Shown in pieces: positions 1 through 60,880 of a stretch of 60,880 bases of DNA. The translations under genes and the position numbers were made by a program. The DNA is from Nitrospiraceae bacterium (GTDB taxonomy: Bacteria; Nitrospirota; Thermodesulfovibrionia; UBA6902). The notes below the pieces were generated by a model that worked only from the letters and a program-made list of their open reading frames with translations, did no database searches and was not told where the DNA came from. The DNA lies in NCBI GenBank assembly GCA_003599425.1, contig QZKC01000052.1:1-60880 (forward strand), given 5' to 3'. Each line of letters opens with the position of its first letter. The stretch's first letter is position 1.

Positions 1-2007
1 TACACTGCCGCGCTGTTCATCGCATGGATCATTATTGTGGTCACATCGCTGGCATGGAACGTTTTTCATGAAAAGCAGAATACCCGTGAATTGGCCCTCA
101 TGGAGGCCCGGATTCATTTTAATAAGGACTTGGCGTTCCGCTCATGGGCAGCAATGAATGGTGGCGTATATGTGCCTCCTACTCAGAAGACCCCTCCCAA
201 CCCCTATCTGTATGTGGCGGAGCGCGATATTAAGACCACATCAGGGCAAGCGCTGACATTAATAAATCCAGCCTATATGCTGCGCCAGGTAATGACTTAT
301 TATTCAGAACTCTACGGGGTCAAGGGGCGCCTCACCAGCCTGAAGGTCTTGAATCCTGTGAATGAACCTGATGCGTGGGAACGCTCGGCCCTTCAGGACT
401 TTGAGCGCGGCCAAAAGGAAGTAGTCGATTTTATTAAAACGGAAGGCGAGCCCCGCCTGCGGTTGATGCGGCCGCTGTTTACTGAAAAAGAATGCCTGCA
501 GTGCCATGCTTTTCAGGGCTATCGGGAAGGAGATGTCCGCGGTGGAATCTCTGTCACAGTTCCGCTCAGGCCCTACTTGGCTATTGAACAGAAGGTGATA
601 ATGGGGGTTGCTTTGTCTCATGGAATATTCTGGCTCCTTGGTATGCTTGCTATTGGTCTTGCATCCAACAGGATAGAGAAGCGTGTGCGGGAACGGAACA
701 TGGCGCAGGAGCAGCTTGAGCACCAGGCGTTTTATGACAAGCTGACCAAACTTCCGAACCGGACGCTGTTCATTCAGCATGTGAAGGAAGAGATAATCCG
801 TTCTAAAGATATGGGGAATCAGTTTGCTGTGCTTTTTCTTGATCTTGACCGCTTTAAAAATATCAACGACAGTCTCGGGCATGTTATTGGTGATAAACTT
901 CTTGTCATCATGTCTGAGAGACTGAAGGACTGCATTCGTCCTGATGATGTGATAGCCCGCTTTGGAGGGGATGAGTTTGCGATACTGCTCAGGAATTGTA
1001 AAGAGGTATCAGGTGCGACACGCTCTGCAGAAAGGATACAGAAAAAGATATCCGTCCCGTTCAGGCTGGATAAACATGAAATATTTCTTTCCGTGAGTAT
1101 TGGAATTGCCCTGAGTGAAACCGGTTATGAGAGTGAAGAAGATGTCCTTCGTGATGCTGACACAGCGATGTACCGGGCCAAGGCACGGGGCAGGGCATGT
1201 TATGAATTATTTGATGTGCATATGTATACTGCTGCAATAAATCTCCTGCAACTGGAAGCAGATCTCAGGAGGGCTGTCGAGAACAAAGATTTTCAGGTCT
1301 ATTATCAGCCGATTATATCGCTGCATGATGACAGGATTCTCGGGGCTGAGGCCGTAATCAGATGGACCCACCCTCAGCGGGGGCCTATTTCTCCGATGGA
1401 GTTTATCCCGCTGGCTGAAGAAACAGGCCTCATTTCAGAGATAGGCGGATGGATACTCAGGACAGCGTGTGCACAGAACAGGGCATGGCATGGAGCAGGA
1501 TATGAGCATCTTCTCATAAAGGTAAATTTTTCTGCATGCCAGTTTTATCATGAGGACATTCTGGAGCTGATCAGGAAGGCGTTGCGGGAAAGCAACATGA
1601 ATGCCCAATTTCTGGACATCGAGATCACCGAGGGTGTTGCTGCTGCTGATAAAAGTATTGCCCTGTTCCGCGAGTTAAGCAACCTGGGCATAAAGATTTC
1701 GATTGATGATTTTGGCACGGGATATTCTTCCCTTGGTTCCCTGAATCGCCTTCCCGTTAATACAATAAAAATCGACAGGTCCTTTGTAAGAGACATTGCA
1801 GTAGATCATCATGCCGGCGCCATTGTCAAAACAATTATTTCCATGGCACATAATCTGAGCATGAAGGTGCTGGCAGAGGGGGTTGAAAATGAGCAGCAGC
1901 GTTTATTCCTTAAGTCACATGGATGTGATGAAGCCCAGGGGTTTCTGTTCAGTCCGCCCGTGCCTGATATAGAGTTTTCAAGACTTCTTGTAAGATGGGG
2001 ACAATAA
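1..2007 (+). CDS. Membrane-bound diguanylate cyclase/phosphodiesterase with DUF3365-type c-heme sensor domain (5' partial)
   Basis: Frame 1 is open from base 1 (YTAALFIAWIII.. hydrophobic helix), so the start lies outside the window. Periplasmic CLQCH heme motif, second TM helix, GGDEF (FGGDEF), EAL domain (EAV variant, DDFGTGYSS). Confidence 0.88.
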   Translation, partial: YTAALFIAWIIIVVTSLAWNVFHEKQNTRELALMEARIHFNKDLAFRSWAAMNGGVYVPPTQKTPPNPYLYVAERDIKTTSGQALTLINPAYMLRQVMTYYSELYGVKGRLTSLKVLNPVNEPDAWERSALQDFERGQKEVVDFIKTEGEPRLRLMRPLFTEKECLQCHAFQGYREGDVRGGISVTVPLRPYLAIEQKVIMGVALSHGIFWLLGMLAIGLASNRIEKRVRERNMAQEQLEHQAFYDKLTKLPNRTLFIQHVKEEIIRSKDMGNQFAVLFLDLDRFKNINDSLGHVIGDKLLVIMSERLKDCIRPDDVIARFGGDEFAILLRNCKEVSGATRSAERIQKKISVPFRLDKHEIFLSVSIGIALSETGYESEEDVLRDADTAMYRAKARGRACYELFDVHMYTAAINLLQLEADLRRAVENKDFQVYYQPIISLHDDRILGAEAVIRWTHPQRGPISPMEFIPLAEETGLISEIGGWILRTACAQNRAWHGAGYEHLLIKVNFSACQFYHEDILELIRKALRESNMNAQFLDIEITEGVAAADKSIALFRELSNLGIKISIDDFGTGYSSLGSLNRLPVNTIKIDRSFVRDIAVDHHAGAIVKTIISMAHNLSMKVLAEGVENEQQRLFLKSHGCDEAQGFLFSPPVPDIEFSRLLVRWGQ

Positions 2008-2118
2008 AGCTTTAGTGGTGCTATAGAGAGAGCTTTATCAGTTGTCTCTGTCTCTATCCACATACTATCAAAGGGTTCTCTCACGTTATTGAGACATAAT
2101 TATTTTAGGCGGGATCGC

Positions 2119-2148
2119 TTGACAATAATGGTTATTAGTTGATATGAT
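2119..2148 (+). promoter_or_regulatory. sigma70 promoter of perR overlapped by a Fur/Per-box-like inverted repeat
   Basis: TTGACA 2119-2124, 18-nt spacer, TGaTATGAT. AATAAT-G-GTTATT imperfect palindrome at 2124-2136. Confidence 0.5.
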
Positions 2149-2178
2149 TTATCTACAGAAAATAGGTATTGAGCAATT

Positions 2179-2589
2179 ATGGAAAGATACAGAAAAATAA
2201 ACTTAAAGCTCACACCACAACGGATGGCGATTTTTGACTATCTTGATGGAAATAAAGCCCATCCTTCTGCAGAGCAGATCTACAGGGGAATCAGGAAAAA
2301 ATTCCCGACCACTTCATTTGCAACGGTTTACAAGACACTTGAGGCCCTTAAAAAGAAAGGGCAGATACATGAATTGACTATTGATGAGTCGAGAAGACGT
2401 TATGATCCTGATACAAACTATCATCATCATCTCATCTGTCTTGATTGCAAAAGTATAGTAGATGTCAACATTGATTTTAACATCACGATACCCGATGACC
2501 AGAAATATTCCTATGACGTCATCGGTAATCATATACAGTTTTTTGGCGTGTGTCCAAAGTGCAGGGACAACCACGATAGTCAAAAATAA
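2179..2589 (+). CDS. perR: Fur-family transcriptional regulator, PerR-like
   Basis: LTPQR, HPSAEQIY, ATVYKTL, HHHLICLDC and CPKC motifs; upstream of rubrerythrin. Confidence 0.85.
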   Translation: MERYRKINLKLTPQRMAIFDYLDGNKAHPSAEQIYRGIRKKFPTTSFATVYKTLEALKKKGQIHELTIDESRRRYDPDTNYHHHLICLDCKSIVDVNIDFNITIPDDQKYSYDVIGNHIQFFGVCPKCRDNHDSQK

Positions 2590-2605
2590 AGAAGGAGGAC
2601 TTCAT

Positions 2606-3049
2606 ATGTGTACTGACCATGCGATGGCATGTAAATGCGGCAATAACGTTGCTAACTTCAATTTCAGAAATGATTTTATGCCCCCTGAGGTAATAGAGGC
2701 CTTGTATTGTCCAATTTGCTCGGACGAATTAAAGCTGGACGCTGAAACTATGCTCAATGATAACGGGTGGGTAATTGAATTCGATATGGAGGTGGCAGGC
2801 TTTTACAGGAACAGGCTTCCTGCCGGTGATGCGGAGCGTTTGTCCCCTGAGATCCTTTTTAATGAAGGATACGCAACATGGCGCGGAATTTATCCCGGCG
2901 ATCACATTGACAGCATAAAAGAACGACAGGAACTGACAGCGCTGGCAAAGACCGATCCAAGGAAGTATTTTGAAGAGGTGAAAAACTGGGCCAACTGCAG
3001 GATGGCCAGGCTAAAAGAAAAAGGCTGGAGGAAGGCACATGAAGGATAG
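2606..3049 (+). CDS. Conserved hypothetical Cys-rich protein (CxC...CxxC), 147 aa
   Basis: Strong RBS AAGGAGG upstream of ATG 2606 (the track start at 2462 overlaps perR). MCTDHAMACKCG...YCPIC. Confidence 0.75.
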   Translation: MCTDHAMACKCGNNVANFNFRNDFMPPEVIEALYCPICSDELKLDAETMLNDNGWVIEFDMEVAGFYRNRLPAGDAERLSPEILFNEGYATWRGIYPGDHIDSIKERQELTALAKTDPRKYFEEVKNWANCRMARLKEKGWRKAHEG

Positions 3050-3215
3050 GCGTCTTGAAGAAAAACCGGGATGCTCTGATAAACGTGCTCTATTCCCGGA
3101 AGAAATTGCATGTCCGCAATGTGGTATTGAGACGGAAATATGGAACGATGAGACGGAAGCATCCTGCAAAAAATGCGGGACTCTTTTTATCAAGGCAAAT
3201 ATAGCCAGCAGTTAG
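3039..3215 (+). CDS. Small zinc-ribbon protein, 58 aa (not in ORF track)
   Basis: Manual translation MKDRRLEEKPGCSDKRALFPEEIACPQCGIETEIWNDETEASCKKCGTLFIKANIASS*. Two CxxCG motifs, GGAGG RBS, overlaps the upstream stop. Confidence 0.75.
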   Translation: MKDRRLEEKPGCSDKRALFPEEIACPQCGIETEIWNDETEASCKKCGTLFIKANIASS

Positions 3216-3298
3216 AATAAATTTTTTACAAACTTGATTCTGAGGGATTAGAGTTCAATAAATACAACAAGGAATAAAGAACTGAAAGGAGAGAAATA

Positions 3299-3793
3299 AT
3301 GTCTAAAACAGAAAAGAACCTGCAGGATGCCTTTGCAGGAGAATCACAGGCAAACAGGAAATATCTCGCTTTTGCAAAAAAGGCCGGGAAGGAAGGGTAC
3401 AAGCAAGCAGCAAAACTGTTCAGGGCCGCTGCCGAAGCAGAAACAGTACATGCACACAATCATCTGAGGGAGCTCAAGGGAATAAAGAGTACAAAGGAAA
3501 ACCTTGAGGAAGCAGTTAACGGAGAATCCTTTGAATTTCAGAAGATGTATCCACAGATGATTAAGGACGCTGAGGAAGAGGGGAACAAGTCAGCGCTGAG
3601 GAGCTTTAACTTTGCCAATGAGGTCGAAAAGATACATGCTGACCTGTATAAAAAAGCGCTCGCAAGTCTTGGCAGCAACGAAGAGACAGATTATTATATC
3701 TGTGATGTCTGCGGATATACTGCTGAAGGACATGCGCCTGACAAATGTCCTGTGTGCAGCGCAAAGAAAGAGATGTTCAGGAAGATAGATTAG
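3299..3793 (+). CDS. rbr: Rubrerythrin
   Basis: AFAGESQANRKY, EAETVHA, EKIH di-iron ligands; C-terminal CDVCG..CPVC rubredoxin-like domain; AAGGAG RBS. Confidence 0.93.
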   Translation: MSKTEKNLQDAFAGESQANRKYLAFAKKAGKEGYKQAAKLFRAAAEAETVHAHNHLRELKGIKSTKENLEEAVNGESFEFQKMYPQMIKDAEEEGNKSALRSFNFANEVEKIHADLYKKALASLGSNEETDYYICDVCGYTAEGHAPDKCPVCSAKKEMFRKID

Positions 3794-4458
3794 GTCTCTA
3801 AAAACTTTTTCAATTCATCTTCATCAATTTTGTATTCACGCGCAAGGTGCTGCGCTGTAGCTCCTGTCTGTTTCATGACCTCTTTGACATAATCTCCAAA
3901 GCTGGTCTGCTTTTCACAGGTATTAAAATAGCTCTTGAGCACCATGGACAGCCCTTCTGAAGGGATCCGGTATCCCTTTCCAGTAGCCTCGGCCTCGCCG
4001 ATGCTTTCAGGGATGCCAATGACAGCCATCCTGTCATCCACGATAATGAACCTCATGTTATGCACCATGAGACAACTGCTGTACATAATTTCAGCCCCAG
4101 CTTTTGTATAAAGAGAACCTACATGCAGCCTGTCAGGGAATTTTGGCAGGAGATATTTCACGCGGACTCCTTTTTTTGTAAGGGTTTCGAGGATTGCCGA
4201 TATGTCTTTTGTCATCTGGCTATCGCTTTTCCCGGGAAACCTGCCCGTAATGCAGCCGACTATTTCCTCCTTTGCGCTCATCATGGCATCCAGCACTGTG
4301 AGGAAATACTCCTGACGCGTAAGGATTCTTGTCGCCTTGCTCATTTCTCCAAGGAGCTTGTCCCTCTGCCTGCCTTCCTTTAAGCTGAGAACAAGAAGAA
4401 TGATTGTGGCGACGAGCAAAACGGATTCAAGCAGGAGAAGGCCGATTTCAATGGACAT
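3790..4458 (-). CDS. Hypothetical membrane-anchored protein with TrmB/PLD-like domain
   Basis: N-terminal TM helix; AKEEIV..KGVRVKYL..HNMRFIIVDD pattern resembles the PLD-like fold; AAGGAGG RBS. Confidence 0.6.
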   Translation of the reverse strand: MSIEIGLLLLESVLLVATIILLVLSLKEGRQRDKLLGEMSKATRILTRQEYFLTVLDAMMSAKEEIVGCITGRFPGKSDSQMTKDISAILETLTKKGVRVKYLLPKFPDRLHVGSLYTKAGAEIMYSSCLMVHNMRFIIVDDRMAVIGIPESIGEAEATGKGYRIPSEGLSMVLKSYFNTCEKQTSFGDYVKEVMKQTGATAQHLAREYKIDEDELKKFLET

Positions 4459-4574
4459 AATTTACCTCCTTTGTTGAGAAACCGTATTGATCCGGCATGA
4501 TCGATAAACAGTATGCCGTCGCTGATATGGTCGAGTATGATCCTGAGTTCTTTTACGTTTCCTCTGAAAGGCAT
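4380..4574 (-). pseudogene. Truncated PAS-domain gene stub
   Basis: GAGGT RBS, then ILDHISDGILFIDHAGSIRFLNK (PAS N-terminus); similarity ends at the RBS of the next gene. Confidence 0.55.
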
Positions 4575-4644
4575 AACTACCTCTTCTCATAAAAAGTATA
4601 ACGTCTATCCTGAAAAAAGCAATTGATAACAGACCTGCAGGAGA

Positions 4645-6012
4645 TTAAAATTCCTTTATTATCCTGTCTAATCTGTTCTCTACAAGCTGCCTTATCTCAG
4701 AAATACGTTGCTGAGATTGTGCCTCAAAGCGGAGCACAAGCACAGGCTGCGTGTTCGACGCACGGATGAGAGCCCAGCCATCGGGAAACTGTATCCTTAT
4801 TCCATCGATGGTAATAGATGGGTATTCGTTAAATGCTGTTTGAGCCTTTTCAGCGATCATGAATTTTATTTCATCAGGACAGTCAAACCTGATCTCCGGG
4901 GTTGCGACAGTGTGCGGAACATCTTTTAAAAGATTTTTCGTGCTGTACGGCATTCCGGCTTTTTTTATGATCTCAAGGAGCCTCAGGCTTGCGTAGACAG
5001 CGTCATCATAGCCGAAGTACCGGTGCGCGAAGAACAGATGCCCGCTCATCTCTCCGGCAAGAAGGGCATGCTCTTTTTTCAGTTTCTCCTTGATCAGGGA
5101 ATGCCCGGTCTTCCACATGATCGGGATCCCCCCATGAGCGGCTATATCATCATACATGGTCTGTGAACACTTCACCTCGCCGATTATCTTTGCTCCGGGA
5201 TTGTCTTTCAGTATGTCGCGTGAAAAGATTATCATCAGTTTGTCTCCCCATATGATATTGCCGTCCTCGTCTATCGCGCCGATCCTGTCGGCATCTCCGT
5301 CATATCCGATCCCGACATGTGCTTTTGTTTCTTTTACCTTGGCGATAAGGGCTGTAAGATTCTTCTCGACTGTCGGGTCAGGATGGTGATTCGGGAAATT
5401 GCCGTCCGGCTCACAGTAAAGCTCTATCACTTCCGCGCCGAGCGCTTTCATGATCTTTGGGGCAACAAGCCCGCCGGTGCCGTTCCCGGCATCAACAACA
5501 ACTTTTATTCCTGACAGGCTGGGGAATTTGTCTCTTAAATGATCAATGTAATCGTTGATTACCGGATACGTTTCTGTATTGCCGCGGCCTCTCTTAAAAT
5601 CATCAGCATCTATAATTTTTCTGACATCCTGAATTGCGTCTCCGAAAATAGTGGCCTTGCCCACGCTTAATTTGAAACCGTTGAATTCAGGAGGATTGTG
5701 GCTGCCGGTGATCATGACCCCGCCGTCAAGTGATAGTTTATACATCGAATAGTACTGGAGGGGCGTAGGACACACGCCGAGGTCAACAACATCAATTCCT
5801 GAACCTGTCAGCCCTTTCAACAGTGAGTCCCTGATCGCCGGGGAATGAAGACGGGCATCCCTGCCGACGCTTATCTTTGCTGTTTCTTTATTCAGGGATT
5901 TCAGTAAATACGAAGCGAATCCTCTGCCGATCAACTCAACCACATCCGGGGTCAGGTCTTTTTCCCATATCCCTCTGATGTCATACTGCCTGAATATTGA
6001 CGGATTGATCAT
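4645..6012 (-). CDS. algC: Phosphomannomutase/phosphoglucomutase
   Basis: FRQYDIRG, TGSHNP, DGDADR, GEMSGH, RASNTQP motifs; GGAGG RBS. Confidence 0.93.
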   Translation of the reverse strand: MINPSIFRQYDIRGIWEKDLTPDVVELIGRGFASYLLKSLNKETAKISVGRDARLHSPAIRDSLLKGLTGSGIDVVDLGVCPTPLQYYSMYKLSLDGGVMITGSHNPPEFNGFKLSVGKATIFGDAIQDVRKIIDADDFKRGRGNTETYPVINDYIDHLRDKFPSLSGIKVVVDAGNGTGGLVAPKIMKALGAEVIELYCEPDGNFPNHHPDPTVEKNLTALIAKVKETKAHVGIGYDGDADRIGAIDEDGNIIWGDKLMIIFSRDILKDNPGAKIIGEVKCSQTMYDDIAAHGGIPIMWKTGHSLIKEKLKKEHALLAGEMSGHLFFAHRYFGYDDAVYASLRLLEIIKKAGMPYSTKNLLKDVPHTVATPEIRFDCPDEIKFMIAEKAQTAFNEYPSITIDGIRIQFPDGWALIRASNTQPVLVLRFEAQSQQRISEIRQLVENRLDRIIKEF

Positions 6013-6182
6013 CAAGCCTCCATGGATTTTGGTATCAGGAATTATAGCATACCTGCCCTGATATCATTATTTTCATGTTATAAATCTTCTTGCCGTTTCG
6101 CATAGCTACGATTATAATTAACCAATAGTTTTTAAAGTGAAAAGCAGGGGGAATTTCATCTATTTTTTTGTGAAAGAGTGTA

Positions 6183-6452
6183 ATGCCCATAACACCTGAA
6201 GACAAAGCCCGTGAAGTAATCGACAACATGTTGGGAAAAGCAGGTTGGCATGTCTGCGACCTGAAGGATGCCAATATCTCCTCACATCGAGGCGTTGTCA
6301 TAAGAAACTTCCCGCTTAAGACAGGACATGGCTTTGCTGATTATCTTTTTTACATTGCCGGTAAGGCTGCCGGCGTTATTGAAGCCAATCTGGGACGGCA
6401 GACATTGAAGGAGTTTCAGCAGTTTCAGTCTCCTCAGGTGTTGGCGACTTGA
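6183..6452 (+). pseudogene. hsdR: N-terminal fragment of type I restriction enzyme R subunit
   Basis: TPEDKAREVIDNML..AGW..GFADYLFY..GVIEA is the HsdR endonuclease N-terminus. It breaks at the EAK motif and is only 89 aa. Confidence 0.75.
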
Positions 6453-6497
6453 TAATCAAGAGTCTTGTTGGTATAATTAAGGTACTGTATTAAGTAC
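6449..6497 (+). promoter_or_regulatory. TA operon promoter and palindromic operator
   Basis: TTGATA-17-TATAAT with extended -10 TG; GTACT-N6-AGTAC at 6482-6497. Confidence 0.6.
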
Positions 6498-6513
6498 TGA
6501 AAGGAGTGTTGAT

Positions 6514-6777
6514 ATGAATACCTTGACTGCGCAGGAAATTAAGAGAAAAGGAATTTCAGCTGTTGATGAAGTCCTTAAAGACGGCCCGGTCCATATTATT
6601 AAAAACAATCAGCCTCAGTATGTTGTCCTCTCTGAAGAGAGATACCGGGAATTGCTTGAGGCCGAGGGTGAGGCATATAATGCGCGCATCCGGGCATCCC
6701 TTGAGGACTTAAAAGCAGGAAGGGTAAAACGCGGGTCTGCAAAAGATCTGATAAAAGAATTGAAGCTCGAAGACTGA
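6514..6777 (+). CDS. Type II antitoxin, Phd/YefM family
   Basis: GPVHIIKNNQPQYVVLSEERY Phd pattern; AAGGAG RBS; directly upstream of the toxin. Confidence 0.85.
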   Translation: MNTLTAQEIKRKGISAVDEVLKDGPVHIIKNNQPQYVVLSEERYRELLEAEGEAYNARIRASLEDLKAGRVKRGSAKDLIKELKLED

Positions 6778-6780
6778 GGC

Positions 6781-7062
6781 ATGTATACTCTTGTCTGGAC
6801 TGCTCATTTTACCCGCTCGGTTGAAAAGTTCAAGAAGCGCCATCCCGAACTGAAAAAGAAGCTTGCCCAGGTATTGCGCGACCTTGAGAAAGACCCCTTC
6901 CAGCCGCATCTTCATTATCATCATCTCGGGGGAAAGCTTAAAGGTATTCAGGCGGTAAGCATAAATGATAAATACCGGGTCTCGTTGACGGTTGTTATAA
7001 CAGAAAAAGAGATCGTTCTTCTCGATGTTGGGAGTCACGATGAGGTTTATGGAAAAAGATGA
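6781..7062 (+). CDS. Type II toxin, RelE/YafQ family mRNA interferase
   Basis: 93 aa, basic; HLGGKLKG..SINDKYR..LLDVGSHDEVY C-terminal motif. Confidence 0.85.
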   Translation: MYTLVWTAHFTRSVEKFKKRHPELKKKLAQVLRDLEKDPFQPHLHYHHLGGKLKGIQAVSINDKYRVSLTVVITEKEIVLLDVGSHDEVYGKR

Positions 7063-7308
7063 GTTGAGGGGGTAATTCATGAATTACCCCTACAAAAGAC
7101 ATTGCCGGCGGGGTGGGTTATTAAGAAATTAGACGATGCCTGCAACATCATAATGGGACAATCGCCCCCCGGAAATACGTACAATAAAGATAAATCGGGG
7201 CTACCATTTTTCCAGGGGAAAGCAGAATTTGGAGTCCGTTATCCAACCGTTGTTAAATGGTGTTCAAACCCTAAAAAAGTTGCCTATAGAGGGGAGGAGG
7301 AGACATAA
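7059..7308 (+). pseudogene. hsdS: N-terminal fragment of type I RM specificity subunit
   Basis: LPAGW..LDDAC.IIMGQSP..GLPFFQGKAEFG..PKKVA is an HsdS TRD start. An ATG overlapping the toxin stop (ATGA) is one base out of frame; the fragment is truncated. Confidence 0.75.
7064..7095. repeat. GTAG-type REP-like palindrome
   Basis: Perfect 22-bp palindrome GGGGTAATTCATGAATTACCCC (7069-7090) followed by TAC. Confidence 0.7.
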
Positions 7309-7390
7309 CTTCCTGAAAGGTGAAGTCAAATTGACACTAATCAAATCTTTCATTGCAAAATCAGAAGCCAGAATTTAAAATCCATATACC

Positions 7391-7852
7391 ATGAAAACCA
7401 AGATAATTGACAGGGCAGAGATTCAAAACATTGCTGCACAACTCAAACAGCAGGGCAAAAAGATCGTCTTCACCAACGGCTGTTTCGACATCCTCCATGT
7501 CGGACATGTCCGCTATCTGATGGAGGCAAAAAAGCTCGGCGACATCCTTATTGTCGGCTTGAATGCGGACAGCTCTGTATCACGGATCAAACCCGGCAGG
7601 CCGGTCAATTCAGAGAAAGACAGGGCCGAGGTACTTGCAGCTCTCCATATGGTTGATTATGTAACGCTGTTCAGCGAAGACACTCCGTATGAGCTTATTA
7701 AGACTGTTCAGCCGGACGTCCTTGTAAAAGGCTCGGACTGGAATGTCAAAGATATCATCGGAGCAGACATTGCCAAGGAAGTCCGCACGATCCCCTTTAT
7801 TGAAGGGGTATCGACTACAGGGCTTATCAAAAAGATCCAGGATATGAAATAA
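7391..7852 (+). CDS. rfaE2: D-glycero-beta-D-manno-heptose 1-phosphate adenylyltransferase
   Basis: [35 protein letters not shown] motifs. Confidence 0.92.
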
Positions 7853-8002
7853 ATCATTTGTGACGCTCTTTCCGTAAGTTCCCCCAAAAACTCACTTCTG
7901 TAAAAAATTAAAGTGCAGCCATTCTTTTCTCGATAAGATGTCAGGATTTCACTTAAGGGACAATGCATGTGACATGCAGCTCTTGAACAAAGGAATGAAA
8001 GC

Positions 8003-9364
8003 TTGAATAAAAAGATTACCAAAACATTGCTCTTATTTTGCCTGATCTTGTTTACCATTGTATTTTTTTCAAAGCAAGTTTCAGCGGAAGAAACAATCAA
8101 TTACGATACGGGGTTGCAGAAGGTGCGTGACTATACGAAGACAAAGAACTTCCAGGAGGCTGAAACCTTATTGAAGGGAATGCTTTCCCGGTATCCGGAC
8201 AATTCAGAACTGCTCGAAATGTTAGGCAGGATACTTTTCTGGGAAAAGAAATATGATGAGTCCCTGACTGTGTATAAAAGGCTTCTCGAGGTCAGACCAT
8301 CTCAGAAAGCAGAAGAGGATATGAACAGGGTCATCTCGGCAAAAGAGTTACAGATAGCTCAGGAACTCCAGGACCGCGGCAATATAAAAGAAGCGGAAGA
8401 GAGGCTGAAGTTACTTTATAATTCCGGCCGCGATCGTTACTCAGCAGGCTATCAGCTCGGAATCCTGTACATAAGGCAGCGAGACTATGATGAGGCCCTA
8501 AAAATATTTTCAGAGCTGAGGACATATTATCCTGAAGATTCCGGATTTGAAGAGCTCTATCTGGAGTCGTTGATACTTACAGGCAATATTAGTATGGCTA
8601 AAGAGGGTCTCAACAGCCTTCCAGAGGACAGGAGGGCAAAGCTGCATGACAGAAGGGACGACCTTTTTTATCGGGTCAGAAGAAATTACATGATGATCGG
8701 CACTACGTGGGGAGATTACGACCAGGGGATGAAAGATGAAAGACAGCATGACGTCAAATGGAGGCAGCGAATAGCTGAAAAGACATTTGTATTCAGCTTT
8801 TCGAATATTGAGAGATTCGGGATAACAGATTCACAGGCCGGGCTTGAGATTTATTCAAAGCTCGGTGAGAAAACAAAAAGATGGGGATATCTGTCTTTTA
8901 CTGCAAGCCCCGGAGCTGACTTTCTGCCCCGCTGGACTGCCGAAGCCGCGGCCTATCAGGGGTACAGGAACCTTGATCTATCGTTGGGCTATGCGCATAT
9001 GGAATTCAACAGTTCATCAGTTGACAGGCTTATGCCCGGAATTATCGTTTACCTGCCGTACAGGCTTGCCCTGAACGAGACCCTTTTCATAAACCTGCGC
9101 AGAGGTACAACCACCCTGCTCTCTAAGATCCATTATGAGCCCAATCATAAATTCAACTGTTATTACAGTTATTCCTCCGGAAGTTCTGCGGAGGAAATAG
9201 GTTCGCTTCAGGACATCGAGAAGATCAGCACGTATTCTCACGGGGCTGAATTTGAATACAGGTTTGTAGAGCAGTTCAGCATCGGAGCAGGACTGAAATT
9301 CAGCCGCAGAGAAAACAGCTACACCCAGAACGACATCACTTTTTTCGCGAAATACTGGTGGTAA
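8003..9364 (+). CDS. TPR-repeat protein with YaiO-family outer-membrane beta-barrel
   Basis: Signal peptide (..VSA/EE), TPR helices, amphipathic beta strands with a ADFLP motif, terminal aromatic residues (..AKYWW). Confidence 0.75.
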   Translation: MNKKITKTLLLFCLILFTIVFFSKQVSAEETINYDTGLQKVRDYTKTKNFQEAETLLKGMLSRYPDNSELLEMLGRILFWEKKYDESLTVYKRLLEVRPSQKAEEDMNRVISAKELQIAQELQDRGNIKEAEERLKLLYNSGRDRYSAGYQLGILYIRQRDYDEALKIFSELRTYYPEDSGFEELYLESLILTGNISMAKEGLNSLPEDRRAKLHDRRDDLFYRVRRNYMMIGTTWGDYDQGMKDERQHDVKWRQRIAEKTFVFSFSNIERFGITDSQAGLEIYSKLGEKTKRWGYLSFTASPGADFLPRWTAEAAAYQGYRNLDLSLGYAHMEFNSSSVDRLMPGIIVYLPYRLALNETLFINLRRGTTTLLSKIHYEPNHKFNCYYSYSSGSSAEEIGSLQDIEKISTYSHGAEFEYRFVEQFSIGAGLKFSRRENSYTQNDITFFAKYWW

Positions 9365-9365
9365 T

Positions 9366-10481
9366 ATGTATACCGCACAGGATACGATCTTCCCATACTT
9401 ACTGAAAGAATACCTGATCTATTTTATCGGATTTCTTACTGTTACCGTGCTGGCCCTTTTTTTGACCCTCATCGTTCACAAACTACATACTGAAAAAAAG
9501 GAAAGGAAGAAACGGAGATTTACTGCAGAATACAAGTCCGCTGTCTCTCAACATGTAAACTTTTATGCCCCGCTGGCTGTGTCACCTGAAAACGATCTGC
9601 AGTTCAAGGCCTTTGCAGATGTTTGCGTCGACATGCTTGCAGGCGCTTCACCGTCAGAAGCTGAGAAAATAAAGTCTCTTCTGAAAGAGCTCCAGGTAGT
9701 GGACCATTTCAAGAGAGTTGCAGCTTCCGCATCATGGACCAAAAGGTTTTACGCAGTAGAAATACTTGGGTTCTTCATGATCGATGACCTGAAGGGATTT
9801 TTCAGAGAAGTTCTCATCAGGGACAGCAGCCGGGAAGTGAGATCAAGGGCTTTATGGGCGTTGAGCCTTATCGCGGATAAAGAGGATATTGAACTTATCA
9901 CCCGGCTTCTTGCAACAGATATCTCAAATTCTTCAAAGTTCAATGTGTATATCTATTCGAACGTAATCAGTTCATGCAGGAAGCGGGGAATACAGGACTC
10001 TGTGACAGATTTTATAAAGGGCATGAAAGAAGATCAGGCTATGCCTATCATTCTTAAAAGAGATTTGATCGAGGCGTGCGGGGTTTCGGGACTTAAAGAA
10101 GCCGCTGGTTTGATCATCGGTTATTTTTCCTCACATCAGCATGATTCCCTCATGAAGATCGCCTGCCTTCGGGGGTTAGGCGCACTCGGCAGCCTGAATG
10201 CTGGGATCATAATGAACAACCTTACTGACAAAGACTGGAGGGTCCGCGCAGTTGCTGCAAAGGCTTCACATACGCCTGAGGATACCGTCATATCAGAATT
10301 ACAGAAACTGCTCTATGATCCTGTTTATATCGTAAGAATAAATTCAGCGAGGGCCCTGTCCAGATCAGGAACAAAAGGTTCATTGATACTCGAAAGAGAA
10401 CGGAATTCAGAGGACAGATTCGTGAGGGATACGGCGCGTTTTATACTGGAAGAGGCGGAGGGCAGATGTTTGAAAGTGTAA
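9366..10481 (+). CDS. Membrane-anchored HEAT-repeat protein
   Basis: N-terminal TM helix; repeats EVRSRALWAL, DWRVRAVAAKA, YIVRINSARAL. Confidence 0.8.
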   Translation: MYTAQDTIFPYLLKEYLIYFIGFLTVTVLALFLTLIVHKLHTEKKERKKRRFTAEYKSAVSQHVNFYAPLAVSPENDLQFKAFADVCVDMLAGASPSEAEKIKSLLKELQVVDHFKRVAASASWTKRFYAVEILGFFMIDDLKGFFREVLIRDSSREVRSRALWALSLIADKEDIELITRLLATDISNSSKFNVYIYSNVISSCRKRGIQDSVTDFIKGMKEDQAMPIILKRDLIEACGVSGLKEAAGLIIGYFSSHQHDSLMKIACLRGLGALGSLNAGIIMNNLTDKDWRVRAVAAKASHTPEDTVISELQKLLYDPVYIVRINSARALSRSGTKGSLILERERNSEDRFVRDTARFILEEAEGRCLKV

Positions 10482-11884
10482 CTGCTTTTTTATGGTATTT
10501 CCAGATCGTGATACTCATATATTTTGTCATAGCCAATGGCACATACACTCTCTTTACACTGCTCTCGCTCAGAGACATCACTAAATATGCCTCCATCGTA
10601 ACGCGCCATAACATAAACACCCTTTTGTCGGGTGTGTTCTATAAGCCGTTATCCATAATTGTCCCCGCATATAATGAGGAAGCTACAATAGCAACAAGCA
10701 TAACATCGCTCCTTTCGCTCCAATACCCGGAATATGAGGTCATCGTTGTCAATGACGGGTCCACGGACGATACAATGGCTAAACTGATAGAGACTTTCAA
10801 GCTTGTAAAAATTGACAGGGTAACAAGGCTGAATTTAATTCACAAACCTGTCCGTGAGATTTATGTCTCTCTCAATTACCCGAATCTCCTCATCTTGAAC
10901 AAGGAAAGGGGAGGAAAGGCTGACGCGCTGAATGCCGGGATCAATGCCTCAACTTTTCCGCTCTTCTGCAGTATTGACGCCGACTCCCTGCTCGAGAATG
11001 AAGCCCTTTTGAGGGCAGCACGTCTTTTTGTCGAAGATAAAAGGGTTATCGCCACCGGTGGTATTGTGAGGGTACTGAACGGTTCGAGGATCGAAAACGG
11101 GGCAGTGACTGAAATACTTGCACCAAAAAAGATGATCGAATGCTTCCAGGCCGTGGAATACATAAAAGGTTTCCTGTCGGGCAGGACCGCGTGGAATTAT
11201 TTCGGAAGCCTCCTCATTATATCAGGTGCTTTTGGGATCTTCAGGAAAGACGTAGTGCTTGCGATAAAAGGATACAGGGAAACGGTCGGAGAAGATATGG
11301 ACCTCGTGGTAAGGCTCCACAAACACTGCCGCGAACAGAAGATCCCATATAAGATTATGTTTGTTCCTGATCCCATATGTTTTACGCAGGTACCGTCTGA
11401 CATGAAATCACTCCTGGACCAGCGGAACCGATGGCACCGGGGGCTGATAGACAGTCTGTTATACAGTAAAAAGATGTTCCTGAACCCCAGATACGGTGCA
11501 GTCGGCATATTAGGATATCTGTATTTCTGCCTTCTGGAGGGACTGGGCCCTATAGTGGAATTTTTAGGGTATGTCGGATTTATTCTGTTTTTCCTCTTCG
11601 GCTATATAAACAGTGATTTTGCGCTGCTGTTTTTTGTGGTGGCAGTGCTCTGGGGCATGTGGATAAATATCGGTTCTGTGCTGCTGGATGACATCCTGTA
11701 TAAACGGTATAAGCAAGTGAAGGACCTTACGAAACTGTGCCTGTACGGATTTTTCGAGATGCTCGGATACAGGCAGATCATAACCATTGAACGCATGCTT
11801 GCCACGTTTATGTTCTGGAGGAAGAGCTGGGGCAAGGCCAAACGTCAAAAGTTAAGGATGAACGAAACCCATGGGCATACTTAA
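10466..11884 (+). CDS. Processive GT2 glycosyltransferase (PgaC/IcaA/BcsA-like synthase)
   Basis: VPAYNE, VNDGS, GGKADALN, IDAD, GEDMD, QRNRW motifs; TM helices at both termini. Confidence 0.9.
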   Translation: MFESVTAFLWYFQIVILIYFVIANGTYTLFTLLSLRDITKYASIVTRHNINTLLSGVFYKPLSIIVPAYNEEATIATSITSLLSLQYPEYEVIVVNDGSTDDTMAKLIETFKLVKIDRVTRLNLIHKPVREIYVSLNYPNLLILNKERGGKADALNAGINASTFPLFCSIDADSLLENEALLRAARLFVEDKRVIATGGIVRVLNGSRIENGAVTEILAPKKMIECFQAVEYIKGFLSGRTAWNYFGSLLIISGAFGIFRKDVVLAIKGYRETVGEDMDLVVRLHKHCREQKIPYKIMFVPDPICFTQVPSDMKSLLDQRNRWHRGLIDSLLYSKKMFLNPRYGAVGILGYLYFCLLEGLGPIVEFLGYVGFILFFLFGYINSDFALLFFVVAVLWGMWINIGSVLLDDILYKRYKQVKDLTKLCLYGFFEMLGYRQIITIERMLATFMFWRKSWGKAKRQKLRMNETHGHT

Positions 11885-12392
11885 AAAAATATTTTATCTC
11901 TTGCCGAGGCTTATACTTTTTTCCATCTTTGGAGTCTATGCAGTCTTTGCGCTCCTGTCATATTTTGATTATATCGAGCGGTTCCTGTTCCCTCTCCATT
12001 TTATCCAGGGAGAAGTTCAGAAACTCGATGATAATATCCTCCTCGGCCCCTATCCTCACTTTGACGAACTCAAGAAACTGCAAAAGGAGACCGGAATCAA
12101 CACTGTCATCAGCCTGCTGAACGACAGCCTGCCGCAGGAAAAGGCCCTTCTCAACCGGGAAAGAAAAATAGCAGAGAGACTGGGGATAGACCTCTACAGT
12201 TATCCCATGACGTACTTCAATTTAAACGGGACGCATAACCGCCGCAATGCCGAAGAGATCAGCGCTCTGGTCAGGAAAATAAATGGGAGCAAGATATATA
12301 TCCACTGCTATCTCGGCAGGCACAGGGTAAATTTTGTCAGAGACAATCTGATAAAGGCGGGGCTGGGACGTGAAGTTTCGGCTCACAATTGA
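11871..12392 (+). CDS. Membrane-anchored dual-specificity/PTP-fold phosphatase
   Basis: HCYLGRHR CX5R P-loop; GINTVISLL; N-terminal TM helix; overlaps the GT2 stop. Confidence 0.75.
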   Translation: MGILKKIFYLLPRLILFSIFGVYAVFALLSYFDYIERFLFPLHFIQGEVQKLDDNILLGPYPHFDELKKLQKETGINTVISLLNDSLPQEKALLNRERKIAERLGIDLYSYPMTYFNLNGTHNRRNAEEISALVRKINGSKIYIHCYLGRHRVNFVRDNLIKAGLGREVSAHN

Positions 12393-12406
12393 CTATACTG
12401 CCTCTT

Positions 12407-12484
12407 TTATTTCACAGAAGCAAAATTGTGTATAGCGAGTATAATTGCAAAAATAATTCCTGCTGATACTGATATGAAGATCAT
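12407..12484 (-). CDS. Possible 25-aa hydrophobic peptide
   Basis: MIFISVSAGIIFAIILAIHNFASVK*; GAGGGGG RBS; ATGA overlap with the upstream remnant. Confidence 0.25.
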   Translation of the reverse strand: MIFISVSAGIIFAIILAIHNFASVK

Positions 12485-12650
12485 GTTGTTCCCCCTCGTG
12501 GTCTGTCTTCTCTTTCAGGAGAAGTTTCCAGATGGCAGTGAATACACCTCAGGTTACATTTATAACCAACATTTACCTGAAGGCAGAGACATCTTTAGCT
12601 GTAAGAGGGTAGTGTCCGGTTTCCTTGAGTTTTTGATCAAAGGTATTCAT
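12481..12650 (-). pseudogene. arsS: Frameshifted, truncated ArsS-like radical SAM gene
   Basis: MNTFDQKLKETGHYPLTAKDVSA, then a 1-nt deletion, then LQVNVGYKCNLRCIHCHLETSPERE with the CxxxCxxC motif. Confidence 0.7.
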
Positions 12651-12802
12651 GGGAATTCAATATACTGCAGTTACTGAATGCAAATTTTATGCTTTGTAGA
12701 ATATTGAAATAATCTTTTAAGAATCAGATGAATAATGAAAAGCTGCCTGAAGTAAACTGATCAATAGCTGAGCATTCTGCTCACTCTTTGAACAGGGGGA
12801 TA

Positions 12803-13576
12803 TTATTTCTGAGTTATGAGCAGTCTCTTGATAGGTTTGGGGATCGGCAGCAGGACAAGGTCCTGTCTGCATATCTCCGGCTTGTAAGATTCGTAGTCAA
12901 GTATCCCCAATTTTTTCTCAAGCATCTGCGAAGCTATCGAGAGGAGATAGCAGGATATCCAGAATCCTATTGCCATACAGATATATGCTGCATAGATCCT
13001 GTTGGGCTGACGCTGGCTTATGATGACGCCTGTCCGTGTCATGTCTACGATGCCGACGATATAAACAATAGATGTGCTCTTGTACAGAGAGTTGAAAAAG
13101 CTGACAAACGATGGGAGCATCTTTTTGAAGGCCTGGGGCAAAATGACGAGTTTTACCGCCTGGTAGCGCGTCATGCCTGTTGACAGTGCGGCCTCCATCT
13201 GTCCGAACGGAACTGCCAATATGCCGGCCCTGACTATTTCCGCCTGGTAGGCGGATGCATATACTGAAAGGGAAATGATAGCGCACCAGAAGAGCGGTAT
13301 CCGTGCGCCAACAACAGGAAGGAAGAAATAAAACCAGAAAAGAAGCAGCAGCAGAGGAGTTGATCTGATCACATCGACATAAAGGCCGCAGGGGTACCGC
13401 AGATATCTCCTGCAAGACGTCCGGCCCAGCCCGAACAGAATACCAAAGAACAGTCCGATCACAATGGAGAGCACCGCAAGGATAATGTTCATGGACAACC
13501 CTGTCAGCGGGCCGTTCGGGTATGCGCCGATAAGGTAATATCTCCAGTTGCCAAGTTGTTCGATCAGGAATTCCAT
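12803..13576 (-). CDS. Polar amino acid ABC transporter permease
   Basis: RSTPLLL, SAYQAEIVRAGI..GQMEAA EAA loop. Confidence 0.92.
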   Translation of the reverse strand: MEFLIEQLGNWRYYLIGAYPNGPLTGLSMNIILAVLSIVIGLFFGILFGLGRTSCRRYLRYPCGLYVDVIRSTPLLLLLFWFYFFLPVVGARIPLFWCAIISLSVYASAYQAEIVRAGILAVPFGQMEAALSTGMTRYQAVKLVILPQAFKKMLPSFVSFFNSLYKSTSIVYIVGIVDMTRTGVIISQRQPNRIYAAYICMAIGFWISCYLLSIASQMLEKKLGILDYESYKPEICRQDLVLLPIPKPIKRLLITQK

Positions 13577-13577
13577 A

Positions 13578-14315
13578 TTATGTCCTCATTTGAGTGATAC
13601 TGGTAACATCGATATTCAGCCACCTCTCAAGGCGGATCATAAGCACTGCAAGGGTGAGGGACAGGCCGATATAAAAACCCGTTGCGAGAAGCGTAACTTC
13701 AAGGCCGCGAAACGTGATAGACTCCACCTGCTGTGTGGCCCATGTCAGTTCAGGGGCTGCTATGGCCATGCAGAGAGAGCTGTTTTTGAAATTATGGATC
13801 ATACGCGTTCCCAGAGGAGGGAGCACGGTCCTGAATGCCATAGGAAGGATTATGTACCGTATCTGCTGAAACCTGTTGAGGCCGGTAGATACCGCTGCCT
13901 CAATATGGCCTCTCGGTACACTGAGGATACCTGTCCTTACAATGTCTGAGACATATGCGGAATTATCAATAGTAAGCCCCAGTATTCCTGCTACGACCGA
14001 ATAATACGTATATTGATTTAATGTTTCGGTGAGGCCGAAAGGGAGCATCTGAGGAAAAACAAAATAGAAGAATAAAAGCCAGAACAGCCCGGGGATGTTT
14101 CGCACGGTCTCCACATACATTCTGGCGGGCAAGTTAAGGAATTTGAAGCGCGAGGTGCGCATGATGGCAAGGATGGTCCCGGCGATGAGGGATAGAGCAG
14201 TCGTCACTATGGCGATCAGGAAGGTAAGCTTTACGCCGGTTATCAGCCAGCCTGCAAAGGGTTCTCTGAACGGAATGCTCCAGTCGAAGTCATATCGGAG
14301 GTTCAGGATCTTCAT
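13578..14315 (-). CDS. Polar amino acid ABC transporter permease
   Basis: YVETVRNIP, SAYVSDIVRTGI..GHIEAA, FKNSSL. Confidence 0.92.
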   Translation of the reverse strand: MKILNLRYDFDWSIPFREPFAGWLITGVKLTFLIAIVTTALSLIAGTILAIMRTSRFKFLNLPARMYVETVRNIPGLFWLLFFYFVFPQMLPFGLTETLNQYTYYSVVAGILGLTIDNSAYVSDIVRTGILSVPRGHIEAAVSTGLNRFQQIRYIILPMAFRTVLPPLGTRMIHNFKNSSLCMAIAAPELTWATQQVESITFRGLEVTLLATGFYIGLSLTLAVLMIRLERWLNIDVTSITQMRT

Positions 14316-14422
14316 TTGTTAAGTTTCAATTCAAGAATCCAAAAAGTCAGGTGATAGAAATTGGCTGTTGGTTTTTAAAGATATAAAATATTACCCTGAC
14401 AACGGTATGAAATGCAAATCAT

Positions 14423-14454
14423 AAACGGCACGGACCTTTTGTTCCGTGCCGTTT
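14423..14454 (-). terminator. Stem-loop after the binding-protein gene (terminator or mRNA stabiliser)
   Basis: 12-bp perfect stem AAACGGCACGGA/TCCGTGCCGTTT with an 8-nt loop. Confidence 0.6.
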
Positions 14455-14501
14455 GTCTGTAAAGTCTGTACGGGCATATTGCAATACGCCCTTACTCAAT
14501 C

Positions 14502-15368
14502 TCAATCAGGCCATATGTAAAGCATATCGCCGAAAGTATCCTTCGGCAATCTTGGCCGTGCATTTATCGGGAGGGGAGAAATACCCTTCGGGCCGAACCA
14601 TTTCTGGTAAATTTTTTCATATGATCCGTCTTTGAGTATATCCTGGAGGACAAAGCTTACTTTGTCTCTCCATTTGCTGTCATCAGGCGGTACGCCGATG
14701 CCATAAAGGCCCGGGCTCCATATTGCGCCGCCGACTGCTTCATATTCCTCGCCAAGGCTGCCTGCTACTGCAGCCAATATCTGTGCGTCCTGTGAATATG
14801 AGTCGATCTTGCCCTGTTTCAACGCAAGAAATCCTTCCGCACTGTTCTGGAAAGAAAGCATTTCCGGTTTCTTGTCCGTGTACTTGGCAATCTCCTGCGG
14901 AGCCGCAATGAATGCATTGGACCCCTGATCAACTCCTATCTTCTTCCCGCCAAGGTCTTTTATTGATTTGAATTTGCCTTTTTTGGAATAAAATATCTTG
15001 CCTGTCCAGAAATACGGCGGCTCAGCATAATCCATCTGCTCATCGCGGCTTCTGGTATGGCTTATGTTTGCAAGGGAAATGTCGATCGACCTGTTCGCAA
15101 GAAACGCGATCCTTGTTTTATTGTCTACAAGAACCCTTTCTACTTTTACTCCAAGTTTTTCTGCTATCACAGTTCCGAGGTCCACATCAAATCCGACCCA
15201 TTCACCTTTGTCATCGATATAATTCATGGGTGGGGTCGCATTTCCATGCCCTATGCGCACGGTGCCCCTCTTTGTCACTTCATTGAGGAGGCTTTCTCCT
15301 GCCGCATATGAAATAAGCGACATGAGAAAAAGTACAGATAACAGCGCTACCAAACAACTTTTTTTCAT
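14502..15368 (-). CDS. Amino acid ABC transporter substrate-binding protein (SBP family 3)
   Basis: Signal peptide; GFDVDLG, SRDEQMDY, DGSYEKIYQKWFG; AAGGAG RBS. Confidence 0.92.
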   Translation of the reverse strand: MKKSCLVALLSVLFLMSLISYAAGESLLNEVTKRGTVRIGHGNATPPMNYIDDKGEWVGFDVDLGTVIAEKLGVKVERVLVDNKTRIAFLANRSIDISLANISHTRSRDEQMDYAEPPYFWTGKIFYSKKGKFKSIKDLGGKKIGVDQGSNAFIAAPQEIAKYTDKKPEMLSFQNSAEGFLALKQGKIDSYSQDAQILAAVAGSLGEEYEAVGGAIWSPGLYGIGVPPDDSKWRDKVSFVLQDILKDGSYEKIYQKWFGPKGISPLPINARPRLPKDTFGDMLYIWPD

Positions 15369-15481
15369 TCTACTGCTCCTTTCGTTTTGAGGCCTTGATT
15401 AAAGGCTTAAAATAAGCCTGGTGAGAGAATATATGAGTTGGAAAACAGAGAGTCATCATATGGAATCAGCAAACTGTACAC

Positions 15482-15498
15482 TGCAATGTTGATGCCAA
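15482..15498 (-). promoter_or_regulatory. sigma54 (-24/-12) promoter of the ABC operon
   Basis: Minus strand TTGGCATCAACATTGCA = GG-N10-GC; lies just downstream of a bEBP gene. Confidence 0.75.
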
Positions 15499-15556
15499 TC
15501 GCGTTTTTTTGAATTTAAATGAAAATTTTGTATGCGGATGGTTCAGAGCTGTGCAG

Positions 15557-15579
15557 AAACTGAACATTATGTTCAGTTT
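15557..15579. promoter_or_regulatory. Palindrome, candidate upstream activator site
   Basis: AAACTGAACA-tta-TGTTCAGTTT, about 60-80 bp upstream of the -24 element. Confidence 0.4.
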
Positions 15580-16979
15580 TCGTGCAGTTTGTCGTCACTG
15601 CCCCTGCTCATTTTTTCCCGGAGTGTATTCCTTGAGATGCCGAGTAGCTTGGCTGCAAGGGCCTGATTGTTGTTCGTTAACGCAAGCGCCCTCTTGACCA
15701 GCAGGTATTCAAAGCCGGCAACTGCTTCTTTATATATATCAGCACCTCCCCTTTGCAGGATCTCATTAACTATACCGGCAAGATTTTTCTCCATATCGTC
15801 AGCACTTGTCTCTGAAAAGCGCTTCTGAGAGATCCATTCGCAGTCTTTGGCTGAAAGAATATTTTCCCTGCACATAACCATTCCCCGCTGAATTATGTTT
15901 TCAAGCTCTCTCACATTTCCGGGCCAGTCATAGTTCATAAATTCATTCAGCAGCGCAGGGTCTATCCCCTGGACCTCTTTACCTAATTCCCGGTTATAGG
16001 TGCGGATAAAATAATATATCAGGTCTTTGATATCGTCTTTTCTTTCCCTGAGAGGGGGTACAGTGACGCTGACAACGTTCAGGCGCCAGTAAAGGTCGTC
16101 CCTGAATCTCCCTGCGCTGATGAGTGATTCGAGGTTTTTATTTGTTGCTGCAATAACTCTCACATCTGTTTTAATGAGCTCGCTGCTGCCAAGACGCTGG
16201 GAAGAGCCGTCCTGAAGGACTCTGAGCATCTTTGCCTGAAGTGACATCGGCATGTCTCCTATTTCATCAAGGAACATCGTACCTCTGTCACACTGCTCAA
16301 ATTTCCCGATCTTTTTATTATCAGCTCCGGTAAATGCCCCTTTTTCATGTCCAAAGAGTTCGCTCTCAAGGAGTGTCTCCGGTATTGCAGCGCAGTTCAC
16401 GGGGAGAAATGGTTTGTTCACCCGATCACTGTGTTGATAGATCGCCCGCGCAATGAGTTCCTTCCCTGTGCCGGTCTCGCCGCGCAGGAGCACGGTCATG
16501 GCGCTTGCAGCGATCTGTCCGATCTTCTTGAATATCTCAAGCATGGCAGGACTGTTTCCGATGATCCGCTCTGTCTCATCCCCGCTGGTCTGTTCAAATG
16601 TCACGGGTGAGCTCATTTTCCCCGTCAGGATGGCTTTTTCAACGAGAGATAAAAGCATATCGTTATCAACAGGTTTTGTTATGTAATCATAGGCCCCAAA
16701 CTTCATCGCGGTGATCGCCTTTTCAGAAGTGGAGAAGGCTGTCATGATGACCACAGTGAGGAGAGGCTCCAGAGATTTAAGCTGCTTAAGGGTTTCGATA
16801 CCGTCCATCCCGGGCATGTTAACATCCATGATGACGAGCGAAGGATGCTCTCTGTCCACTTTTTCAAGGGCCTCTTCACCGCTTGAGGCAGTGGTTACAC
16901 TATAATCCTGTCTTCCGAGGACTTTTTTGAATGAGTGCAGTATGCCTGGCTCGTCATCTACTACAAGGATTTTGTCCAT
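15573..16979 (-). CDS. sigma54-dependent response regulator (NtrC/AtoC family)
   Basis: REC domain, GETGTGKE, GAFTGA, WPGNVREL, Fis-type HTH. Confidence 0.95.
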   Translation of the reverse strand: MDKILVVDDEPGILHSFKKVLGRQDYSVTTASSGEEALEKVDREHPSLVIMDVNMPGMDGIETLKQLKSLEPLLTVVIMTAFSTSEKAITAMKFGAYDYITKPVDNDMLLSLVEKAILTGKMSSPVTFEQTSGDETERIIGNSPAMLEIFKKIGQIAASAMTVLLRGETGTGKELIARAIYQHSDRVNKPFLPVNCAAIPETLLESELFGHEKGAFTGADNKKIGKFEQCDRGTMFLDEIGDMPMSLQAKMLRVLQDGSSQRLGSSELIKTDVRVIAATNKNLESLISAGRFRDDLYWRLNVVSVTVPPLRERKDDIKDLIYYFIRTYNRELGKEVQGIDPALLNEFMNYDWPGNVRELENIIQRGMVMCRENILSAKDCEWISQKRFSETSADDMEKNLAGIVNEILQRGGADIYKEAVAGFEYLLVKRALALTNNNQALAAKLLGISRNTLREKMSRGSDDKLHEN

Positions 16980-17023
16980 TTTCTCTCTAACTCAGACATT
17001 AAAATATTAAGATGTTTATATCT

Positions 17024-17188
17024 CACAAAGGTAAGGCTATCTCAGGATTTCTCTAATCGACAAAAATCATTTTAAATTTTTGCTGCTGCGCAATTCTTGT
17101 CTTTGTTATTTTCTAAACTCCTAACTCCAAACTCTTAACTCGTTTTTAGCGGTGTCGTATAGAAATCTTCGCCAGCCTTACCTTTGTG
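17024..17188. repeat. Long hairpin intergenic element, copy A
   Basis: Arms CACAAAGGTAAGGCT..ATTTCTCTAATCGACA / TGTCGTATAGAAAT..AGCCTTACCTTTGTG; homologous to copies B-D. Confidence 0.85.
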
Positions 17189-17217
17189 CCAGTAGTCCTT
17201 CTTGTTATTATCATCAT

Positions 17218-18615
17218 TTATGTTTCCCCTACCGGCAACTTAACAGTAAACACAGTTCCAGCGCCTTCGTTGCTGTGAAAGAATATCTTTCCGCCATGTG
17301 ATTTCACGATATTATATACGATTGACAGCCCGAGTCCTGTGCCGTTTTCTTTTGTGGTGAAAAAAGGCTCGAAAACCTTTGAACGGATGTCAGGTGATAT
17401 TCCGCTGCCTTTGTCCCAGATCATGACCTCGACAAATCTGTCATCTGTCTTGCCTGAGATTCTTATTTCTCCTCCATCAGGCATTGCCTGCACGGCATTC
17501 AGGATCAGGTTAAGAAATACATGTTCAAGGAGCGCCCGGTCCGCCTTGATCGTTGGGAGTGTATCGATCATGTCCTGCTGAACTGTTATGCCGCTGTTCC
17601 TGATATCAAAAGAGGCGAGTGTCAGGACACGCTCTATGAGCGAGTGTATATTGGTATCCGAGGCCTGGAAGGATTTCTGTTTTATAAATCCGGTAAATCT
17701 CGTGATTATCGTATCGATCTTTTCTATTTCCCTGCTGATGATCTCGGCATCCTCTTTTGTCATATCCGGCTGATCTTTGAAGGCCTGGAAAAGCATCTTG
17801 AGGGTAGTCATGGGATTTTTCAGTTCATGTGCAAGGCCGGACGATATCTGCCCGATCGTCGAGAGCTTTTCCGCTTCAAGAAGATGAGTATAGGTATAGG
17901 CTTCCTCCATCTTCTCGCTGACTCTCTTGAGCTCCATTGAAAGCCTGTTGAAGTTGCGCGCCAGGTATCCTAGCTCATCTCCGTAAGGGACATCCACCCT
18001 TTTCCCGAATTCCCCTCTGCCGAGCACTTTAGTGAACTCTACAAATTTATTCAGGGGCTCAGTGAGGAGGCGGCTGAAAATAAATGAGACGATCACTCCC
18101 AAAAGTGTAACAAGCAATATTATCGGAACAGTTATTTTTCTTACCTCAGCGATGGTCTGCTTCAGATCGTCCTCTCTGATCCCAAGGTGAAGTTCAGCAT
18201 GTGTTCCGGCAAAAATCTTTATCCCGACATCCCTGATATACCCTTTCTCGGTGTCCAGAAGCTGGATGTTTTTAGTAATGTCATGGAGCGGATTCCATGT
18301 AAGGATATCAGGAGGGATCTCATTTTTGAATGTATGCGCAATGAGATTTCCTTCTTCATCCGTGACAAAGATATATTCCACGTCGTTTTCCTTGCCCAGA
18401 ACCTCGGTGAGGTCATTTGTTGCCTGAAAATAATCTTTCCGGATAACATGATCTGCCACCCGGTCTGAAAGATTTCCCGCAATAGAGACCGCCCTTTTTT
18501 CCAGCTCTTCCCTGAAGGCGCTGATAATTACACCTCTTATAGCGAGGAGCGTGAAAAAGACAACGCTTACCGCCATCACTGTCGTAAGGAGAGTTATCCT
18601 GGTACGCAGTTTCAT
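17218..18615 (-). CDS. HAMP-domain sensor histidine kinase
   Basis: Two TM helices, HAMP, AHELKNP H-box, [19 protein letters not shown]. Confidence 0.93.
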   Translation of the reverse strand: MKLRTRITLLTTVMAVSVVFFTLLAIRGVIISAFREELEKRAVSIAGNLSDRVADHVIRKDYFQATNDLTEVLGKENDVEYIFVTDEEGNLIAHTFKNEIPPDILTWNPLHDITKNIQLLDTEKGYIRDVGIKIFAGTHAELHLGIREDDLKQTIAEVRKITVPIILLVTLLGVIVSFIFSRLLTEPLNKFVEFTKVLGRGEFGKRVDVPYGDELGYLARNFNRLSMELKRVSEKMEEAYTYTHLLEAEKLSTIGQISSGLAHELKNPMTTLKMLFQAFKDQPDMTKEDAEIISREIEKIDTIITRFTGFIKQKSFQASDTNIHSLIERVLTLASFDIRNSGITVQQDMIDTLPTIKADRALLEHVFLNLILNAVQAMPDGGEIRISGKTDDRFVEVMIWDKGSGISPDIRSKVFEPFFTTKENGTGLGLSIVYNIVKSHGGKIFFHSNEGAGTVFTVKLPVGET

Positions 18616-19547
18616 TCTGTCAGCACCCCGTACTTTTTCGCGAGCGTTTTTACCTTGTTCAGTTCCAGTTCGTCAACCTTCGAAAACCCTAACGGCATCT
18701 CTGTCTGGTCCCAGTCAACAAGCATTGTTTTATGTTTCCCTCGAGGATCAAAAGCAAGGAGCGCGGCACGGACCGCCTCAGCGGTCTTACTGTCAACGGA
18801 ACTGCTGTAAGCGATAAGGCTTCCCGGAAATGGCTCCGATATTTTCAGTATTTTTATCTTGCCCTCTGATGCCAGTGTTTTTGCAAGGGTATCCTGAATT
18901 CCCCCTGCGTCGCACTCTCCGTTCAGGACGGTCTTTACTGTTTCGAGATGAGACCCTGTATAAATATACCTAACAAGGTCTTCAAGATGAATACCCTCGT
19001 CCTCAAGCATATTCCTTGGGATCAGATGCCCCTGTGTAGACATCCTTGAACCGAATGCAAAACATTTCCCCTTCAGGTCTTTCAGGCCCTCAATGCTGCT
19101 TCCCGGGGAAGTAAATATTATCGAATTATATGTAGTGTCTCCCTCTTTGTTCACTCCGCTTACAAGGTATCGTATCCCGTACCTGGCCTCGCCAATGAGG
19201 TAGCTGAGCGTTCCGACAGCAGCAAAGTGCGTAACACCTTTGCCAAGGTCTTCAACGGTACTTTCATATTTCTCGGCGAACTTAATGCGGAAATGCCTGC
19301 CAGTGTCTTTTTCAAGATATTGAAGAAGGGGGAGGTATATCCTAACATCTTCTTTGGGCCCGATCCTGAGGTCAAATCCGAACCAGAGGGCATCCTGGGG
19401 CGCATACTCATTTAACTCTGCTTTCTCATTGGTCTTTGTGGTCAGACTAACCTTTTTGGGTGTTTCTTTTTCTACGCAGCCTGATGATACCAGCACAAGC
19501 AGACAGATAAGAAAAGACAATATTTTCACCTTGATTGCTGCACCCAT
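18612..19547 (-). CDS. PhnD-family periplasmic binding lipoprotein coupled to the kinase
   Basis: Lipobox-like SSGC; YLPLLQYLE, DLKGKCFAFG..STQGHLIP, H..V.NGECDAG; 4-nt overlap with the kinase gene. Confidence 0.82.
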   Translation of the reverse strand: MGAAIKVKILSFLICLLVLVSSGCVEKETPKKVSLTTKTNEKAELNEYAPQDALWFGFDLRIGPKEDVRIYLPLLQYLEKDTGRHFRIKFAEKYESTVEDLGKGVTHFAAVGTLSYLIGEARYGIRYLVSGVNKEGDTTYNSIIFTSPGSSIEGLKDLKGKCFAFGSRMSTQGHLIPRNMLEDEGIHLEDLVRYIYTGSHLETVKTVLNGECDAGGIQDTLAKTLASEGKIKILKISEPFPGSLIAYSSSVDSKTAEAVRAALLAFDPRGKHKTMLVDWDQTEMPLGFSKVDELELNKVKTLAKKYGVLTE

Positions 19548-19755
19548 GAAAATTATTTTAACTTTTATAAAAAAAATTAGCCCAGACAGTTAAACTGCTT
19601 GTTCCTCTGTCATTGCGAGAACCGAAATGAAATGGTTTAGGGATGAACCTAAGCTGAACCCTTAAGTTATTTGCGGGCTTGCCCGATATAAATAAAAAAA
19701 CATATACATAACGTATGCGTTATTAGGCGAGATCCTGGCTCATCATAACAGGCCT

Positions 19756-22023
19756 ATGACAAAGGAAAAATTAATAAAAAACATCTTTCTTGTTTCTGTT
19801 GCAATCGCAATTATTTTTCCGCTGACCAATATCTATATCATTTTTCCTGCGTTCACAAAACTTCTTATAACGAACACGGAACATGAAGCTGAGCGCGTGG
19901 GCTCTCACCTTGCGAGCATGATCCTGAAACATGACCATGAGCTGACCCGCGAGAGTGTATCAGAACATTTTTCAGGCGGAAAATCCGATGTTGTTCTGAA
20001 AGATTTCCACCTCTTGAAACTGAAAATATTCTCCCCTTCAGGACAGATCATTCACTCCTCTGACCAGTCTGAGACAGGGGAAATGAACACAAACCATTAC
20101 TTTAATGAAATCGTGGCAGGGGGAAAGCCATACACAAATGTTGTGAAAAAGGGCACTCAATCCCTTGAAGGGGAAACCGTGACTGCTGATATTGTCGAAA
20201 CATATGTCCCTGTAATGCGCAATGGACAGTTCGCCGGCGCCTTTGAGATCTACTATGACATAACCGGGAGGAGCCAGATTCTTAACTCCCTGGTGTTACG
20301 TTCTTCTTTTATTCCACTTGGGATTATGATGTGTTTCCTGGTCGTCATTATCATTATCCTGTTTAAGGGCAACAAAGCTCTCGATGATGATAAAGCATAT
20401 ATTTTGCCTAAGCGGTATCTGTCGCCTTACTATTCATTTTTGCTGCTTACGGTATCGATATTTATAGCGGAAACGATCATTATGCTGCTCATTGCAGCGT
20501 TCCCTTCACTTTCCCAGTGGAACATGGCCATCCTCGATGCTGTACTGCTGGTTATCATAATTTCTCCCACAATTTATTTTTTCCTGATGAGACCCCTGCT
20601 GGCACATATTGCTGAACGCCAAAAAACTGAAGAGCGCATCAAGGAAATAGCCTTTTATGATGAAGTGACAAAATTGCCGAACCGTAATCTGTTTCAGGAC
20701 CGGCTGAAAAAAGCTATTGAACATGCCGGGCGCTACAAAAGATGCATGACGGTGATCTCTCTCGATATAGACAATTTCAAGAGGATCAATGACACCTTCG
20801 AACACAAAGTGGGGGATCTGCTCCTCAGAGAAGTGGCTGAACGGCTGAACAGGTGTGTGCGGGCCTCTGACTCCATCTCACGACCTGGTGAAGACAGCGC
20901 CGTCGGTACGGTTGCCCGCATTGGAGGCGATGAATTCATTGTGCTGCTGTCAGAGATCAGTTCTGCCCTGGACGCATCGAGGGTTGCTCAGCGTATCCTT
21001 GACGCCATTTCCAGCCCGTTTCAGCTTGCCGGACACGATATTTTCATCACAGCGAGCACAGGCATTGCGCTGTATCCTCAAAATGGTGAAGACCTTGACA
21101 GCCTTCTTAAGAATGCGGATACAGCCATGCATCATGCAAAAGATCTCGGCAGGAATAATTATCAGTTTCATGAAGATGCCATGAATGTTTTATCCCTGAA
21201 GCGCCTCACCATTGAGAATGAACTGAGAAAGGCGGTGGAACGGGACGAGTTTCTCCTTTACTATCAACCGCAGATCGATATGGTCATGGGCAGGGTGATC
21301 GGCTTTGAGGCGCTTATCAGATGGGACCATCCCGTAAAGGGACTTATTCCCCCGGGTGAGTTTATCCCTGTTGCTGAAGAAAGCGGCCTCATATCGCTGA
21401 TAGATAAGTGGGTGCTGAAAAATGTGTGCTGGCAGCTTAAACACTGGGAGGCGTCGGGCATTGACACACTCAGGGTCTCATTGAACCTTTCTGCGCAGCA
21501 GTTCATGAACAGGGATCTGCCGGATATGGTATCACGCTCGGTTGATATGTTCTCAGTTGATCCGCGCAAACTGGAATTTGAGATCACGGAGGGGGTGCTT
21601 ATGCAGAATGCCGAAATGGCCACGGGGATACTGAAGTCCCTGAAGGATATGGGCATCCGGCTGGCAATGGATGATTTCGGCACAGGGTACTCCTCCTTCA
21701 GTTATCTGAAGCGGCTGCCTCTTGACATCATCAAGATAGACCGTTCGTTCATTAATGATGTCCCCGGCGACCCTGATGATGCAGCTATAGTTACGGCCAT
21801 AATCGCGATGGCAAAAAACCTGAGACTCGATATTGTTGCCGAAGGAGTAGAAAAGATAGAGCAAAAAAAGTTTCTGGTGGAACACGGGTGCATGACTGCG
21901 CAGGGGTATCTGTTCAGTGTCCCTTTGTCTGCCGAAAAAGCTTCTTTGCTGCTTCAGGAGAATGCTGTGTTCTGGCATCATGGCCATGGATTTAAGGCAG
22001 GGTGCGGCTCAATGAGTCCGTAA
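19756..22023 (+). CDS. Membrane sensor GGDEF-EAL protein
   Basis: Periplasmic Cache-like domain, TM helices, IGGDEF, EAL, DDFGTGYSS. Confidence 0.92.
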   Translation: MTKEKLIKNIFLVSVAIAIIFPLTNIYIIFPAFTKLLITNTEHEAERVGSHLASMILKHDHELTRESVSEHFSGGKSDVVLKDFHLLKLKIFSPSGQIIHSSDQSETGEMNTNHYFNEIVAGGKPYTNVVKKGTQSLEGETVTADIVETYVPVMRNGQFAGAFEIYYDITGRSQILNSLVLRSSFIPLGIMMCFLVVIIIILFKGNKALDDDKAYILPKRYLSPYYSFLLLTVSIFIAETIIMLLIAAFPSLSQWNMAILDAVLLVIIISPTIYFFLMRPLLAHIAERQKTEERIKEIAFYDEVTKLPNRNLFQDRLKKAIEHAGRYKRCMTVISLDIDNFKRINDTFEHKVGDLLLREVAERLNRCVRASDSISRPGEDSAVGTVARIGGDEFIVLLSEISSALDASRVAQRILDAISSPFQLAGHDIFITASTGIALYPQNGEDLDSLLKNADTAMHHAKDLGRNNYQFHEDAMNVLSLKRLTIENELRKAVERDEFLLYYQPQIDMVMGRVIGFEALIRWDHPVKGLIPPGEFIPVAEESGLISLIDKWVLKNVCWQLKHWEASGIDTLRVSLNLSAQQFMNRDLPDMVSRSVDMFSVDPRKLEFEITEGVLMQNAEMATGILKSLKDMGIRLAMDDFGTGYSSFSYLKRLPLDIIKIDRSFINDVPGDPDDAAIVTAIIAMAKNLRLDIVAEGVEKIEQKKFLVEHGCMTAQGYLFSVPLSAEKASLLLQENAVFWHHGHGFKAGCGSMSP

Positions 22024-22136
22024 TATTTCACTTCCGCAGAGCACTATTTAAGAAATTTATTTTAGATACCGATAGATATACATGTAAATTGCCCTTGGAG
22101 AGGTAAAATATTTTTTCAGCAGAAAGGATTAAGTTT

Positions 22137-23567
22137 ATGCCGAAAGATAAGAACCTGAAAATCATGCTTTTCATCTCTTTAGCGATAACACTGCTCGTGC
22201 CGGCTGTCAATTATCACTTTATATATCCGTCTTTTACCAAAATGATACTTGATAATACGGAGGAGGAGGCAGAGCGCGCGGCACGTCATCTTCAGACAAT
22301 GATCATCCCTGACACCATAGACCTCAAGAGAGAATCCCTTGTGAAAGACTTGCCTGATAAAGTGGACCAGGCAAAAAAAGATCTTTCCTTCATAAAACTT
22401 AAGCTGTTTTCAAGGGAAGGAGAGATCATCTACTCAACCGATTCTAAGGATATCAGGGAAATAAATAAACATGATTATTTTCATCAAGTCGTTGCCAGGG
22501 GGGCAAAGTATACAAAAGTTGTTAAAAAGGACACCAAATCTCTCGAAGGAAAAATAGTAAAAGCGGATGTGGTAGAGACATACATCCCCATCATGAGAAA
22601 CGGAAATTTCGTCGGGGCGTTTGAGATCTATTACGACATTACCCTCAGGTACGAGAAATTGATCAGCGCTGTTTTTAACTTTTCACTCCCCCCCCTGATC
22701 ATGATGCTCGGTTTTTTTTCCTTTATCGCCATGATGATATTCAGGCTGGACAAAAACATCCTGTACCGCAAACGTGCTGAGACAGAGGCGGTGCTCTATG
22801 CTGAAAAACTTAAAAAGAGCAATCGCGAGCTGGAAGAATTTGCCTATATCGCATCACACGACCTGCAGGAACCGCTCAGAAAGATCATGTCGTTCGGAGA
22901 CCGCCTGAAAGAAAAATACTCCGGGGCGTTTGACGAAAAAGGCCTCGATTATCTTGAGCGGATGCAGAGCGCAGCATTCAGGATGCGGAACCTTATTCAG
23001 GGGCTGCTGATGTTCTCCCGCGTTACATCAAAGGCACAGCCTTTTGTCCCTGTAAACCTTTCTGCAGTTGCTCAGGAAGTTTTGTCTGATATGGAAATCC
23101 GTATCCAGGAGTCAAAGGGACGCATAGAAGTCGAGCATCTTCCGGTTGTCAATGCAGACCCGATGCAGATGCGGCAGTTGATGCAGAACCTTATCAGTAA
23201 TGCTCTGAAATTCACCAAGGAGGGAGAAGCTCCTGTTGTAAAGGTCTCCGGCGCTCCGGTAACCGGGCAGGAGAGGACGCAGGACAATGAATTGTATCAA
23301 ATCACGATTGAGGACAATGGTATCGGGTTTGATGAAAAATATGCTGACCGCATCTTCGGGATGTTCCAGAGACTGCACGGAAGGAAGGAATATGAGGGGA
23401 CCGGCATCGGACTGACCGTCTGCAAGAAGATCGTTGAACGGCATGGAGGAAGCATTGCTGCAAAGAGTGTTCCAGGAGCGGGAACAAAGTTTATCATCAC
23501 CCTTCCGGCAAAGCAGTCCGGAAATGACGGCGCAGAGGCAGCGGCGGATAAAGCCATCATATTGTGA
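22137..23567 (+). CDS. Membrane sensor histidine kinase (phytochrome-type HisKA)
   Basis: ASHDLQEPLRKI, NALKF, FQRLH, GTGIGL; sensor domain homologous to that of the upstream gene. Confidence 0.93.
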   Translation: MPKDKNLKIMLFISLAITLLVPAVNYHFIYPSFTKMILDNTEEEAERAARHLQTMIIPDTIDLKRESLVKDLPDKVDQAKKDLSFIKLKLFSREGEIIYSTDSKDIREINKHDYFHQVVARGAKYTKVVKKDTKSLEGKIVKADVVETYIPIMRNGNFVGAFEIYYDITLRYEKLISAVFNFSLPPLIMMLGFFSFIAMMIFRLDKNILYRKRAETEAVLYAEKLKKSNRELEEFAYIASHDLQEPLRKIMSFGDRLKEKYSGAFDEKGLDYLERMQSAAFRMRNLIQGLLMFSRVTSKAQPFVPVNLSAVAQEVLSDMEIRIQESKGRIEVEHLPVVNADPMQMRQLMQNLISNALKFTKEGEAPVVKVSGAPVTGQERTQDNELYQITIEDNGIGFDEKYADRIFGMFQRLHGRKEYEGTGIGLTVCKKIVERHGGSIAAKSVPGAGTKFIITLPAKQSGNDGAEAAADKAIIL

Positions 23568-23568
23568 G

Positions 23569-25356
23569 ATGAGCAGGAAAACAATAAAAATATTACTTGT
23601 CGACGACGATGAAGATGATTATATAATGACCCGGGACCTCCTTTCTGAAATTGACGGGACGACATATGATCTGCAATGGACGACAAACTTTGACGGTGCA
23701 GTCACGCTTATTGAGCAAAGAGAGCATGACGTATATCTTTTTGATTATCGTCTCGGAGAACGCACGGGACTTGAGCTTTTACGCGCAGCCATTGAAAAAG
23801 GCTGCAGGGCCCCGATCATAATATTAACGGGGCAGGGCGACAAGGAACTGGACATGCTCGCGATGAGGTCTGGTGCGGCAGATTATCTGGTGAAGGGACA
23901 GATCAATGCCCCACTGATAGAGAGGTCTATCAGATATGCGATTGAACGCAAACGGTCTGAAGAGGATATCTACCGGATGGCATATTACGATGTCCTGACC
24001 AGTCTTCCCAACCGGCTGTTGTTCAGGGATCGTTTGTCACAGGCCATGGGTCTTGCGGAGAGACATGACAGGAAGGTGGCAGTATTATTTATAGATCTCG
24101 ATAATTTCAAGCGCATTAATGATACCTTTGGCCACCATATGGGGGACCAGTTGCTGAAGAACATTGCGGAGCGTTTGAAAAACTGCATGAGAAAATGCGA
24201 TTCACTGTCACGGCAGCATCCTGATAGTGCGGTTGATACGGTTGCCCGGCTTGGCGGCGATGAGTTCACCATCCTGCTGTCGGAAATCGGGCATGGCGAG
24301 GACGCGGCCAAGGTAGCGCAGCGGATCATTGAGACCCTGGCACAGCAATTTACGCTGAATGCATATGAAATATTCATCAGCGCGAGCATCGGGATTGCCA
24401 TATATCCGCATGACGGAAATGATATTGATACCCTTTTAAAGAACGCAGATGCTGCGATGTACCATGCAAAATCGGAAGGCAAGAACAATTACCAGTATTA
24501 CAGGCAGTCCATGAATGCCTCTGCCTTTGAAAGGCTGACTATAGAGAACAAACTGCGCAAGGCAGTGGACAGGAACGAATTTGTCCTTCATTACCAGCCA
24601 CAGATCGAAGTCAGGACCGGCAAGATAGTCGGACTGGAAGCACTTATACGGTGGCAGCAGGATGACAAACTGATAGAACCCGCAGAATTCATTCCGATAG
24701 CAGAAGAGACGTGTTTGATCATTCCCATGAGTGAATGGGTGCTGCATACAGCGGCGACACAGATAAAAGCATGGCAGGCAGCTGGGTTTCACAATATCCC
24801 TGTTTCGGTCAATATTTCAAGCCAGCAGTTTCAGCATAAAAAATTTATAGGTTCATTACACGGAGTTATAAAAGATACAGGCATCAGATCCAGGGATATG
24901 ATATTGGAAATAACAGAGAGCACCATAATGCGGAATACCGACATAGTATTTCATACGCTGTATGAATTATCCAAGATAGGATTGCGGCTTTCGATCGATG
25001 ATTTCGGCACCGGGTATTCATCGCTGAGCTACCTGAAGCGTTTCCCTCTGCATGCCATAAAGATTGACCGCTCGTTCATAAAGGAGATCAGCACCAGCCC
25101 TGATGACGCGGCCATATCAAAGGCCATTATCTCCATGGCGCACAGTCTGAAGATCAGGGTTGTAGCCGAAGGAGTCGAGACAAAGCATCAGCTTGCGTTC
25201 CTGTCCGAACAGGGATGCGATGAAGCGCAAGGTTTTCTGTTCAGCCGTCCCTTGCCGGCTGAGGATATCGAGAAACTTTTAGCGATGGATAAAAATACTG
25301 AGGGCAGTATATTCCCGATCCTGCACAGGGGCTATGGTATTGTGCAGAGAAGATAA
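23569..25356 (+). CDS. REC-GGDEF-EAL response regulator
   Basis: ATG 1 nt after the kinase stop (track start 23434 overlaps the kinase); LLVDDDEDD, LGGDEF, EAL. Confidence 0.92.
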   Translation: MSRKTIKILLVDDDEDDYIMTRDLLSEIDGTTYDLQWTTNFDGAVTLIEQREHDVYLFDYRLGERTGLELLRAAIEKGCRAPIIILTGQGDKELDMLAMRSGAADYLVKGQINAPLIERSIRYAIERKRSEEDIYRMAYYDVLTSLPNRLLFRDRLSQAMGLAERHDRKVAVLFIDLDNFKRINDTFGHHMGDQLLKNIAERLKNCMRKCDSLSRQHPDSAVDTVARLGGDEFTILLSEIGHGEDAAKVAQRIIETLAQQFTLNAYEIFISASIGIAIYPHDGNDIDTLLKNADAAMYHAKSEGKNNYQYYRQSMNASAFERLTIENKLRKAVDRNEFVLHYQPQIEVRTGKIVGLEALIRWQQDDKLIEPAEFIPIAEETCLIIPMSEWVLHTAATQIKAWQAAGFHNIPVSVNISSQQFQHKKFIGSLHGVIKDTGIRSRDMILEITESTIMRNTDIVFHTLYELSKIGLRLSIDDFGTGYSSLSYLKRFPLHAIKIDRSFIKEISTSPDDAAISKAIISMAHSLKIRVVAEGVETKHQLAFLSEQGCDEAQGFLFSRPLPAEDIEKLLAMDKNTEGSIFPILHRGYGIVQRR

Positions 25357-25365
25357 AAGAAAAAA

Positions 25366-25434
25366 AGCGATCAGCGGTAAGCGGGGGAGAGTCCATTTTT
25401 TGATCTGATCGCTGAAAGTTGATAACCGACAGCT
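25366..25434. repeat. Inverted heptamer arrays (AGCNNTC type)
   Basis: AGCGATC AGCGGTA AGCGG ... CTGATCG CTGAAAG TTGATAA CCGACAG CT. Confidence 0.6.
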
Positions 25435-25513
25435 TATTGTTCTGCAGGCTGTCATTTGTGTGCGTAATAAATATTGAAAAAATTGTAAACAATTTAAAGG
25501 AAGGGGAATAACC

Positions 25514-25978
25514 ATGAACGAAGATTTTAAATCTATAACAATTCTGATGGCAGATGATGATGAGGATGACCGCATGATGGCTGAGGAGGCTTTAAAAGAG
25601 GCAAAGCTGCTGAACCCGATCCGGTTCGTCAATGACGGTGAGGAATTGCTTGATTACCTGTACCGGCGGGGTGAATATTCCAACGGCGCTGATGTGCCGC
25701 GGCCGGGCTTGATCCTGCTTGATCTTAATATGCCGAGAAAAGACGGGCGTGAGGCTCTTAAGGAAATCAAGGCAGACCCGGAACTGCGGCAAATACCTAT
25801 TGTTGTGCTGACAACGTCGATAGCTGAGGAGGATATCTATCGGACATACAATCTCGGCGTGAACTCGTATATAACAAAACCAGTTGCATTTGAAGGGTTG
25901 GTGGAAGTGATGAAAAGCCTCGCCAACTACTGGTTCAATATTGTCAGGCTTCCAGTGAGCGGGGGAGGAGCATCCTAA
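25514..25978 (+). CDS. Single-domain response regulator, Rcp1-like
   Basis: ADDDEDD, LLDLNMPRKDGREAL, VVLTTS, NSYITKP. Confidence 0.92.
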   Translation: MNEDFKSITILMADDDEDDRMMAEEALKEAKLLNPIRFVNDGEELLDYLYRRGEYSNGADVPRPGLILLDLNMPRKDGREALKEIKADPELRQIPIVVLTTSIAEEDIYRTYNLGVNSYITKPVAFEGLVEVMKSLANYWFNIVRLPVSGGGAS

Positions 25979-27237
25979 AGCCTTGTAATCTTGACCTTCT
26001 CCACTTTCTTGCCATCCATTTCGAGGATGAGGAATCTCAGCCCGTGGTATCTTAACTGCTCCCCGACTTTCGGGAGACGGCCGAACAACCCGAAGAGAAA
26101 ACCGCCGATCGTGTGAAATTCTTCCGTGTCGAGTTTGATACCGACAAGCTCGTTGATCTCATCCATTCCCGTATAGCCTGAAACAACGAAAGTCCTTTCG
26201 TCGACAACCTCAACTTCTTTTTCTGACTCCATCGCTTCAAATTCGTCCTGCAGCCCGCCAACTATCTCTTCCATGATATCTTCGAGGGTTATGAGGCCCG
26301 CGGTCCCTCCGTGTTCATCCAGGACGATGGCGATCTGGAACTTGTTCTTCTGCATTTCATCAAGCAGCGCTGTGACCATCTTGCTTTCCGGTATGTAATA
26401 CGCGTCCCGGATGAAATTTTTTATCGGGGTATTAGGAGTTATTTCTTCTTTCGACATCTTCCGCAAAATGTCCTTGACGTATAATACCCCGATTATGTTA
26501 TCCACGTTTTCCATGATGACCGGATAACGCGAGTAGCCCTCTTCAGAGACAAGGGAGAGAACATCAGCAACTATCGCTTCTTCCGGAACTGCTACGATCT
26601 CGGTTCTTGGCACCATGGCCTCGGTAACCTTCTTGTCTCCAAAGGCGAACACATTATGGAGCATCTCTTTTTCTTCCTTCTCGAGGGCGCCCTCTTCTTC
26701 ACCTATTTTAATCATGGACTTCATTTCTTCTTCCGTCAAAAACTGCGGGGCTGGTTTAATGTCTCCTCCGAAAAGACGGATGATACCGTTTGATAATTTA
26801 TTAAATATCCAGACAAAAGGAGATATCAGTTTTATATACATTTGCATTGGCCGTGCCATTAACAGGGAGAGGCCTTCAGCATATGTAACGGCAAAGGTCT
26901 TCGGTGTCAGTTCGCCGAACACTACGGTAAGGAAAGTCATCACGATGGTGGCTATGACAATGCCTTTATCCTCGCCGAAATAATCGATGGCGATGACTGT
27001 CCCCATGGAAGTCGCAAGGACGGTGAAAAGGTTGCCGGAAAGGATCACGGCGCTGAAGAGCCGGTCATGCTGGTCGCGGATCTTCTGGACAATTTCGGCG
27101 CGGCTGACGCCTTTTTCGATGAGATGGCGGAGCCTGATACGGTTCACAGAGATAAAAGCCACTTCTGAACCGGAAAGCAGCGCAATAAAGACCAGGCAGA
27201 CGATTATGATTATGAAGCTGTAAGGGTCAGGGTCCAT
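25975..27237 (-). CDS. CNNM/CBS/CorC-domain protein (hemolysin TlyC family)
   Basis: SEVAFIS, VFGELTPK, MVPRT, YSRYPV, EDIMEEIVG, CorC C-terminus. Confidence 0.93.
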   Translation of the reverse strand: MDPDPYSFIIIIVCLVFIALLSGSEVAFISVNRIRLRHLIEKGVSRAEIVQKIRDQHDRLFSAVILSGNLFTVLATSMGTVIAIDYFGEDKGIVIATIVMTFLTVVFGELTPKTFAVTYAEGLSLLMARPMQMYIKLISPFVWIFNKLSNGIIRLFGGDIKPAPQFLTEEEMKSMIKIGEEEGALEKEEKEMLHNVFAFGDKKVTEAMVPRTEIVAVPEEAIVADVLSLVSEEGYSRYPVIMENVDNIIGVLYVKDILRKMSKEEITPNTPIKNFIRDAYYIPESKMVTALLDEMQKNKFQIAIVLDEHGGTAGLITLEDIMEEIVGGLQDEFEAMESEKEVEVVDERTFVVSGYTGMDEINELVGIKLDTEEFHTIGGFLFGLFGRLPKVGEQLRYHGLRFLILEMDGKKVEKVKITRL

Positions 27238-27240
27238 GTA

Positions 27241-28320
27241 TTATAATTTGATTTTTGAGATGATGGCGTCAGCGACACCCGACGTTGTTTCCGCAGTCGG
27301 ATCGTCAGGGGCCGGCTTCATGTCATATGTAACGGATTTCCCCTCTTTTATGACAGAAGCAATCGCGCTTTCAAGTTTTTCCGCAGCAGTTGTCTCTCCA
27401 AGATGTCGCAGCATCATAACACCGCTGAGCATCATGGCCAGGGGATTTACTTTGTTAAGTCCCTTGTATTTAGGGGCGCTGCCGTGGGTTGCTTCAAATA
27501 CGGCGTATTCATTGCCAAGGTTGGCGCCAGGGGCAAGGCCCAGTCCCCCGATCAGTCCGGCAGCAAGATCCGAGACTATGTCACCGTACAGGTTTGGAAG
27601 CACAAGAACATCGTACAGTTCAGGTTTTTGCACAAGCTGCATGCACATATTATCGATGATTTTGTCTTCAAATTCAATATCAGGATAGTTTTTGGCGACC
27701 TCTCGCGATACTTCCAGAAATAGTCCGTCTGAATGCTTCATGATGTTAGCCTTGTGCACGGACGTGACCTTCCGCCTTTTGTTCTTCCTCGCATATTCAA
27801 ATGCGAAGCGGACAATTCGCTCTGTACCAAACACAGAGATAGGCTTGATGCTGATCCCTGAATCAAGACGGATCATCCTGCCTGACAGGTTTTGAATCAG
27901 GTCAATGATCGCTTTGGCGCCAGCCGAGTCTTTTTGATATTCTATCCCCGCATAGAGGTCTTCAGTATTCTCACGGACAATAACAAGATCGATGTTCTCA
28001 TACCTGGTCCTGGCGCCTGCATATGATTTGCAGGGTCTCAGGCAGCTATAGAGGTCAAGCGCCTGCCGCAGCGTGACATTGACACTCCTGAAGCCTGTGC
28101 CGACAGGAGTGGTTATCGGCCCCTTAAGCGCCACTTTGTTTTTCTTGATGGATTCAAGCACCCTGTCAGGCAAGGGGTTGCCTTCCTTATGGTACACATC
28201 CTCGCCTGCATTCTGAATGTCCCATGCAAAGGCAACGCCTGTTGCTTCAAGGACCCTTCTCACCGCTTCTGTTATTTCCGGCCCTGTGCCGTCTCCTGGT
28301 ATAAGTGTTACGTTGTACAT
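27241..28320 (-). CDS. icd: Isocitrate dehydrogenase (isocitrate/isopropylmalate DH family), probably NADP-dependent
   Basis: [15 protein letters not shown] (SxNxxxR), [31 protein letters not shown]. Confidence 0.8.
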
Positions 28321-28398
28321 GGCAAATTTATTTACTGACCTCCTTAATATTTAATGAATTGCTTTCGTATTCTCTGTGTTCTCAGTGGTTAAACAAAA

Positions 28399-29655
28399 TC
28401 AAAACTGCGGGGTAACAGTCAATATCTTGCAAACGGCCTCCGGATACTCCGCTGTGAACCTCAATTCGTCATCGGTAAGTGGACGCTGTGTATGCAGGTT
28501 GGCATATTGCACGAGTTCGAGTATTCTACGCGCTTCCCTGTCGTCATGGAAATGGATGCCGAGTTTGTCATATACATGCCTGAACCCTTTAACCCCGCCA
28601 TATTCGCCAGTTGTTATCATCCTCCCTGTGTCGAGCAGCTCCGGTTCACCCCTGCCAACGTCCTCAGGGTCATACAGCTCATAGTTGCGCCTGTCTTTCA
28701 GGGCGCCGTCCGCATGTATGCCGGACTCATGGGCAAAGGCATTGGCGCCGACGCCTGCCTGATTAATGGGGATAGGGATGCCAAAGGCATACGATGCATA
28801 CCGGGCGATCCTCCACGACTTCTTCAGATCAACATGTTCGTCGAGATGCACTTTTTCAGCAAAACCGTGAGAATATTTGAGGGCCAGAATCGTGGATACG
28901 AGGTCGCAGTTGCCTGCCCGCTCGCCGAACCCGTTTACAGTAGTATTAATGTAAGCATCTACCCCGCTTTCTATCGCTCCCTGTGCTCCTGCAACAGATA
29001 CGGCCTCTGCCATGCCGAGGTCATTGTGGCAGTGCATTTCAATCGGGAACCGCGTTGCCTCTGCGATCTTTTTTATCCTCTGATAGATCGTTATAGGGTC
29101 GTCTGCGCCGAGCGTGTCGCAATATCTGAAACGGTCAGCGCCGTTTTCCCGTGCGGCTATCGAAAATTCTATAAGCTTCCCTACATCTGTACGGGAAGCG
29201 TCCTCTGCGTTTACCCCAACTGTGTCAGCACCCAGTTCTTTTGCGAGCCTTAGCGCTTCAACCGTGGAATTCATAATATCATTCCAGGTCTTTCGTCCCT
29301 GGAATTTTCCCTGTATCATAATATCTGATGTGGATATGGAGATGTTCAGGTGCTTGATGTCAGGGCAATTCCTGAAGGCCTGCTCAACGTCCTCTTTCAC
29401 GGCCCTGCACCACCCTTCGAGATGCATACGCTTTATTCGCCCCTTTTTCACAAGGTCGAGGTTGGCATTAATGTAATTTACTTCATGTTTCAGGGTAGGG
29501 AACCCGATCTCGCTCTGGAAAAGTCCCATTTCATCCAGATAGATGTTCAGCATGGTCTTGGCAAGCTTGCTAAGCAGTATACGCGAGGTCTGAACTCCAT
29601 CCCGGTTTGTTACATCAATAAGAAATATGTTTTTCAAAGTCAAATATTTAACCAT
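28399..29655 (-). CDS. DRE-TIM Claisen synthase, homocitrate synthase-like, probable Re-citrate synthase
   Basis: DVTNRDGVQ, AEDASR, CDTLG, HCHNDLG, GERAGN, AHESGIH; co-oriented upstream of icd. Confidence 0.75.
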   Translation of the reverse strand: MVKYLTLKNIFLIDVTNRDGVQTSRILLSKLAKTMLNIYLDEMGLFQSEIGFPTLKHEVNYINANLDLVKKGRIKRMHLEGWCRAVKEDVEQAFRNCPDIKHLNISISTSDIMIQGKFQGRKTWNDIMNSTVEALRLAKELGADTVGVNAEDASRTDVGKLIEFSIAARENGADRFRYCDTLGADDPITIYQRIKKIAEATRFPIEMHCHNDLGMAEAVSVAGAQGAIESGVDAYINTTVNGFGERAGNCDLVSTILALKYSHGFAEKVHLDEHVDLKKSWRIARYASYAFGIPIPINQAGVGANAFAHESGIHADGALKDRRNYELYDPEDVGRGEPELLDTGRMITTGEYGGVKGFRHVYDKLGIHFHDDREARRILELVQYANLHTQRPLTDDELRFTAEYPEAVCKILTVTPQF

Positions 29656-29805
29656 ATCTCAGAAACTATTTACAACGCGGACCGGAGGGGTAAGCGTTAA
29701 GCAGTCAACAAAGGGGATGTCAATTCTTTTGAGCTGACAGCTTACCTTCTTGATGCGGCAACCCGGGAACTGGTATCATGTAGCATCTTTTGAAGGAGGT
29801 ATCAC

Positions 29806-29979
29806 ATGGCTATTAAGAAGGAACTTCTTGACATACTTGCCTGCCCGAAATGCAAGGGAGACCTCAAGCTTAACGAGCAGGAGAACGGCCTCATATGCGA
29901 TGCGTGCAAACTCCTTTATCACATCAAAGACGACATCCCGATAATGCTCATTGACGAAGCTGAAAAGATCGAGGGATAA
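29806..29979 (+). CDS. Trm112-family protein, 57 aa (not in ORF track)
   Basis: MAIKKELLDILACPKCKGDL..LICDACKLLYHIKDDIPIMLIDEA; AAGGAGGT RBS. Confidence 0.92.
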   Translation: MAIKKELLDILACPKCKGDLKLNEQENGLICDACKLLYHIKDDIPIMLIDEAEKIEG

Positions 29980-30045
29980 TCCGCTCCAACCCCTTACCCT
30001 GCCTATCCTTTTTGGCGAACAGATTATGATTTTGAATTAAGCAGA

Positions 30046-30258
30046 TTACCTTTTTTCCATTACTGCCTTCAGGATAAGCACGATCCAAGGCGCGCTGTGC
30101 AGGAAGAGATCGAACCAGTCGATGGGACGCTTCAGTTGCCCTTTCGAGAGCATCACGATCTTCTCAAAAAGATGCGGAGGAAAGAACGGCGCAAGCCCAA
30201 GCGTAAGGCAGAGAAAAAGGACCGCGGGCCACGGCAGCTTGTCCAGGAGCTGTTCCAT
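30046..30258 (-). CDS. Conserved small membrane protein
   Basis: LTLGLAPFFPPHLFEK..PIDWFDLFLH pattern; two hydrophobic segments; has its own -10 element. Confidence 0.75.
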   Translation of the reverse strand: MEQLLDKLPWPAVLFLCLTLGLAPFFPPHLFEKIVMLSKGQLKRPIDWFDLFLHSAPWIVLILKAVMEKR

Positions 30259-30289
30259 ACGTCAAGTATATCATATGGTATAATCCCCC
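30259..30289. promoter_or_regulatory. Back-to-back extended -10 promoters (leaderless on both strands)
   Basis: Minus strand TGaTATACT 6 nt before ATG 30258; plus strand TGgTATAAT 5 nt before ATG 30290; no SD sequence. Confidence 0.65.
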
Positions 30290-31528
30290 ATGCGTTTCGT
30301 CGCCGACCTCCACATCCATTCCAGATATTCACGCGCCACGAGCAAAGACATGTCTCCGGAGAGCATCTGGAGATGGGCGCAGCTCAAAGGCATTACAGTA
30401 ATAGGCACTGGCGATTTTACCCATCCAAAGTGGTTTGAGGAACTGAATGAAAAGCTTCAACCTCAGGGGAACGGGCTGTTCGGTCTCAATAAATCGTTTC
30501 GCACAGATAATGTCCCTGATTCATGCAGAAGCGAGGTCTCTTTTCTCCTTTCAGCAGAGATAAGCTGCATATACAGCAAGAACGGCAGAACCCGGAAGAT
30601 ACATGCCCTTGTATTTGTCCAGGATTTTCGCGATGCCGCAAAGATAAACCTGGCGTTGGCAAAGATCGGCAACCTCACTGCTGACGGAAGGCCGATATTA
30701 GGGCTGGATGCAAAGAAGCTTCTGAAGATAGTGCTCGATAGCGCTCCTGGCGCGATGCTTGTACCGGCACATGCGTGGACCCCGCATTTCTCCGTGTTCG
30801 GCGCAGCATCAGGTTTTGACTCACTTGAGGAATGCTTTGAAGAGCTGACTCCTCATATACATGCCATTGAAACAGGATTATCATCAGACCCTGCAATGAA
30901 CTGGAGGCTCTCGGCGCTCGACAGGATTGCTCTCATATCAAATTCTGACGCACACTCCGCAGCCAAAATAGGCCGGGAGGCGAATGTCTTTGACACGGAT
31001 ATTTCGTATGCCAATATGGTCAATGCCTTGAAACAGAAAAAAGGTTTTTCAGGGACCATCGAGTTTTTCCCCGAAGAGGGGAAATATCATTATGACGGAC
31101 ACAGCAACTGCGGCGTCAGCCTCTCTCCGAAGGAGACGATCAGGCATAATAATCTCTGCCCGGCATGCGGGAAAAAGGTCACAGTAGGCGTTATGCACAG
31201 GGTTGAAAAACTTGCTGACCGGGATGAAGGGTTCAGGCCTCATGGATCGCCCGGCTTCCATTCGATCATCCCGCTCCCTGAAATTGTCGCCGAGACATAT
31301 AATGTGGGTGTTGGAAGCAAGAAAGTTGAAAAGACATATCATCAGCTCCTGCAGGACCTCGGAAATGAGTTCACCATCCTTATGGATGCATCTCTTGATG
31401 ACATAGAAAAAGCAGGTTCTCCCCTTCTCAGGGAAGCCATTTCACGGATGCGTTCGGGCAATATCCATATTGCCCCCGGATATGACGGTGAGTATGGAAA
31501 AGTGAAAATATTTAAAGAACACCCATAA
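30290..31528 (+). CDS. Endonuclease Q family PHP-domain DNA repair nuclease
   Basis: ADLHIHSRYSRATS, GTGDFTHP, PAHAWTP, ETGLSSD, SNSDAHS, GKYHYDGH, CPACG, PGYDGEYG. Confidence 0.88.
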   Translation: MRFVADLHIHSRYSRATSKDMSPESIWRWAQLKGITVIGTGDFTHPKWFEELNEKLQPQGNGLFGLNKSFRTDNVPDSCRSEVSFLLSAEISCIYSKNGRTRKIHALVFVQDFRDAAKINLALAKIGNLTADGRPILGLDAKKLLKIVLDSAPGAMLVPAHAWTPHFSVFGAASGFDSLEECFEELTPHIHAIETGLSSDPAMNWRLSALDRIALISNSDAHSAAKIGREANVFDTDISYANMVNALKQKKGFSGTIEFFPEEGKYHYDGHSNCGVSLSPKETIRHNNLCPACGKKVTVGVMHRVEKLADRDEGFRPHGSPGFHSIIPLPEIVAETYNVGVGSKKVEKTYHQLLQDLGNEFTILMDASLDDIEKAGSPLLREAISRMRSGNIHIAPGYDGEYGKVKIFKEHP

Positions 31529-31610
31529 CGATTTGCTCCCTGATGATATGTCAATAAGGGGAGCAGACTGCCCTTGAAATAATGAATGAAATTTATCGAG
31601 GTAACAATTC

Positions 31611-32945
31611 CTAAGGCTGCTCTCCGACAACCGCATCCTTAAGTGTCTTCTGCCCAAGAGTATCACTGAAGGCTGCGTCAACTCTTTTCATCACATCCTC
31701 TACCCCGGGCACGGAGACGATCTTACTCTCGACCAGAAGAGCTTCTCTATCAACTGTCCTTACAGCATCAAAGATCTCTTTCTGCGCGATCTTGCCGATA
31801 TCATGCGCCGGGAGGTAAGCCGGAGGGTCATCGCCTGTTTCAAGGAGCAGATCATTCTGCTGGAGCAGGATAATGATATCATGAATGACGTCAACAGGCA
31901 GATTGAGGTGTTCGACAAGAGTGTTCAGTGTCCAGGGCTTCCTGTTATTTAAAAAATTATATCCAACATAATACATTACAAGGAAGGCGATCTTTTCCCT
32001 GAGCCTGCTGCTGAGGAAGATCGTCCCTTTCTTTACGGCAAGGAATTGCGGGTACTGGTGATAAAAAGATATCTGCGCGCCGATGAGGAGGATGAACCAG
32101 CTCAGGTAAAGCCATATCATGAACAGGATCAGTATCGCAAATCCGGAATATACGGCTGCATACTTTACTGAGGTGACAATAAAAGATGCAAACCCCCATC
32201 CCGCGATCTCCCATAATACGCCGCCAAGTATACCGCCGAACAGGGCTGATGTGATCTTTACTTTTGTGTTCGGAACGAAATAATAGAGAAACGTAAAGAC
32301 CCCGCAGATCATCACATATGGGAGCACCTGGAGCACATAATAAAAGACCGTGCCAAAGGGCTCTATAGAAATGATATATTGCATGACGGTTGAGCTCATG
32401 AAGGATGCTGTGATGCCTATCGCTGCAAGCATCATGACAGGGCCAACAAGAATAATGCTGATATAGTCGCTGAACTGCCTCATGAAACTCCTCGAACGCT
32501 TCACCCGCCAGACATAATTGAAGGTATGCTCTATCTTCTGAATAACAGAAATGACCGTATAGATCAGCAGGGCCAGCCCAAGAGAGCCGAGGATGCCTGC
32601 CCTCATGTTTTTTACAAATCCAATGATCCTTGACGTTATTTCTTCTCCCCTGCTACCCAGCGGGGAGAGGAACTCTTGCAGGTAAGGCTCGATCTGGTCC
32701 TGAACTCCAAAAGCCTTCAGGACTGAAAAACTTATAGCGAGAATAGGTACAATGGAAAGGAGGGTGGAGTATACGAGGCTCATGGCCCTGAGCGTGAGCT
32801 GCCCTTCAAAGAGCTCCTGCAAGGCGACATTGAGCAGCCTCAGGGATTTGATCAGGAATGTTCTGTACTTTCCCAGAGAGCTGGTGTCTATCTCCCAGAG
32901 GTCCTTTGTGAAAAACTCGATCAGTCTTTTTCTGGCATTGATCAT
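31611..32945 (-). CDS. YihY/BrkB family inner-membrane protein with C-terminal HTH-like domain
   Basis: LVYSTLLSIVP, IEHTFNYVW, YSGFA..WLYLSW..LIGAQ. Confidence 0.9.
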   Translation of the reverse strand: MINARKRLIEFFTKDLWEIDTSSLGKYRTFLIKSLRLLNVALQELFEGQLTLRAMSLVYSTLLSIVPILAISFSVLKAFGVQDQIEPYLQEFLSPLGSRGEEITSRIIGFVKNMRAGILGSLGLALLIYTVISVIQKIEHTFNYVWRVKRSRSFMRQFSDYISIILVGPVMMLAAIGITASFMSSTVMQYIISIEPFGTVFYYVLQVLPYVMICGVFTFLYYFVPNTKVKITSALFGGILGGVLWEIAGWGFASFIVTSVKYAAVYSGFAILILFMIWLYLSWFILLIGAQISFYHQYPQFLAVKKGTIFLSSRLREKIAFLVMYYVGYNFLNNRKPWTLNTLVEHLNLPVDVIHDIIILLQQNDLLLETGDDPPAYLPAHDIGKIAQKEIFDAVRTVDREALLVESKIVSVPGVEDVMKRVDAAFSDTLGQKTLKDAVVGEQP

Positions 32946-33012
32946 GGTTGTGTTTTCATTTTATCACGTGAAGAGCTGATTTCATAATAAAAAAACATGG
33001 TATAGTAAACCC

Positions 33013-33762
33013 ATGAACCCTTTCGATGTGTACAAAAAGCTCCCGCGCAAAAACTGCGGCAAGTGCTCTGCGGGGACCTGCATGGCTTTTGCGGTTCAAC
33101 TATTGAGGAGGTCTGCCAGAATTCAGGAGTGCACTGAACTGGATGAAAAGGCTCAGCAGGAGATCGAATCCATGATCTCCGGACCCGGGGACTGGAAAGA
33201 GCGCAGGGTGCTGGAACTTTTTCAGGAATTATCCGAACGCAATTTTGCTGACATTGCGAAAGGGATAGGCGCACTGGCAGAAAATGACGGCCTTCGTATT
33301 CATTATCTGGGCAGGGATATTCTACTCACGCATACTGATTTTGTGGAACCCCTCGATATCTTCGACAAGCTGCTCATCCTCATGTATGTGAAAATTGCAG
33401 GGAACAAATCCCTTACGGGCAAGTGGGCGCCTTTCAGAGATCTGAAGGACGGGTTGATCAGGTCAGAGAGCTTTCATGAGGCGTGTGAAATGTCTCTCGC
33501 AAAAATGTTTGGGGAAAATTCTGAAGCCCTGCTGCAAAAAATGTCCGCACTCGGAGCACAGGCCGTGTCCGGCTTTTCTGCAGCGCACAGTCTCGTGGCC
33601 TATCCCCTGCCGAAGATCCCCTTTCTCGTCCTTCTCTGGCAGGGAGACGATGAGTTCGAACCAGACTGCAAGATACTCTTTGACTCTACGGTCACAGATT
33701 ATATTGATGTCGAGGCATTGCTGTATCTCGGGATCGCGCTGGTACGGGCTGTCGGAAGCTGA
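33013..33762 (+). CDS. Fe-S cluster (PF04060-type) plus DUF3786-like protein
   Basis: LPRKNCGKCSAGTCMAFA..C N-terminus; LPKIP..WQGDDEF..ILFD C-terminus. Confidence 0.8.
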   Translation: MNPFDVYKKLPRKNCGKCSAGTCMAFAVQLLRRSARIQECTELDEKAQQEIESMISGPGDWKERRVLELFQELSERNFADIAKGIGALAENDGLRIHYLGRDILLTHTDFVEPLDIFDKLLILMYVKIAGNKSLTGKWAPFRDLKDGLIRSESFHEACEMSLAKMFGENSEALLQKMSALGAQAVSGFSAAHSLVAYPLPKIPFLVLLWQGDDEFEPDCKILFDSTVTDYIDVEALLYLGIALVRAVGS

Positions 33763-33802
33763 GCCTTCGTCAATCTTACAACGACAAGCCTGCCAGCGTA
33801 AT

Positions 33803-36800
33803 TTATTTGTCCAGTATTTGCCTGACTGTTTTCAGCAATTCATTCGGCATGACAGGTTTTGGGAGAAAGCTCAGGCCTGCCTCAATAATGTCCCTTGTGT
33901 GGATCACATCTGCGGTATATCCGCTCATGAATAATACTTTGATATCAGATTTTATTTTAAGGATCTCTTCGTAGGCCTCTTTCCCGTTTCTGCCGGGCAT
34001 TATCACGTCAAAAATGAGCAGCTTAATGTCTTCTGCCCTCTCATTGAATTTCCTTATTGCTTCGTTGCCGTCTTTTGCTTCTATGATCGTGTATCCAAAC
34101 TCGCTGAGTATTGAGCTTATAAGGCTCCTGAGCGCTTTGTCATCCTCAGCAACAAGAACAGTTTCAGTTCCGCCCCTGATGAAGACAGACTCCCCGGCAG
34201 ATGAACCGTCACTTTGTGCAGATTTCAGAAGAGGTAGATACATCCTGAATGTTGTCCCTTTTTCCGGCTCGCTGTATACAGTAATATACCCATTATTCTG
34301 ATGCACTGCGCCGTACACCATCGCAAGCCCCAGACCGGTGCCCCTGCCTACTTCCTTTGTCGTAAAAAATGGTTCAAATATCCTGTCCTGTGTCTTCTCA
34401 TCCATTCCAACGCCGGTATCGGTCACAGACAAGGTCGCGTATTCACCCTGAACTCCGAATCCATTACGCGTGATAAATTCATCGTCCATGATCCTCATCC
34501 CTGTCTCAATAAAGAAACTCCCTCCATGCGGCATGGCGTCCCTCGCGTTGGTTGCGAGGTTCATCAGGATCTGTTCGATTTGCACGCTGTCAGCCATGAT
34601 GTACAGCGGCTTCCCGGAAAGGACGACTTTCATCTCTATATCTTCACGTATCACCCGGGACAGGATTCTCTGCACATTGTGTATTATCACATTGAGGTCT
34701 ACAGGCCTGGGGCTGATGATCTGCCTCCTGCTGAACGCGAGGAGGCTCTGTGTGAGATTGGCCCCTCGTTCCGCCGATCTGAGTATATGGTCAATGTTGA
34801 TCCTCAAGGGTTCATCCGGTTTCATTTTCATTTTGAGGATATTCGAAAACCCTATTATTGCTGTGAGAATATTGTTAAAGTCATGCGCGATCCCTCCTGC
34901 AAGGAGCCCGACAGCTTCCATTTTCTGCGCCTGAAAGAGCTGCTCCTGCAGTTTCTTTTGTCCCGAGACGTCTCTTAAAGCTACGATCCTGGCATTACGT
35001 CCATGATATTTACAGTTAGCGCCGAAAGCCTCTATCTGGAGTATGTGGCCATCTTTTCGCCGAAGTTCAACCTCATATACCCCCCTTCTGCCTGAGCGTA
35101 TGTACTCATGAATGCGTTGTTGTGAATCAGGGGGGAAAAGGTCAATTACATTACTCCCGAGCAGATCAGAACCTGGATATCCTGCCATCTCAGCCATACG
35201 CTCATTAAGGTCAATGATCATCAAATTCTCATGAATAAATATGCCGTCGAAACCCCGTTCAAGAAGTATCCTGAAGCGCTCCTCGCTTTCAAACACCTCC
35301 TCTTCCGCCTGCTTGCGTTCAGTGATGTCCACAATAAGGCCGTCATATGCAATTAACTTCCCTTCATTACCATACCGGGGAACAGGCGTGTTTCTTACCC
35401 ATCTGACAGTCCCGGCCTTATGGATGATCCTGTGCTCGATGGGCTGCATGCTTTCACCGGATGATATTTTTTTAGCATGCTCCCTTACACTTTCCTTGTC
35501 CTCCTCATGCACCATCCTGTACCAGAGATACGGGTCGGCGTCATATTCTTCAGTTGTATACCCTGTGACAGCAACGCAGCCGGGCCCGTGCTTTGTTGAG
35601 GCAGGTTGTCCGTCCTTTATCTCTACGGTAAAGATATAATCTGTTACCGAATCGACAAGTTTTCGATACCGCTCTTCGCTTTTCCTGAGCGCGTGCTCCG
35701 CTGTCTTACGTTCTGTGACGTCGTAACATGATCCGATATACCCTGCGAATATACCGCTAAGGTCATAAAACGGCCGGCCCATATCGACTATCCAGCGGTA
35801 CTCGCCGCTATGGTGACGGAGGCGGTATTCCATTTGAAATGGCTGGCGCGCTTGGAAGGAGTCAAAATATATTTTTACAGAGCGTTCCACATCCCCTGGG
35901 TGTACTCCTTCAGCCCATCCGTCGCCCAATTCCTGTTTCAGGGTGCGTCCCGTGAAATCCATCCATGTCTTATTGAAGTAATCACATTTCGCATCAAGCC
36001 CTGAACGCCAGATAAGGGCAGGGAAATCATCAAACAGGGTAAGATAAAAATCCCTCCCCTTTATTATTTCGGATTCCGCCTTTTTGCGTTTGGTGATATC
36101 ATGGGCGATCCCCTGCACCGCCACGACTGTTCCCTTTGGAACAGCCACAGGGACCTCGGTAACCTCCAGCCATCTCTTGCGCCCGTCTTTGTGAAATATC
36201 TCTACTTCATAGGGCGGCTGTCTGACGCCTTTGATGCTGAGATCTGAATGTCTTACGACTTCCTGATTGACGGGATGGTCCGTGAGGTATTGTGTATAGT
36301 GAGTCATTAACTCTTCCGGCGTGTACCCCAAAATATTCTTCACAGAAGAGCTCAGGTAGGTAAATATCCCCTCTGTGTTATGAATGTAAATAAAGTGGTT
36401 CTCCTCCACGCTCTCAACAAGACTCTGATATGTCTGCCTGCTTTTTTCGAGTTCTTCTATATGCAGAACATTTTGCAAACAATGGGCAAGGCGGGGAGCA
36501 AGCAATTCGAGGATCAGGCGTTTGTCTTGCGTGATTCCGTCAGTTTTTTTTGAGGCCGTGTTTAAGGTGCCTATGCACTGGTTGTTGCTGATAAGGGGTA
36601 TGAGGAAATAGGACTTGAACCCTGACTGAAGAAGAATCTTATCAACTTCATAAAAGGTTTTCAATTTCTTTATTTCCGGCCTGTAAAGCGGTTTGGCCTG
36701 TTTAGTTACCTCTGTGATAACAGTCTTCTCAAAAGACAGGAAGTCCCCTGATTCAATTCCCTGGATCCCGGTTACTGCATCATAGACCCTGAAGCCACCG

Positions 36801-36967
36801 GCGTCATTTTGCAAAAGGGCAATAGATACACGCCCGATACGGAGCCTCTTGTGGATGAAATTCAATGCCCTGCCGACAACCAGCGAGAATTCATAATGAG
36901 CAATTTCGCTGTCAAATGCCTGAATAGTCCTGAGGGCCTTGCTGAGAGATTCTTTTGTAACCGGCAT
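33803..36967 (-). CDS. Cytoplasmic hybrid histidine kinase (GAF, multiple PAS, HisKA, HATPase, REC)
   Basis: Four PAS/PAC units ending in DITKRK/DVTERK-type motifs; AHDFNN; NARDAMP; C-terminal REC. Confidence 0.94.
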
Positions 36968-37030
36968 ACAGGAATTTTAGCACAAAAAGACATGTTCGAG
37001 ATGAGGAGAGAAAATAAAAGCGTCTGCTTC

Positions 37031-37495
37031 TCAGCCCCTGAGAATCAGGCCCGGCAACACGAGCACGTACATGATCATAACGACTGAGCCGCTGATAAGC
37101 CATGCCGGCGGTTTCACGGTGCCGGAGTTGTCTTCACAGGTCCTGCACTTATGATATGCATACGTTCCCTTGATCCCCTGATACAGGAAAAAGAGGAATA
37201 TCCATCCGACCATGAAAGAGACCGGTTCTATCCGGGATGATATCGATGTCCTGAGTATCATACTGAAGAGAAAATATTCGAACATCAGCACGGCACAGGT
37301 ACGGTTTTTCTTATATATTCCGTACGCCATACCGAAAATGAACGCACCATCGATCAGTGCAAGGAAATTGAATAACGATATACCATTCTGCGGGTTTACG
37401 ATCAATGCGATTGCCCCGGCAACTGTTATGACGCCGCACACTATCGCGGCTATCTGGGCACACTTTATTTTTTTCTCGATTCTGGGATGTTCCAT
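37031..37495 (-). CDS. Hypothetical multi-pass membrane protein
   Basis: GGAGG RBS before ATG 37495 (MEHPRIEKK); several hydrophobic helices. Confidence 0.7.
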   Translation of the reverse strand: MEHPRIEKKIKCAQIAAIVCGVITVAGAIALIVNPQNGISLFNFLALIDGAFIFGMAYGIYKKNRTCAVLMFEYFLFSMILRTSISSRIEPVSFMVGWIFLFFLYQGIKGTYAYHKCRTCEDNSGTVKPPAWLISGSVVMIMYVLVLPGLILRG

Positions 37496-37602
37496 ATGAG
37501 TACCTCCGGGCAGCTTCCTGGTTCGTTGGATGCAGATGCCGCTCTCATTACTTGTATCGGCTATCATGAGCAGTTCCTTAAAAACCGGGGAAAGACTGAA
37601 GA

Positions 37603-37680
37603 AAGCAAACAGCTATCAGCGGTCAGCAGTTAGCGATCAGCTTACTGTTTTTTAAAAGCTTATCGCTGAAAGCTGACAGC
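37603..37680. repeat. Inverted heptamer arrays (AGCNNTC type)
   Basis: AGCTATC AGCGGTC AGCAGTT AGCGATC AGCTT ... AAGCTTATCGCTGAAAGCTGACAGC; same family as 25366-25434. Confidence 0.65.
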
Positions 37681-37697
37681 CGTTGTTATAATATTTC

Positions 37698-37725
37698 TTG
37701 ACAACCTGAAATCAATTGCTATACT
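37698..37725 (+). promoter_or_regulatory. sigma70 promoter of mscL
   Basis: TTGACA-16-TATACT with extended -10 TG. Confidence 0.6.
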
Positions 37726-37756
37726 TAAGGTCACAGTATAAAGAAAGGAGAAAATC

Positions 37757-38215
37757 ATGTTAAAGGAATTCAAGGAATTTGCCATGCGGGGGAATGTAGT
37801 CGACATGGCCGTCGGTATCATCATCGGCGCTGCATTTGGGACCATCATAACATCGCTCGTCTCGGATATTCTCATGCCGCCTATAGGGCTCCTGCTTGGA
37901 GGTGTGGACTTTTCAAATCTTTTTATTACCGTTAAGGAGGGAGCGACAGCAGGGCCATTCGCGACCCTTGCGGATGCGCAGAAGGCAGGCGCTGTCACCG
38001 TCAATTATGGTGTGTTCCTCAACAAAGTGATCTCCTTCATTATCGTTGCATTTGCCATCTTCATGGTCATCAAAGGCATGAACAGCCTGAAACGCAAGGA
38101 AGAAGCTGCCCCGGCAGCGCCCACGACAAAAGAATGCAACTACTGTTTCTCTACAATTCCGATCAAGGCGATCCGCTGCCCGAGCTGCACATCAGATTTG
38201 ACCGTTAAGGCTTAA
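37757..38215 (+). CDS. mscL: Large-conductance mechanosensitive channel with C-terminal zinc ribbon
   Basis: [24 protein letters not shown]; C-terminal CNYC..CPSC. Confidence 0.95.
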
Positions 38216-38244
38216 GAGAGAAAGATAGAGCATGATCCAGAACC

Positions 38245-38274
38245 TGTAGGGGTTTGATTAATCAAACCCCTACA
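38245..38274. repeat. GTAG-type REP-like palindrome
   Basis: Perfect 30-bp palindrome TGTAGGGGTTTGATTAATCAAACCCCTACA. Confidence 0.75.
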
Positions 38275-38277
38275 ATT

Positions 38278-38573
38278 CTAAAAACCCGTTATACCAGGCC
38301 CGGACTCCTCTTCTGAAAATGCTATTCTCACAGCTTCTTTGAAAGTGGTTTTTTCCATATGAATGATCTTGTCTATACCGTTGTCCCTGCAAACCACCTC
38401 ATTCTTCAACCCTTCGATCAGGACCGGTGAGGTTGTTCCTGAAATATCCCATGATGTGCATGAGCACATTGGTATTCTTTTTTACTGTTGCCACAAGGCG
38501 GAGCCCCTCCGTCATACCTCACGTTCTCGCCAAGGAGGCACCTGCTTATCCCTATCCTGATTTTTTCTCCCAT
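38278..38573 (-). pseudogene. Collapsed remnant of a YbgA-like (DUF523/DUF1722) gene fused to the 3' end of an SDR/YbjT-like gene
   Basis: Three frames in series: MGEKIRIGISRCLLGENVRYDGG; TEGLRLVATVKKNTNVLMHIMGYFRNNL; LIEGLKNEVVCRD..FKEAVRIAF. Confidence 0.65.
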
Positions 38574-39031
38574 AGCCCGCTCTCTGATATCTTTTCCGGC
38601 ATGGCGCTGTTTTCAGCAGCATATTTCAGGTCCTGCAGCATCAGGACCGAAAGCTGGTGCAGCCGTCTTTTGGGAATGTGGAAAAAAAGTCTTTTCATCC
38701 AGTTCAGCCTGAATACTTCCCGGCTGGTAAGAAGTGTCTTTCCATTCTGCTCCGCGAAATGAAATTCATGACGCGCAAATATTCCGTGTTTGGAACCCGA
38801 CCAGACGACCCGCTGTCCTGGTATCAACTCTTCAACTACCGGTTCAATATTCACGGGGAATGTAAACGGACGGATGCAGAACTTGAAGGTTTTGCCCTCA
38901 GTCAGTTGGGCTGAATCAGATGTAACATCGCTCACGACCGTGCTCCAGTCCTTCCAGCAGGAGAGGTCTGTAAAGGTATGCCAAACCTTCCTGATCGGCG
39001 CGTTAATTACTATCGATTCACTGATTATCAT
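38552..39031 (-). CDS. SRPBCC (polyketide cyclase/dehydrase) family protein
   Basis: SIVINAPIRKVW..DLSCWKDWS..LQDLKYAAE. Confidence 0.85.
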   Translation of the reverse strand: MIISESIVINAPIRKVWHTFTDLSCWKDWSTVVSDVTSDSAQLTEGKTFKFCIRPFTFPVNIEPVVEELIPGQRVVWSGSKHGIFARHEFHFAEQNGKTLLTSREVFRLNWMKRLFFHIPKRRLHQLSVLMLQDLKYAAENSAMPEKISESGLWEKKSG

Positions 39032-39167
39032 CGGTCTCTTGTTTTACGGGAATTATACGATATAATTTAATTGTCTGGAAAGAAAATTCCGGAAGTGTCA
39101 GTCGTTTCATTACTGACACTGACACCTTTACTTTTGAAATCTATATCTTATTGGAGCTACATTCGTC

Positions 39168-40079
39168 ATGAACAAGACACGAAAAATCTGGAAGGTTCTA
39201 AAGAGTAAACCCACCATCGAAGGTGCCGGTGTTCATTTAAGGAGGGCCTTTGGTTTCAGTGAAGTCCCCCTGTTCGACCCGTTCCTCATGCTTGATGATT
39301 TCCGTTCAGACGATCCCGAATGCTATCTCAAAGGCTTTCCCTGGCACCCTCACCGGGGCATTGAAACAATAACATATGTCCTGAACGGAAAAGTGGAGCA
39401 CGGCGACAGCATGGGGAACAAGGGAGTAATTACGCCCGGCGATGTTCAATGGATGACAGCGGGAAGCGGGATTATCCATCAGGAGATGCCAAAGGGAGAC
39501 AATGACGGCGTAATGGGAGGATTTCAGCTATGGGCAAATCTCCCCGCGTCTCACAAGATGATGGAACCCAGGTACAGAGATGTAAAAAGCGCACAGATAC
39601 CTGAGATGGAACTTGAAAATGGAGTAAGGATCAGAATCATATGCGGCAAGGTTGGCACCAAGCAAGGCCCCGTCAGGGACATTGTCATTGATCCTGAATA
39701 CCTTGACATCTCTGTCCCGCCTGGTTCAGAGTGGGCACACCCAACAAAGCGCGGGCACACGGTATTAGCATATGTGATCGAAGGCAAGGGATATTTCTGC
39801 AAAGAGAAAAACCCGTTCACCTATGAAGTCACAGGAGAGAACTATTTCGATATCCAGCGCGACCCCTTCATCGGCAATGGCACGCTTGTCCTGTTTGATG
39901 ACGGCGATGAAGTCATGGCCATGACCGAAAATGAACCGGTCAGGTTCCTGCTGATATCAGGAAAACCGATCGGCGAGCCGGTTGCGTGGTATGGACCTAT
40001 TGTCATGAACACGCAGGAAGAACTTAAACTTGCCTTTGAGGAATACCGGAACGGTACGTTTATCAGGCACAGGACGTGA
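39168..40079 (+). CDS. Pirin family protein
   Basis: DPFLMLD, HPHRGIETITY, QWMTAGSGIIHQE, GPIVMNT. Confidence 0.95.
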   Translation: MNKTRKIWKVLKSKPTIEGAGVHLRRAFGFSEVPLFDPFLMLDDFRSDDPECYLKGFPWHPHRGIETITYVLNGKVEHGDSMGNKGVITPGDVQWMTAGSGIIHQEMPKGDNDGVMGGFQLWANLPASHKMMEPRYRDVKSAQIPEMELENGVRIRIICGKVGTKQGPVRDIVIDPEYLDISVPPGSEWAHPTKRGHTVLAYVIEGKGYFCKEKNPFTYEVTGENYFDIQRDPFIGNGTLVLFDDGDEVMAMTENEPVRFLLISGKPIGEPVAWYGPIVMNTQEELKLAFEEYRNGTFIRHRT

Positions 40080-40789
40080 GGACAGACATTGTACGGGACA
40101 TAAAGGCTGCACTGAGAAAATCAGGCGATAAAAAGATCGCTGAGCATTCCCGGAGATTTTTCAAGACAGGCAAGGGCGAATATGCTGAAGGGGATAAATT
40201 TCTGGGGATAAGGGTGCCGGTGCTGCGAAAGCTGGTGAGAAAATACCGTGGGATAACGATTGATGAAGCGATGATGCTTCTCATATCAGAATTTCACGAA
40301 GAGCGGTTATTCTCCCTCTTGTCTCTTATTGAGTTATACAAAAAATCAGGAGATGATGCTCAGGGAAGTATATTCAAGCTCTATTTAAGCAGTACGGAGT
40401 ATATCAACAACTGGGACCTTATAGATCTTTCAGCGCCGCATATAGTCGGCGTTTATCTGCAACGCCGTAACAGGGCTCCGCTTTACACACTCGCAGAATC
40501 GGAAAGCCTGTGGGAGCGGAGGATCGCGATCATGGCAACATTCCATTTTATCAGGCAGAATGATTTTAGTGATGCACTGGAGATATCGCGACTTTTTTTG
40601 AAAGACAGGGAAGACCTGATACATAAGGCAACCGGCTGGATGCTGCGGGAGGTCTGGAAGAGGGACACTGAGTCTGCGGAACAGTTTCTCAGCAAGCGCT
40701 GCAGGAGCATGCCGCGCACCACGTTACGTTACGCGATAGAGAAATTACCTGAAAAGAAAAGGATCCGTTATCTGAAAGGAGAAATATAA
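40076..40789 (+). CDS. DNA alkylation repair protein (AlkD family)
   Basis: FFKTGKGEY..FLGIRVP, NNWDLID, LWERR, HKATGWMLRE, PRTTLRYAIE. Confidence 0.88.
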   Translation: MRTDIVRDIKAALRKSGDKKIAEHSRRFFKTGKGEYAEGDKFLGIRVPVLRKLVRKYRGITIDEAMMLLISEFHEERLFSLLSLIELYKKSGDDAQGSIFKLYLSSTEYINNWDLIDLSAPHIVGVYLQRRNRAPLYTLAESESLWERRIAIMATFHFIRQNDFSDALEISRLFLKDREDLIHKATGWMLREVWKRDTESAEQFLSKRCRSMPRTTLRYAIEKLPEKKRIRYLKGEI

Positions 40790-40791
40790 TT

Positions 40792-41151
40792 ATGCCAATA
40801 CTGATCAGAAGACCTGTCGTGATCGCCTCGGCAGGAAATAAGCCAAAGGAGATCAGGGAATATGTCGGACGTGTCAATACTAAGACAAGTGATGTAAGCA
40901 TTGCGCGGATGAAGAGTCCAGGCGGATGGATCGAGCCCGGGCAGCAGCCTGAGTTCGATGAGTATACCCTAATATTGCGCGGCATGCTCAGGGTCACGAC
41001 AAAGACAGAGATGATCGATGTCCATGAAGGAGAGGCGGTACTTGTACAGCAGGGCGAATGGGTGCAATACAGCACTCCGGAGCCGGATGGGGCAGAGTAT
41101 GTCGCCGTGTGTCTTCCCGCATTCTCGCCTGAGAGTGTGCACAGGGATTAA
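40792..41151 (+). CDS. Cupin domain protein
   Basis: EPGQQPEFDEYT..GEWVQYSTP..PAFSP. Confidence 0.85.
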   Translation: MPILIRRPVVIASAGNKPKEIREYVGRVNTKTSDVSIARMKSPGGWIEPGQQPEFDEYTLILRGMLRVTTKTEMIDVHEGEAVLVQQGEWVQYSTPEPDGAEYVAVCLPAFSPESVHRD

Positions 41152-41277
41152 TTCGGACTATTCGCAAGTCTGGAGCAAGTATGGGTGGCTTGCTCCAAAA
41201 TAAATTTATGAACAATCCGAATAAAGCGCATTGTGATATGCTATCCAGATGAAAGACCAGAAGGGATGTTTAGATAT

Positions 41278-41426
41278 CACAAAGGCAAGCCTGTCTCAGG
41301 ATTTCTATAATCGACAGGATTGTTTGCATTTTGTCTTTTCATTTTACAAAGGTAATCTTTCGATAAGATTCGAAGTCTTTTTTTCAAAGGTGTCGTACAG
41401 AAATCTTCGTCAGCCTCACCTTTGTG
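41278..41426. repeat. Long hairpin intergenic element, copy B
   Basis: Same arms as copy A with a diverged interior; followed by CCTTTGNN octamers. Confidence 0.8.
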
Positions 41427-41491
41427 CCTTTGCTCCTTTGTCCCTGGGTGCCTTCTATTGGAACAGAGTTCGCTATGAATAACCTGTGCTG

Positions 41492-44473
41492 CTACAATAT
41501 CACCTCGATCACCATCTTTTTATCCTTTCGCTGCACTTCTACCTTCACGCTGCCGCCGGTGGATTTATAAAGGAGATGGATCTTGACATCCTCTATGCTC
41601 TTCACGGGTTCGCCGTCAACTGACAGTATCAGATCGCCTGCCTTGATCCCGGCCTTCTCAGAGACGCTGCCTTCAGGAAACCCGGTTATCTTAAGCCCCT
41701 CTTTTTCTTCTGACAGGAAGACCATGAGCCTGGGCGACGTAATGCCTTCTACAGATTTTGGAAAGACAACATAATCGGCTATTCCCTTTTCCACCTCGGA
41801 GTCTATCAGTATGATCGCGTAGTCTTTGCCGTTACGCCTGAACGTCCTTTTAGGGATGCCTGAGCCGTATTCAAGATGCCCCCTCCCGGCGAGCGCTACG
41901 ACCTGAAAATCGGGATTTGATGAGAGGAACTTGTCTATGGAGCGCGACATTGTCTCATCCCACAATAACTGCGCCTGGTAAAAATATTCAAAGTTTTTCT
42001 TCTCGGAGTTTTTATGCTGCTCGAAAATGTTCTTCAGCCGCTCCCGGTACTCGCCGTCTGAAAAATCCATATGCAGCGGTATCTGCCCCTTTTCATCTTC
42101 AGTGAGAGAATCAATGCCTTCACGCGATACTTTTTCAATGACCTCCCGCTGCATGTTCAGGGCGATCACAGGCAGCTTCTGTTCCCGTGCAAAATCGAGT
42201 ATCGGCTTGTAAAGGTTGTAATCAAATCCCCATCTTTTGAAGTATTCCGATTCCCTGAGAAAGTCAGCCTCTTCCATAGTCCCTGCTATATACTTGTCGA
42301 GGGTCTCCTGGAACGGCCTCTGGAACATCTCCATCCCGACCGCAACCTTTTTATTCTTGCCGTATAACCCTTTGATGATGTCAAGCTGCACCGCATGATG
42401 CGCGAACACGTCATGCATCTCTCCGACATAGACTATCTTCCTGCCAGCGATGTTCTCAGTGATCTCTGACAGCTTTCTCAGTGTGGAGAGATCGACAACC
42501 GGAGCCTCTTCATGCGTATACATAATAATTCCCCTCTCTGTCTGCTCTGTTTCCTTCGCAGTATTTTTACCGTTCTCAAACAGGAGCCTGCTGTATTTGC
42601 CATAATGGGTGATCTTACCGAAAGCGGCATCAGCCTCCTCCTTTGTTTTAGCGTTTATTACCGCAATGACTTTTTGCGGGTTCAGGGGGTTTTCTTTTAC
42701 CTGCACCAGAAACCCCGCGTCGTCAGATGTGAGCTTTCCAAACAGTCTGCTGAGCACCGGGCTGTCAGCTCCAAGAACCAGCACAGAGCACGTTTGTATG
42801 TCTGAGTCCTTCAGTTCCTCTGCTGTTTTTCGGACCCCGTCCTGTTTTGCAAAGTAGTCGATGATATTTTGATACATCTCTTCATTGCCGGGGGACGCAA
42901 CAATGTATGGGCCCTTTTCTGCCAGAAGCCGCTCGATCACAGGCGGGAACTCTCTGGCGGAAAGTTCACGGGCCGTATCATAATTCTCATCAAATACTAT
43001 CTTCTCCGGCCTCTCCCGAAAGGTAAAATAGAACCTGTTCTTTTCCCTGTCAATAAGAAGCTGTTTCTCAAAAGCATTATTGTTTGCCTGCACAGTCATG
43101 GGAAGCGTGAGAGAAAAAGGTTTGCCCGTCTGGCTGACCATGAAACTGACCGCGTATTCACTGCCCTGCTGCTGTACCTGCAAGTCCTCTATCGAAATCC
43201 CTGCCAATCCCTTGTCAGCGACCCATTGTGTGAAAAACGGCATCAGGTCCTCCCGGTAATATTTCTGGAACGATTTTTTCAGGTCCTCCCATGAAGCCGC
43301 CTGAAAACGGTTTTCCCGGACAATATCGCGCAGCCCTTCAAAAAATGCCTCATCCCCCATCATCTTCCTGAGCATATGAAAGACCATCGCAGTTTTCCCG
43401 TATCCGATGACCCGTGTCGCGGGATCAAATCTCCCCTTGAAATCAATGAGCGGGAATTCATTCTCCGGCGTGATATAGCTCTGATAGTCTGTAAGTATCT
43501 GCTTTCTGTATTCCCATCCCTTATCTTTCTGTTCTTCATACCAATGGTCAGAAAGATAGGTGGTCAACCCCTCAGCCCAGTTGCCCTTTTGATGATCAAT
43601 ATATACGTGATTGCCGAACCACTGGTGCAGTATCTCGTGTCCCAGGGAAGTTTCAACTATGAACGGGAGGTTGACTATTGTCTTGCCAAGCAGCGTAAAT
43701 GTCGGGAAGGAATAACCCGTGGGAAGGAAATTTTCAACCACGGAAAATCTCCTGTAGGGGAATTTACCCGCAAACTCTTCGTAGAGCTTCAGGTATTTTT
43801 TCGTGAATTCAATATAGGTATCCGCAAGATGTGAGTCTTCTGCAAAAAAATATGCATAGATCTCTATGTCATTGTACATGCCTTTTTTGACATCATATTT
43901 GTCCGACGCCATCAGGTTCACTCCATCAAGAGGATTGGGAAAATCGAAATAAAACTCCACGGTGTCATTCAGGACAACCTTCCTGATGCTCTCTGCCTCG
44001 GATACTGCTTCATATCCTTTTGGCAGGGTTGCTTTAACTTTATAATAATAGTCTCCTCCGATATCAGGATACCATGCGTCTGTAAGTGAAATGCCTCTTG
44101 AATCAATCACATTGGATACCATATCCACGGAATGCCGGGGCAGCGGTTTGCTGTCCTTGAATGACAGGGTATAGCCAATCTCCAGGGTTCCGTCCTTATC
44201 GGGAAAGACATTCACAGTTCTTACCTTATCTTTCAGGGGGATATCTTCGCCGTTTAGTTTCATGAAATGTATCCTGAGCGCCCCCTTTCTTACCAGCATG
44301 ATTTCCTTCCATGCGGCGACCCCGATGCGGGCTGTTCCCGAAAGCTCAGATTTTTCGATATCTATTAAGACATCAAGGTCATAAGTGTTCACAGGCGAGG
44401 CATGCGGGGCCTCAGGTAGAAATAAAAGTAATATTGCCATGAGTACTATGCTTGCAAGGTATCTCTGTTTCAT
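41492..44473 (-). CDS. Exported M1 aminopeptidase - ChaN - PDZ fusion protein
   Basis: Signal peptide from MKQRYL (44473); HEILHQWFGN..EG; YGK; ChaN motifs YVGEMH, GMEMF, AQLLWDETM, AGRGH; C-terminal PDZ. Confidence 0.85.
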   Translation of the reverse strand: MKQRYLASIVLMAILLLFLPEAPHASPVNTYDLDVLIDIEKSELSGTARIGVAAWKEIMLVRKGALRIHFMKLNGEDIPLKDKVRTVNVFPDKDGTLEIGYTLSFKDSKPLPRHSVDMVSNVIDSRGISLTDAWYPDIGGDYYYKVKATLPKGYEAVSEAESIRKVVLNDTVEFYFDFPNPLDGVNLMASDKYDVKKGMYNDIEIYAYFFAEDSHLADTYIEFTKKYLKLYEEFAGKFPYRRFSVVENFLPTGYSFPTFTLLGKTIVNLPFIVETSLGHEILHQWFGNHVYIDHQKGNWAEGLTTYLSDHWYEEQKDKGWEYRKQILTDYQSYITPENEFPLIDFKGRFDPATRVIGYGKTAMVFHMLRKMMGDEAFFEGLRDIVRENRFQAASWEDLKKSFQKYYREDLMPFFTQWVADKGLAGISIEDLQVQQQGSEYAVSFMVSQTGKPFSLTLPMTVQANNNAFEKQLLIDREKNRFYFTFRERPEKIVFDENYDTARELSAREFPPVIERLLAEKGPYIVASPGNEEMYQNIIDYFAKQDGVRKTAEELKDSDIQTCSVLVLGADSPVLSRLFGKLTSDDAGFLVQVKENPLNPQKVIAVINAKTKEEADAAFGKITHYGKYSRLLFENGKNTAKETEQTERGIIMYTHEEAPVVDLSTLRKLSEITENIAGRKIVYVGEMHDVFAHHAVQLDIIKGLYGKNKKVAVGMEMFQRPFQETLDKYIAGTMEEADFLRESEYFKRWGFDYNLYKPILDFAREQKLPVIALNMQREVIEKVSREGIDSLTEDEKGQIPLHMDFSDGEYRERLKNIFEQHKNSEKKNFEYFYQAQLLWDETMSRSIDKFLSSNPDFQVVALAGRGHLEYGSGIPKRTFRRNGKDYAIILIDSEVEKGIADYVVFPKSVEGITSPRLMVFLSEEKEGLKITGFPEGSVSEKAGIKAGDLILSVDGEPVKSIEDVKIHLLYKSTGGSVKVEVQRKDKKMVIEVIL

Positions 44474-44833
44474 TTCTTTTGTTGGGCTCCTTAATATCAG
44501 ATTCACTATGAAAAACAATGTACCAACAAGTATATCAAAACAGGACACGGAGAGCTAACCTTCTACACAAAATAGTTTCAATGCAGGGAGCGGGCAGGTT
44601 TTAAAAATGCATAACTCGATATGTGGTATACAATTCTTTTCCCCTGTTTTGTTCATGAATCATTTTAATTTTTTAATAGATACGTCATTATTACTCATGG
44701 TATCGACATGCATTTTTTTAAAATCTGCCCTCTCCTTGCGCTATCAGACATAACTGTTGATACCGTCCCATTCCTTGAATAAATATTGAAGACAGGATAT
44801 ATTGAACAGTAAAAAAATACACTTGTTTAACCG

Positions 44834-45316
44834 ATGAAACAAAAAACAAAAAATTCTCTCCTGCTCGGGATCATTTCCGACACTCACGGCCTGCTGCGTC
44901 CTGAAGCTGTTCAAGTCCTGCAAGGAAGTAATATGATCATTCATGCAGGGGATATTGGCAAAGTGGAGATCATTGATCAACTGAGCACAATTGCCCCTGT
45001 TATCGCAGTAAGGGGGAATATGGACAGCGATCACTGGGCATCTAAGCTCCGGCTGACTGAGATCGTGGAACTGGATAAAACGATGCTCTACGTCATCCAT
45101 AATCTTTCATCACTTGATCTGGAACCTGCGGTTTCAAATCTTCATATTGTTGTCAGCGGGCATACACACAGGCCTTCCATAAGCACACATAAGGGGGTGC
45201 TCTACATCAATCCCGGAAGCGCTGGGCCAAAGCGGTTCACCCTCCCGGTGTCAGTTGCCCTGCTCAGGATCAACAGGACATCGCTGGACCCAAAAATTGT
45301 GGAACTGACCCGATGA
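44834..45316 (+). CDS. Metallophosphoesterase, YfcE/Vps29 family
   Basis: SDTHG, HAGD, RGNMD, GHTH, NPGS. Confidence 0.92.
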   Translation: MKQKTKNSLLLGIISDTHGLLRPEAVQVLQGSNMIIHAGDIGKVEIIDQLSTIAPVIAVRGNMDSDHWASKLRLTEIVELDKTMLYVIHNLSSLDLEPAVSNLHIVVSGHTHRPSISTHKGVLYINPGSAGPKRFTLPVSVALLRINRTSLDPKIVELTR

Positions 45317-45344
45317 TACATTCTGATTCCGTCCCAATTCAAGG

Positions 45345-45500
45345 CACAAAGGGAAATCTGCGGAGGAATTTCTGTACGACACCTCTAAAAACGAGTCAGG
45401 AGTTTAGAGTTTGGAAAATAATAAAAACAAAACAGCGCAAAGAAAAATGTAAAATGTCTTGTGTCGATTAGAGAAATTCCGGAGCAGGCTTCCCTTTTTT
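45345..45500. repeat. Long hairpin intergenic element, copy C (reverse of A/B)
   Basis: AATTTCTGTACGACAC ... GTGTCGATTAGAGAAATT; abuts the transposase inverted repeat. Confidence 0.85.
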
Positions 45501-46307
45501 AGGGACACTTTTTTAGGGACACATCCCATATTTTCACATATCATTATGCTTTCTTGGTCTTCCCCGAGGCAACGGGAACATTCTCCTCTGAAATTTATTT
45601 TCCATTTCTCCGACAAACTGCTCCTTACCAAGCGGCCTGCCTGTTCTCGTGAAATATCTTATTTCGTTCATTTCATCTTCAGGAATACTTGTCCGAACAA
45701 ATTCTGCATAATCCTTCCCTTGCTTTTCGTCAAATAATGGTTCGCCTATAATTTCATCTTTCGTCCCATTCAGGTGAGCACACGCGCTCGAATAAGGAAA
45801 TTCATCAACCATCCTTACAATCTTTGCCCTCACAGGATTCTGTTCAATGTACCTTGCCACTGCCCACAGATATTTCTCGTTATCAACTATGCATGAATGA
45901 TATCTGCTTTCCCATAGTCTGCCAGTGCGCTTGTATTTTCTGTTTACATATTGTGTATAACATAGCGTGATCCCCTGCATCATTTTGCAAAGTGATTTTT
46001 CTTCATGAGGCTTGACCAGCAAATGTACATGATTGGTCATTAAACAATAGACCAGTATCTGTGATTTCCATTTTTCGGAATATTTCTTCAGCAAAAACAG
46101 ATATTTTTCTTTATCCCTCTTATCGAAAAAAACTTGTTCCTTATTGTTCCCTCTTTGAACAACATGATGCGGATATCCCTCTGCTACTGCCCGCGCAATT
46201 CTCGGCATTGTGTCCCCTTAATTTGTTGGATGAAATGAATCTGAGTCCCACGCGGAAATTATTCTACTGAATGAAGTTTTTGTTTGTCAAAAATGGGATG
46301 TGTCCCT
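45501..46307 (-). mobile_element. Y1 transposase element bounded by inverted repeats
   Basis: AGGGACACATCCCATATTTT (45515-45534, with partial duplicate at 45501) and AAAATGGGATGTGTCCCT (46290-46307). Confidence 0.7.
45534..46208 (-). CDS. IS200-like Y1/HUH transposase, RAYT-type
   Basis: MPRIAR..HHVVQRGNN, YCLMTNHVHLL (HUH), LWESRY, YIEQNPVRA, PYSS, C-terminal RGRPRK. Confidence 0.9.
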   Translation of the reverse strand: MPRIARAVAEGYPHHVVQRGNNKEQVFFDKRDKEKYLFLLKKYSEKWKSQILVYCLMTNHVHLLVKPHEEKSLCKMMQGITLCYTQYVNRKYKRTGRLWESRYHSCIVDNEKYLWAVARYIEQNPVRAKIVRMVDEFPYSSACAHLNGTKDEIIGEPLFDEKQGKDYAEFVRTSIPEDEMNEIRYFTRTGRPLGKEQFVGEMENKFQRRMFPLPRGRPRKHNDM

Positions 46308-46346
46308 CTTTTTCAATTCCTGCTCCTTTCAGTGTATGATAGAACC

Positions 46347-46976
46347 ATGAACTTTAAGATCGATCTGCATGTACATACAAAATTCAGCGGAGACAATTAT
46401 ACGGAACCCGAAGAAACCGTTATAAACGCCATTCAGAGGAACCTGCAGGGGATCGTTTTTACTGAACACTACTCATATGAAGCATCAGAACACGCGGAGT
46501 CGTTGAAAGAAAAATATAGAAATGAGATCATGATCTTCCGTGGAGTTGAGTTTTCAGCGGCAGAAGGTCACTGCCTTATCTTTGGAGTCAATACAGACAA
46601 GCTGTCCATGTCTCACGCGCCGATTGAGGATATTGTCAGGATCGTCAGTGAATCCGGCGGGATTGTCATCCCTTCCCATCCGTTCCGTGGAGGGACCGGC
46701 ATAGGCAGTATTGTCGAAAAGATAAAAGGCTTCACTGCCATTGAAGGCTATAACGGTTACAGCCATCATTCCCAGAACATGAAGGCCATAGAGGCTGCAA
46801 AAATATTGAACCTCCCTTTTACCGGAGGTTCTGACGCTCATGAGCCCGGGGAGGTCGGAGCCTGTTATACCGAGTGTTATGAAGAGGTGACCATCGATAA
46901 CTTCCTCACTGTGTTGAAGGCAGGTAATTATCAGGGAGTGGATACCAGAAAAGTAAGCAAAGCCTGGGTGTTTTAA
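46347..46976 (+). CDS. PHP-domain metal-dependent phosphoesterase
   Basis: DLHVHT, TEH, GVE, SHPFR, GGSDAH. Confidence 0.88.
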   Translation: MNFKIDLHVHTKFSGDNYTEPEETVINAIQRNLQGIVFTEHYSYEASEHAESLKEKYRNEIMIFRGVEFSAAEGHCLIFGVNTDKLSMSHAPIEDIVRIVSESGGIVIPSHPFRGGTGIGSIVEKIKGFTAIEGYNGYSHHSQNMKAIEAAKILNLPFTGGSDAHEPGEVGACYTECYEEVTIDNFLTVLKAGNYQGVDTRKVSKAWVF

Positions 46977-47008
46977 AAACCGGTTGCAAAGGGACAAAGT
47001 GGCAAAGG

Positions 47009-47171
47009 CACAAAGGGTAGTTTGCGAAGGAATTTCTGTACGACACCGTTAAAAGCGAGCTATGAGTTTGGAGTTATTGGTTCAGAAAAAGATAAAATGA
47101 AACAGCGCAAAGAAAAAATTCAAAATGTCTTGTGTCGATTAGAGAAATTCTGCAGTAAACTGACCTTTGTG
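47009..47171. repeat. Long hairpin intergenic element, copy D (same orientation as C)
   Basis: CACAAAGGGTAGTTTGCGAAGGAATTTCTGTACGACAC ... GTGTCGATTAGAGAAATTCTGCAGTAAACTGACCTTTGTG. Confidence 0.85.
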
Positions 47172-47196
47172 CAAGAGTGAGGTCTTGAATTAACTA

Positions 47197-47841
47197 ATGA
47201 AAAAAGCTCTCATCACATTTGTAAAAGCGCCTGTGCCCGGCACGGTAAAGACCCGTCTGCAGGCTGACCTGCCTGCAGAGACAGTTACTGATATTTACAA
47301 ATCTTTCGTAACTGAAATAGCATCCCGATGCTCGCGTCTGAAGGGAATTGACAGATTGCTGGGCTGTGCGCCCTCAACGGAACATGATTTTCTGATGGAA
47401 ATTTCTCGCAGATACAAACTGAAAGGTTTTGACCAGAAGGGCAGCGATCTTGGAGAAAAGATCATTAACGCCTTTCAGGACCATTTCAGGAAAGGGTATT
47501 CAGAAATAGTTTTGATCGGAAGCGACAGTCCCACGATCCCGATGAATTATATCAGGAAGGCTTTTTCCGCCTTAACAAAGCATGACTTTGTCCTTGGGCC
47601 CTGCTGCGACGGAGGCCTTTACCTCATAGGGGCAAAAAAGAAAATCGAAACCGCAATATTTCAGAACATTGCGTGGGACACATCCGGGGTCCTGAATAAG
47701 GTCCTTGACAACGTCGAACCTCTTGGCCTCAAACTCTCTCTCCTCCCATTCTGGTATGATGTGGATACTATTGCGGAACTGCGGTTCCTGAAAAAGCACC
47801 TCCGCTACCTGAACAGAAAGCTCCCCCTTCCCGGCGTCTGA
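47197..47841 (+). CDS. DUF2064/TIGR04282 family glycosyltransferase-like protein
   Basis: KAPVPGTVKTRL, QKGSDLGEK, IGSDSP, GPCCDGGLYLIG, DVDT. Confidence 0.85.
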   Translation: MKKALITFVKAPVPGTVKTRLQADLPAETVTDIYKSFVTEIASRCSRLKGIDRLLGCAPSTEHDFLMEISRRYKLKGFDQKGSDLGEKIINAFQDHFRKGYSEIVLIGSDSPTIPMNYIRKAFSALTKHDFVLGPCCDGGLYLIGAKKKIETAIFQNIAWDTSGVLNKVLDNVEPLGLKLSLLPFWYDVDTIAELRFLKKHLRYLNRKLPLPGV

Positions 47842-47934
47842 TCTTTTCCTGCCTTCATTCTATCTTCCCCTTGCTTTCTTCTTTTTTATATGATATATGC
47901 TTATTAAACATTTAAGAGGAACTGTATAATACGG

Positions 47935-47964
47935 CTTGACACAAATCGTATCAAGATGTATTCT
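47935..47964 (+). promoter_or_regulatory. dnaJ promoter overlapped by a HAIR-like HspR operator
   Basis: TTGACA-17-TATTCT; CTTGA-N11-TCAAG at 47935-47955 has HAIR spacing. Confidence 0.6.
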
Positions 47965-48011
47965 ATTTTTTAGCGGCTAGAGTTTTTTAACAATTTAATA
48001 AAGGAACATGC

Positions 48012-49067
48012 ATGGCTGCAACGACACAGGATTATTACGAGGTGCTCGGCGTTAAAAGGGAAGCCTCTCAGGATGAGATAAAGAAAACTTACCGCAGGCT
48101 TGCCCGGAAGTATCATCCCGACCTGAACCCCGGAGACAAGAATGCTGAGAAAAAGTTCAAGGAAATAAATGAGGCATACGAAGTACTGAGCGATTCTAAA
48201 AAGAGGTCAGAATATGACCAGTTTGGCAAAGCAGCGTTTGATGGCCAGCAGGGATTTGAAGGCTTCAGGTCCCAGAATTTTGATTTCGGCTTCGGCGGCC
48301 ATGAGGATATATTTTCAAATCTGTTCCGTAATTTCAGGCATGAGGAGATACCCGAAAAAGGCGCTGACCTCGTAACGTCGCTCGACATCTCTCTTGAAGA
48401 TGCGTTTGCTGGAATGACAAGGCCTATCACCCTCACAAAAGAGACCTCATGCAGAACCTGTTCCGGCACCGGGGCAGAAGATCTTCGTACATGTCCCCAG
48501 TGCAAAGGAGCCGGAACGCTTAAGCAGAGCAGGGGTGTTTTCAGGGTCAACCAGCCGTGTCCGGCCTGCCGGGGAACGGGAAAAACAATAACAAAGGCCT
48601 GCAAGGCCTGCAGAGGCAAAGGAAGTGTAGCTGCTTCTGAGACTATAAAAGTAAAGATCCCGCCCGGAGCAGATACAGGCAGCAGGATCAGGCTGAGAGG
48701 TATGGGGAACCCCGGCACAAGAGGCGGACCAACCGGAGATCTTTATATTGAATTAAGAGTGAAGCCTCACCCCCTGTTTAAACGGGAGGGCAACAACATT
48801 ATCACGGAAGTTCCGGTAACAGTTCCTGAGGCCGTACTCGGCGGCAAAATACAGGTGCCGACGCTTGAAGGAACAGTGACCATGACGCTCCCGCAGGGAA
48901 CAGACAGCGGGAAAAAATTCAGGCTGAAAGGCAAGGGCATCCCTGACAGGAAGACCGGGACACGGGGAGACGAGTATGCGGTCATAAAGATAGTTGTCCC
49001 CAAAACAGTAAGCGGCAAGACAAAAGAAGCCTTGCAGGAGCTGGAGAAAGCGTACAAGAATGCATGA
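48012..49067 (+). CDS. dnaJ: Chaperone DnaJ
   Basis: J domain HPD, G/F region, four CxxCxGxG repeats. Confidence 0.95.
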
Positions 49068-49178
49068 TAACTCAATACATAAAAGGGAACTGAAATTTAA
49101 GGAGGTCTCAGCCCGAAGCAAATTCTACTTTGTGTCTTCGTGCCTTTGTGGCTCTGTACCGGTTATCTTGAGGTAATT

Positions 49179-49520
49179 ATGGAACATAAAAAACGTCCTC
49201 TGTTCATGATCGGTGTGGTATGTGAAATGTTTCACATTCATCCGCAAACACTTCGACTCTATGAAAGAGAGGGTTTCCTGCACCCGAAACGGGTAGGCGG
49301 GGCACGCTTGTATTCACCGGAAGACCTTGAACGGATAAAGACCATACTTAGCCTCACAAAGGACCTCGGGGTGAACAGGGCCGGTGTTGATATCATTCTC
49401 CGGATGAGACGGAGAATGGAAGTTCTGCAAAGAGAAATGGAAGAAATGATGGATCATCTGGAAAGAGATACAAGGAGCAGATTTCGCAAGCGGATGCAGA
49501 ATATGTTCGCTGAAGAGTGA
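49179..49520 (+). CDS. hspR: MerR-family heat-shock repressor HspR
   Basis: IHPQTLRLYEREG..RLYS..LGVNRAGV; GAGGT RBS; between dnaJ and clpB. Confidence 0.85.
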   Translation: MEHKKRPLFMIGVVCEMFHIHPQTLRLYEREGFLHPKRVGGARLYSPEDLERIKTILSLTKDLGVNRAGVDIILRMRRRMEVLQREMEEMMDHLERDTRSRFRKRMQNMFAEE

Positions 49521-49530
49521 TTGAACTATT

Positions 49531-49658
49531 AAATCGGCAAGCAAATACTATAATCCGTCATTCCCGCCTGTCGGGAATCTGGTAGCTTATCTTGCTGAAA
49601 ATTATAAAGATTCCGTACAAGCCGGAATGACAGCACTCAAGCATTTAAGTGCCGATTT
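49531..49658. repeat. Nested palindromic element (GTCATTCC..GGAATGAC type)
   Basis: Outer AAATCGGCA/TGCCGATTT; inner GTCATTCC/GGAATGAC; ATTCCC-N7-GGGAAT. Confidence 0.65.
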
Positions 49659-49689
49659 TATATATTGAAAAAATAGTTGGAGGATAACC

Positions 49690-52296
49690 ATGAGACAGGA
49701 CAAATTCACCATAAAAAGCCAGGAAGCGATAAATAAGGCTCAGGAGTTTGCACAGCAGAACGGCAACCAGCAAGTCGATGTCGAACACCTTCTTCATATA
49801 CTTCTCGAAGAAGGCATCACGCTGGAGATCATAAAGTCACTCGGCATCGATACTGCAAGGCTCCGGAAAGATCTGGAAGCAGAGATCGAGAAATTCCCCA
49901 AAGTCCTTGGCGCTTCGCCTGTGGGACAGCTTTATATTACTCAGGAGCTTAAGAATGTATTTGAAAGCGCATTCAGGGAAGCTGAGCACCTGAAGGATGA
50001 TTATGTCAGTGTAGAGCATCTGCTTCTCGGGATAATAAAGACCAGGAACCGTTCGGAGAAAATTCTCAAGCGCCTTGGAATCACAGATGATAAAGTCCTT
50101 GCCGCGATGCGGGAGATACGCGGGACGCAGAGGGTGACGGACCCGACGCCTGAAGACAAATATCAGGCATTGAAAAGATATGCGAGGGACCTCACAGATC
50201 TCGCGAAAAGAGGCAAACTTGATCCTGTCATCGGGAGGGATGAAGAAATAAGGAGAGTTATACAGGTGCTTTCAAGAAGGACCAAGAACAATCCCGTAGT
50301 GATCGGAGAGCCGGGGGTCGGCAAAACAGCAATTGCCGAAGGGCTTGCGCAGAGAATAACATCAGGCGATGTCCCGCAGAGCCTGAAAGAAAAGAAGGTC
50401 GTGGCCCTTGACATGGGCGCCCTCGTTGCCGGAGCAAAATTCAGAGGTGAATTCGAAGAAAGGCTCAAGGCAGTACTGAAAGAGGTCGAAGAGGCGCAGG
50501 GCAATGTAATCCTTTTTATCGACGAGCTTCACACAGTAGTGGGAGCCGGCGCAGCAGAAGGCGCCATAGACGCCTCCAATATGCTGAAACCAGCGCTTGC
50601 CAGGGGAGAGCTCAGGTGCGTAGGCGCGACGACGCTTTCTGAATACAGGAAACACATCGAAAAAGACCCTGCCCTCGAAAGGAGATTCCAGCCTGTTTAT
50701 ATTAAGGAGCCGAATGTTGAAGATACTATATCGATCCTCAGGGGCCTGAAAGAGCGTTACGAAGTCCATCACGGGGTAAAGATAAAAGATTCCGCTCTTG
50801 TGGCGGCCGCAGTCTTAAGCAACAGATATATATCCGACCGCTTTCTTCCTGACAAGGCTATAGACCTGATAGATGAATCAGCCTCGCGCCTGAAGATGGA
50901 GATCGACAGCATGCCCAGTGAACTCGACGAGCTCGAAAGGAAATTGAGGCAGTACGAGATAGAAAAGCAGGCAGTAAAGAAAGAGAAAGATGAGGCCTCA
51001 CAGGAAAGGCTTAAACGCATCAATGAAGAGATTGCGGAGCTCTCTGGAAAGCGTGATCTCCTGAAAGCGCAATGGCTGAGGGAGAAAGAGGCCATCGGAA
51101 GAATCAGCTCGATCAAAGAGGAGCTTGAGAAAACAAAGATCGAGACAGAAAAGGCGGAGAGAGAAGGCGATCTAAACAGGGCTGCCGAGCTGAAATACGG
51201 CAAACTCCTTTCCCTCCAGAAAAAACTTGAGGAGGAAAATATATCGCTCCTGAAACAGGGCAAGAACAGAATGCTGAAAGAAGAGGTCGATGAGGAAGAC
51301 GTAGCTGAGATCGTGTCCAAATGGACCGGCATACCCGTCAGCAAGATGCTTGAAGGAGAGATAGATAAACTCCTGAAAATGGAAGACCGGCTGAAGCTCC
51401 GGGTAGTCGGCCAGGAAGAAGCTATCAAGGCGGTCTCGGATGCGGTAAGAAGGGCGCGCGCTGGCATACAGGATCCCAACAAACCTATCGGCTCATTTAT
51501 TTTCCTGGGCCCTACAGGCGTCGGGAAAACAGAACTGGCGCGGGCGCTTGCAGAGTTCCTCTTTGATGACGAAGAGGCGATGATACGCATTGATATGTCT
51601 GAGTATCAGGAAAGGCATACTGTATCTCGTCTCATCGGCGCTCCTCCCGGCTACGTGGGCTATGAGGAAGGCGGCCAGTTGACAGAGGCCATCCGGAGAA
51701 GGCCGTATGCCGTGATACTCTTTGATGAAGTTGAAAAGGCCCATCCTGAGGTATTCAATGTGCTCCTGCAATTGCTTGACGACGGCAGGCTTACTGATGG
51801 ACACGGAAGGACAGTTGATTTCAGAAATACCGTAGTTATCATGACCTCCAATATCGGAAGCCAGCACATTCAAGAAATGCTCACAAAATGGACTGAGGAA
51901 GTGCAGATCCGCAAGGGTATTATGGAGGATCTGAAAAAATTCTTCAGGCCCGAGTTTCTCAACAGGGTTGACGAGATCATCATATTCCACGCGCTCACCA
52001 AGGAACTGCTGATTAAGATCGTTGATATCCAGATCAACAGGATGAAGCGGTATCTGAAGGACAGAAATGTGGATATTGTCCTGACCAACAGTGCAAAGGC
52101 ATATCTTGCGGAAGCTGGATACGACCAGGTTTATGGAGCGCGTCCTCTTAAGCGGGCGATACAGAAGGATATACTGACCCCTCTCGCTACAAAACTCCTT
52201 GACGGGACATTCAGGTCCGGAGATGTCATAGAAGCCGACATGGACGGAGACAGGCTGGTTTTCAGGAACAGGGTCGAGACAGAGATGAAGGTGTGA
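49690..52296 (+). CDS. clpB: ATP-dependent disaggregase ClpB
   Basis: Two AAA+ modules ([16 protein letters not shown]), M-domain coiled coil, GYVGY loop. Confidence 0.97.
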
Positions 52297-52561
52297 GGGA
52301 CAGCAGTCTTTCTCAACGCAAATACAAAGCAAGATATGAGGCGGAGACGCCTTCAAAATCTCTATAAAGCAACAAGTCAGTTTAAATCCACATGTCATTC
52401 ACTTTGCAAAAGACTATACCGGTCAAGGCGATAACTCTTGATCTTCAAAGGTGTTGCTGATAGAGCTTTTTCAGTCATCTCTGCCTCATACTATATGTTA
52501 TCAAATGCCTTTTTCTGGTCAGCATTGACATGCCTGTATGCCTGTTTTAAACTCAATGCAC

Positions 52562-53272
52562 ATGGACAAGTCCGCAAAAGATCCCGCAAAGATTCAGACG
52601 ATGTTTTCTACAATAGCGCCACGCTATGACCTCCTCAACAGAGTTCTGAGCCTGGGAATAGACGGCTACTGGAGAAAGTTTGCAGTAAGCCAGCTCCCAA
52701 AGGTCGGCAACGCCCGGTTCCTTGATGTTGCTACCGGCACATGCGACGTGGCGCTGGAGATAATGAAAAGGTTCCCGCCTGATGCAAAAGTGGTCGGGGT
52801 TGATTTCAGTGAAGGGATGCTTGAGCTTGGAAAGGAAAAAGTCCGGAAGGCCGGCTATCAAAACAGGATCGACATCCGCTTTGCTGATGTCACATCCCTT
52901 CCTTTTGAAGACAATACCTTTGATGCATCGATCATCGCATTCGGCATTCGGAATGTCCAGGATTACAGGAAGGGCATTTCAGAGATGGGCCGGGTCGTAA
53001 AGAGAGGCGGCAAGGTAGTGGTCCTTGAGTTCACGAGCATACAGAACAGGTTTTTCAGGGCGCCGTACCGTTTCTATATTACAAAAGTATTGCCGTATAT
53101 AGGCGAACTTATCTCAGGCAAAAAAGGCGCATATAAGTACCTTCCTTCGTCCATGATAGAATTCCCCGGGCCTGAAGAGTTCAAAAAAGTTATCCAGGCG
53201 GCCGGACTGCATGATGTGAGGTACTGGAAACTGACATTCGGCATCGCTGCGGTGCATGTCGGGACTAAATAA
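52562..53272 (+). CDS. ubiE: Demethylmenaquinone/ubiquinone C-methyltransferase (UbiE/MenG)
   Basis: YDLLNRVLSLG, LDVATGTCD, FGIRNV, YKYL. TTGACA-17-TAAACT promoter at 52525-52553 argues for a start at 52562. Confidence 0.92.
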   Translation: MDKSAKDPAKIQTMFSTIAPRYDLLNRVLSLGIDGYWRKFAVSQLPKVGNARFLDVATGTCDVALEIMKRFPPDAKVVGVDFSEGMLELGKEKVRKAGYQNRIDIRFADVTSLPFEDNTFDASIIAFGIRNVQDYRKGISEMGRVVKRGGKVVVLEFTSIQNRFFRAPYRFYITKVLPYIGELISGKKGAYKYLPSSMIEFPGPEEFKKVIQAAGLHDVRYWKLTFGIAAVHVGTK

Positions 53273-53277
53273 AGAAC

Positions 53278-53475
53278 ATCCGCAGATTACACAGATTAAC
53301 ACAGATTTCTTTAGTAAAGTTGAATCACATGGGAAAGTTGTCATTACGAGGAACGTAGCGACAAAGTAATCTCCAGAGATTGCTTCGCCTTCGGCTTGCA
53401 ATGACAATATGGATGTCAACTTATATGACTATTACTATAAATCTGTATCTCTGATAATCTGCGACATCTGTGGAT
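53278..53475. repeat. Inverted CACAGATT arrays enclosing a GTCATTGCGAG-type palindrome
   Basis: CGCAGATTA CACAGATTA ACACAGATT ... ATCTGCGACATCTGTGGAT; inner TTGTCATTACGAG..CTTGCAATGACAA at 53338-53407. Confidence 0.7.
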
Positions 53476-53492
53476 CAATATTTTTAAGACTT

Positions 53493-54149
53493 ATGAAAGC
53501 TGATGACCTGTTTAAAAAGGGACTCAACGAGCTGAATATCCCCTGTTACCCGGAACAGATCCGCGCCTTCATGACATTCCTCTCTGAGCTTAAAAAATGG
53601 AACGGGGCCTACAACCTCACTGCCCTTAAAACTGATGAAGATATTGTCATTAAGCACTTCCTCGATTCTCTTTTATATCTGAGGACCCTGCCCGCAGGAA
53701 CCTTAAAACTTGTTGATGCCGGAACCGGCGCGGGGTTTCCGGGAATACCGATAAAGATCATTATGCCTGGGATCGACCTTACACTCATCGAATCATCAAA
53801 GAAAAAAGCAGCCTTCCTCAGGCATATTATCAGGTCACTAAAATTGTCCAGCGTTACTGTGCTCGAACAGAGGCTTGAAAGTTTGGGCAAAGAATATGAA
53901 AGTACTTTTGATGTGATAGTATCACGTGCCACCTTCAGCATAAAAGAATTTCTCAAACTTGCAGGTCCCTATATAAAGGAGGGCGGCATACTCGTATTGA
54001 ATAAAGGACCGAAGGCAGCAAAAGAGATCAGGGATTCGGGTGCTGAAAATGCAGTCAGGGATATTCTCCATGTGCGCCTTCCGTTTACCCATGCAGAAAG
54101 ACAGCTCCTTGTGCTTGAGTGTAAAAACAGGCCGTATGGTAAAATGTAG
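53493..54149 (+). CDS. rsmG: 16S rRNA m7G527 methyltransferase
   Basis: WNGAYNLTA, HFLDSL, DAGTGAGFPGIP, KKAAFL, SRA. Confidence 0.93.
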   Translation: MKADDLFKKGLNELNIPCYPEQIRAFMTFLSELKKWNGAYNLTALKTDEDIVIKHFLDSLLYLRTLPAGTLKLVDAGTGAGFPGIPIKIIMPGIDLTLIESSKKKAAFLRHIIRSLKLSSVTVLEQRLESLGKEYESTFDVIVSRATFSIKEFLKLAGPYIKEGGILVLNKGPKAAKEIRDSGAENAVRDILHVRLPFTHAERQLLVLECKNRPYGKM

Positions 54150-54151
54150 CA

Positions 54152-54781
54152 ATGAAGCGTCAGGCTCCCACGTTGACCCAGGACAAAAAACCAACCTTTA
54201 TTGTTGCGGTCTCAGGCGCGAGCGGTTCCATATACGGCGTCAGGCTGGTGGAAGAACTTCTCAAGTCACAATACAATGTTCATCTCTGCATTTCCACCAC
54301 TGCTTTTTCCATCATCAGGGTTGAGACCGGCATCGAGCTTGAAGGCACGACCGTGGCTGAATCAGCACGGAAGATACAGAGCCACTTTTCGAGCAGGAAT
54401 ATCAGGTACCATAGCGAGCATAATCTTGCGGCTCCGGTCTCAAGCGGCTCCTTCATGACAGACGGCATGTTTGTTGTTCCCTGCTCCATGAAAACACTTT
54501 CAGGGATCGCCAACGGTTACGCGAATAACCTTATTGAACGGGCAGCGGATGTAATTCTTAAAGAGGGAAGAAGGCTGATACTGGCGCCCCGGGAGATGCC
54601 TTTTAATTCAATTCACCTTGAGAACATGCTGAAGCTTTCCCGCCTGGGAGTGACCATTGCCCCGCCTGTCCCGGCATTCTATCAAAAGCCAAAAGACATA
54701 CATGACATCGTAGATTTTGTCGTAGGGAAGATCCTTGACAGCGCAGGTATCCAGCATGATCTTTTCAAACGCTGGGAATAG
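54152..54781 (+). CDS. ubiX: Flavin prenyltransferase
   Basis: SGASG, SSGS, PCSMKTL, RAADVILKE, REMP, PAFY. Confidence 0.95.
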   Translation: MKRQAPTLTQDKKPTFIVAVSGASGSIYGVRLVEELLKSQYNVHLCISTTAFSIIRVETGIELEGTTVAESARKIQSHFSSRNIRYHSEHNLAAPVSSGSFMTDGMFVVPCSMKTLSGIANGYANNLIERAADVILKEGRRLILAPREMPFNSIHLENMLKLSRLGVTIAPPVPAFYQKPKDIHDIVDFVVGKILDSAGIQHDLFKRWE

Positions 54782-54783
54782 AT

Positions 54784-55836
54784 CTAATCCGGATGGTATT
54801 CGAAAATATCCTTGAATGTCGGGGCCAGTTGATTGAATGCATTTAAAACCCTGGAGTCAAAATGCCCAGGAAGCGTCCTTCCGTCACCCTCTGTTATTAT
54901 CCTGACTACCTCTTCATGCCATAGTGCAGGCTTGTACGGCCTTTTGCTCATCAATGCGTCATACTGATCACAAATGATCACAACCCTTCCCTCTATCGGG
55001 ATATCTTTCCCTTTCAGTTTTCTCGGGTAACCGGTGCCGTCCCAACGTTCATGGTGGCTGAGCGCAACAGACGCAGCCATCTGCAGGACATGATGAGAAG
55101 ACCCTTGTAATATATGATGCCCTATCGTGGTATGGGCCTTCATGATCTCAAATTCTTCGGGGGTAAAAGCTCCCGGTTTAAGGAGCACTTTGTCCGGTAT
55201 CCCGATCTTCCCGATGTCGTGGAGGGAAGCTGCGTAGGTTATGGCATCAACAAACTCGATAGGCATATTGAGGAATTCAGCGATCTTGTTTGCATACAGC
55301 CCCATTCTGGAAACATGCGCTCCGCCGCAGGTGTCCCTGAATTCCGCGACCGCGGTCAGGCGCTTTATGACCTCCCTGCTCAGGGTAAATATTTGCTGGG
55401 TCTGCTTTCTTACGGTTTCTTCAAGCCTGTGTTTATAGTCTTCCTCAAGGCGCAGCAGTTCAGTGTATCTTTTCGCCTTCTCTATTGTATGAAGGATATA
55501 CTCAGGATTATAGGGTTTTGTAACAAAATCAAAAGCGCCCTTCTTTACAGCATTGATGGCCATTTCAAGCTCAGCATAACCAGTCATCAGGATTACCGGC
55601 ATCTGGGGCTTTATGTCGTGAATCTTTGCAAGCAGTTCGATCCCCGATATTCCCGGCATTTTTATATCGGTCAATACCAGGCTGACATTGCTTCCCAATA
55701 GCCTGGAAATCGCTTCCTCGCCGGATTTGCAGGCTATAACTTCAAAGCCATATTCCCTGAGCAGATTTGAGACTGCTTCAAGTACGTACGGGTCATCGTC
55801 GACAACAAGAATAGAGTTGCTGTCTTCCAGTCTCAT
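54784..55836 (-). CDS. REC-HD-GYP phosphodiesterase (RpfG family)
   Basis: REC domain; HDIGK; HHERWDGTGYP; RPYK. Confidence 0.93.
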   Translation of the reverse strand: MRLEDSNSILVVDDDPYVLEAVSNLLREYGFEVIACKSGEEAISRLLGSNVSLVLTDIKMPGISGIELLAKIHDIKPQMPVILMTGYAELEMAINAVKKGAFDFVTKPYNPEYILHTIEKAKRYTELLRLEEDYKHRLEETVRKQTQQIFTLSREVIKRLTAVAEFRDTCGGAHVSRMGLYANKIAEFLNMPIEFVDAITYAASLHDIGKIGIPDKVLLKPGAFTPEEFEIMKAHTTIGHHILQGSSHHVLQMAASVALSHHERWDGTGYPRKLKGKDIPIEGRVVIICDQYDALMSKRPYKPALWHEEVVRIITEGDGRTLPGHFDSRVLNAFNQLAPTFKDIFEYHPD

Positions 55837-58697
55837 GTATCCAGCACCTTTCTGATTTGTTTTATAAGTTCTTCCGGATGAACAGGTTTTGCTATGAAGT
55901 TTAATTCGTCAACCAGTATCATTTTTGCCTGCTGAATGTTCCAGGCGTACCCGCTTGTAAAGATCGCCTTTTGATCTGGGGATATCTTCTTTATTTCTTC
56001 ATAGGCTTCAAGTCCGCTCTTTTTCGGCATCGCCACATCAAAAAGGAGGAGATGTATCCTGTGCTTGCTGTTTTTAAACTTTTCTATGGCATCCTCACCG
56101 TCAACGGCCTCGAGGACTGAGAAGCCGAATTCCTGGAGTATTGTCTTCACGGCATTTCTTACATCAGGTTCATCCTCGGCAAGCAGAATGGTCTCTGTTC
56201 CTCCTGCTGGCTCAGACGCTTCAGCATGGCTGGCTGCTTCTACCGATCTTGTGCTTACCGGGAAATATACGTTGAATGTCGTACCGTTGCCGAGTTCGCT
56301 GAAAACCAGTATAAAACCGTTATGCTGCCTTATAATACCATATATCATCGCAAGGCCAAGGCCCGTCCCTTTTCCCACCTCTTTGGTCGTGAAAAAAGGC
56401 TCAAAGATCCTCTCTATCGTCTCTTCATCCATGCCGGTGCCTGTGTCGCTTACTGACAGGAGCGCATATGTTCCGGGCACCCCATGTCCATATGCTTCAA
56501 TGAATGCGTTGTCTATTTCAACACGTTCTGTTGATATGGAGAAAACCCCTCCCCGGGGCATCGCGTCACGCGCGTTTGATGCGAGATTCATCATTACCTG
56601 TTCGAGCTGGATACTGTCTGCCATAATAACAAGGTCTTGTTCTGCAAGATTTTTCCTTATCTCTATTCTTTCACCGAGCAGCCGCGGCAGAAGCTTGAGA
56701 GTGTTCTCGATCATCGTAAAGAGGTGTAAGGGTTTCAGCTCGATGATCTGTTTCCTGCTGAAGGCGAGGAGGTCCCGTATCAGGCTTGCTCCCCGTTCTG
56801 TTATACCGAGTATCTGATTGACGATGTGCGTCAGATTCTCATTGTCCTTCAGTTTTATCTTCAGGAGATTTCCGTATCCGATCAGGGCAGTAAGCATATT
56901 GTTGAAGTCATGGGCGATTCCGCCTGCAAGCTGGCCTATCGCCTCCATTCTCTGTGCGTGGATAAGCTGGTCTTCGAGCTTTTTACGCTCGGAAATATCT
57001 CTGACAATGCTCAGATTAAAAAGCTTGCCGCCGATATCAACCATTGAGGCATTGACTTCAATCGGAACAATCTTTCCGTCTTTTCTTTTGTGATGAAGCC
57101 CGGTTATATTATTGCTGAAACCTTTCTCTGCAACTTCCCTGAATATTGCAGGGAGAATTGCCCACTCCTGTTCTGGATGAAGATCTTTGGCTGTCATCTT
57201 TTTCAGCTCTCCAACAGCATAGCAATCCATTTCCGCTGACTTTGTATTGCAATCAACAATACGGGTTGTCTCAGGGTTGATCAGATATATGGCATCATTT
57301 GCATTTTCAAAAAGCATGCGGTATTTTGTTTCACTTTCATTCAATTTTTTTTCATACTTCCTGCGTTCCAGTTCTGCTGCGGAACGGGATGCCAGTACAC
57401 TGAGCAACGACTCTGCAAATTTTGCGTCCGCCAATGGTTTACTGTCCAGCGCAACCAGTATGCCGATGGGATGTTTTCCTGAATCAAAAAGAGGCGTGCC
57501 TATGTAGCTTTCTATTTCCATATCTGTCAGCATGTGGTCTTCCGGGAACTGCTGCTGCACATTGCTGGGAAAAGTGCACGGGCTTTTTCCGACAACATGT
57601 TCGCAGGGCGTATGGGCCAGATCATACTCAAAATTGTCGGTTATCTGTTCCGACGCAAACACCGCTATCGTTTTAACAGTATTAGTCTTCTCCGTGCTTA
57701 ATTCACCTATAAAGGCGTACTCTGTCCCCAATGTTTGCGCAAGGAATGTCACCAGCGAGTGGAAAAAGGCTTCTCCTGTTTCCGCTGATAACTCTTCAGC
57801 AATATGTCTGAGTATTTCCTCATATTTTTTTTGCTCGGAAATATCCTCAAAAACCGCAATGCCGCCTGTTACATATCCTTCGTTTGCAAACATGCAGGAG
57901 AAACGGGCTCTCAGCGGGGTGAGTTTGTTGCCGAGAACAGAAAGATAGTTGCCTTCATAATACCCTGTATGTCCTGACAGACAGCTTTCAACTGCGGCTT
58001 TCATCTTCTCATCTTTCAATGATGTGCGCATATTAAAGCCGGCTATCCTGCTTTTGGGAGCGCCTATAATTGCTGCAAAAGCGTCATTGCATGCAGTTGC
58101 TGTCCCGTCTTTGTCAAAATGAAGGATGCCAAGGGGAGAGTTTTCAAAGATCATACGGTGTTTTTCTTCTGACTTTCTGAGCGCGGCGTCTTTTTCGAGA
58201 AGCTCTTTCTGTTTAGCCTCAAGCTCATCAACCTTGGCGCTCAGTTTCCTTGAAAGGCTGTGATCATACATCCTGCTCAGTTCAGTTTCATCTTCAACAG
58301 GGAGCGCCGGTTCCCTGAATCTGTCCTCCCTGTATTCGGCGACAATAGAGCTAATTGTTTTCAGGAATGCATCAATGTCAATGGGTTTTTTTATGAAACA
58401 TGAAGCTCCAAGGGCTAAGCCAAGTTTCTCATCCTCAGGCTCAATATATGCAGCAGTATAAAAAATAAATGGGATGTCCCTGAGATGTTTATTTTTTTTC
58501 ACTTCCCGGCAGAGTTTGAACCCGTCCATTTCGGGCATGAGGATGTCGGAAATAAGAATGTCAGGGCGCGATGTGCGGATTATCCCGAGGGCCTCGATGC
58601 CATTGGATGCTTCTTCGACCATATAGCCCGCTGATTCAAGCATCCTTTTAAGTGCCCGTCTGGAATCCAGGCTGTCATCTACAATAAGGATACGCAT
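55833..58697 (-). CDS. Hybrid histidine kinase REC-PAS-GAF-PAS-HisKA-HATPase-REC
   Basis: N- and C-terminal REC domains; AHDFNN; NARDAMP; 4-nt overlap with the HD-GYP gene. Confidence 0.94.
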   Translation of the reverse strand: MRILIVDDSLDSRRALKRMLESAGYMVEEASNGIEALGIIRTSRPDILISDILMPEMDGFKLCREVKKNKHLRDIPFIFYTAAYIEPEDEKLGLALGASCFIKKPIDIDAFLKTISSIVAEYREDRFREPALPVEDETELSRMYDHSLSRKLSAKVDELEAKQKELLEKDAALRKSEEKHRMIFENSPLGILHFDKDGTATACNDAFAAIIGAPKSRIAGFNMRTSLKDEKMKAAVESCLSGHTGYYEGNYLSVLGNKLTPLRARFSCMFANEGYVTGGIAVFEDISEQKKYEEILRHIAEELSAETGEAFFHSLVTFLAQTLGTEYAFIGELSTEKTNTVKTIAVFASEQITDNFEYDLAHTPCEHVVGKSPCTFPSNVQQQFPEDHMLTDMEIESYIGTPLFDSGKHPIGILVALDSKPLADAKFAESLLSVLASRSAAELERRKYEKKLNESETKYRMLFENANDAIYLINPETTRIVDCNTKSAEMDCYAVGELKKMTAKDLHPEQEWAILPAIFREVAEKGFSNNITGLHHKRKDGKIVPIEVNASMVDIGGKLFNLSIVRDISERKKLEDQLIHAQRMEAIGQLAGGIAHDFNNMLTALIGYGNLLKIKLKDNENLTHIVNQILGITERGASLIRDLLAFSRKQIIELKPLHLFTMIENTLKLLPRLLGERIEIRKNLAEQDLVIMADSIQLEQVMMNLASNARDAMPRGGVFSISTERVEIDNAFIEAYGHGVPGTYALLSVSDTGTGMDEETIERIFEPFFTTKEVGKGTGLGLAMIYGIIRQHNGFILVFSELGNGTTFNVYFPVSTRSVEAASHAEASEPAGGTETILLAEDEPDVRNAVKTILQEFGFSVLEAVDGEDAIEKFKNSKHRIHLLLFDVAMPKKSGLEAYEEIKKISPDQKAIFTSGYAWNIQQAKMILVDELNFIAKPVHPEELIKQIRKVLDT

Positions 58698-58952
58698 CTT
58701 TTTCTCTAAATAAAATAAAAAGCACTATCTGAATTAAGTATTTTTCTGTTATCCTGACTATTCATTAACCCGGACAATTCATGTATCCCCCGGCTCATGT
58801 TATTCCCTTTTCCTGACGATATTATTGTACATTATTGGCCATATTCTCTGCCGTACCAATTTGTTACACCTCCCCGGCCAGTTAGTTTCATCACTTGTTA
58901 AAAAGCATATGACTTGGATATAATGACAATCCATTTGCTCAAAAAGCAGGTG

Positions 58953-59004
58953 TTCACGGATTGCACAGGTTTATTGATCTGTGTAATCTGCGTAATCTGT
59001 GGAA
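58953..59004. repeat. Inverted CACAGATT-type nonamer arrays
   Basis: TTCACGGATTGCACAGGTT ... ATCTGTGTAATCTGCGTAATCTGTGGAA. Confidence 0.6.
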
Positions 59005-59016
59005 AACGAGGGAACC

Positions 59017-59943
59017 ATGCGAAAAAAGATCACGATCATCGGAGCAGGTAACGTAGGCGCCTCAACAGCGCAACTGGTGGCGAAAGAAGGTATTGCTGAT
59101 GTAATGCTTTTTGATATCGCCGAAGGGATTCCCCAGGGAAAGGCGCTTGACATCGCTGAGGCATGTCCGCTCTGGGGTTCTGCTGTCTCTGTAAAAGGAA
59201 CAAATAATTATGCTGACACAAAAAACTCTGACATTGTTGTCATAACTGCGGGCTTTCCCCGCAAGCCCAATATGTCAAGGGATGATCTCCTCCATGCCAA
59301 TGCTGACGTGGTCAAGGCCGCATCTCAGGCGATCGCGAAAAATTCCCCTAATGCGATTATCATTGTGGTGACCAATCCAATGGATGCAATGGCGCAGCTT
59401 GCATGGAAGACCACAGAGTTTTCCTGCAGGCGAGTTATGGGGATGGGAGGGATACTTGATGCTGCGCGGTTCAGGACCTTCCTTGCATGGGAACTGAATG
59501 TTTCTCCGGAAGATATTGAAGCCATGCTCCTTGGCGGCCATGGCGATCAGATGGTCCCGCTTCCGAGATTCACTACAGTGAAAGGCATTCCGGTCGGTGA
59601 AATACTGAAAAAGAAAACACTCGGTGCCCTTATCCAGAGAACCAGAAGCGGTGGAGCTGAAATAGTGGGACTGCTCAAGTCAGGAAGCGCCTATTACGCA
59701 CCTGCAGCCGCAACCTTTCAGATGATAAAATCTATCCTTCTTGACGAGAAGCGTGTCCTGCCGTGCGCTGCCTATCTCAATGGGGAATATGGCGTGAAAG
59801 ACCTCTATGTCGGCGTACCAGTCGTCCTTGGCAAAGAAGGCGTTGAGAAGGTTGTGGAGATAAAACTCACAAGGGATGAAAAGACTTTGTTCAGGGCATC
59901 CTGCACCGCTGTAAGAAAGCTCGTGAAGAAACTCGCGATATAG
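59017..59943 (+). CDS. mdh: Malate dehydrogenase (LDH-like)
   Basis: GAGNVG, PRKPNMSRDDL, NPMD, LDAAR, GGHGD, GSAYYAP. Confidence 0.95.
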   Translation: MRKKITIIGAGNVGASTAQLVAKEGIADVMLFDIAEGIPQGKALDIAEACPLWGSAVSVKGTNNYADTKNSDIVVITAGFPRKPNMSRDDLLHANADVVKAASQAIAKNSPNAIIIVVTNPMDAMAQLAWKTTEFSCRRVMGMGGILDAARFRTFLAWELNVSPEDIEAMLLGGHGDQMVPLPRFTTVKGIPVGEILKKKTLGALIQRTRSGGAEIVGLLKSGSAYYAPAAATFQMIKSILLDEKRVLPCAAYLNGEYGVKDLYVGVPVVLGKEGVEKVVEIKLTRDEKTLFRASCTAVRKLVKKLAI

Positions 59944-59944
59944 A

Positions 59945-60008
59945 AGAGACACATCCCATATTTTTTAATGGAATAAGTCTGGATAGCAGATATGTGAAAT
60001 ATGTCTCT
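59945..60008. repeat. Stand-alone copy of the transposase terminal repeat with a degenerate inverted partner
   Basis: AGAGACACATCCCATATTTT matches 45515-45534 at 19/20 nt; ATATGTGAAATATGTCTCT lies downstream. Confidence 0.6.
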
Positions 60009-60331
60009 CTATTTTCATATACCGGACATAATGCCAACTCTCGACTCAAAATCAACACTATATTTGCCTAATTGCGCAACTAAAAATTTTATTTACAAAG
60101 TGGCCACACTATGCTATTTTAAAAAACCTCTAATCCTTCAAAAATAGCTTATTACATATATAGTTAATAAAGCCACATTACTTTCTTTAATTTGGAATGG
60201 AAAACCAAGTAAAAAGGAGACCATTCATAGCATGTGAATTAAGACATTTCCTGTAGAAGACATGCCAGAGGCAGGCAATACCAGACTTAAGTCTGAATAA
60301 TATTTCATTAGAATGATGGGGAGGGGCGTCC

Positions 60332-60880
60332 ATGAAAACAATGTCAAAGATGTATCTTTTACTTTTGGGAATAATATCTTTGGTTGTATTTTTTATAGCC
60401 GATGTGGCAAAGGCAAACGAAACCTATCTGCAATATGACACCACTACCGATCCAAGTATTTGTGGTGATCGAATTAGTGATATTTTCTACGATGAAATAA
60501 ACAATAGAGTACTAATATCTACAGGTTATTTTTGGGACCCAGCAGTAATCAGTATTTGGAGAGATGCGTCAGAGCAATACTCTAATGGCATATGCGTCTT
60601 AAATAGGAATACAAATACGGTTACAAAATATAATGTATCGAACTCTGCAATACCGACAAATGTTTATAAAAGCATAACATGGGGTGATAATTTAATTATA
60701 GCTGGCAGTTATTATTCGGGGATTGTTGTTATAAATGAGATCACTGGAGAAATCAGGGTCTTCAACAAAAATTCTTCCCCTGCATTAAAAACAGGAATTT
60801 ACAGTTTGGAGACTGCACCCATTAGTTCGCTCAAATATGAAAACGGGAAAATTTATTTTTCTTATGGTGAATATACTGAA
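60332..60880 (+). CDS. Secreted beta-propeller-like protein (3' partial, not in ORF track)
   Basis: GGAGG RBS; signal peptide MKTMSKMYLLLLGIISLVVFFIADVAKA; open to the window end; blade-like repeats (GICVLN..KYNVSNS; GIVVIN..VFNKNS); AT-rich. Confidence 0.75.
   Translation, partial: MKTMSKMYLLLLGIISLVVFFIADVAKANETYLQYDTTTDPSICGDRISDIFYDEINNRVLISTGYFWDPAVISIWRDASEQYSNGICVLNRNTNTVTKYNVSNSAIPTNVYKSITWGDNLIIAGSYYSGIVVINEITGEIRVFNKNSSPALKTGIYSLETAPISSLKYENGKIYFSYGEYTE

Follow-up and report, generated by a model that had tools for sequence, protein, structure and literature searches.

The window is the whole stretch of DNA that was analysed, 60,880 nt of contig QZKC01000052.1 from the draft genome of a Nitrospiraceae bacterium (G000; 2.9 Mb, 89.6% complete). 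It contains four copies, A to D, of an imperfect hairpin element, with a Y1 transposase gene and a PHP-domain gene lying between the last two. The features are as follows.

~16996-17023: partial left module of copy A, just upstream of its core (copy A has no right module)
17024..17188, plus strand: hairpin core of copy A, which separates a histidine-kinase gene from a sigma-54 response-regulator gene
41278..41426, plus strand: hairpin core of copy B, flanked by two convergent gene ends; model R1 scores it at 173.3 bits
41427..41485, plus strand: right module of copy B, consisting of three 8-nt tandem units (TTTGCTCC, TTTGTCCC, TGGGTGCC) followed by TTCTATTGGAACAGAGTTCGCT and an ATG at 41475-41477
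45310..45344, minus strand: right module of copy C, diverged, recognized by eye through comparison with the consensus of the family
45345..45500, minus strand: hairpin core of copy C, without a left module
~45494-45515: partial duplication, about 14 nt, of the end of the Y1 unit
45516..46306, minus strand: separate IS200-like or RAYT-like unit containing the Y1 gene
45516-45527 and 46295-46306: inverted 12-mers GGGACACATCCC and GGGATGTGTCCC (plus-strand letters) that bracket the Y1 gene
45534-46208, minus strand: Y1 gene, 224 aa
46347..46976, plus strand: PHP-domain gene, outside the repeat element; its start is probably the ATG at 46347 rather than an upstream TTG
46990..47008, minus strand: 8-nt tandem units on the right-arm side of copy D
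47009..47171, minus strand: hairpin core of copy D, 25 nt upstream of the start of a DUF2064 gene and antisense to it

All four hairpins lie where the original prediction had placed them, and copies C and D are, as it had stated, direct repeats around the Y1 and PHP genes. Copies A and B read as the reverse complement of C and D, with a mean column identity of 77% across the four. Copy C stops 15 nt short of the inverted repeat of the Y1 unit, and its left arm at this junction begins with AAAAAA rather than CACAAA. A scan for consensus promoters and terminators across copy B detected 0 sites of either kind.

The element had been described as having four copies. Searching G000 with an nhmmer profile built from the window copies instead yielded 243 raw and 149 non-overlapping matches, the latter including 125 at E<1e-3, 116 at E<1e-5 and 78 of full length. 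The profile also matched all ten other species genomes of the genus that were searched. An exact core-to-core pattern was found in 4 of 401 sampled genomes of the phylum (G000, 15 occurrences; G005, 11; G009, 2; G027, 2), and in G027, which belongs to another family of the same order, the copies consist of the hairpin alone and lack the initiation module described below. Within G000, core matches alone account for approximately 5.6% of the sequence left non-coding by crude ORF calls. Neighboring copies less than 2 kb apart were about as frequent as expected by chance (12 pairs observed versus 10.3 expected), and 7 of these 12 pairs shared the same orientation. Core-deleted derivatives exist, and one copy carries a nested insertion. 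The median nearest-neighbor identity among G000 copies was 84.9%; no pair exceeded 94.6%, so that the spread need not be ongoing. Between species, identity of the flanking genes was only 66-81%. A narrow search of the literature on Nitrospirae MITEs, REPINs and PATEs found no account of this element. These data place the window hairpins in a family of more than 100 short repeats, probably mobile, that this genome shares with its relatives.

The limits of 150-165 bp originally given to the element proved too narrow, as many copies in the genus have additional modules on the left (about 55 nt) and on the right. For 18 complete units the length was 222-264 bp, making the hairpin the core of a unit of approximately 220-265 bp in this genus. 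The left module is AT-rich and contains a small hairpin, while the right module consists of zero to four copies of an 8-nt unit followed by TTCCATTGGAACAGAGTTCGCT-ATG. This right end forms a ribosome-binding site and an ATG that either opens a five-codon mini-ORF or serves as the start codon of the downstream gene. Right-end motifs were located up to 150 nt downstream of a core in 44 cases, of which 20 opened an ORF of exactly five codons and 10 opened an ORF of at least 100 aa. In the LarC gene, the native ATGATCGC is preceded in frame by ATGAATAAG from the element, and the native form is found in seven relatives. The ribosome-binding site, the ATG and the five-codon length of the mini-ORF are kept across the genus. 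Two other readings of this region were set aside. An open frame seen by eye in one subfamily, which would have made the element coding, is interrupted because the number of 8-nt units varies. The motif TGGAAC-N-TTCGCT in the right module could be taken by eye for a sigma-54 promoter, but this was dropped because the ATG directly downstream is a start codon.

Each window copy forms the long imperfect hairpin that had been proposed, with energy z-scores of -2.5 to -6.1 relative to mononucleotide shuffles for either strand and with DNA or RNA parameters. The core of approximately 165 bp comprises inverted-repeat arms of 37-40 nt, which form a 16-bp outer stem, an internal loop of about four columns and a 13-bp inner stem, and a variable loop of 73-113 nt. 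The inner stem (ATTTCTATA[AT]CGACA / TGTCGTATAGAAAT) contains a 2-nt bulge and is nearly invariant. The bulge is conserved, as predicted, in an alignment of 73 copies from 10 species (A4), reading AT in 64 copies, AA in 7 and AC in 2. The conserved unpaired position described next to it is, however, an A-T pair in 64 of the 73 copies (columns 45-208) and unpaired in only 8; the window copies represent the minority type at this position. Truly conserved mismatches are found elsewhere, at one outer-stem position, which is unpaired in 55 of the 73 copies, and in the four-column internal loop, where 48-67 of the 73 are unpaired.

The arms of the hairpin were found to covary both within G000 and across species. 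Because the A4 copies are related and were aligned by fitting to the model, the covariation signal is overstated by both controls in the following comparisons: pairing was present in 85.6% of cells versus 78.7 ± 0.4% after shuffling (a value reached in 0 of 500 shuffles), 190 cells were changed on both sides versus 65 in controls, and the covariation score was 0.170 versus 0.065 with shuffled partners and 0.036-0.056 with slid partners. Both-sided change affected 21 of 37 pairs, including flips such as GC30/CG29, AU38/CG19 and GC34/UA33. The outer stem differs by lineage (CACAAAGGGAAG, CAGACATGGAAG, CTGAAATGGAAG, AGAGGTAGGGAAAG), with the partner arm matching in each case, and single G000 copies carry unique changes that are matched in both arms. 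Column z-scores within G000 reached 7.7 relative to partner shuffles. With strong compensatory change in G000 and between species, and a bulged inner stem that barely varies, the proposal that the structure is under selection was upheld. A protein that reads a folded strand is a reasonable idea, although the covariation between lineages would also be expected if one co-evolving protein bound both arms as duplex DNA.

Comparison of orthologous sites revealed filled and empty states. At the copy A site, G000 carries the element, whereas in G005, G010 and G002 the site is empty and the two flanking genes abut. Two further sites, C8 and C53, are empty in six and seven relatives, respectively, and at the C10 site the right end of the element is absent from the six relatives examined. 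The ends and any target-site duplication were sought through these four comparisons, junction listings and all-against-all extension. The two junctions have only ATG/TATG in common, and their outer bases do not match copy by copy. The right boundary is inconsistent, falling at the ATG in gene-fused copies and 18 nt later in mini-ORF copies. The unit ends in the hairpin arms in G027, while in the genus it extends beyond them and lacks terminal inverted repeats. No transposase partner was found in the parent-IS search of G000, at Y1 loci or at integron integrase loci. In G000, which is 89.6% complete, no pair of solo arms 0.5-3 kb apart flanked a gene, as would mark a parent IS with the same arms, and family searches gave no rve, IS110 or TnpB-type match and a single borderline DDE_Tnp_1 match of 23 bits.

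Collectively, these data favor, with a probability of roughly 60%, a non-autonomous interspersed repeat of the MITE or REPIN kind that carries a constrained bulged hairpin and is mobilized from elsewhere, the Y1 gene being a separate unit. Under this model the element spreads, or once spread, as mobile DNA with the aid of a protein encoded at another location. We infer that this movement proceeds through a folded strand: the helper protein would recognize the inner stem, bulged and invariant, on the folded single strand, while the outer stem would need only to pair and would either drift by compensatory change or be kept matched by mismatch correction within the hairpin. The host tolerates the copies and at times exploits them, as their right end re-creates a ribosome-binding site and an initiation codon. 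The neighboring Y1 transposase is a distinct mobile unit that inserted next to copy C.

Selection for expression, with mobility secondary, offers another explanation for the conserved structure. The element would then be primarily an RNA, a structured 5' leader or intergenic hairpin (such as an RNase III or stability site) joined to a translation-initiation module. The strong covariation in A4, the genus-wide ribosome-binding site, ATG and fixed mini-ORF, and the use of the terminal ATG as the start of at least 10 real genes are consistent with this hypothesis, as is the orientation of copies, 44 of which are co-oriented with both flanking genes and 22 opposed. However, genes show an equal strand bias with respect to GC skew: the sign of the local skew agreed with the orientation of copies in a ratio of 56:28 and with that of genes in a ratio of 1446:675, the same proportion (68% for genes), so that effects of replication and transcription are inseparable. 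G-T wobble pairs in stem columns indicate the opposite strand from that suggested by orientation, favoring the reverse complement, antisense to the ATG, by 62 to 26. Further, one-third of the copies with two co-directional neighbors are antisense to them, others lie between convergent gene ends, the genes downstream of the right ends are functionally unrelated, and the G027 copies do without the initiation module. Rfam 15 gave 0 matches at the gathering score across the whole window, with only a chance-level match at copy B (E 0.53). One public DNA sequencing run contained a small share of the sequence words, and no RNA run with them was listed. A primary role as RNA is unlikely, and a mobile repeat is the preferred explanation.

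The hairpins might alternatively be attC-like sites, recombined as folded strands by the integron integrase of this genome and scattered to secondary positions. An attC site folds as an imperfect hairpin, interrupted by an unpaired spacer and extrahelical bases and closed by a variable terminal loop, and its stem base carries R'' and R' boxes of consensus RYYYAAC and GTTRRRY. The architecture of the element parallels this arrangement of basal stem, unpaired spacer, second stem with extrahelical bases and variable loop. G000 encodes an integron integrase (C1:102070-103416; TIGR02249, 442 bits against a cut-off of 265) located 456 nt from a contig end, in which what we take to be the IntI-specific insertion is visible by eye. 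Besides G000, six of the 10 other genomes of the genus gave an IntI match, and element candidates were more numerous in these seven genomes (at least 131 in G000, 142 in G003, 90 in G008, 75 in G005, 43 in G006, 41 in G010 and 37 in G009) than in those without an IntI match (at least 41, 28, 27 and 22), although these are first-look figures from related genomes and not copy numbers. In contrast to attC, the stem base of the element lacks conserved R boxes and varies by lineage (CACAAAGG, CAGACATGG, CTGAAATGG or ATAGAGGTAGGG), and four genus genomes (G001, G002, G004 and G007) match the element without any IntI match. The copies adjoin housekeeping genes and form no cassette arrays, their spacing and orientation being those described above. 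None was found at 14 intI loci (50.6 kb, seven of them in the genus), where the flanks were short (456 nt in G000 and approximately 1.5 kb in the others) and a first attC could lie further out. Scanning near intI for the canonical attC pattern yielded a site in a single genome, which lies outside the genus. An origin as scattered attC sites is therefore a highly improbable one, and the non-autonomous repeat mobilized by another protein is again preferred.

The adjacent Y1 transposase had been put forward as the enzyme that serves the element, with the hairpin as its single-stranded substrate and copies C and D marking a cassette that it mobilizes. The closeness of copy C to the Y1 inverted repeat and the presence of copy D in the next intergenic region fit this proposal, and the best NCBIfam match of the protein was REP_Tyr_transpos, although its 72.7 bits do not reach the curated threshold of 80. 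According to Bertels & Rainey (2011; PMC3116915), compensatory changes are frequent in REPINs, which form hairpins, and group I REPINs of Pseudomonas have a 71-nt spacing. The element resembles REPINs in being extragenic, in having approximately 100 or more copies with two inverted arms that form a long hairpin and undergo compensatory change, and in persisting within a lineage of related species, but its unit of approximately 165 bp, or up to about 265 bp with modules, is longer than this spacing. Its arms are also not short REP palindromes; a 4-bp mini-palindrome, CCTG-TCT-CAGG, was seen by eye in the left arm of one subfamily only and in no right arm or other subfamily.

The distribution of the Y1 gene argues against its involvement. 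The gene has inverted repeats of its own, common to Y1 relatives of several phyla, and G000 also contains three gene-less mini-pairs and one solo copy of this repeat. Y1 orthologues reaching 77% identity or more were detected in two of the 10 other genomes of the genus, and a third gave a partial match at 60%, compared with 10 of 10 for the element; the two close orthologues lie in other neighborhoods without the element or the PHP gene. The element was found at 0 of 22 Y1 loci in the genus (94.7 kb) and at 0 of 23 in other taxa. Unlike in a REPIN-RAYT system, the short Y1 does not track the element, and no Y1 gene is flanked by it except by chance in the window. A long Y1 paralogue is present in all genus genomes and never adjacent to the element. 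The cassette bounded by C and D fares no better, as close pairs occur at chance frequency and synteny of the PHP and Y1 genes was seen at none of 23 plus 11 related Y1 loci. Given the share of non-coding sequence occupied by core matches, the chance of landing within 40 bp of a copy is approximately 9%, and the adjacency seen here looks like coincidence. The REPIN-RAYT model is thus already largely refuted by distribution, and very little likelihood is left to Y1 as the mobilizing enzyme.

The repeat favored by these comparisons shares features with several other known systems. Correia elements of Neisseria and the ERIC/IRU sequences of enterobacteria are repeats of 100-170 bp found between genes; they have long, imperfect inverted arms, are often transcribed together with neighboring genes and can affect them. 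The element is likewise intergenic with long imperfect inverted arms, but its arm termini vary while pairing is kept, its internal bulged stem is invariant, its junctions have only ATG/TATG in common and it bears an additional module with a ribosome-binding site and ATG. Members of the IS200/IS605 family, the general kind to which the separate Y1 unit of the window belongs, and their miniature derivatives, PATEs, have no terminal inverted repeats, no evident target duplication and small subterminal hairpins. The full element unit shows the same absence of terminal inverted repeats and evident target duplication, small subterminal hairpins near both ends, and TATG on its left flank and again at its right end. 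It differs in that its two subterminal hairpins are dissimilar, the right end of many copies lies 18 nt past the TATG, and it has no association with any Y1 gene. Unlike a classical MITE derived from a DDE-type IS, it has no full-length parent IS with the same ends among those found in G000.

These findings bear first on annotation and assembly. The element provides the ribosome-binding site and start codon of several genes and so affects the annotation of gene starts, and it breaks MAG assemblies, with contig ends lying within 300 nt of 29 of the 125 G000 matches. Adjacency to a transposase gene can mislead, as shown here by the Y1 gene, which constitutes a separate unit bounded by ends of its own. 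The element also provides a clean natural example of compensatory change preserving a hairpin in repeated DNA of an uncultured lineage, in which the constrained part, the internal bulged stem, can be separated from the free outer stem. A bolder and improbable extension is that the nearly invariant bulged inner stem, kept in two families of one Nitrospirota order as all its surroundings change, is the site of a folded-strand recombinase other than Y1, either an integron integrase acting on dispersed sites without R boxes or an unrecognized protein. The element would then represent a new class of hairpin-mobilized DNA with a portable ribosome-binding site and start codon, resetting the starts of at least 10 genes per genome. 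If a partner enzyme is found, it would add one more system of folded-DNA recognition.

Sequence comparison confirmed that the four hairpin stretches of the original prediction are present in the window and homologous to one another. Each copy was recognized by homology and fold:

17024-17188, plus strand: copy A
41278-41426, plus strand: copy B
45345-45500, reverse complement of A and B: copy C
47009-47171, reverse complement of A and B: copy D

All four fold as long imperfect hairpins, whichever strand is taken (energy z-scores -2.5 to -6.1). The element had been described as four-copy; a profile of these copies returned 243 raw and 149 non-overlapping matches in the draft source genome, of which the window is contig C5 (2.9 Mb, 106 contigs, 45.8% G+C, 89.6% completeness), of which 125 were at E<1e-3, 116 at E<1e-5 and 78 full length. 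Core matches, the core being the hairpin of about 165 bp, total 16.6 kb, or 0.57% of the genome. For 29 matches a contig end is no more than 300 nt away, so the repeat breaks the assembly.

The anatomy of the element was defined in the 71 full-length copies from this genome that could be anchored by their two core motifs. Both arms, the right one read as its reverse complement, share CACAAAGG-N-AAG-N-CTG, a loop segment of 6-9 nt and TTTCTATA-(AT)-CGACA, with the extra AT confined to the left arm. The loops fall into at least three subfamilies. The predicted limits of 150-165 bp proved too short, since many copies carry a left module, a right module or both. The left module spans about 55 nt (TATG / YTATTAATCATCAAAGATCTTAAAAAATATTTAAGATGTTTAGATAT) and contains a small hairpin of its own, while the right module consists of zero to four tandem TTTGYNCC 8-mers, which seem to have expanded from the end of the arm itself, and then TTCCATTGGAACAGAGTTCGCT-ATG. 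The 18 copies that carry both modules are 222-264 bp long. Some derivatives retain both modules although little or none of the core is left, which indicates that these parts belong to one unit. The 8-mer units occur in the window at 41427-41452 and 46990-47008; their arrays are far longer in one congener (G003, locus L093), are absent from most other species and resemble a microsatellite grown from the last 8 bases of the arm. Nested in one copy of the element is another repeat family, about 120 bp long and with inverted ends of the GTCATTCCCGC...GCGGGAATGAC type, which was also seen in other genomes of the genus (G007, G005). Its locations in the source genome are as follows:

contig C53, about 6990-7140 (inside locus L062): the nested repeat
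contig C101, 7224-7342: a further copy
contig C62, 10362-10483: a further copy

Within the source genome, pairing was evaluated in 69 of the 71 anchored copies, two poorly anchored copies having been dropped. The 16 outer-stem columns paired with their own partners far more than with shuffled partners (z up to 7.7), two of them showing four pair types, and variants unique to single copies were matched across both arms (e.g., CACAATGG, CATACAGTG and TACAAGAGAAAG). A covariance model built from 14 copies and a hand-drawn structure of 37 pairs was then used to align 73 copies, 13 from the source genome and 60 from nine other species of the genus, the latter being those among the matches listed rather than the full complement of those genomes. 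Paired cells reached 85.6%, compared with 78.7 ± 0.4% after shuffling (0 of 500 shuffles as high), and there were 190 doubly changed cells versus 65 in shuffles, in an alignment of mutually related copies fitted to the proposed structure. The covariation score was 0.170, compared with 0.065 when shuffled and 0.036-0.056 when the partner was slid by 1-3 columns. The predicted co-variation of the arms was thus upheld, 21 of the 37 pairs having changed on both sides. The outer stem flips between lineages (GC30/CG29, AU38/CG19, GC34/UA33 and UA31/CG17/GC6):

Outer-stem sequences by lineage (left / right)
source genome and G003: CACAAAGGGAAG / CTTCCCTTTGTG
G005, G001, G008, G009 and G006: CAGACATGGAAG / CTTCCATGTCTG
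G004 and G007: CTGAAATGGAAG / CTTCCATTTCAG
G027, from another family of the same order: AGAGGTAGGGAAAG / its complement

None of the 13 bp of the inner stem changed on both sides in these 73 copies. Conservation of the 2-nt bulge was borne out (AT in 64 copies, AA in 7 and AC in 2); the adjacent position, predicted to be consistently unpaired, forms an A-T pair in 64 of the 73. Matched arms would also arise if both were bound as duplex DNA by one co-evolving protein, an alternative weakened by the finding that, in this genus, the conserved unit extends beyond the arms.

Four orthologous sites were compared between the source genome and its congeners. The site of copy A, between a histidine-kinase gene and its response-regulator gene, is empty in three relatives (G005, G010 and G002), where the two genes abut or overlap. 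A copy on contig C8, upstream of a nucleotidyl-transferase gene, is absent in six relatives, and the end of a copy on C10, where the stop codon of its mini-ORF overlaps the stop of a convergent gene, is absent from all six relatives examined. At the C53 site, the LarC gene directly follows the upstream stop in G010 and G005 (ATGATCGC...) and has the same start in five other relatives; in the source genome the element is present, with ATGAATAAG fused in frame to LarC and three codons added. Copies are more alike (median nearest-copy identity 84.9%, maximum 94.6%, 15 of 72 at ≥90%) than flanking genes are between species (66-81%), indicating that the family multiplied after these species diverged; this evidence bears on past spread, not present activity. 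First-look candidates, which are not copy numbers, range several-fold, from at least 22 to at least 142 per species.

Filled and empty sites were also inspected for target duplication. TATG stands at the left flank and again at the right end, with no matching bases further out when the two junctions were compared copy by copy, and the junctions revealed no terminal inverted repeats of the full unit. In this respect the element resembles IS200/IS605; in contrast, element copies with the mini-ORF are conserved for 18 nt past the right-end ATG.

A search of the source genome with the 20-nt right-end motif (≤5 mismatches) yielded 91 matches, compared with 25 for the reversed-motif control. A start codon ends 74 of the 91, and 44 of these 74 lie within 150 nt downstream of a same-strand core. 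An ORF exactly five codons long (MNNLD*, MNNPG* and similar) begins at 20 of these 44 right ends, and one of at least 100 aa begins at 10. The same right module occurs genus-wide, with a mini-ORF of fixed length and varying residues, and starts real genes there too. The nucleotidyl-transferase gene already begins ATGAAC or ATGAAT in relatives that lack the element; here either the ATG is native or the junction falls within shared bases. By crude ORF calls that left out 28 contig-edge copies, 44 copies share the orientation of both neighbor genes, 22 oppose it, and convergent genes flank 13 and divergent genes 9; the orientation bias equals that of the genes themselves with respect to GC skew.

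The adjacent Y1 transposase had been proposed as a possible server of the element. The 224-aa protein (gene at window 45534-46208, minus strand) matches Pfam Y1_Tnp, and its best NCBIfam match is REP_Tyr_transpos (72.7 bits versus a cut-off of 80). Its gene has inverted repeats of its own, placed here by plus-strand position:

45516-45527: GGGACACATCCC on the plus strand; downstream of the gene, reading GGGATGTGTCCC along the gene's own strand
46295-46306: GGGATGTGTCCC on the plus strand; upstream of the gene, reading GGGACACATCCC along the gene's own strand

The upstream motif, then TTGACA about 65 nt before the ATG, recurred in 16 of 16 relatives among the matches listed (Nitrospirota, Planctomycetota and deltaproteobacterial MAGs included), with one or two bases changed in a few, and the downstream motif in 13 of 16; 11 further loci had both motifs (8) or one (3). 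Gene-less mini-pairs of the 12-mer, 47-64 nt long, look like a small REPIN-like family belonging to this enzyme:

contig C6, 12323-12369: mini-pair
contig C15, 22073-22136: mini-pair
contig C48, 1708-1771: mini-pair
contig C76, 12624: solo copy

Orthologues at ≥77% identity were found only in G004 and G007 (G006 has a partial match, 60%), in other neighborhoods lacking both the PHP gene and the hairpin element. A longer Y1 paralogue is present in every genus genome searched, at 1-5 copies each (in the source genome at C25:19903-20870, 33% identical to the window's Y1 over 208 aa). No element match lay within about 2 kb of a short or long Y1 at 22 genus loci (94.7 kb), and none of 23 Y1 loci from other taxa had one. 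Copy C lacks its left module and has altered first bases at the junction, indicating that the Y1 unit came beside, or into, a copy already present; because the element fills about 5.6% of the sequence left non-coding by ORF calls, such a landing has a chance of about one in ten. Service by this enzyme was therefore not supported, and the Y1 gene is a separate unit. Nor was a cassette bounded by C and D supported: besides the missing PHP gene in G004 and G007, neighboring copies <2 kb apart on one contig were at chance (12 seen, 10.3 expected).

A tandem partial duplication of 9-17 nt, including part of the inverted repeat, often follows the downstream end of the Y1 unit (window 45494-45527, GTGTCCCTAAAAAA twice; also L006, L003, L009 and C15:22125-22160). 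Its presence at relatives from other phyla raises the possibility that it marks how the unit inserts. The mechanical ORF of the PHP gene begins with a TTG at 46284 and runs across the inverted repeat of the Y1 unit; a likelier start is the ATG at 46347 (MNFKIDLHVHT...).

The substrates of integron-type integrases are folded attC hairpins that bear extrahelical bases, and such a partnership was therefore tested. The source genome encodes, outside the window, an intact integron integrase of 448 codons (C1:102070-103416, minus strand; TIGR02249, 442 bits versus 265), its N-terminal part duplicated. The gene lies 456 nt from a contig end, so that any cassette array is unassembled; among 41 related genomes, 26 gave strong matches, in many cases at the end of a contig. 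The architecture of the element parallels attC, and candidate counts, first-look figures rather than copy numbers, are higher in genomes with the integrase. However, R boxes are missing from the stem base, which differs between lineages, copies are not in arrays, four element-bearing genomes of the genus had no integrase match, and none of 14 intI loci had a copy within about 1.5 kb. Reading of the hairpin by this integrase is thus highly improbable. In family searches of the source genome, genes of the rve, IS110 and TnpB types were not found, and DDE gave a single borderline match.

Alongside REPINs, Correia/ERIC-type MITEs are the closest known kind. It differs from a classical MITE in having no demonstrable target duplication and no parent IS found in the source genome. 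REPINs share with it the hairpin, compensatory changes, extragenic position and high copy number (PMC3116915). The element departs from the REPIN-RAYT system in adjacency to and co-occurrence with Y1, and from attC in R boxes, arrays and intI adjacency. Judged from these comparisons, it is best filed as a bacterial hairpin repeat, as a variant of its own. Its distinctive traits are a bulged inner stem that stays invariant in two families of one order, an outer stem that co-varies freely and, in one genus, a module supplying translation starts.
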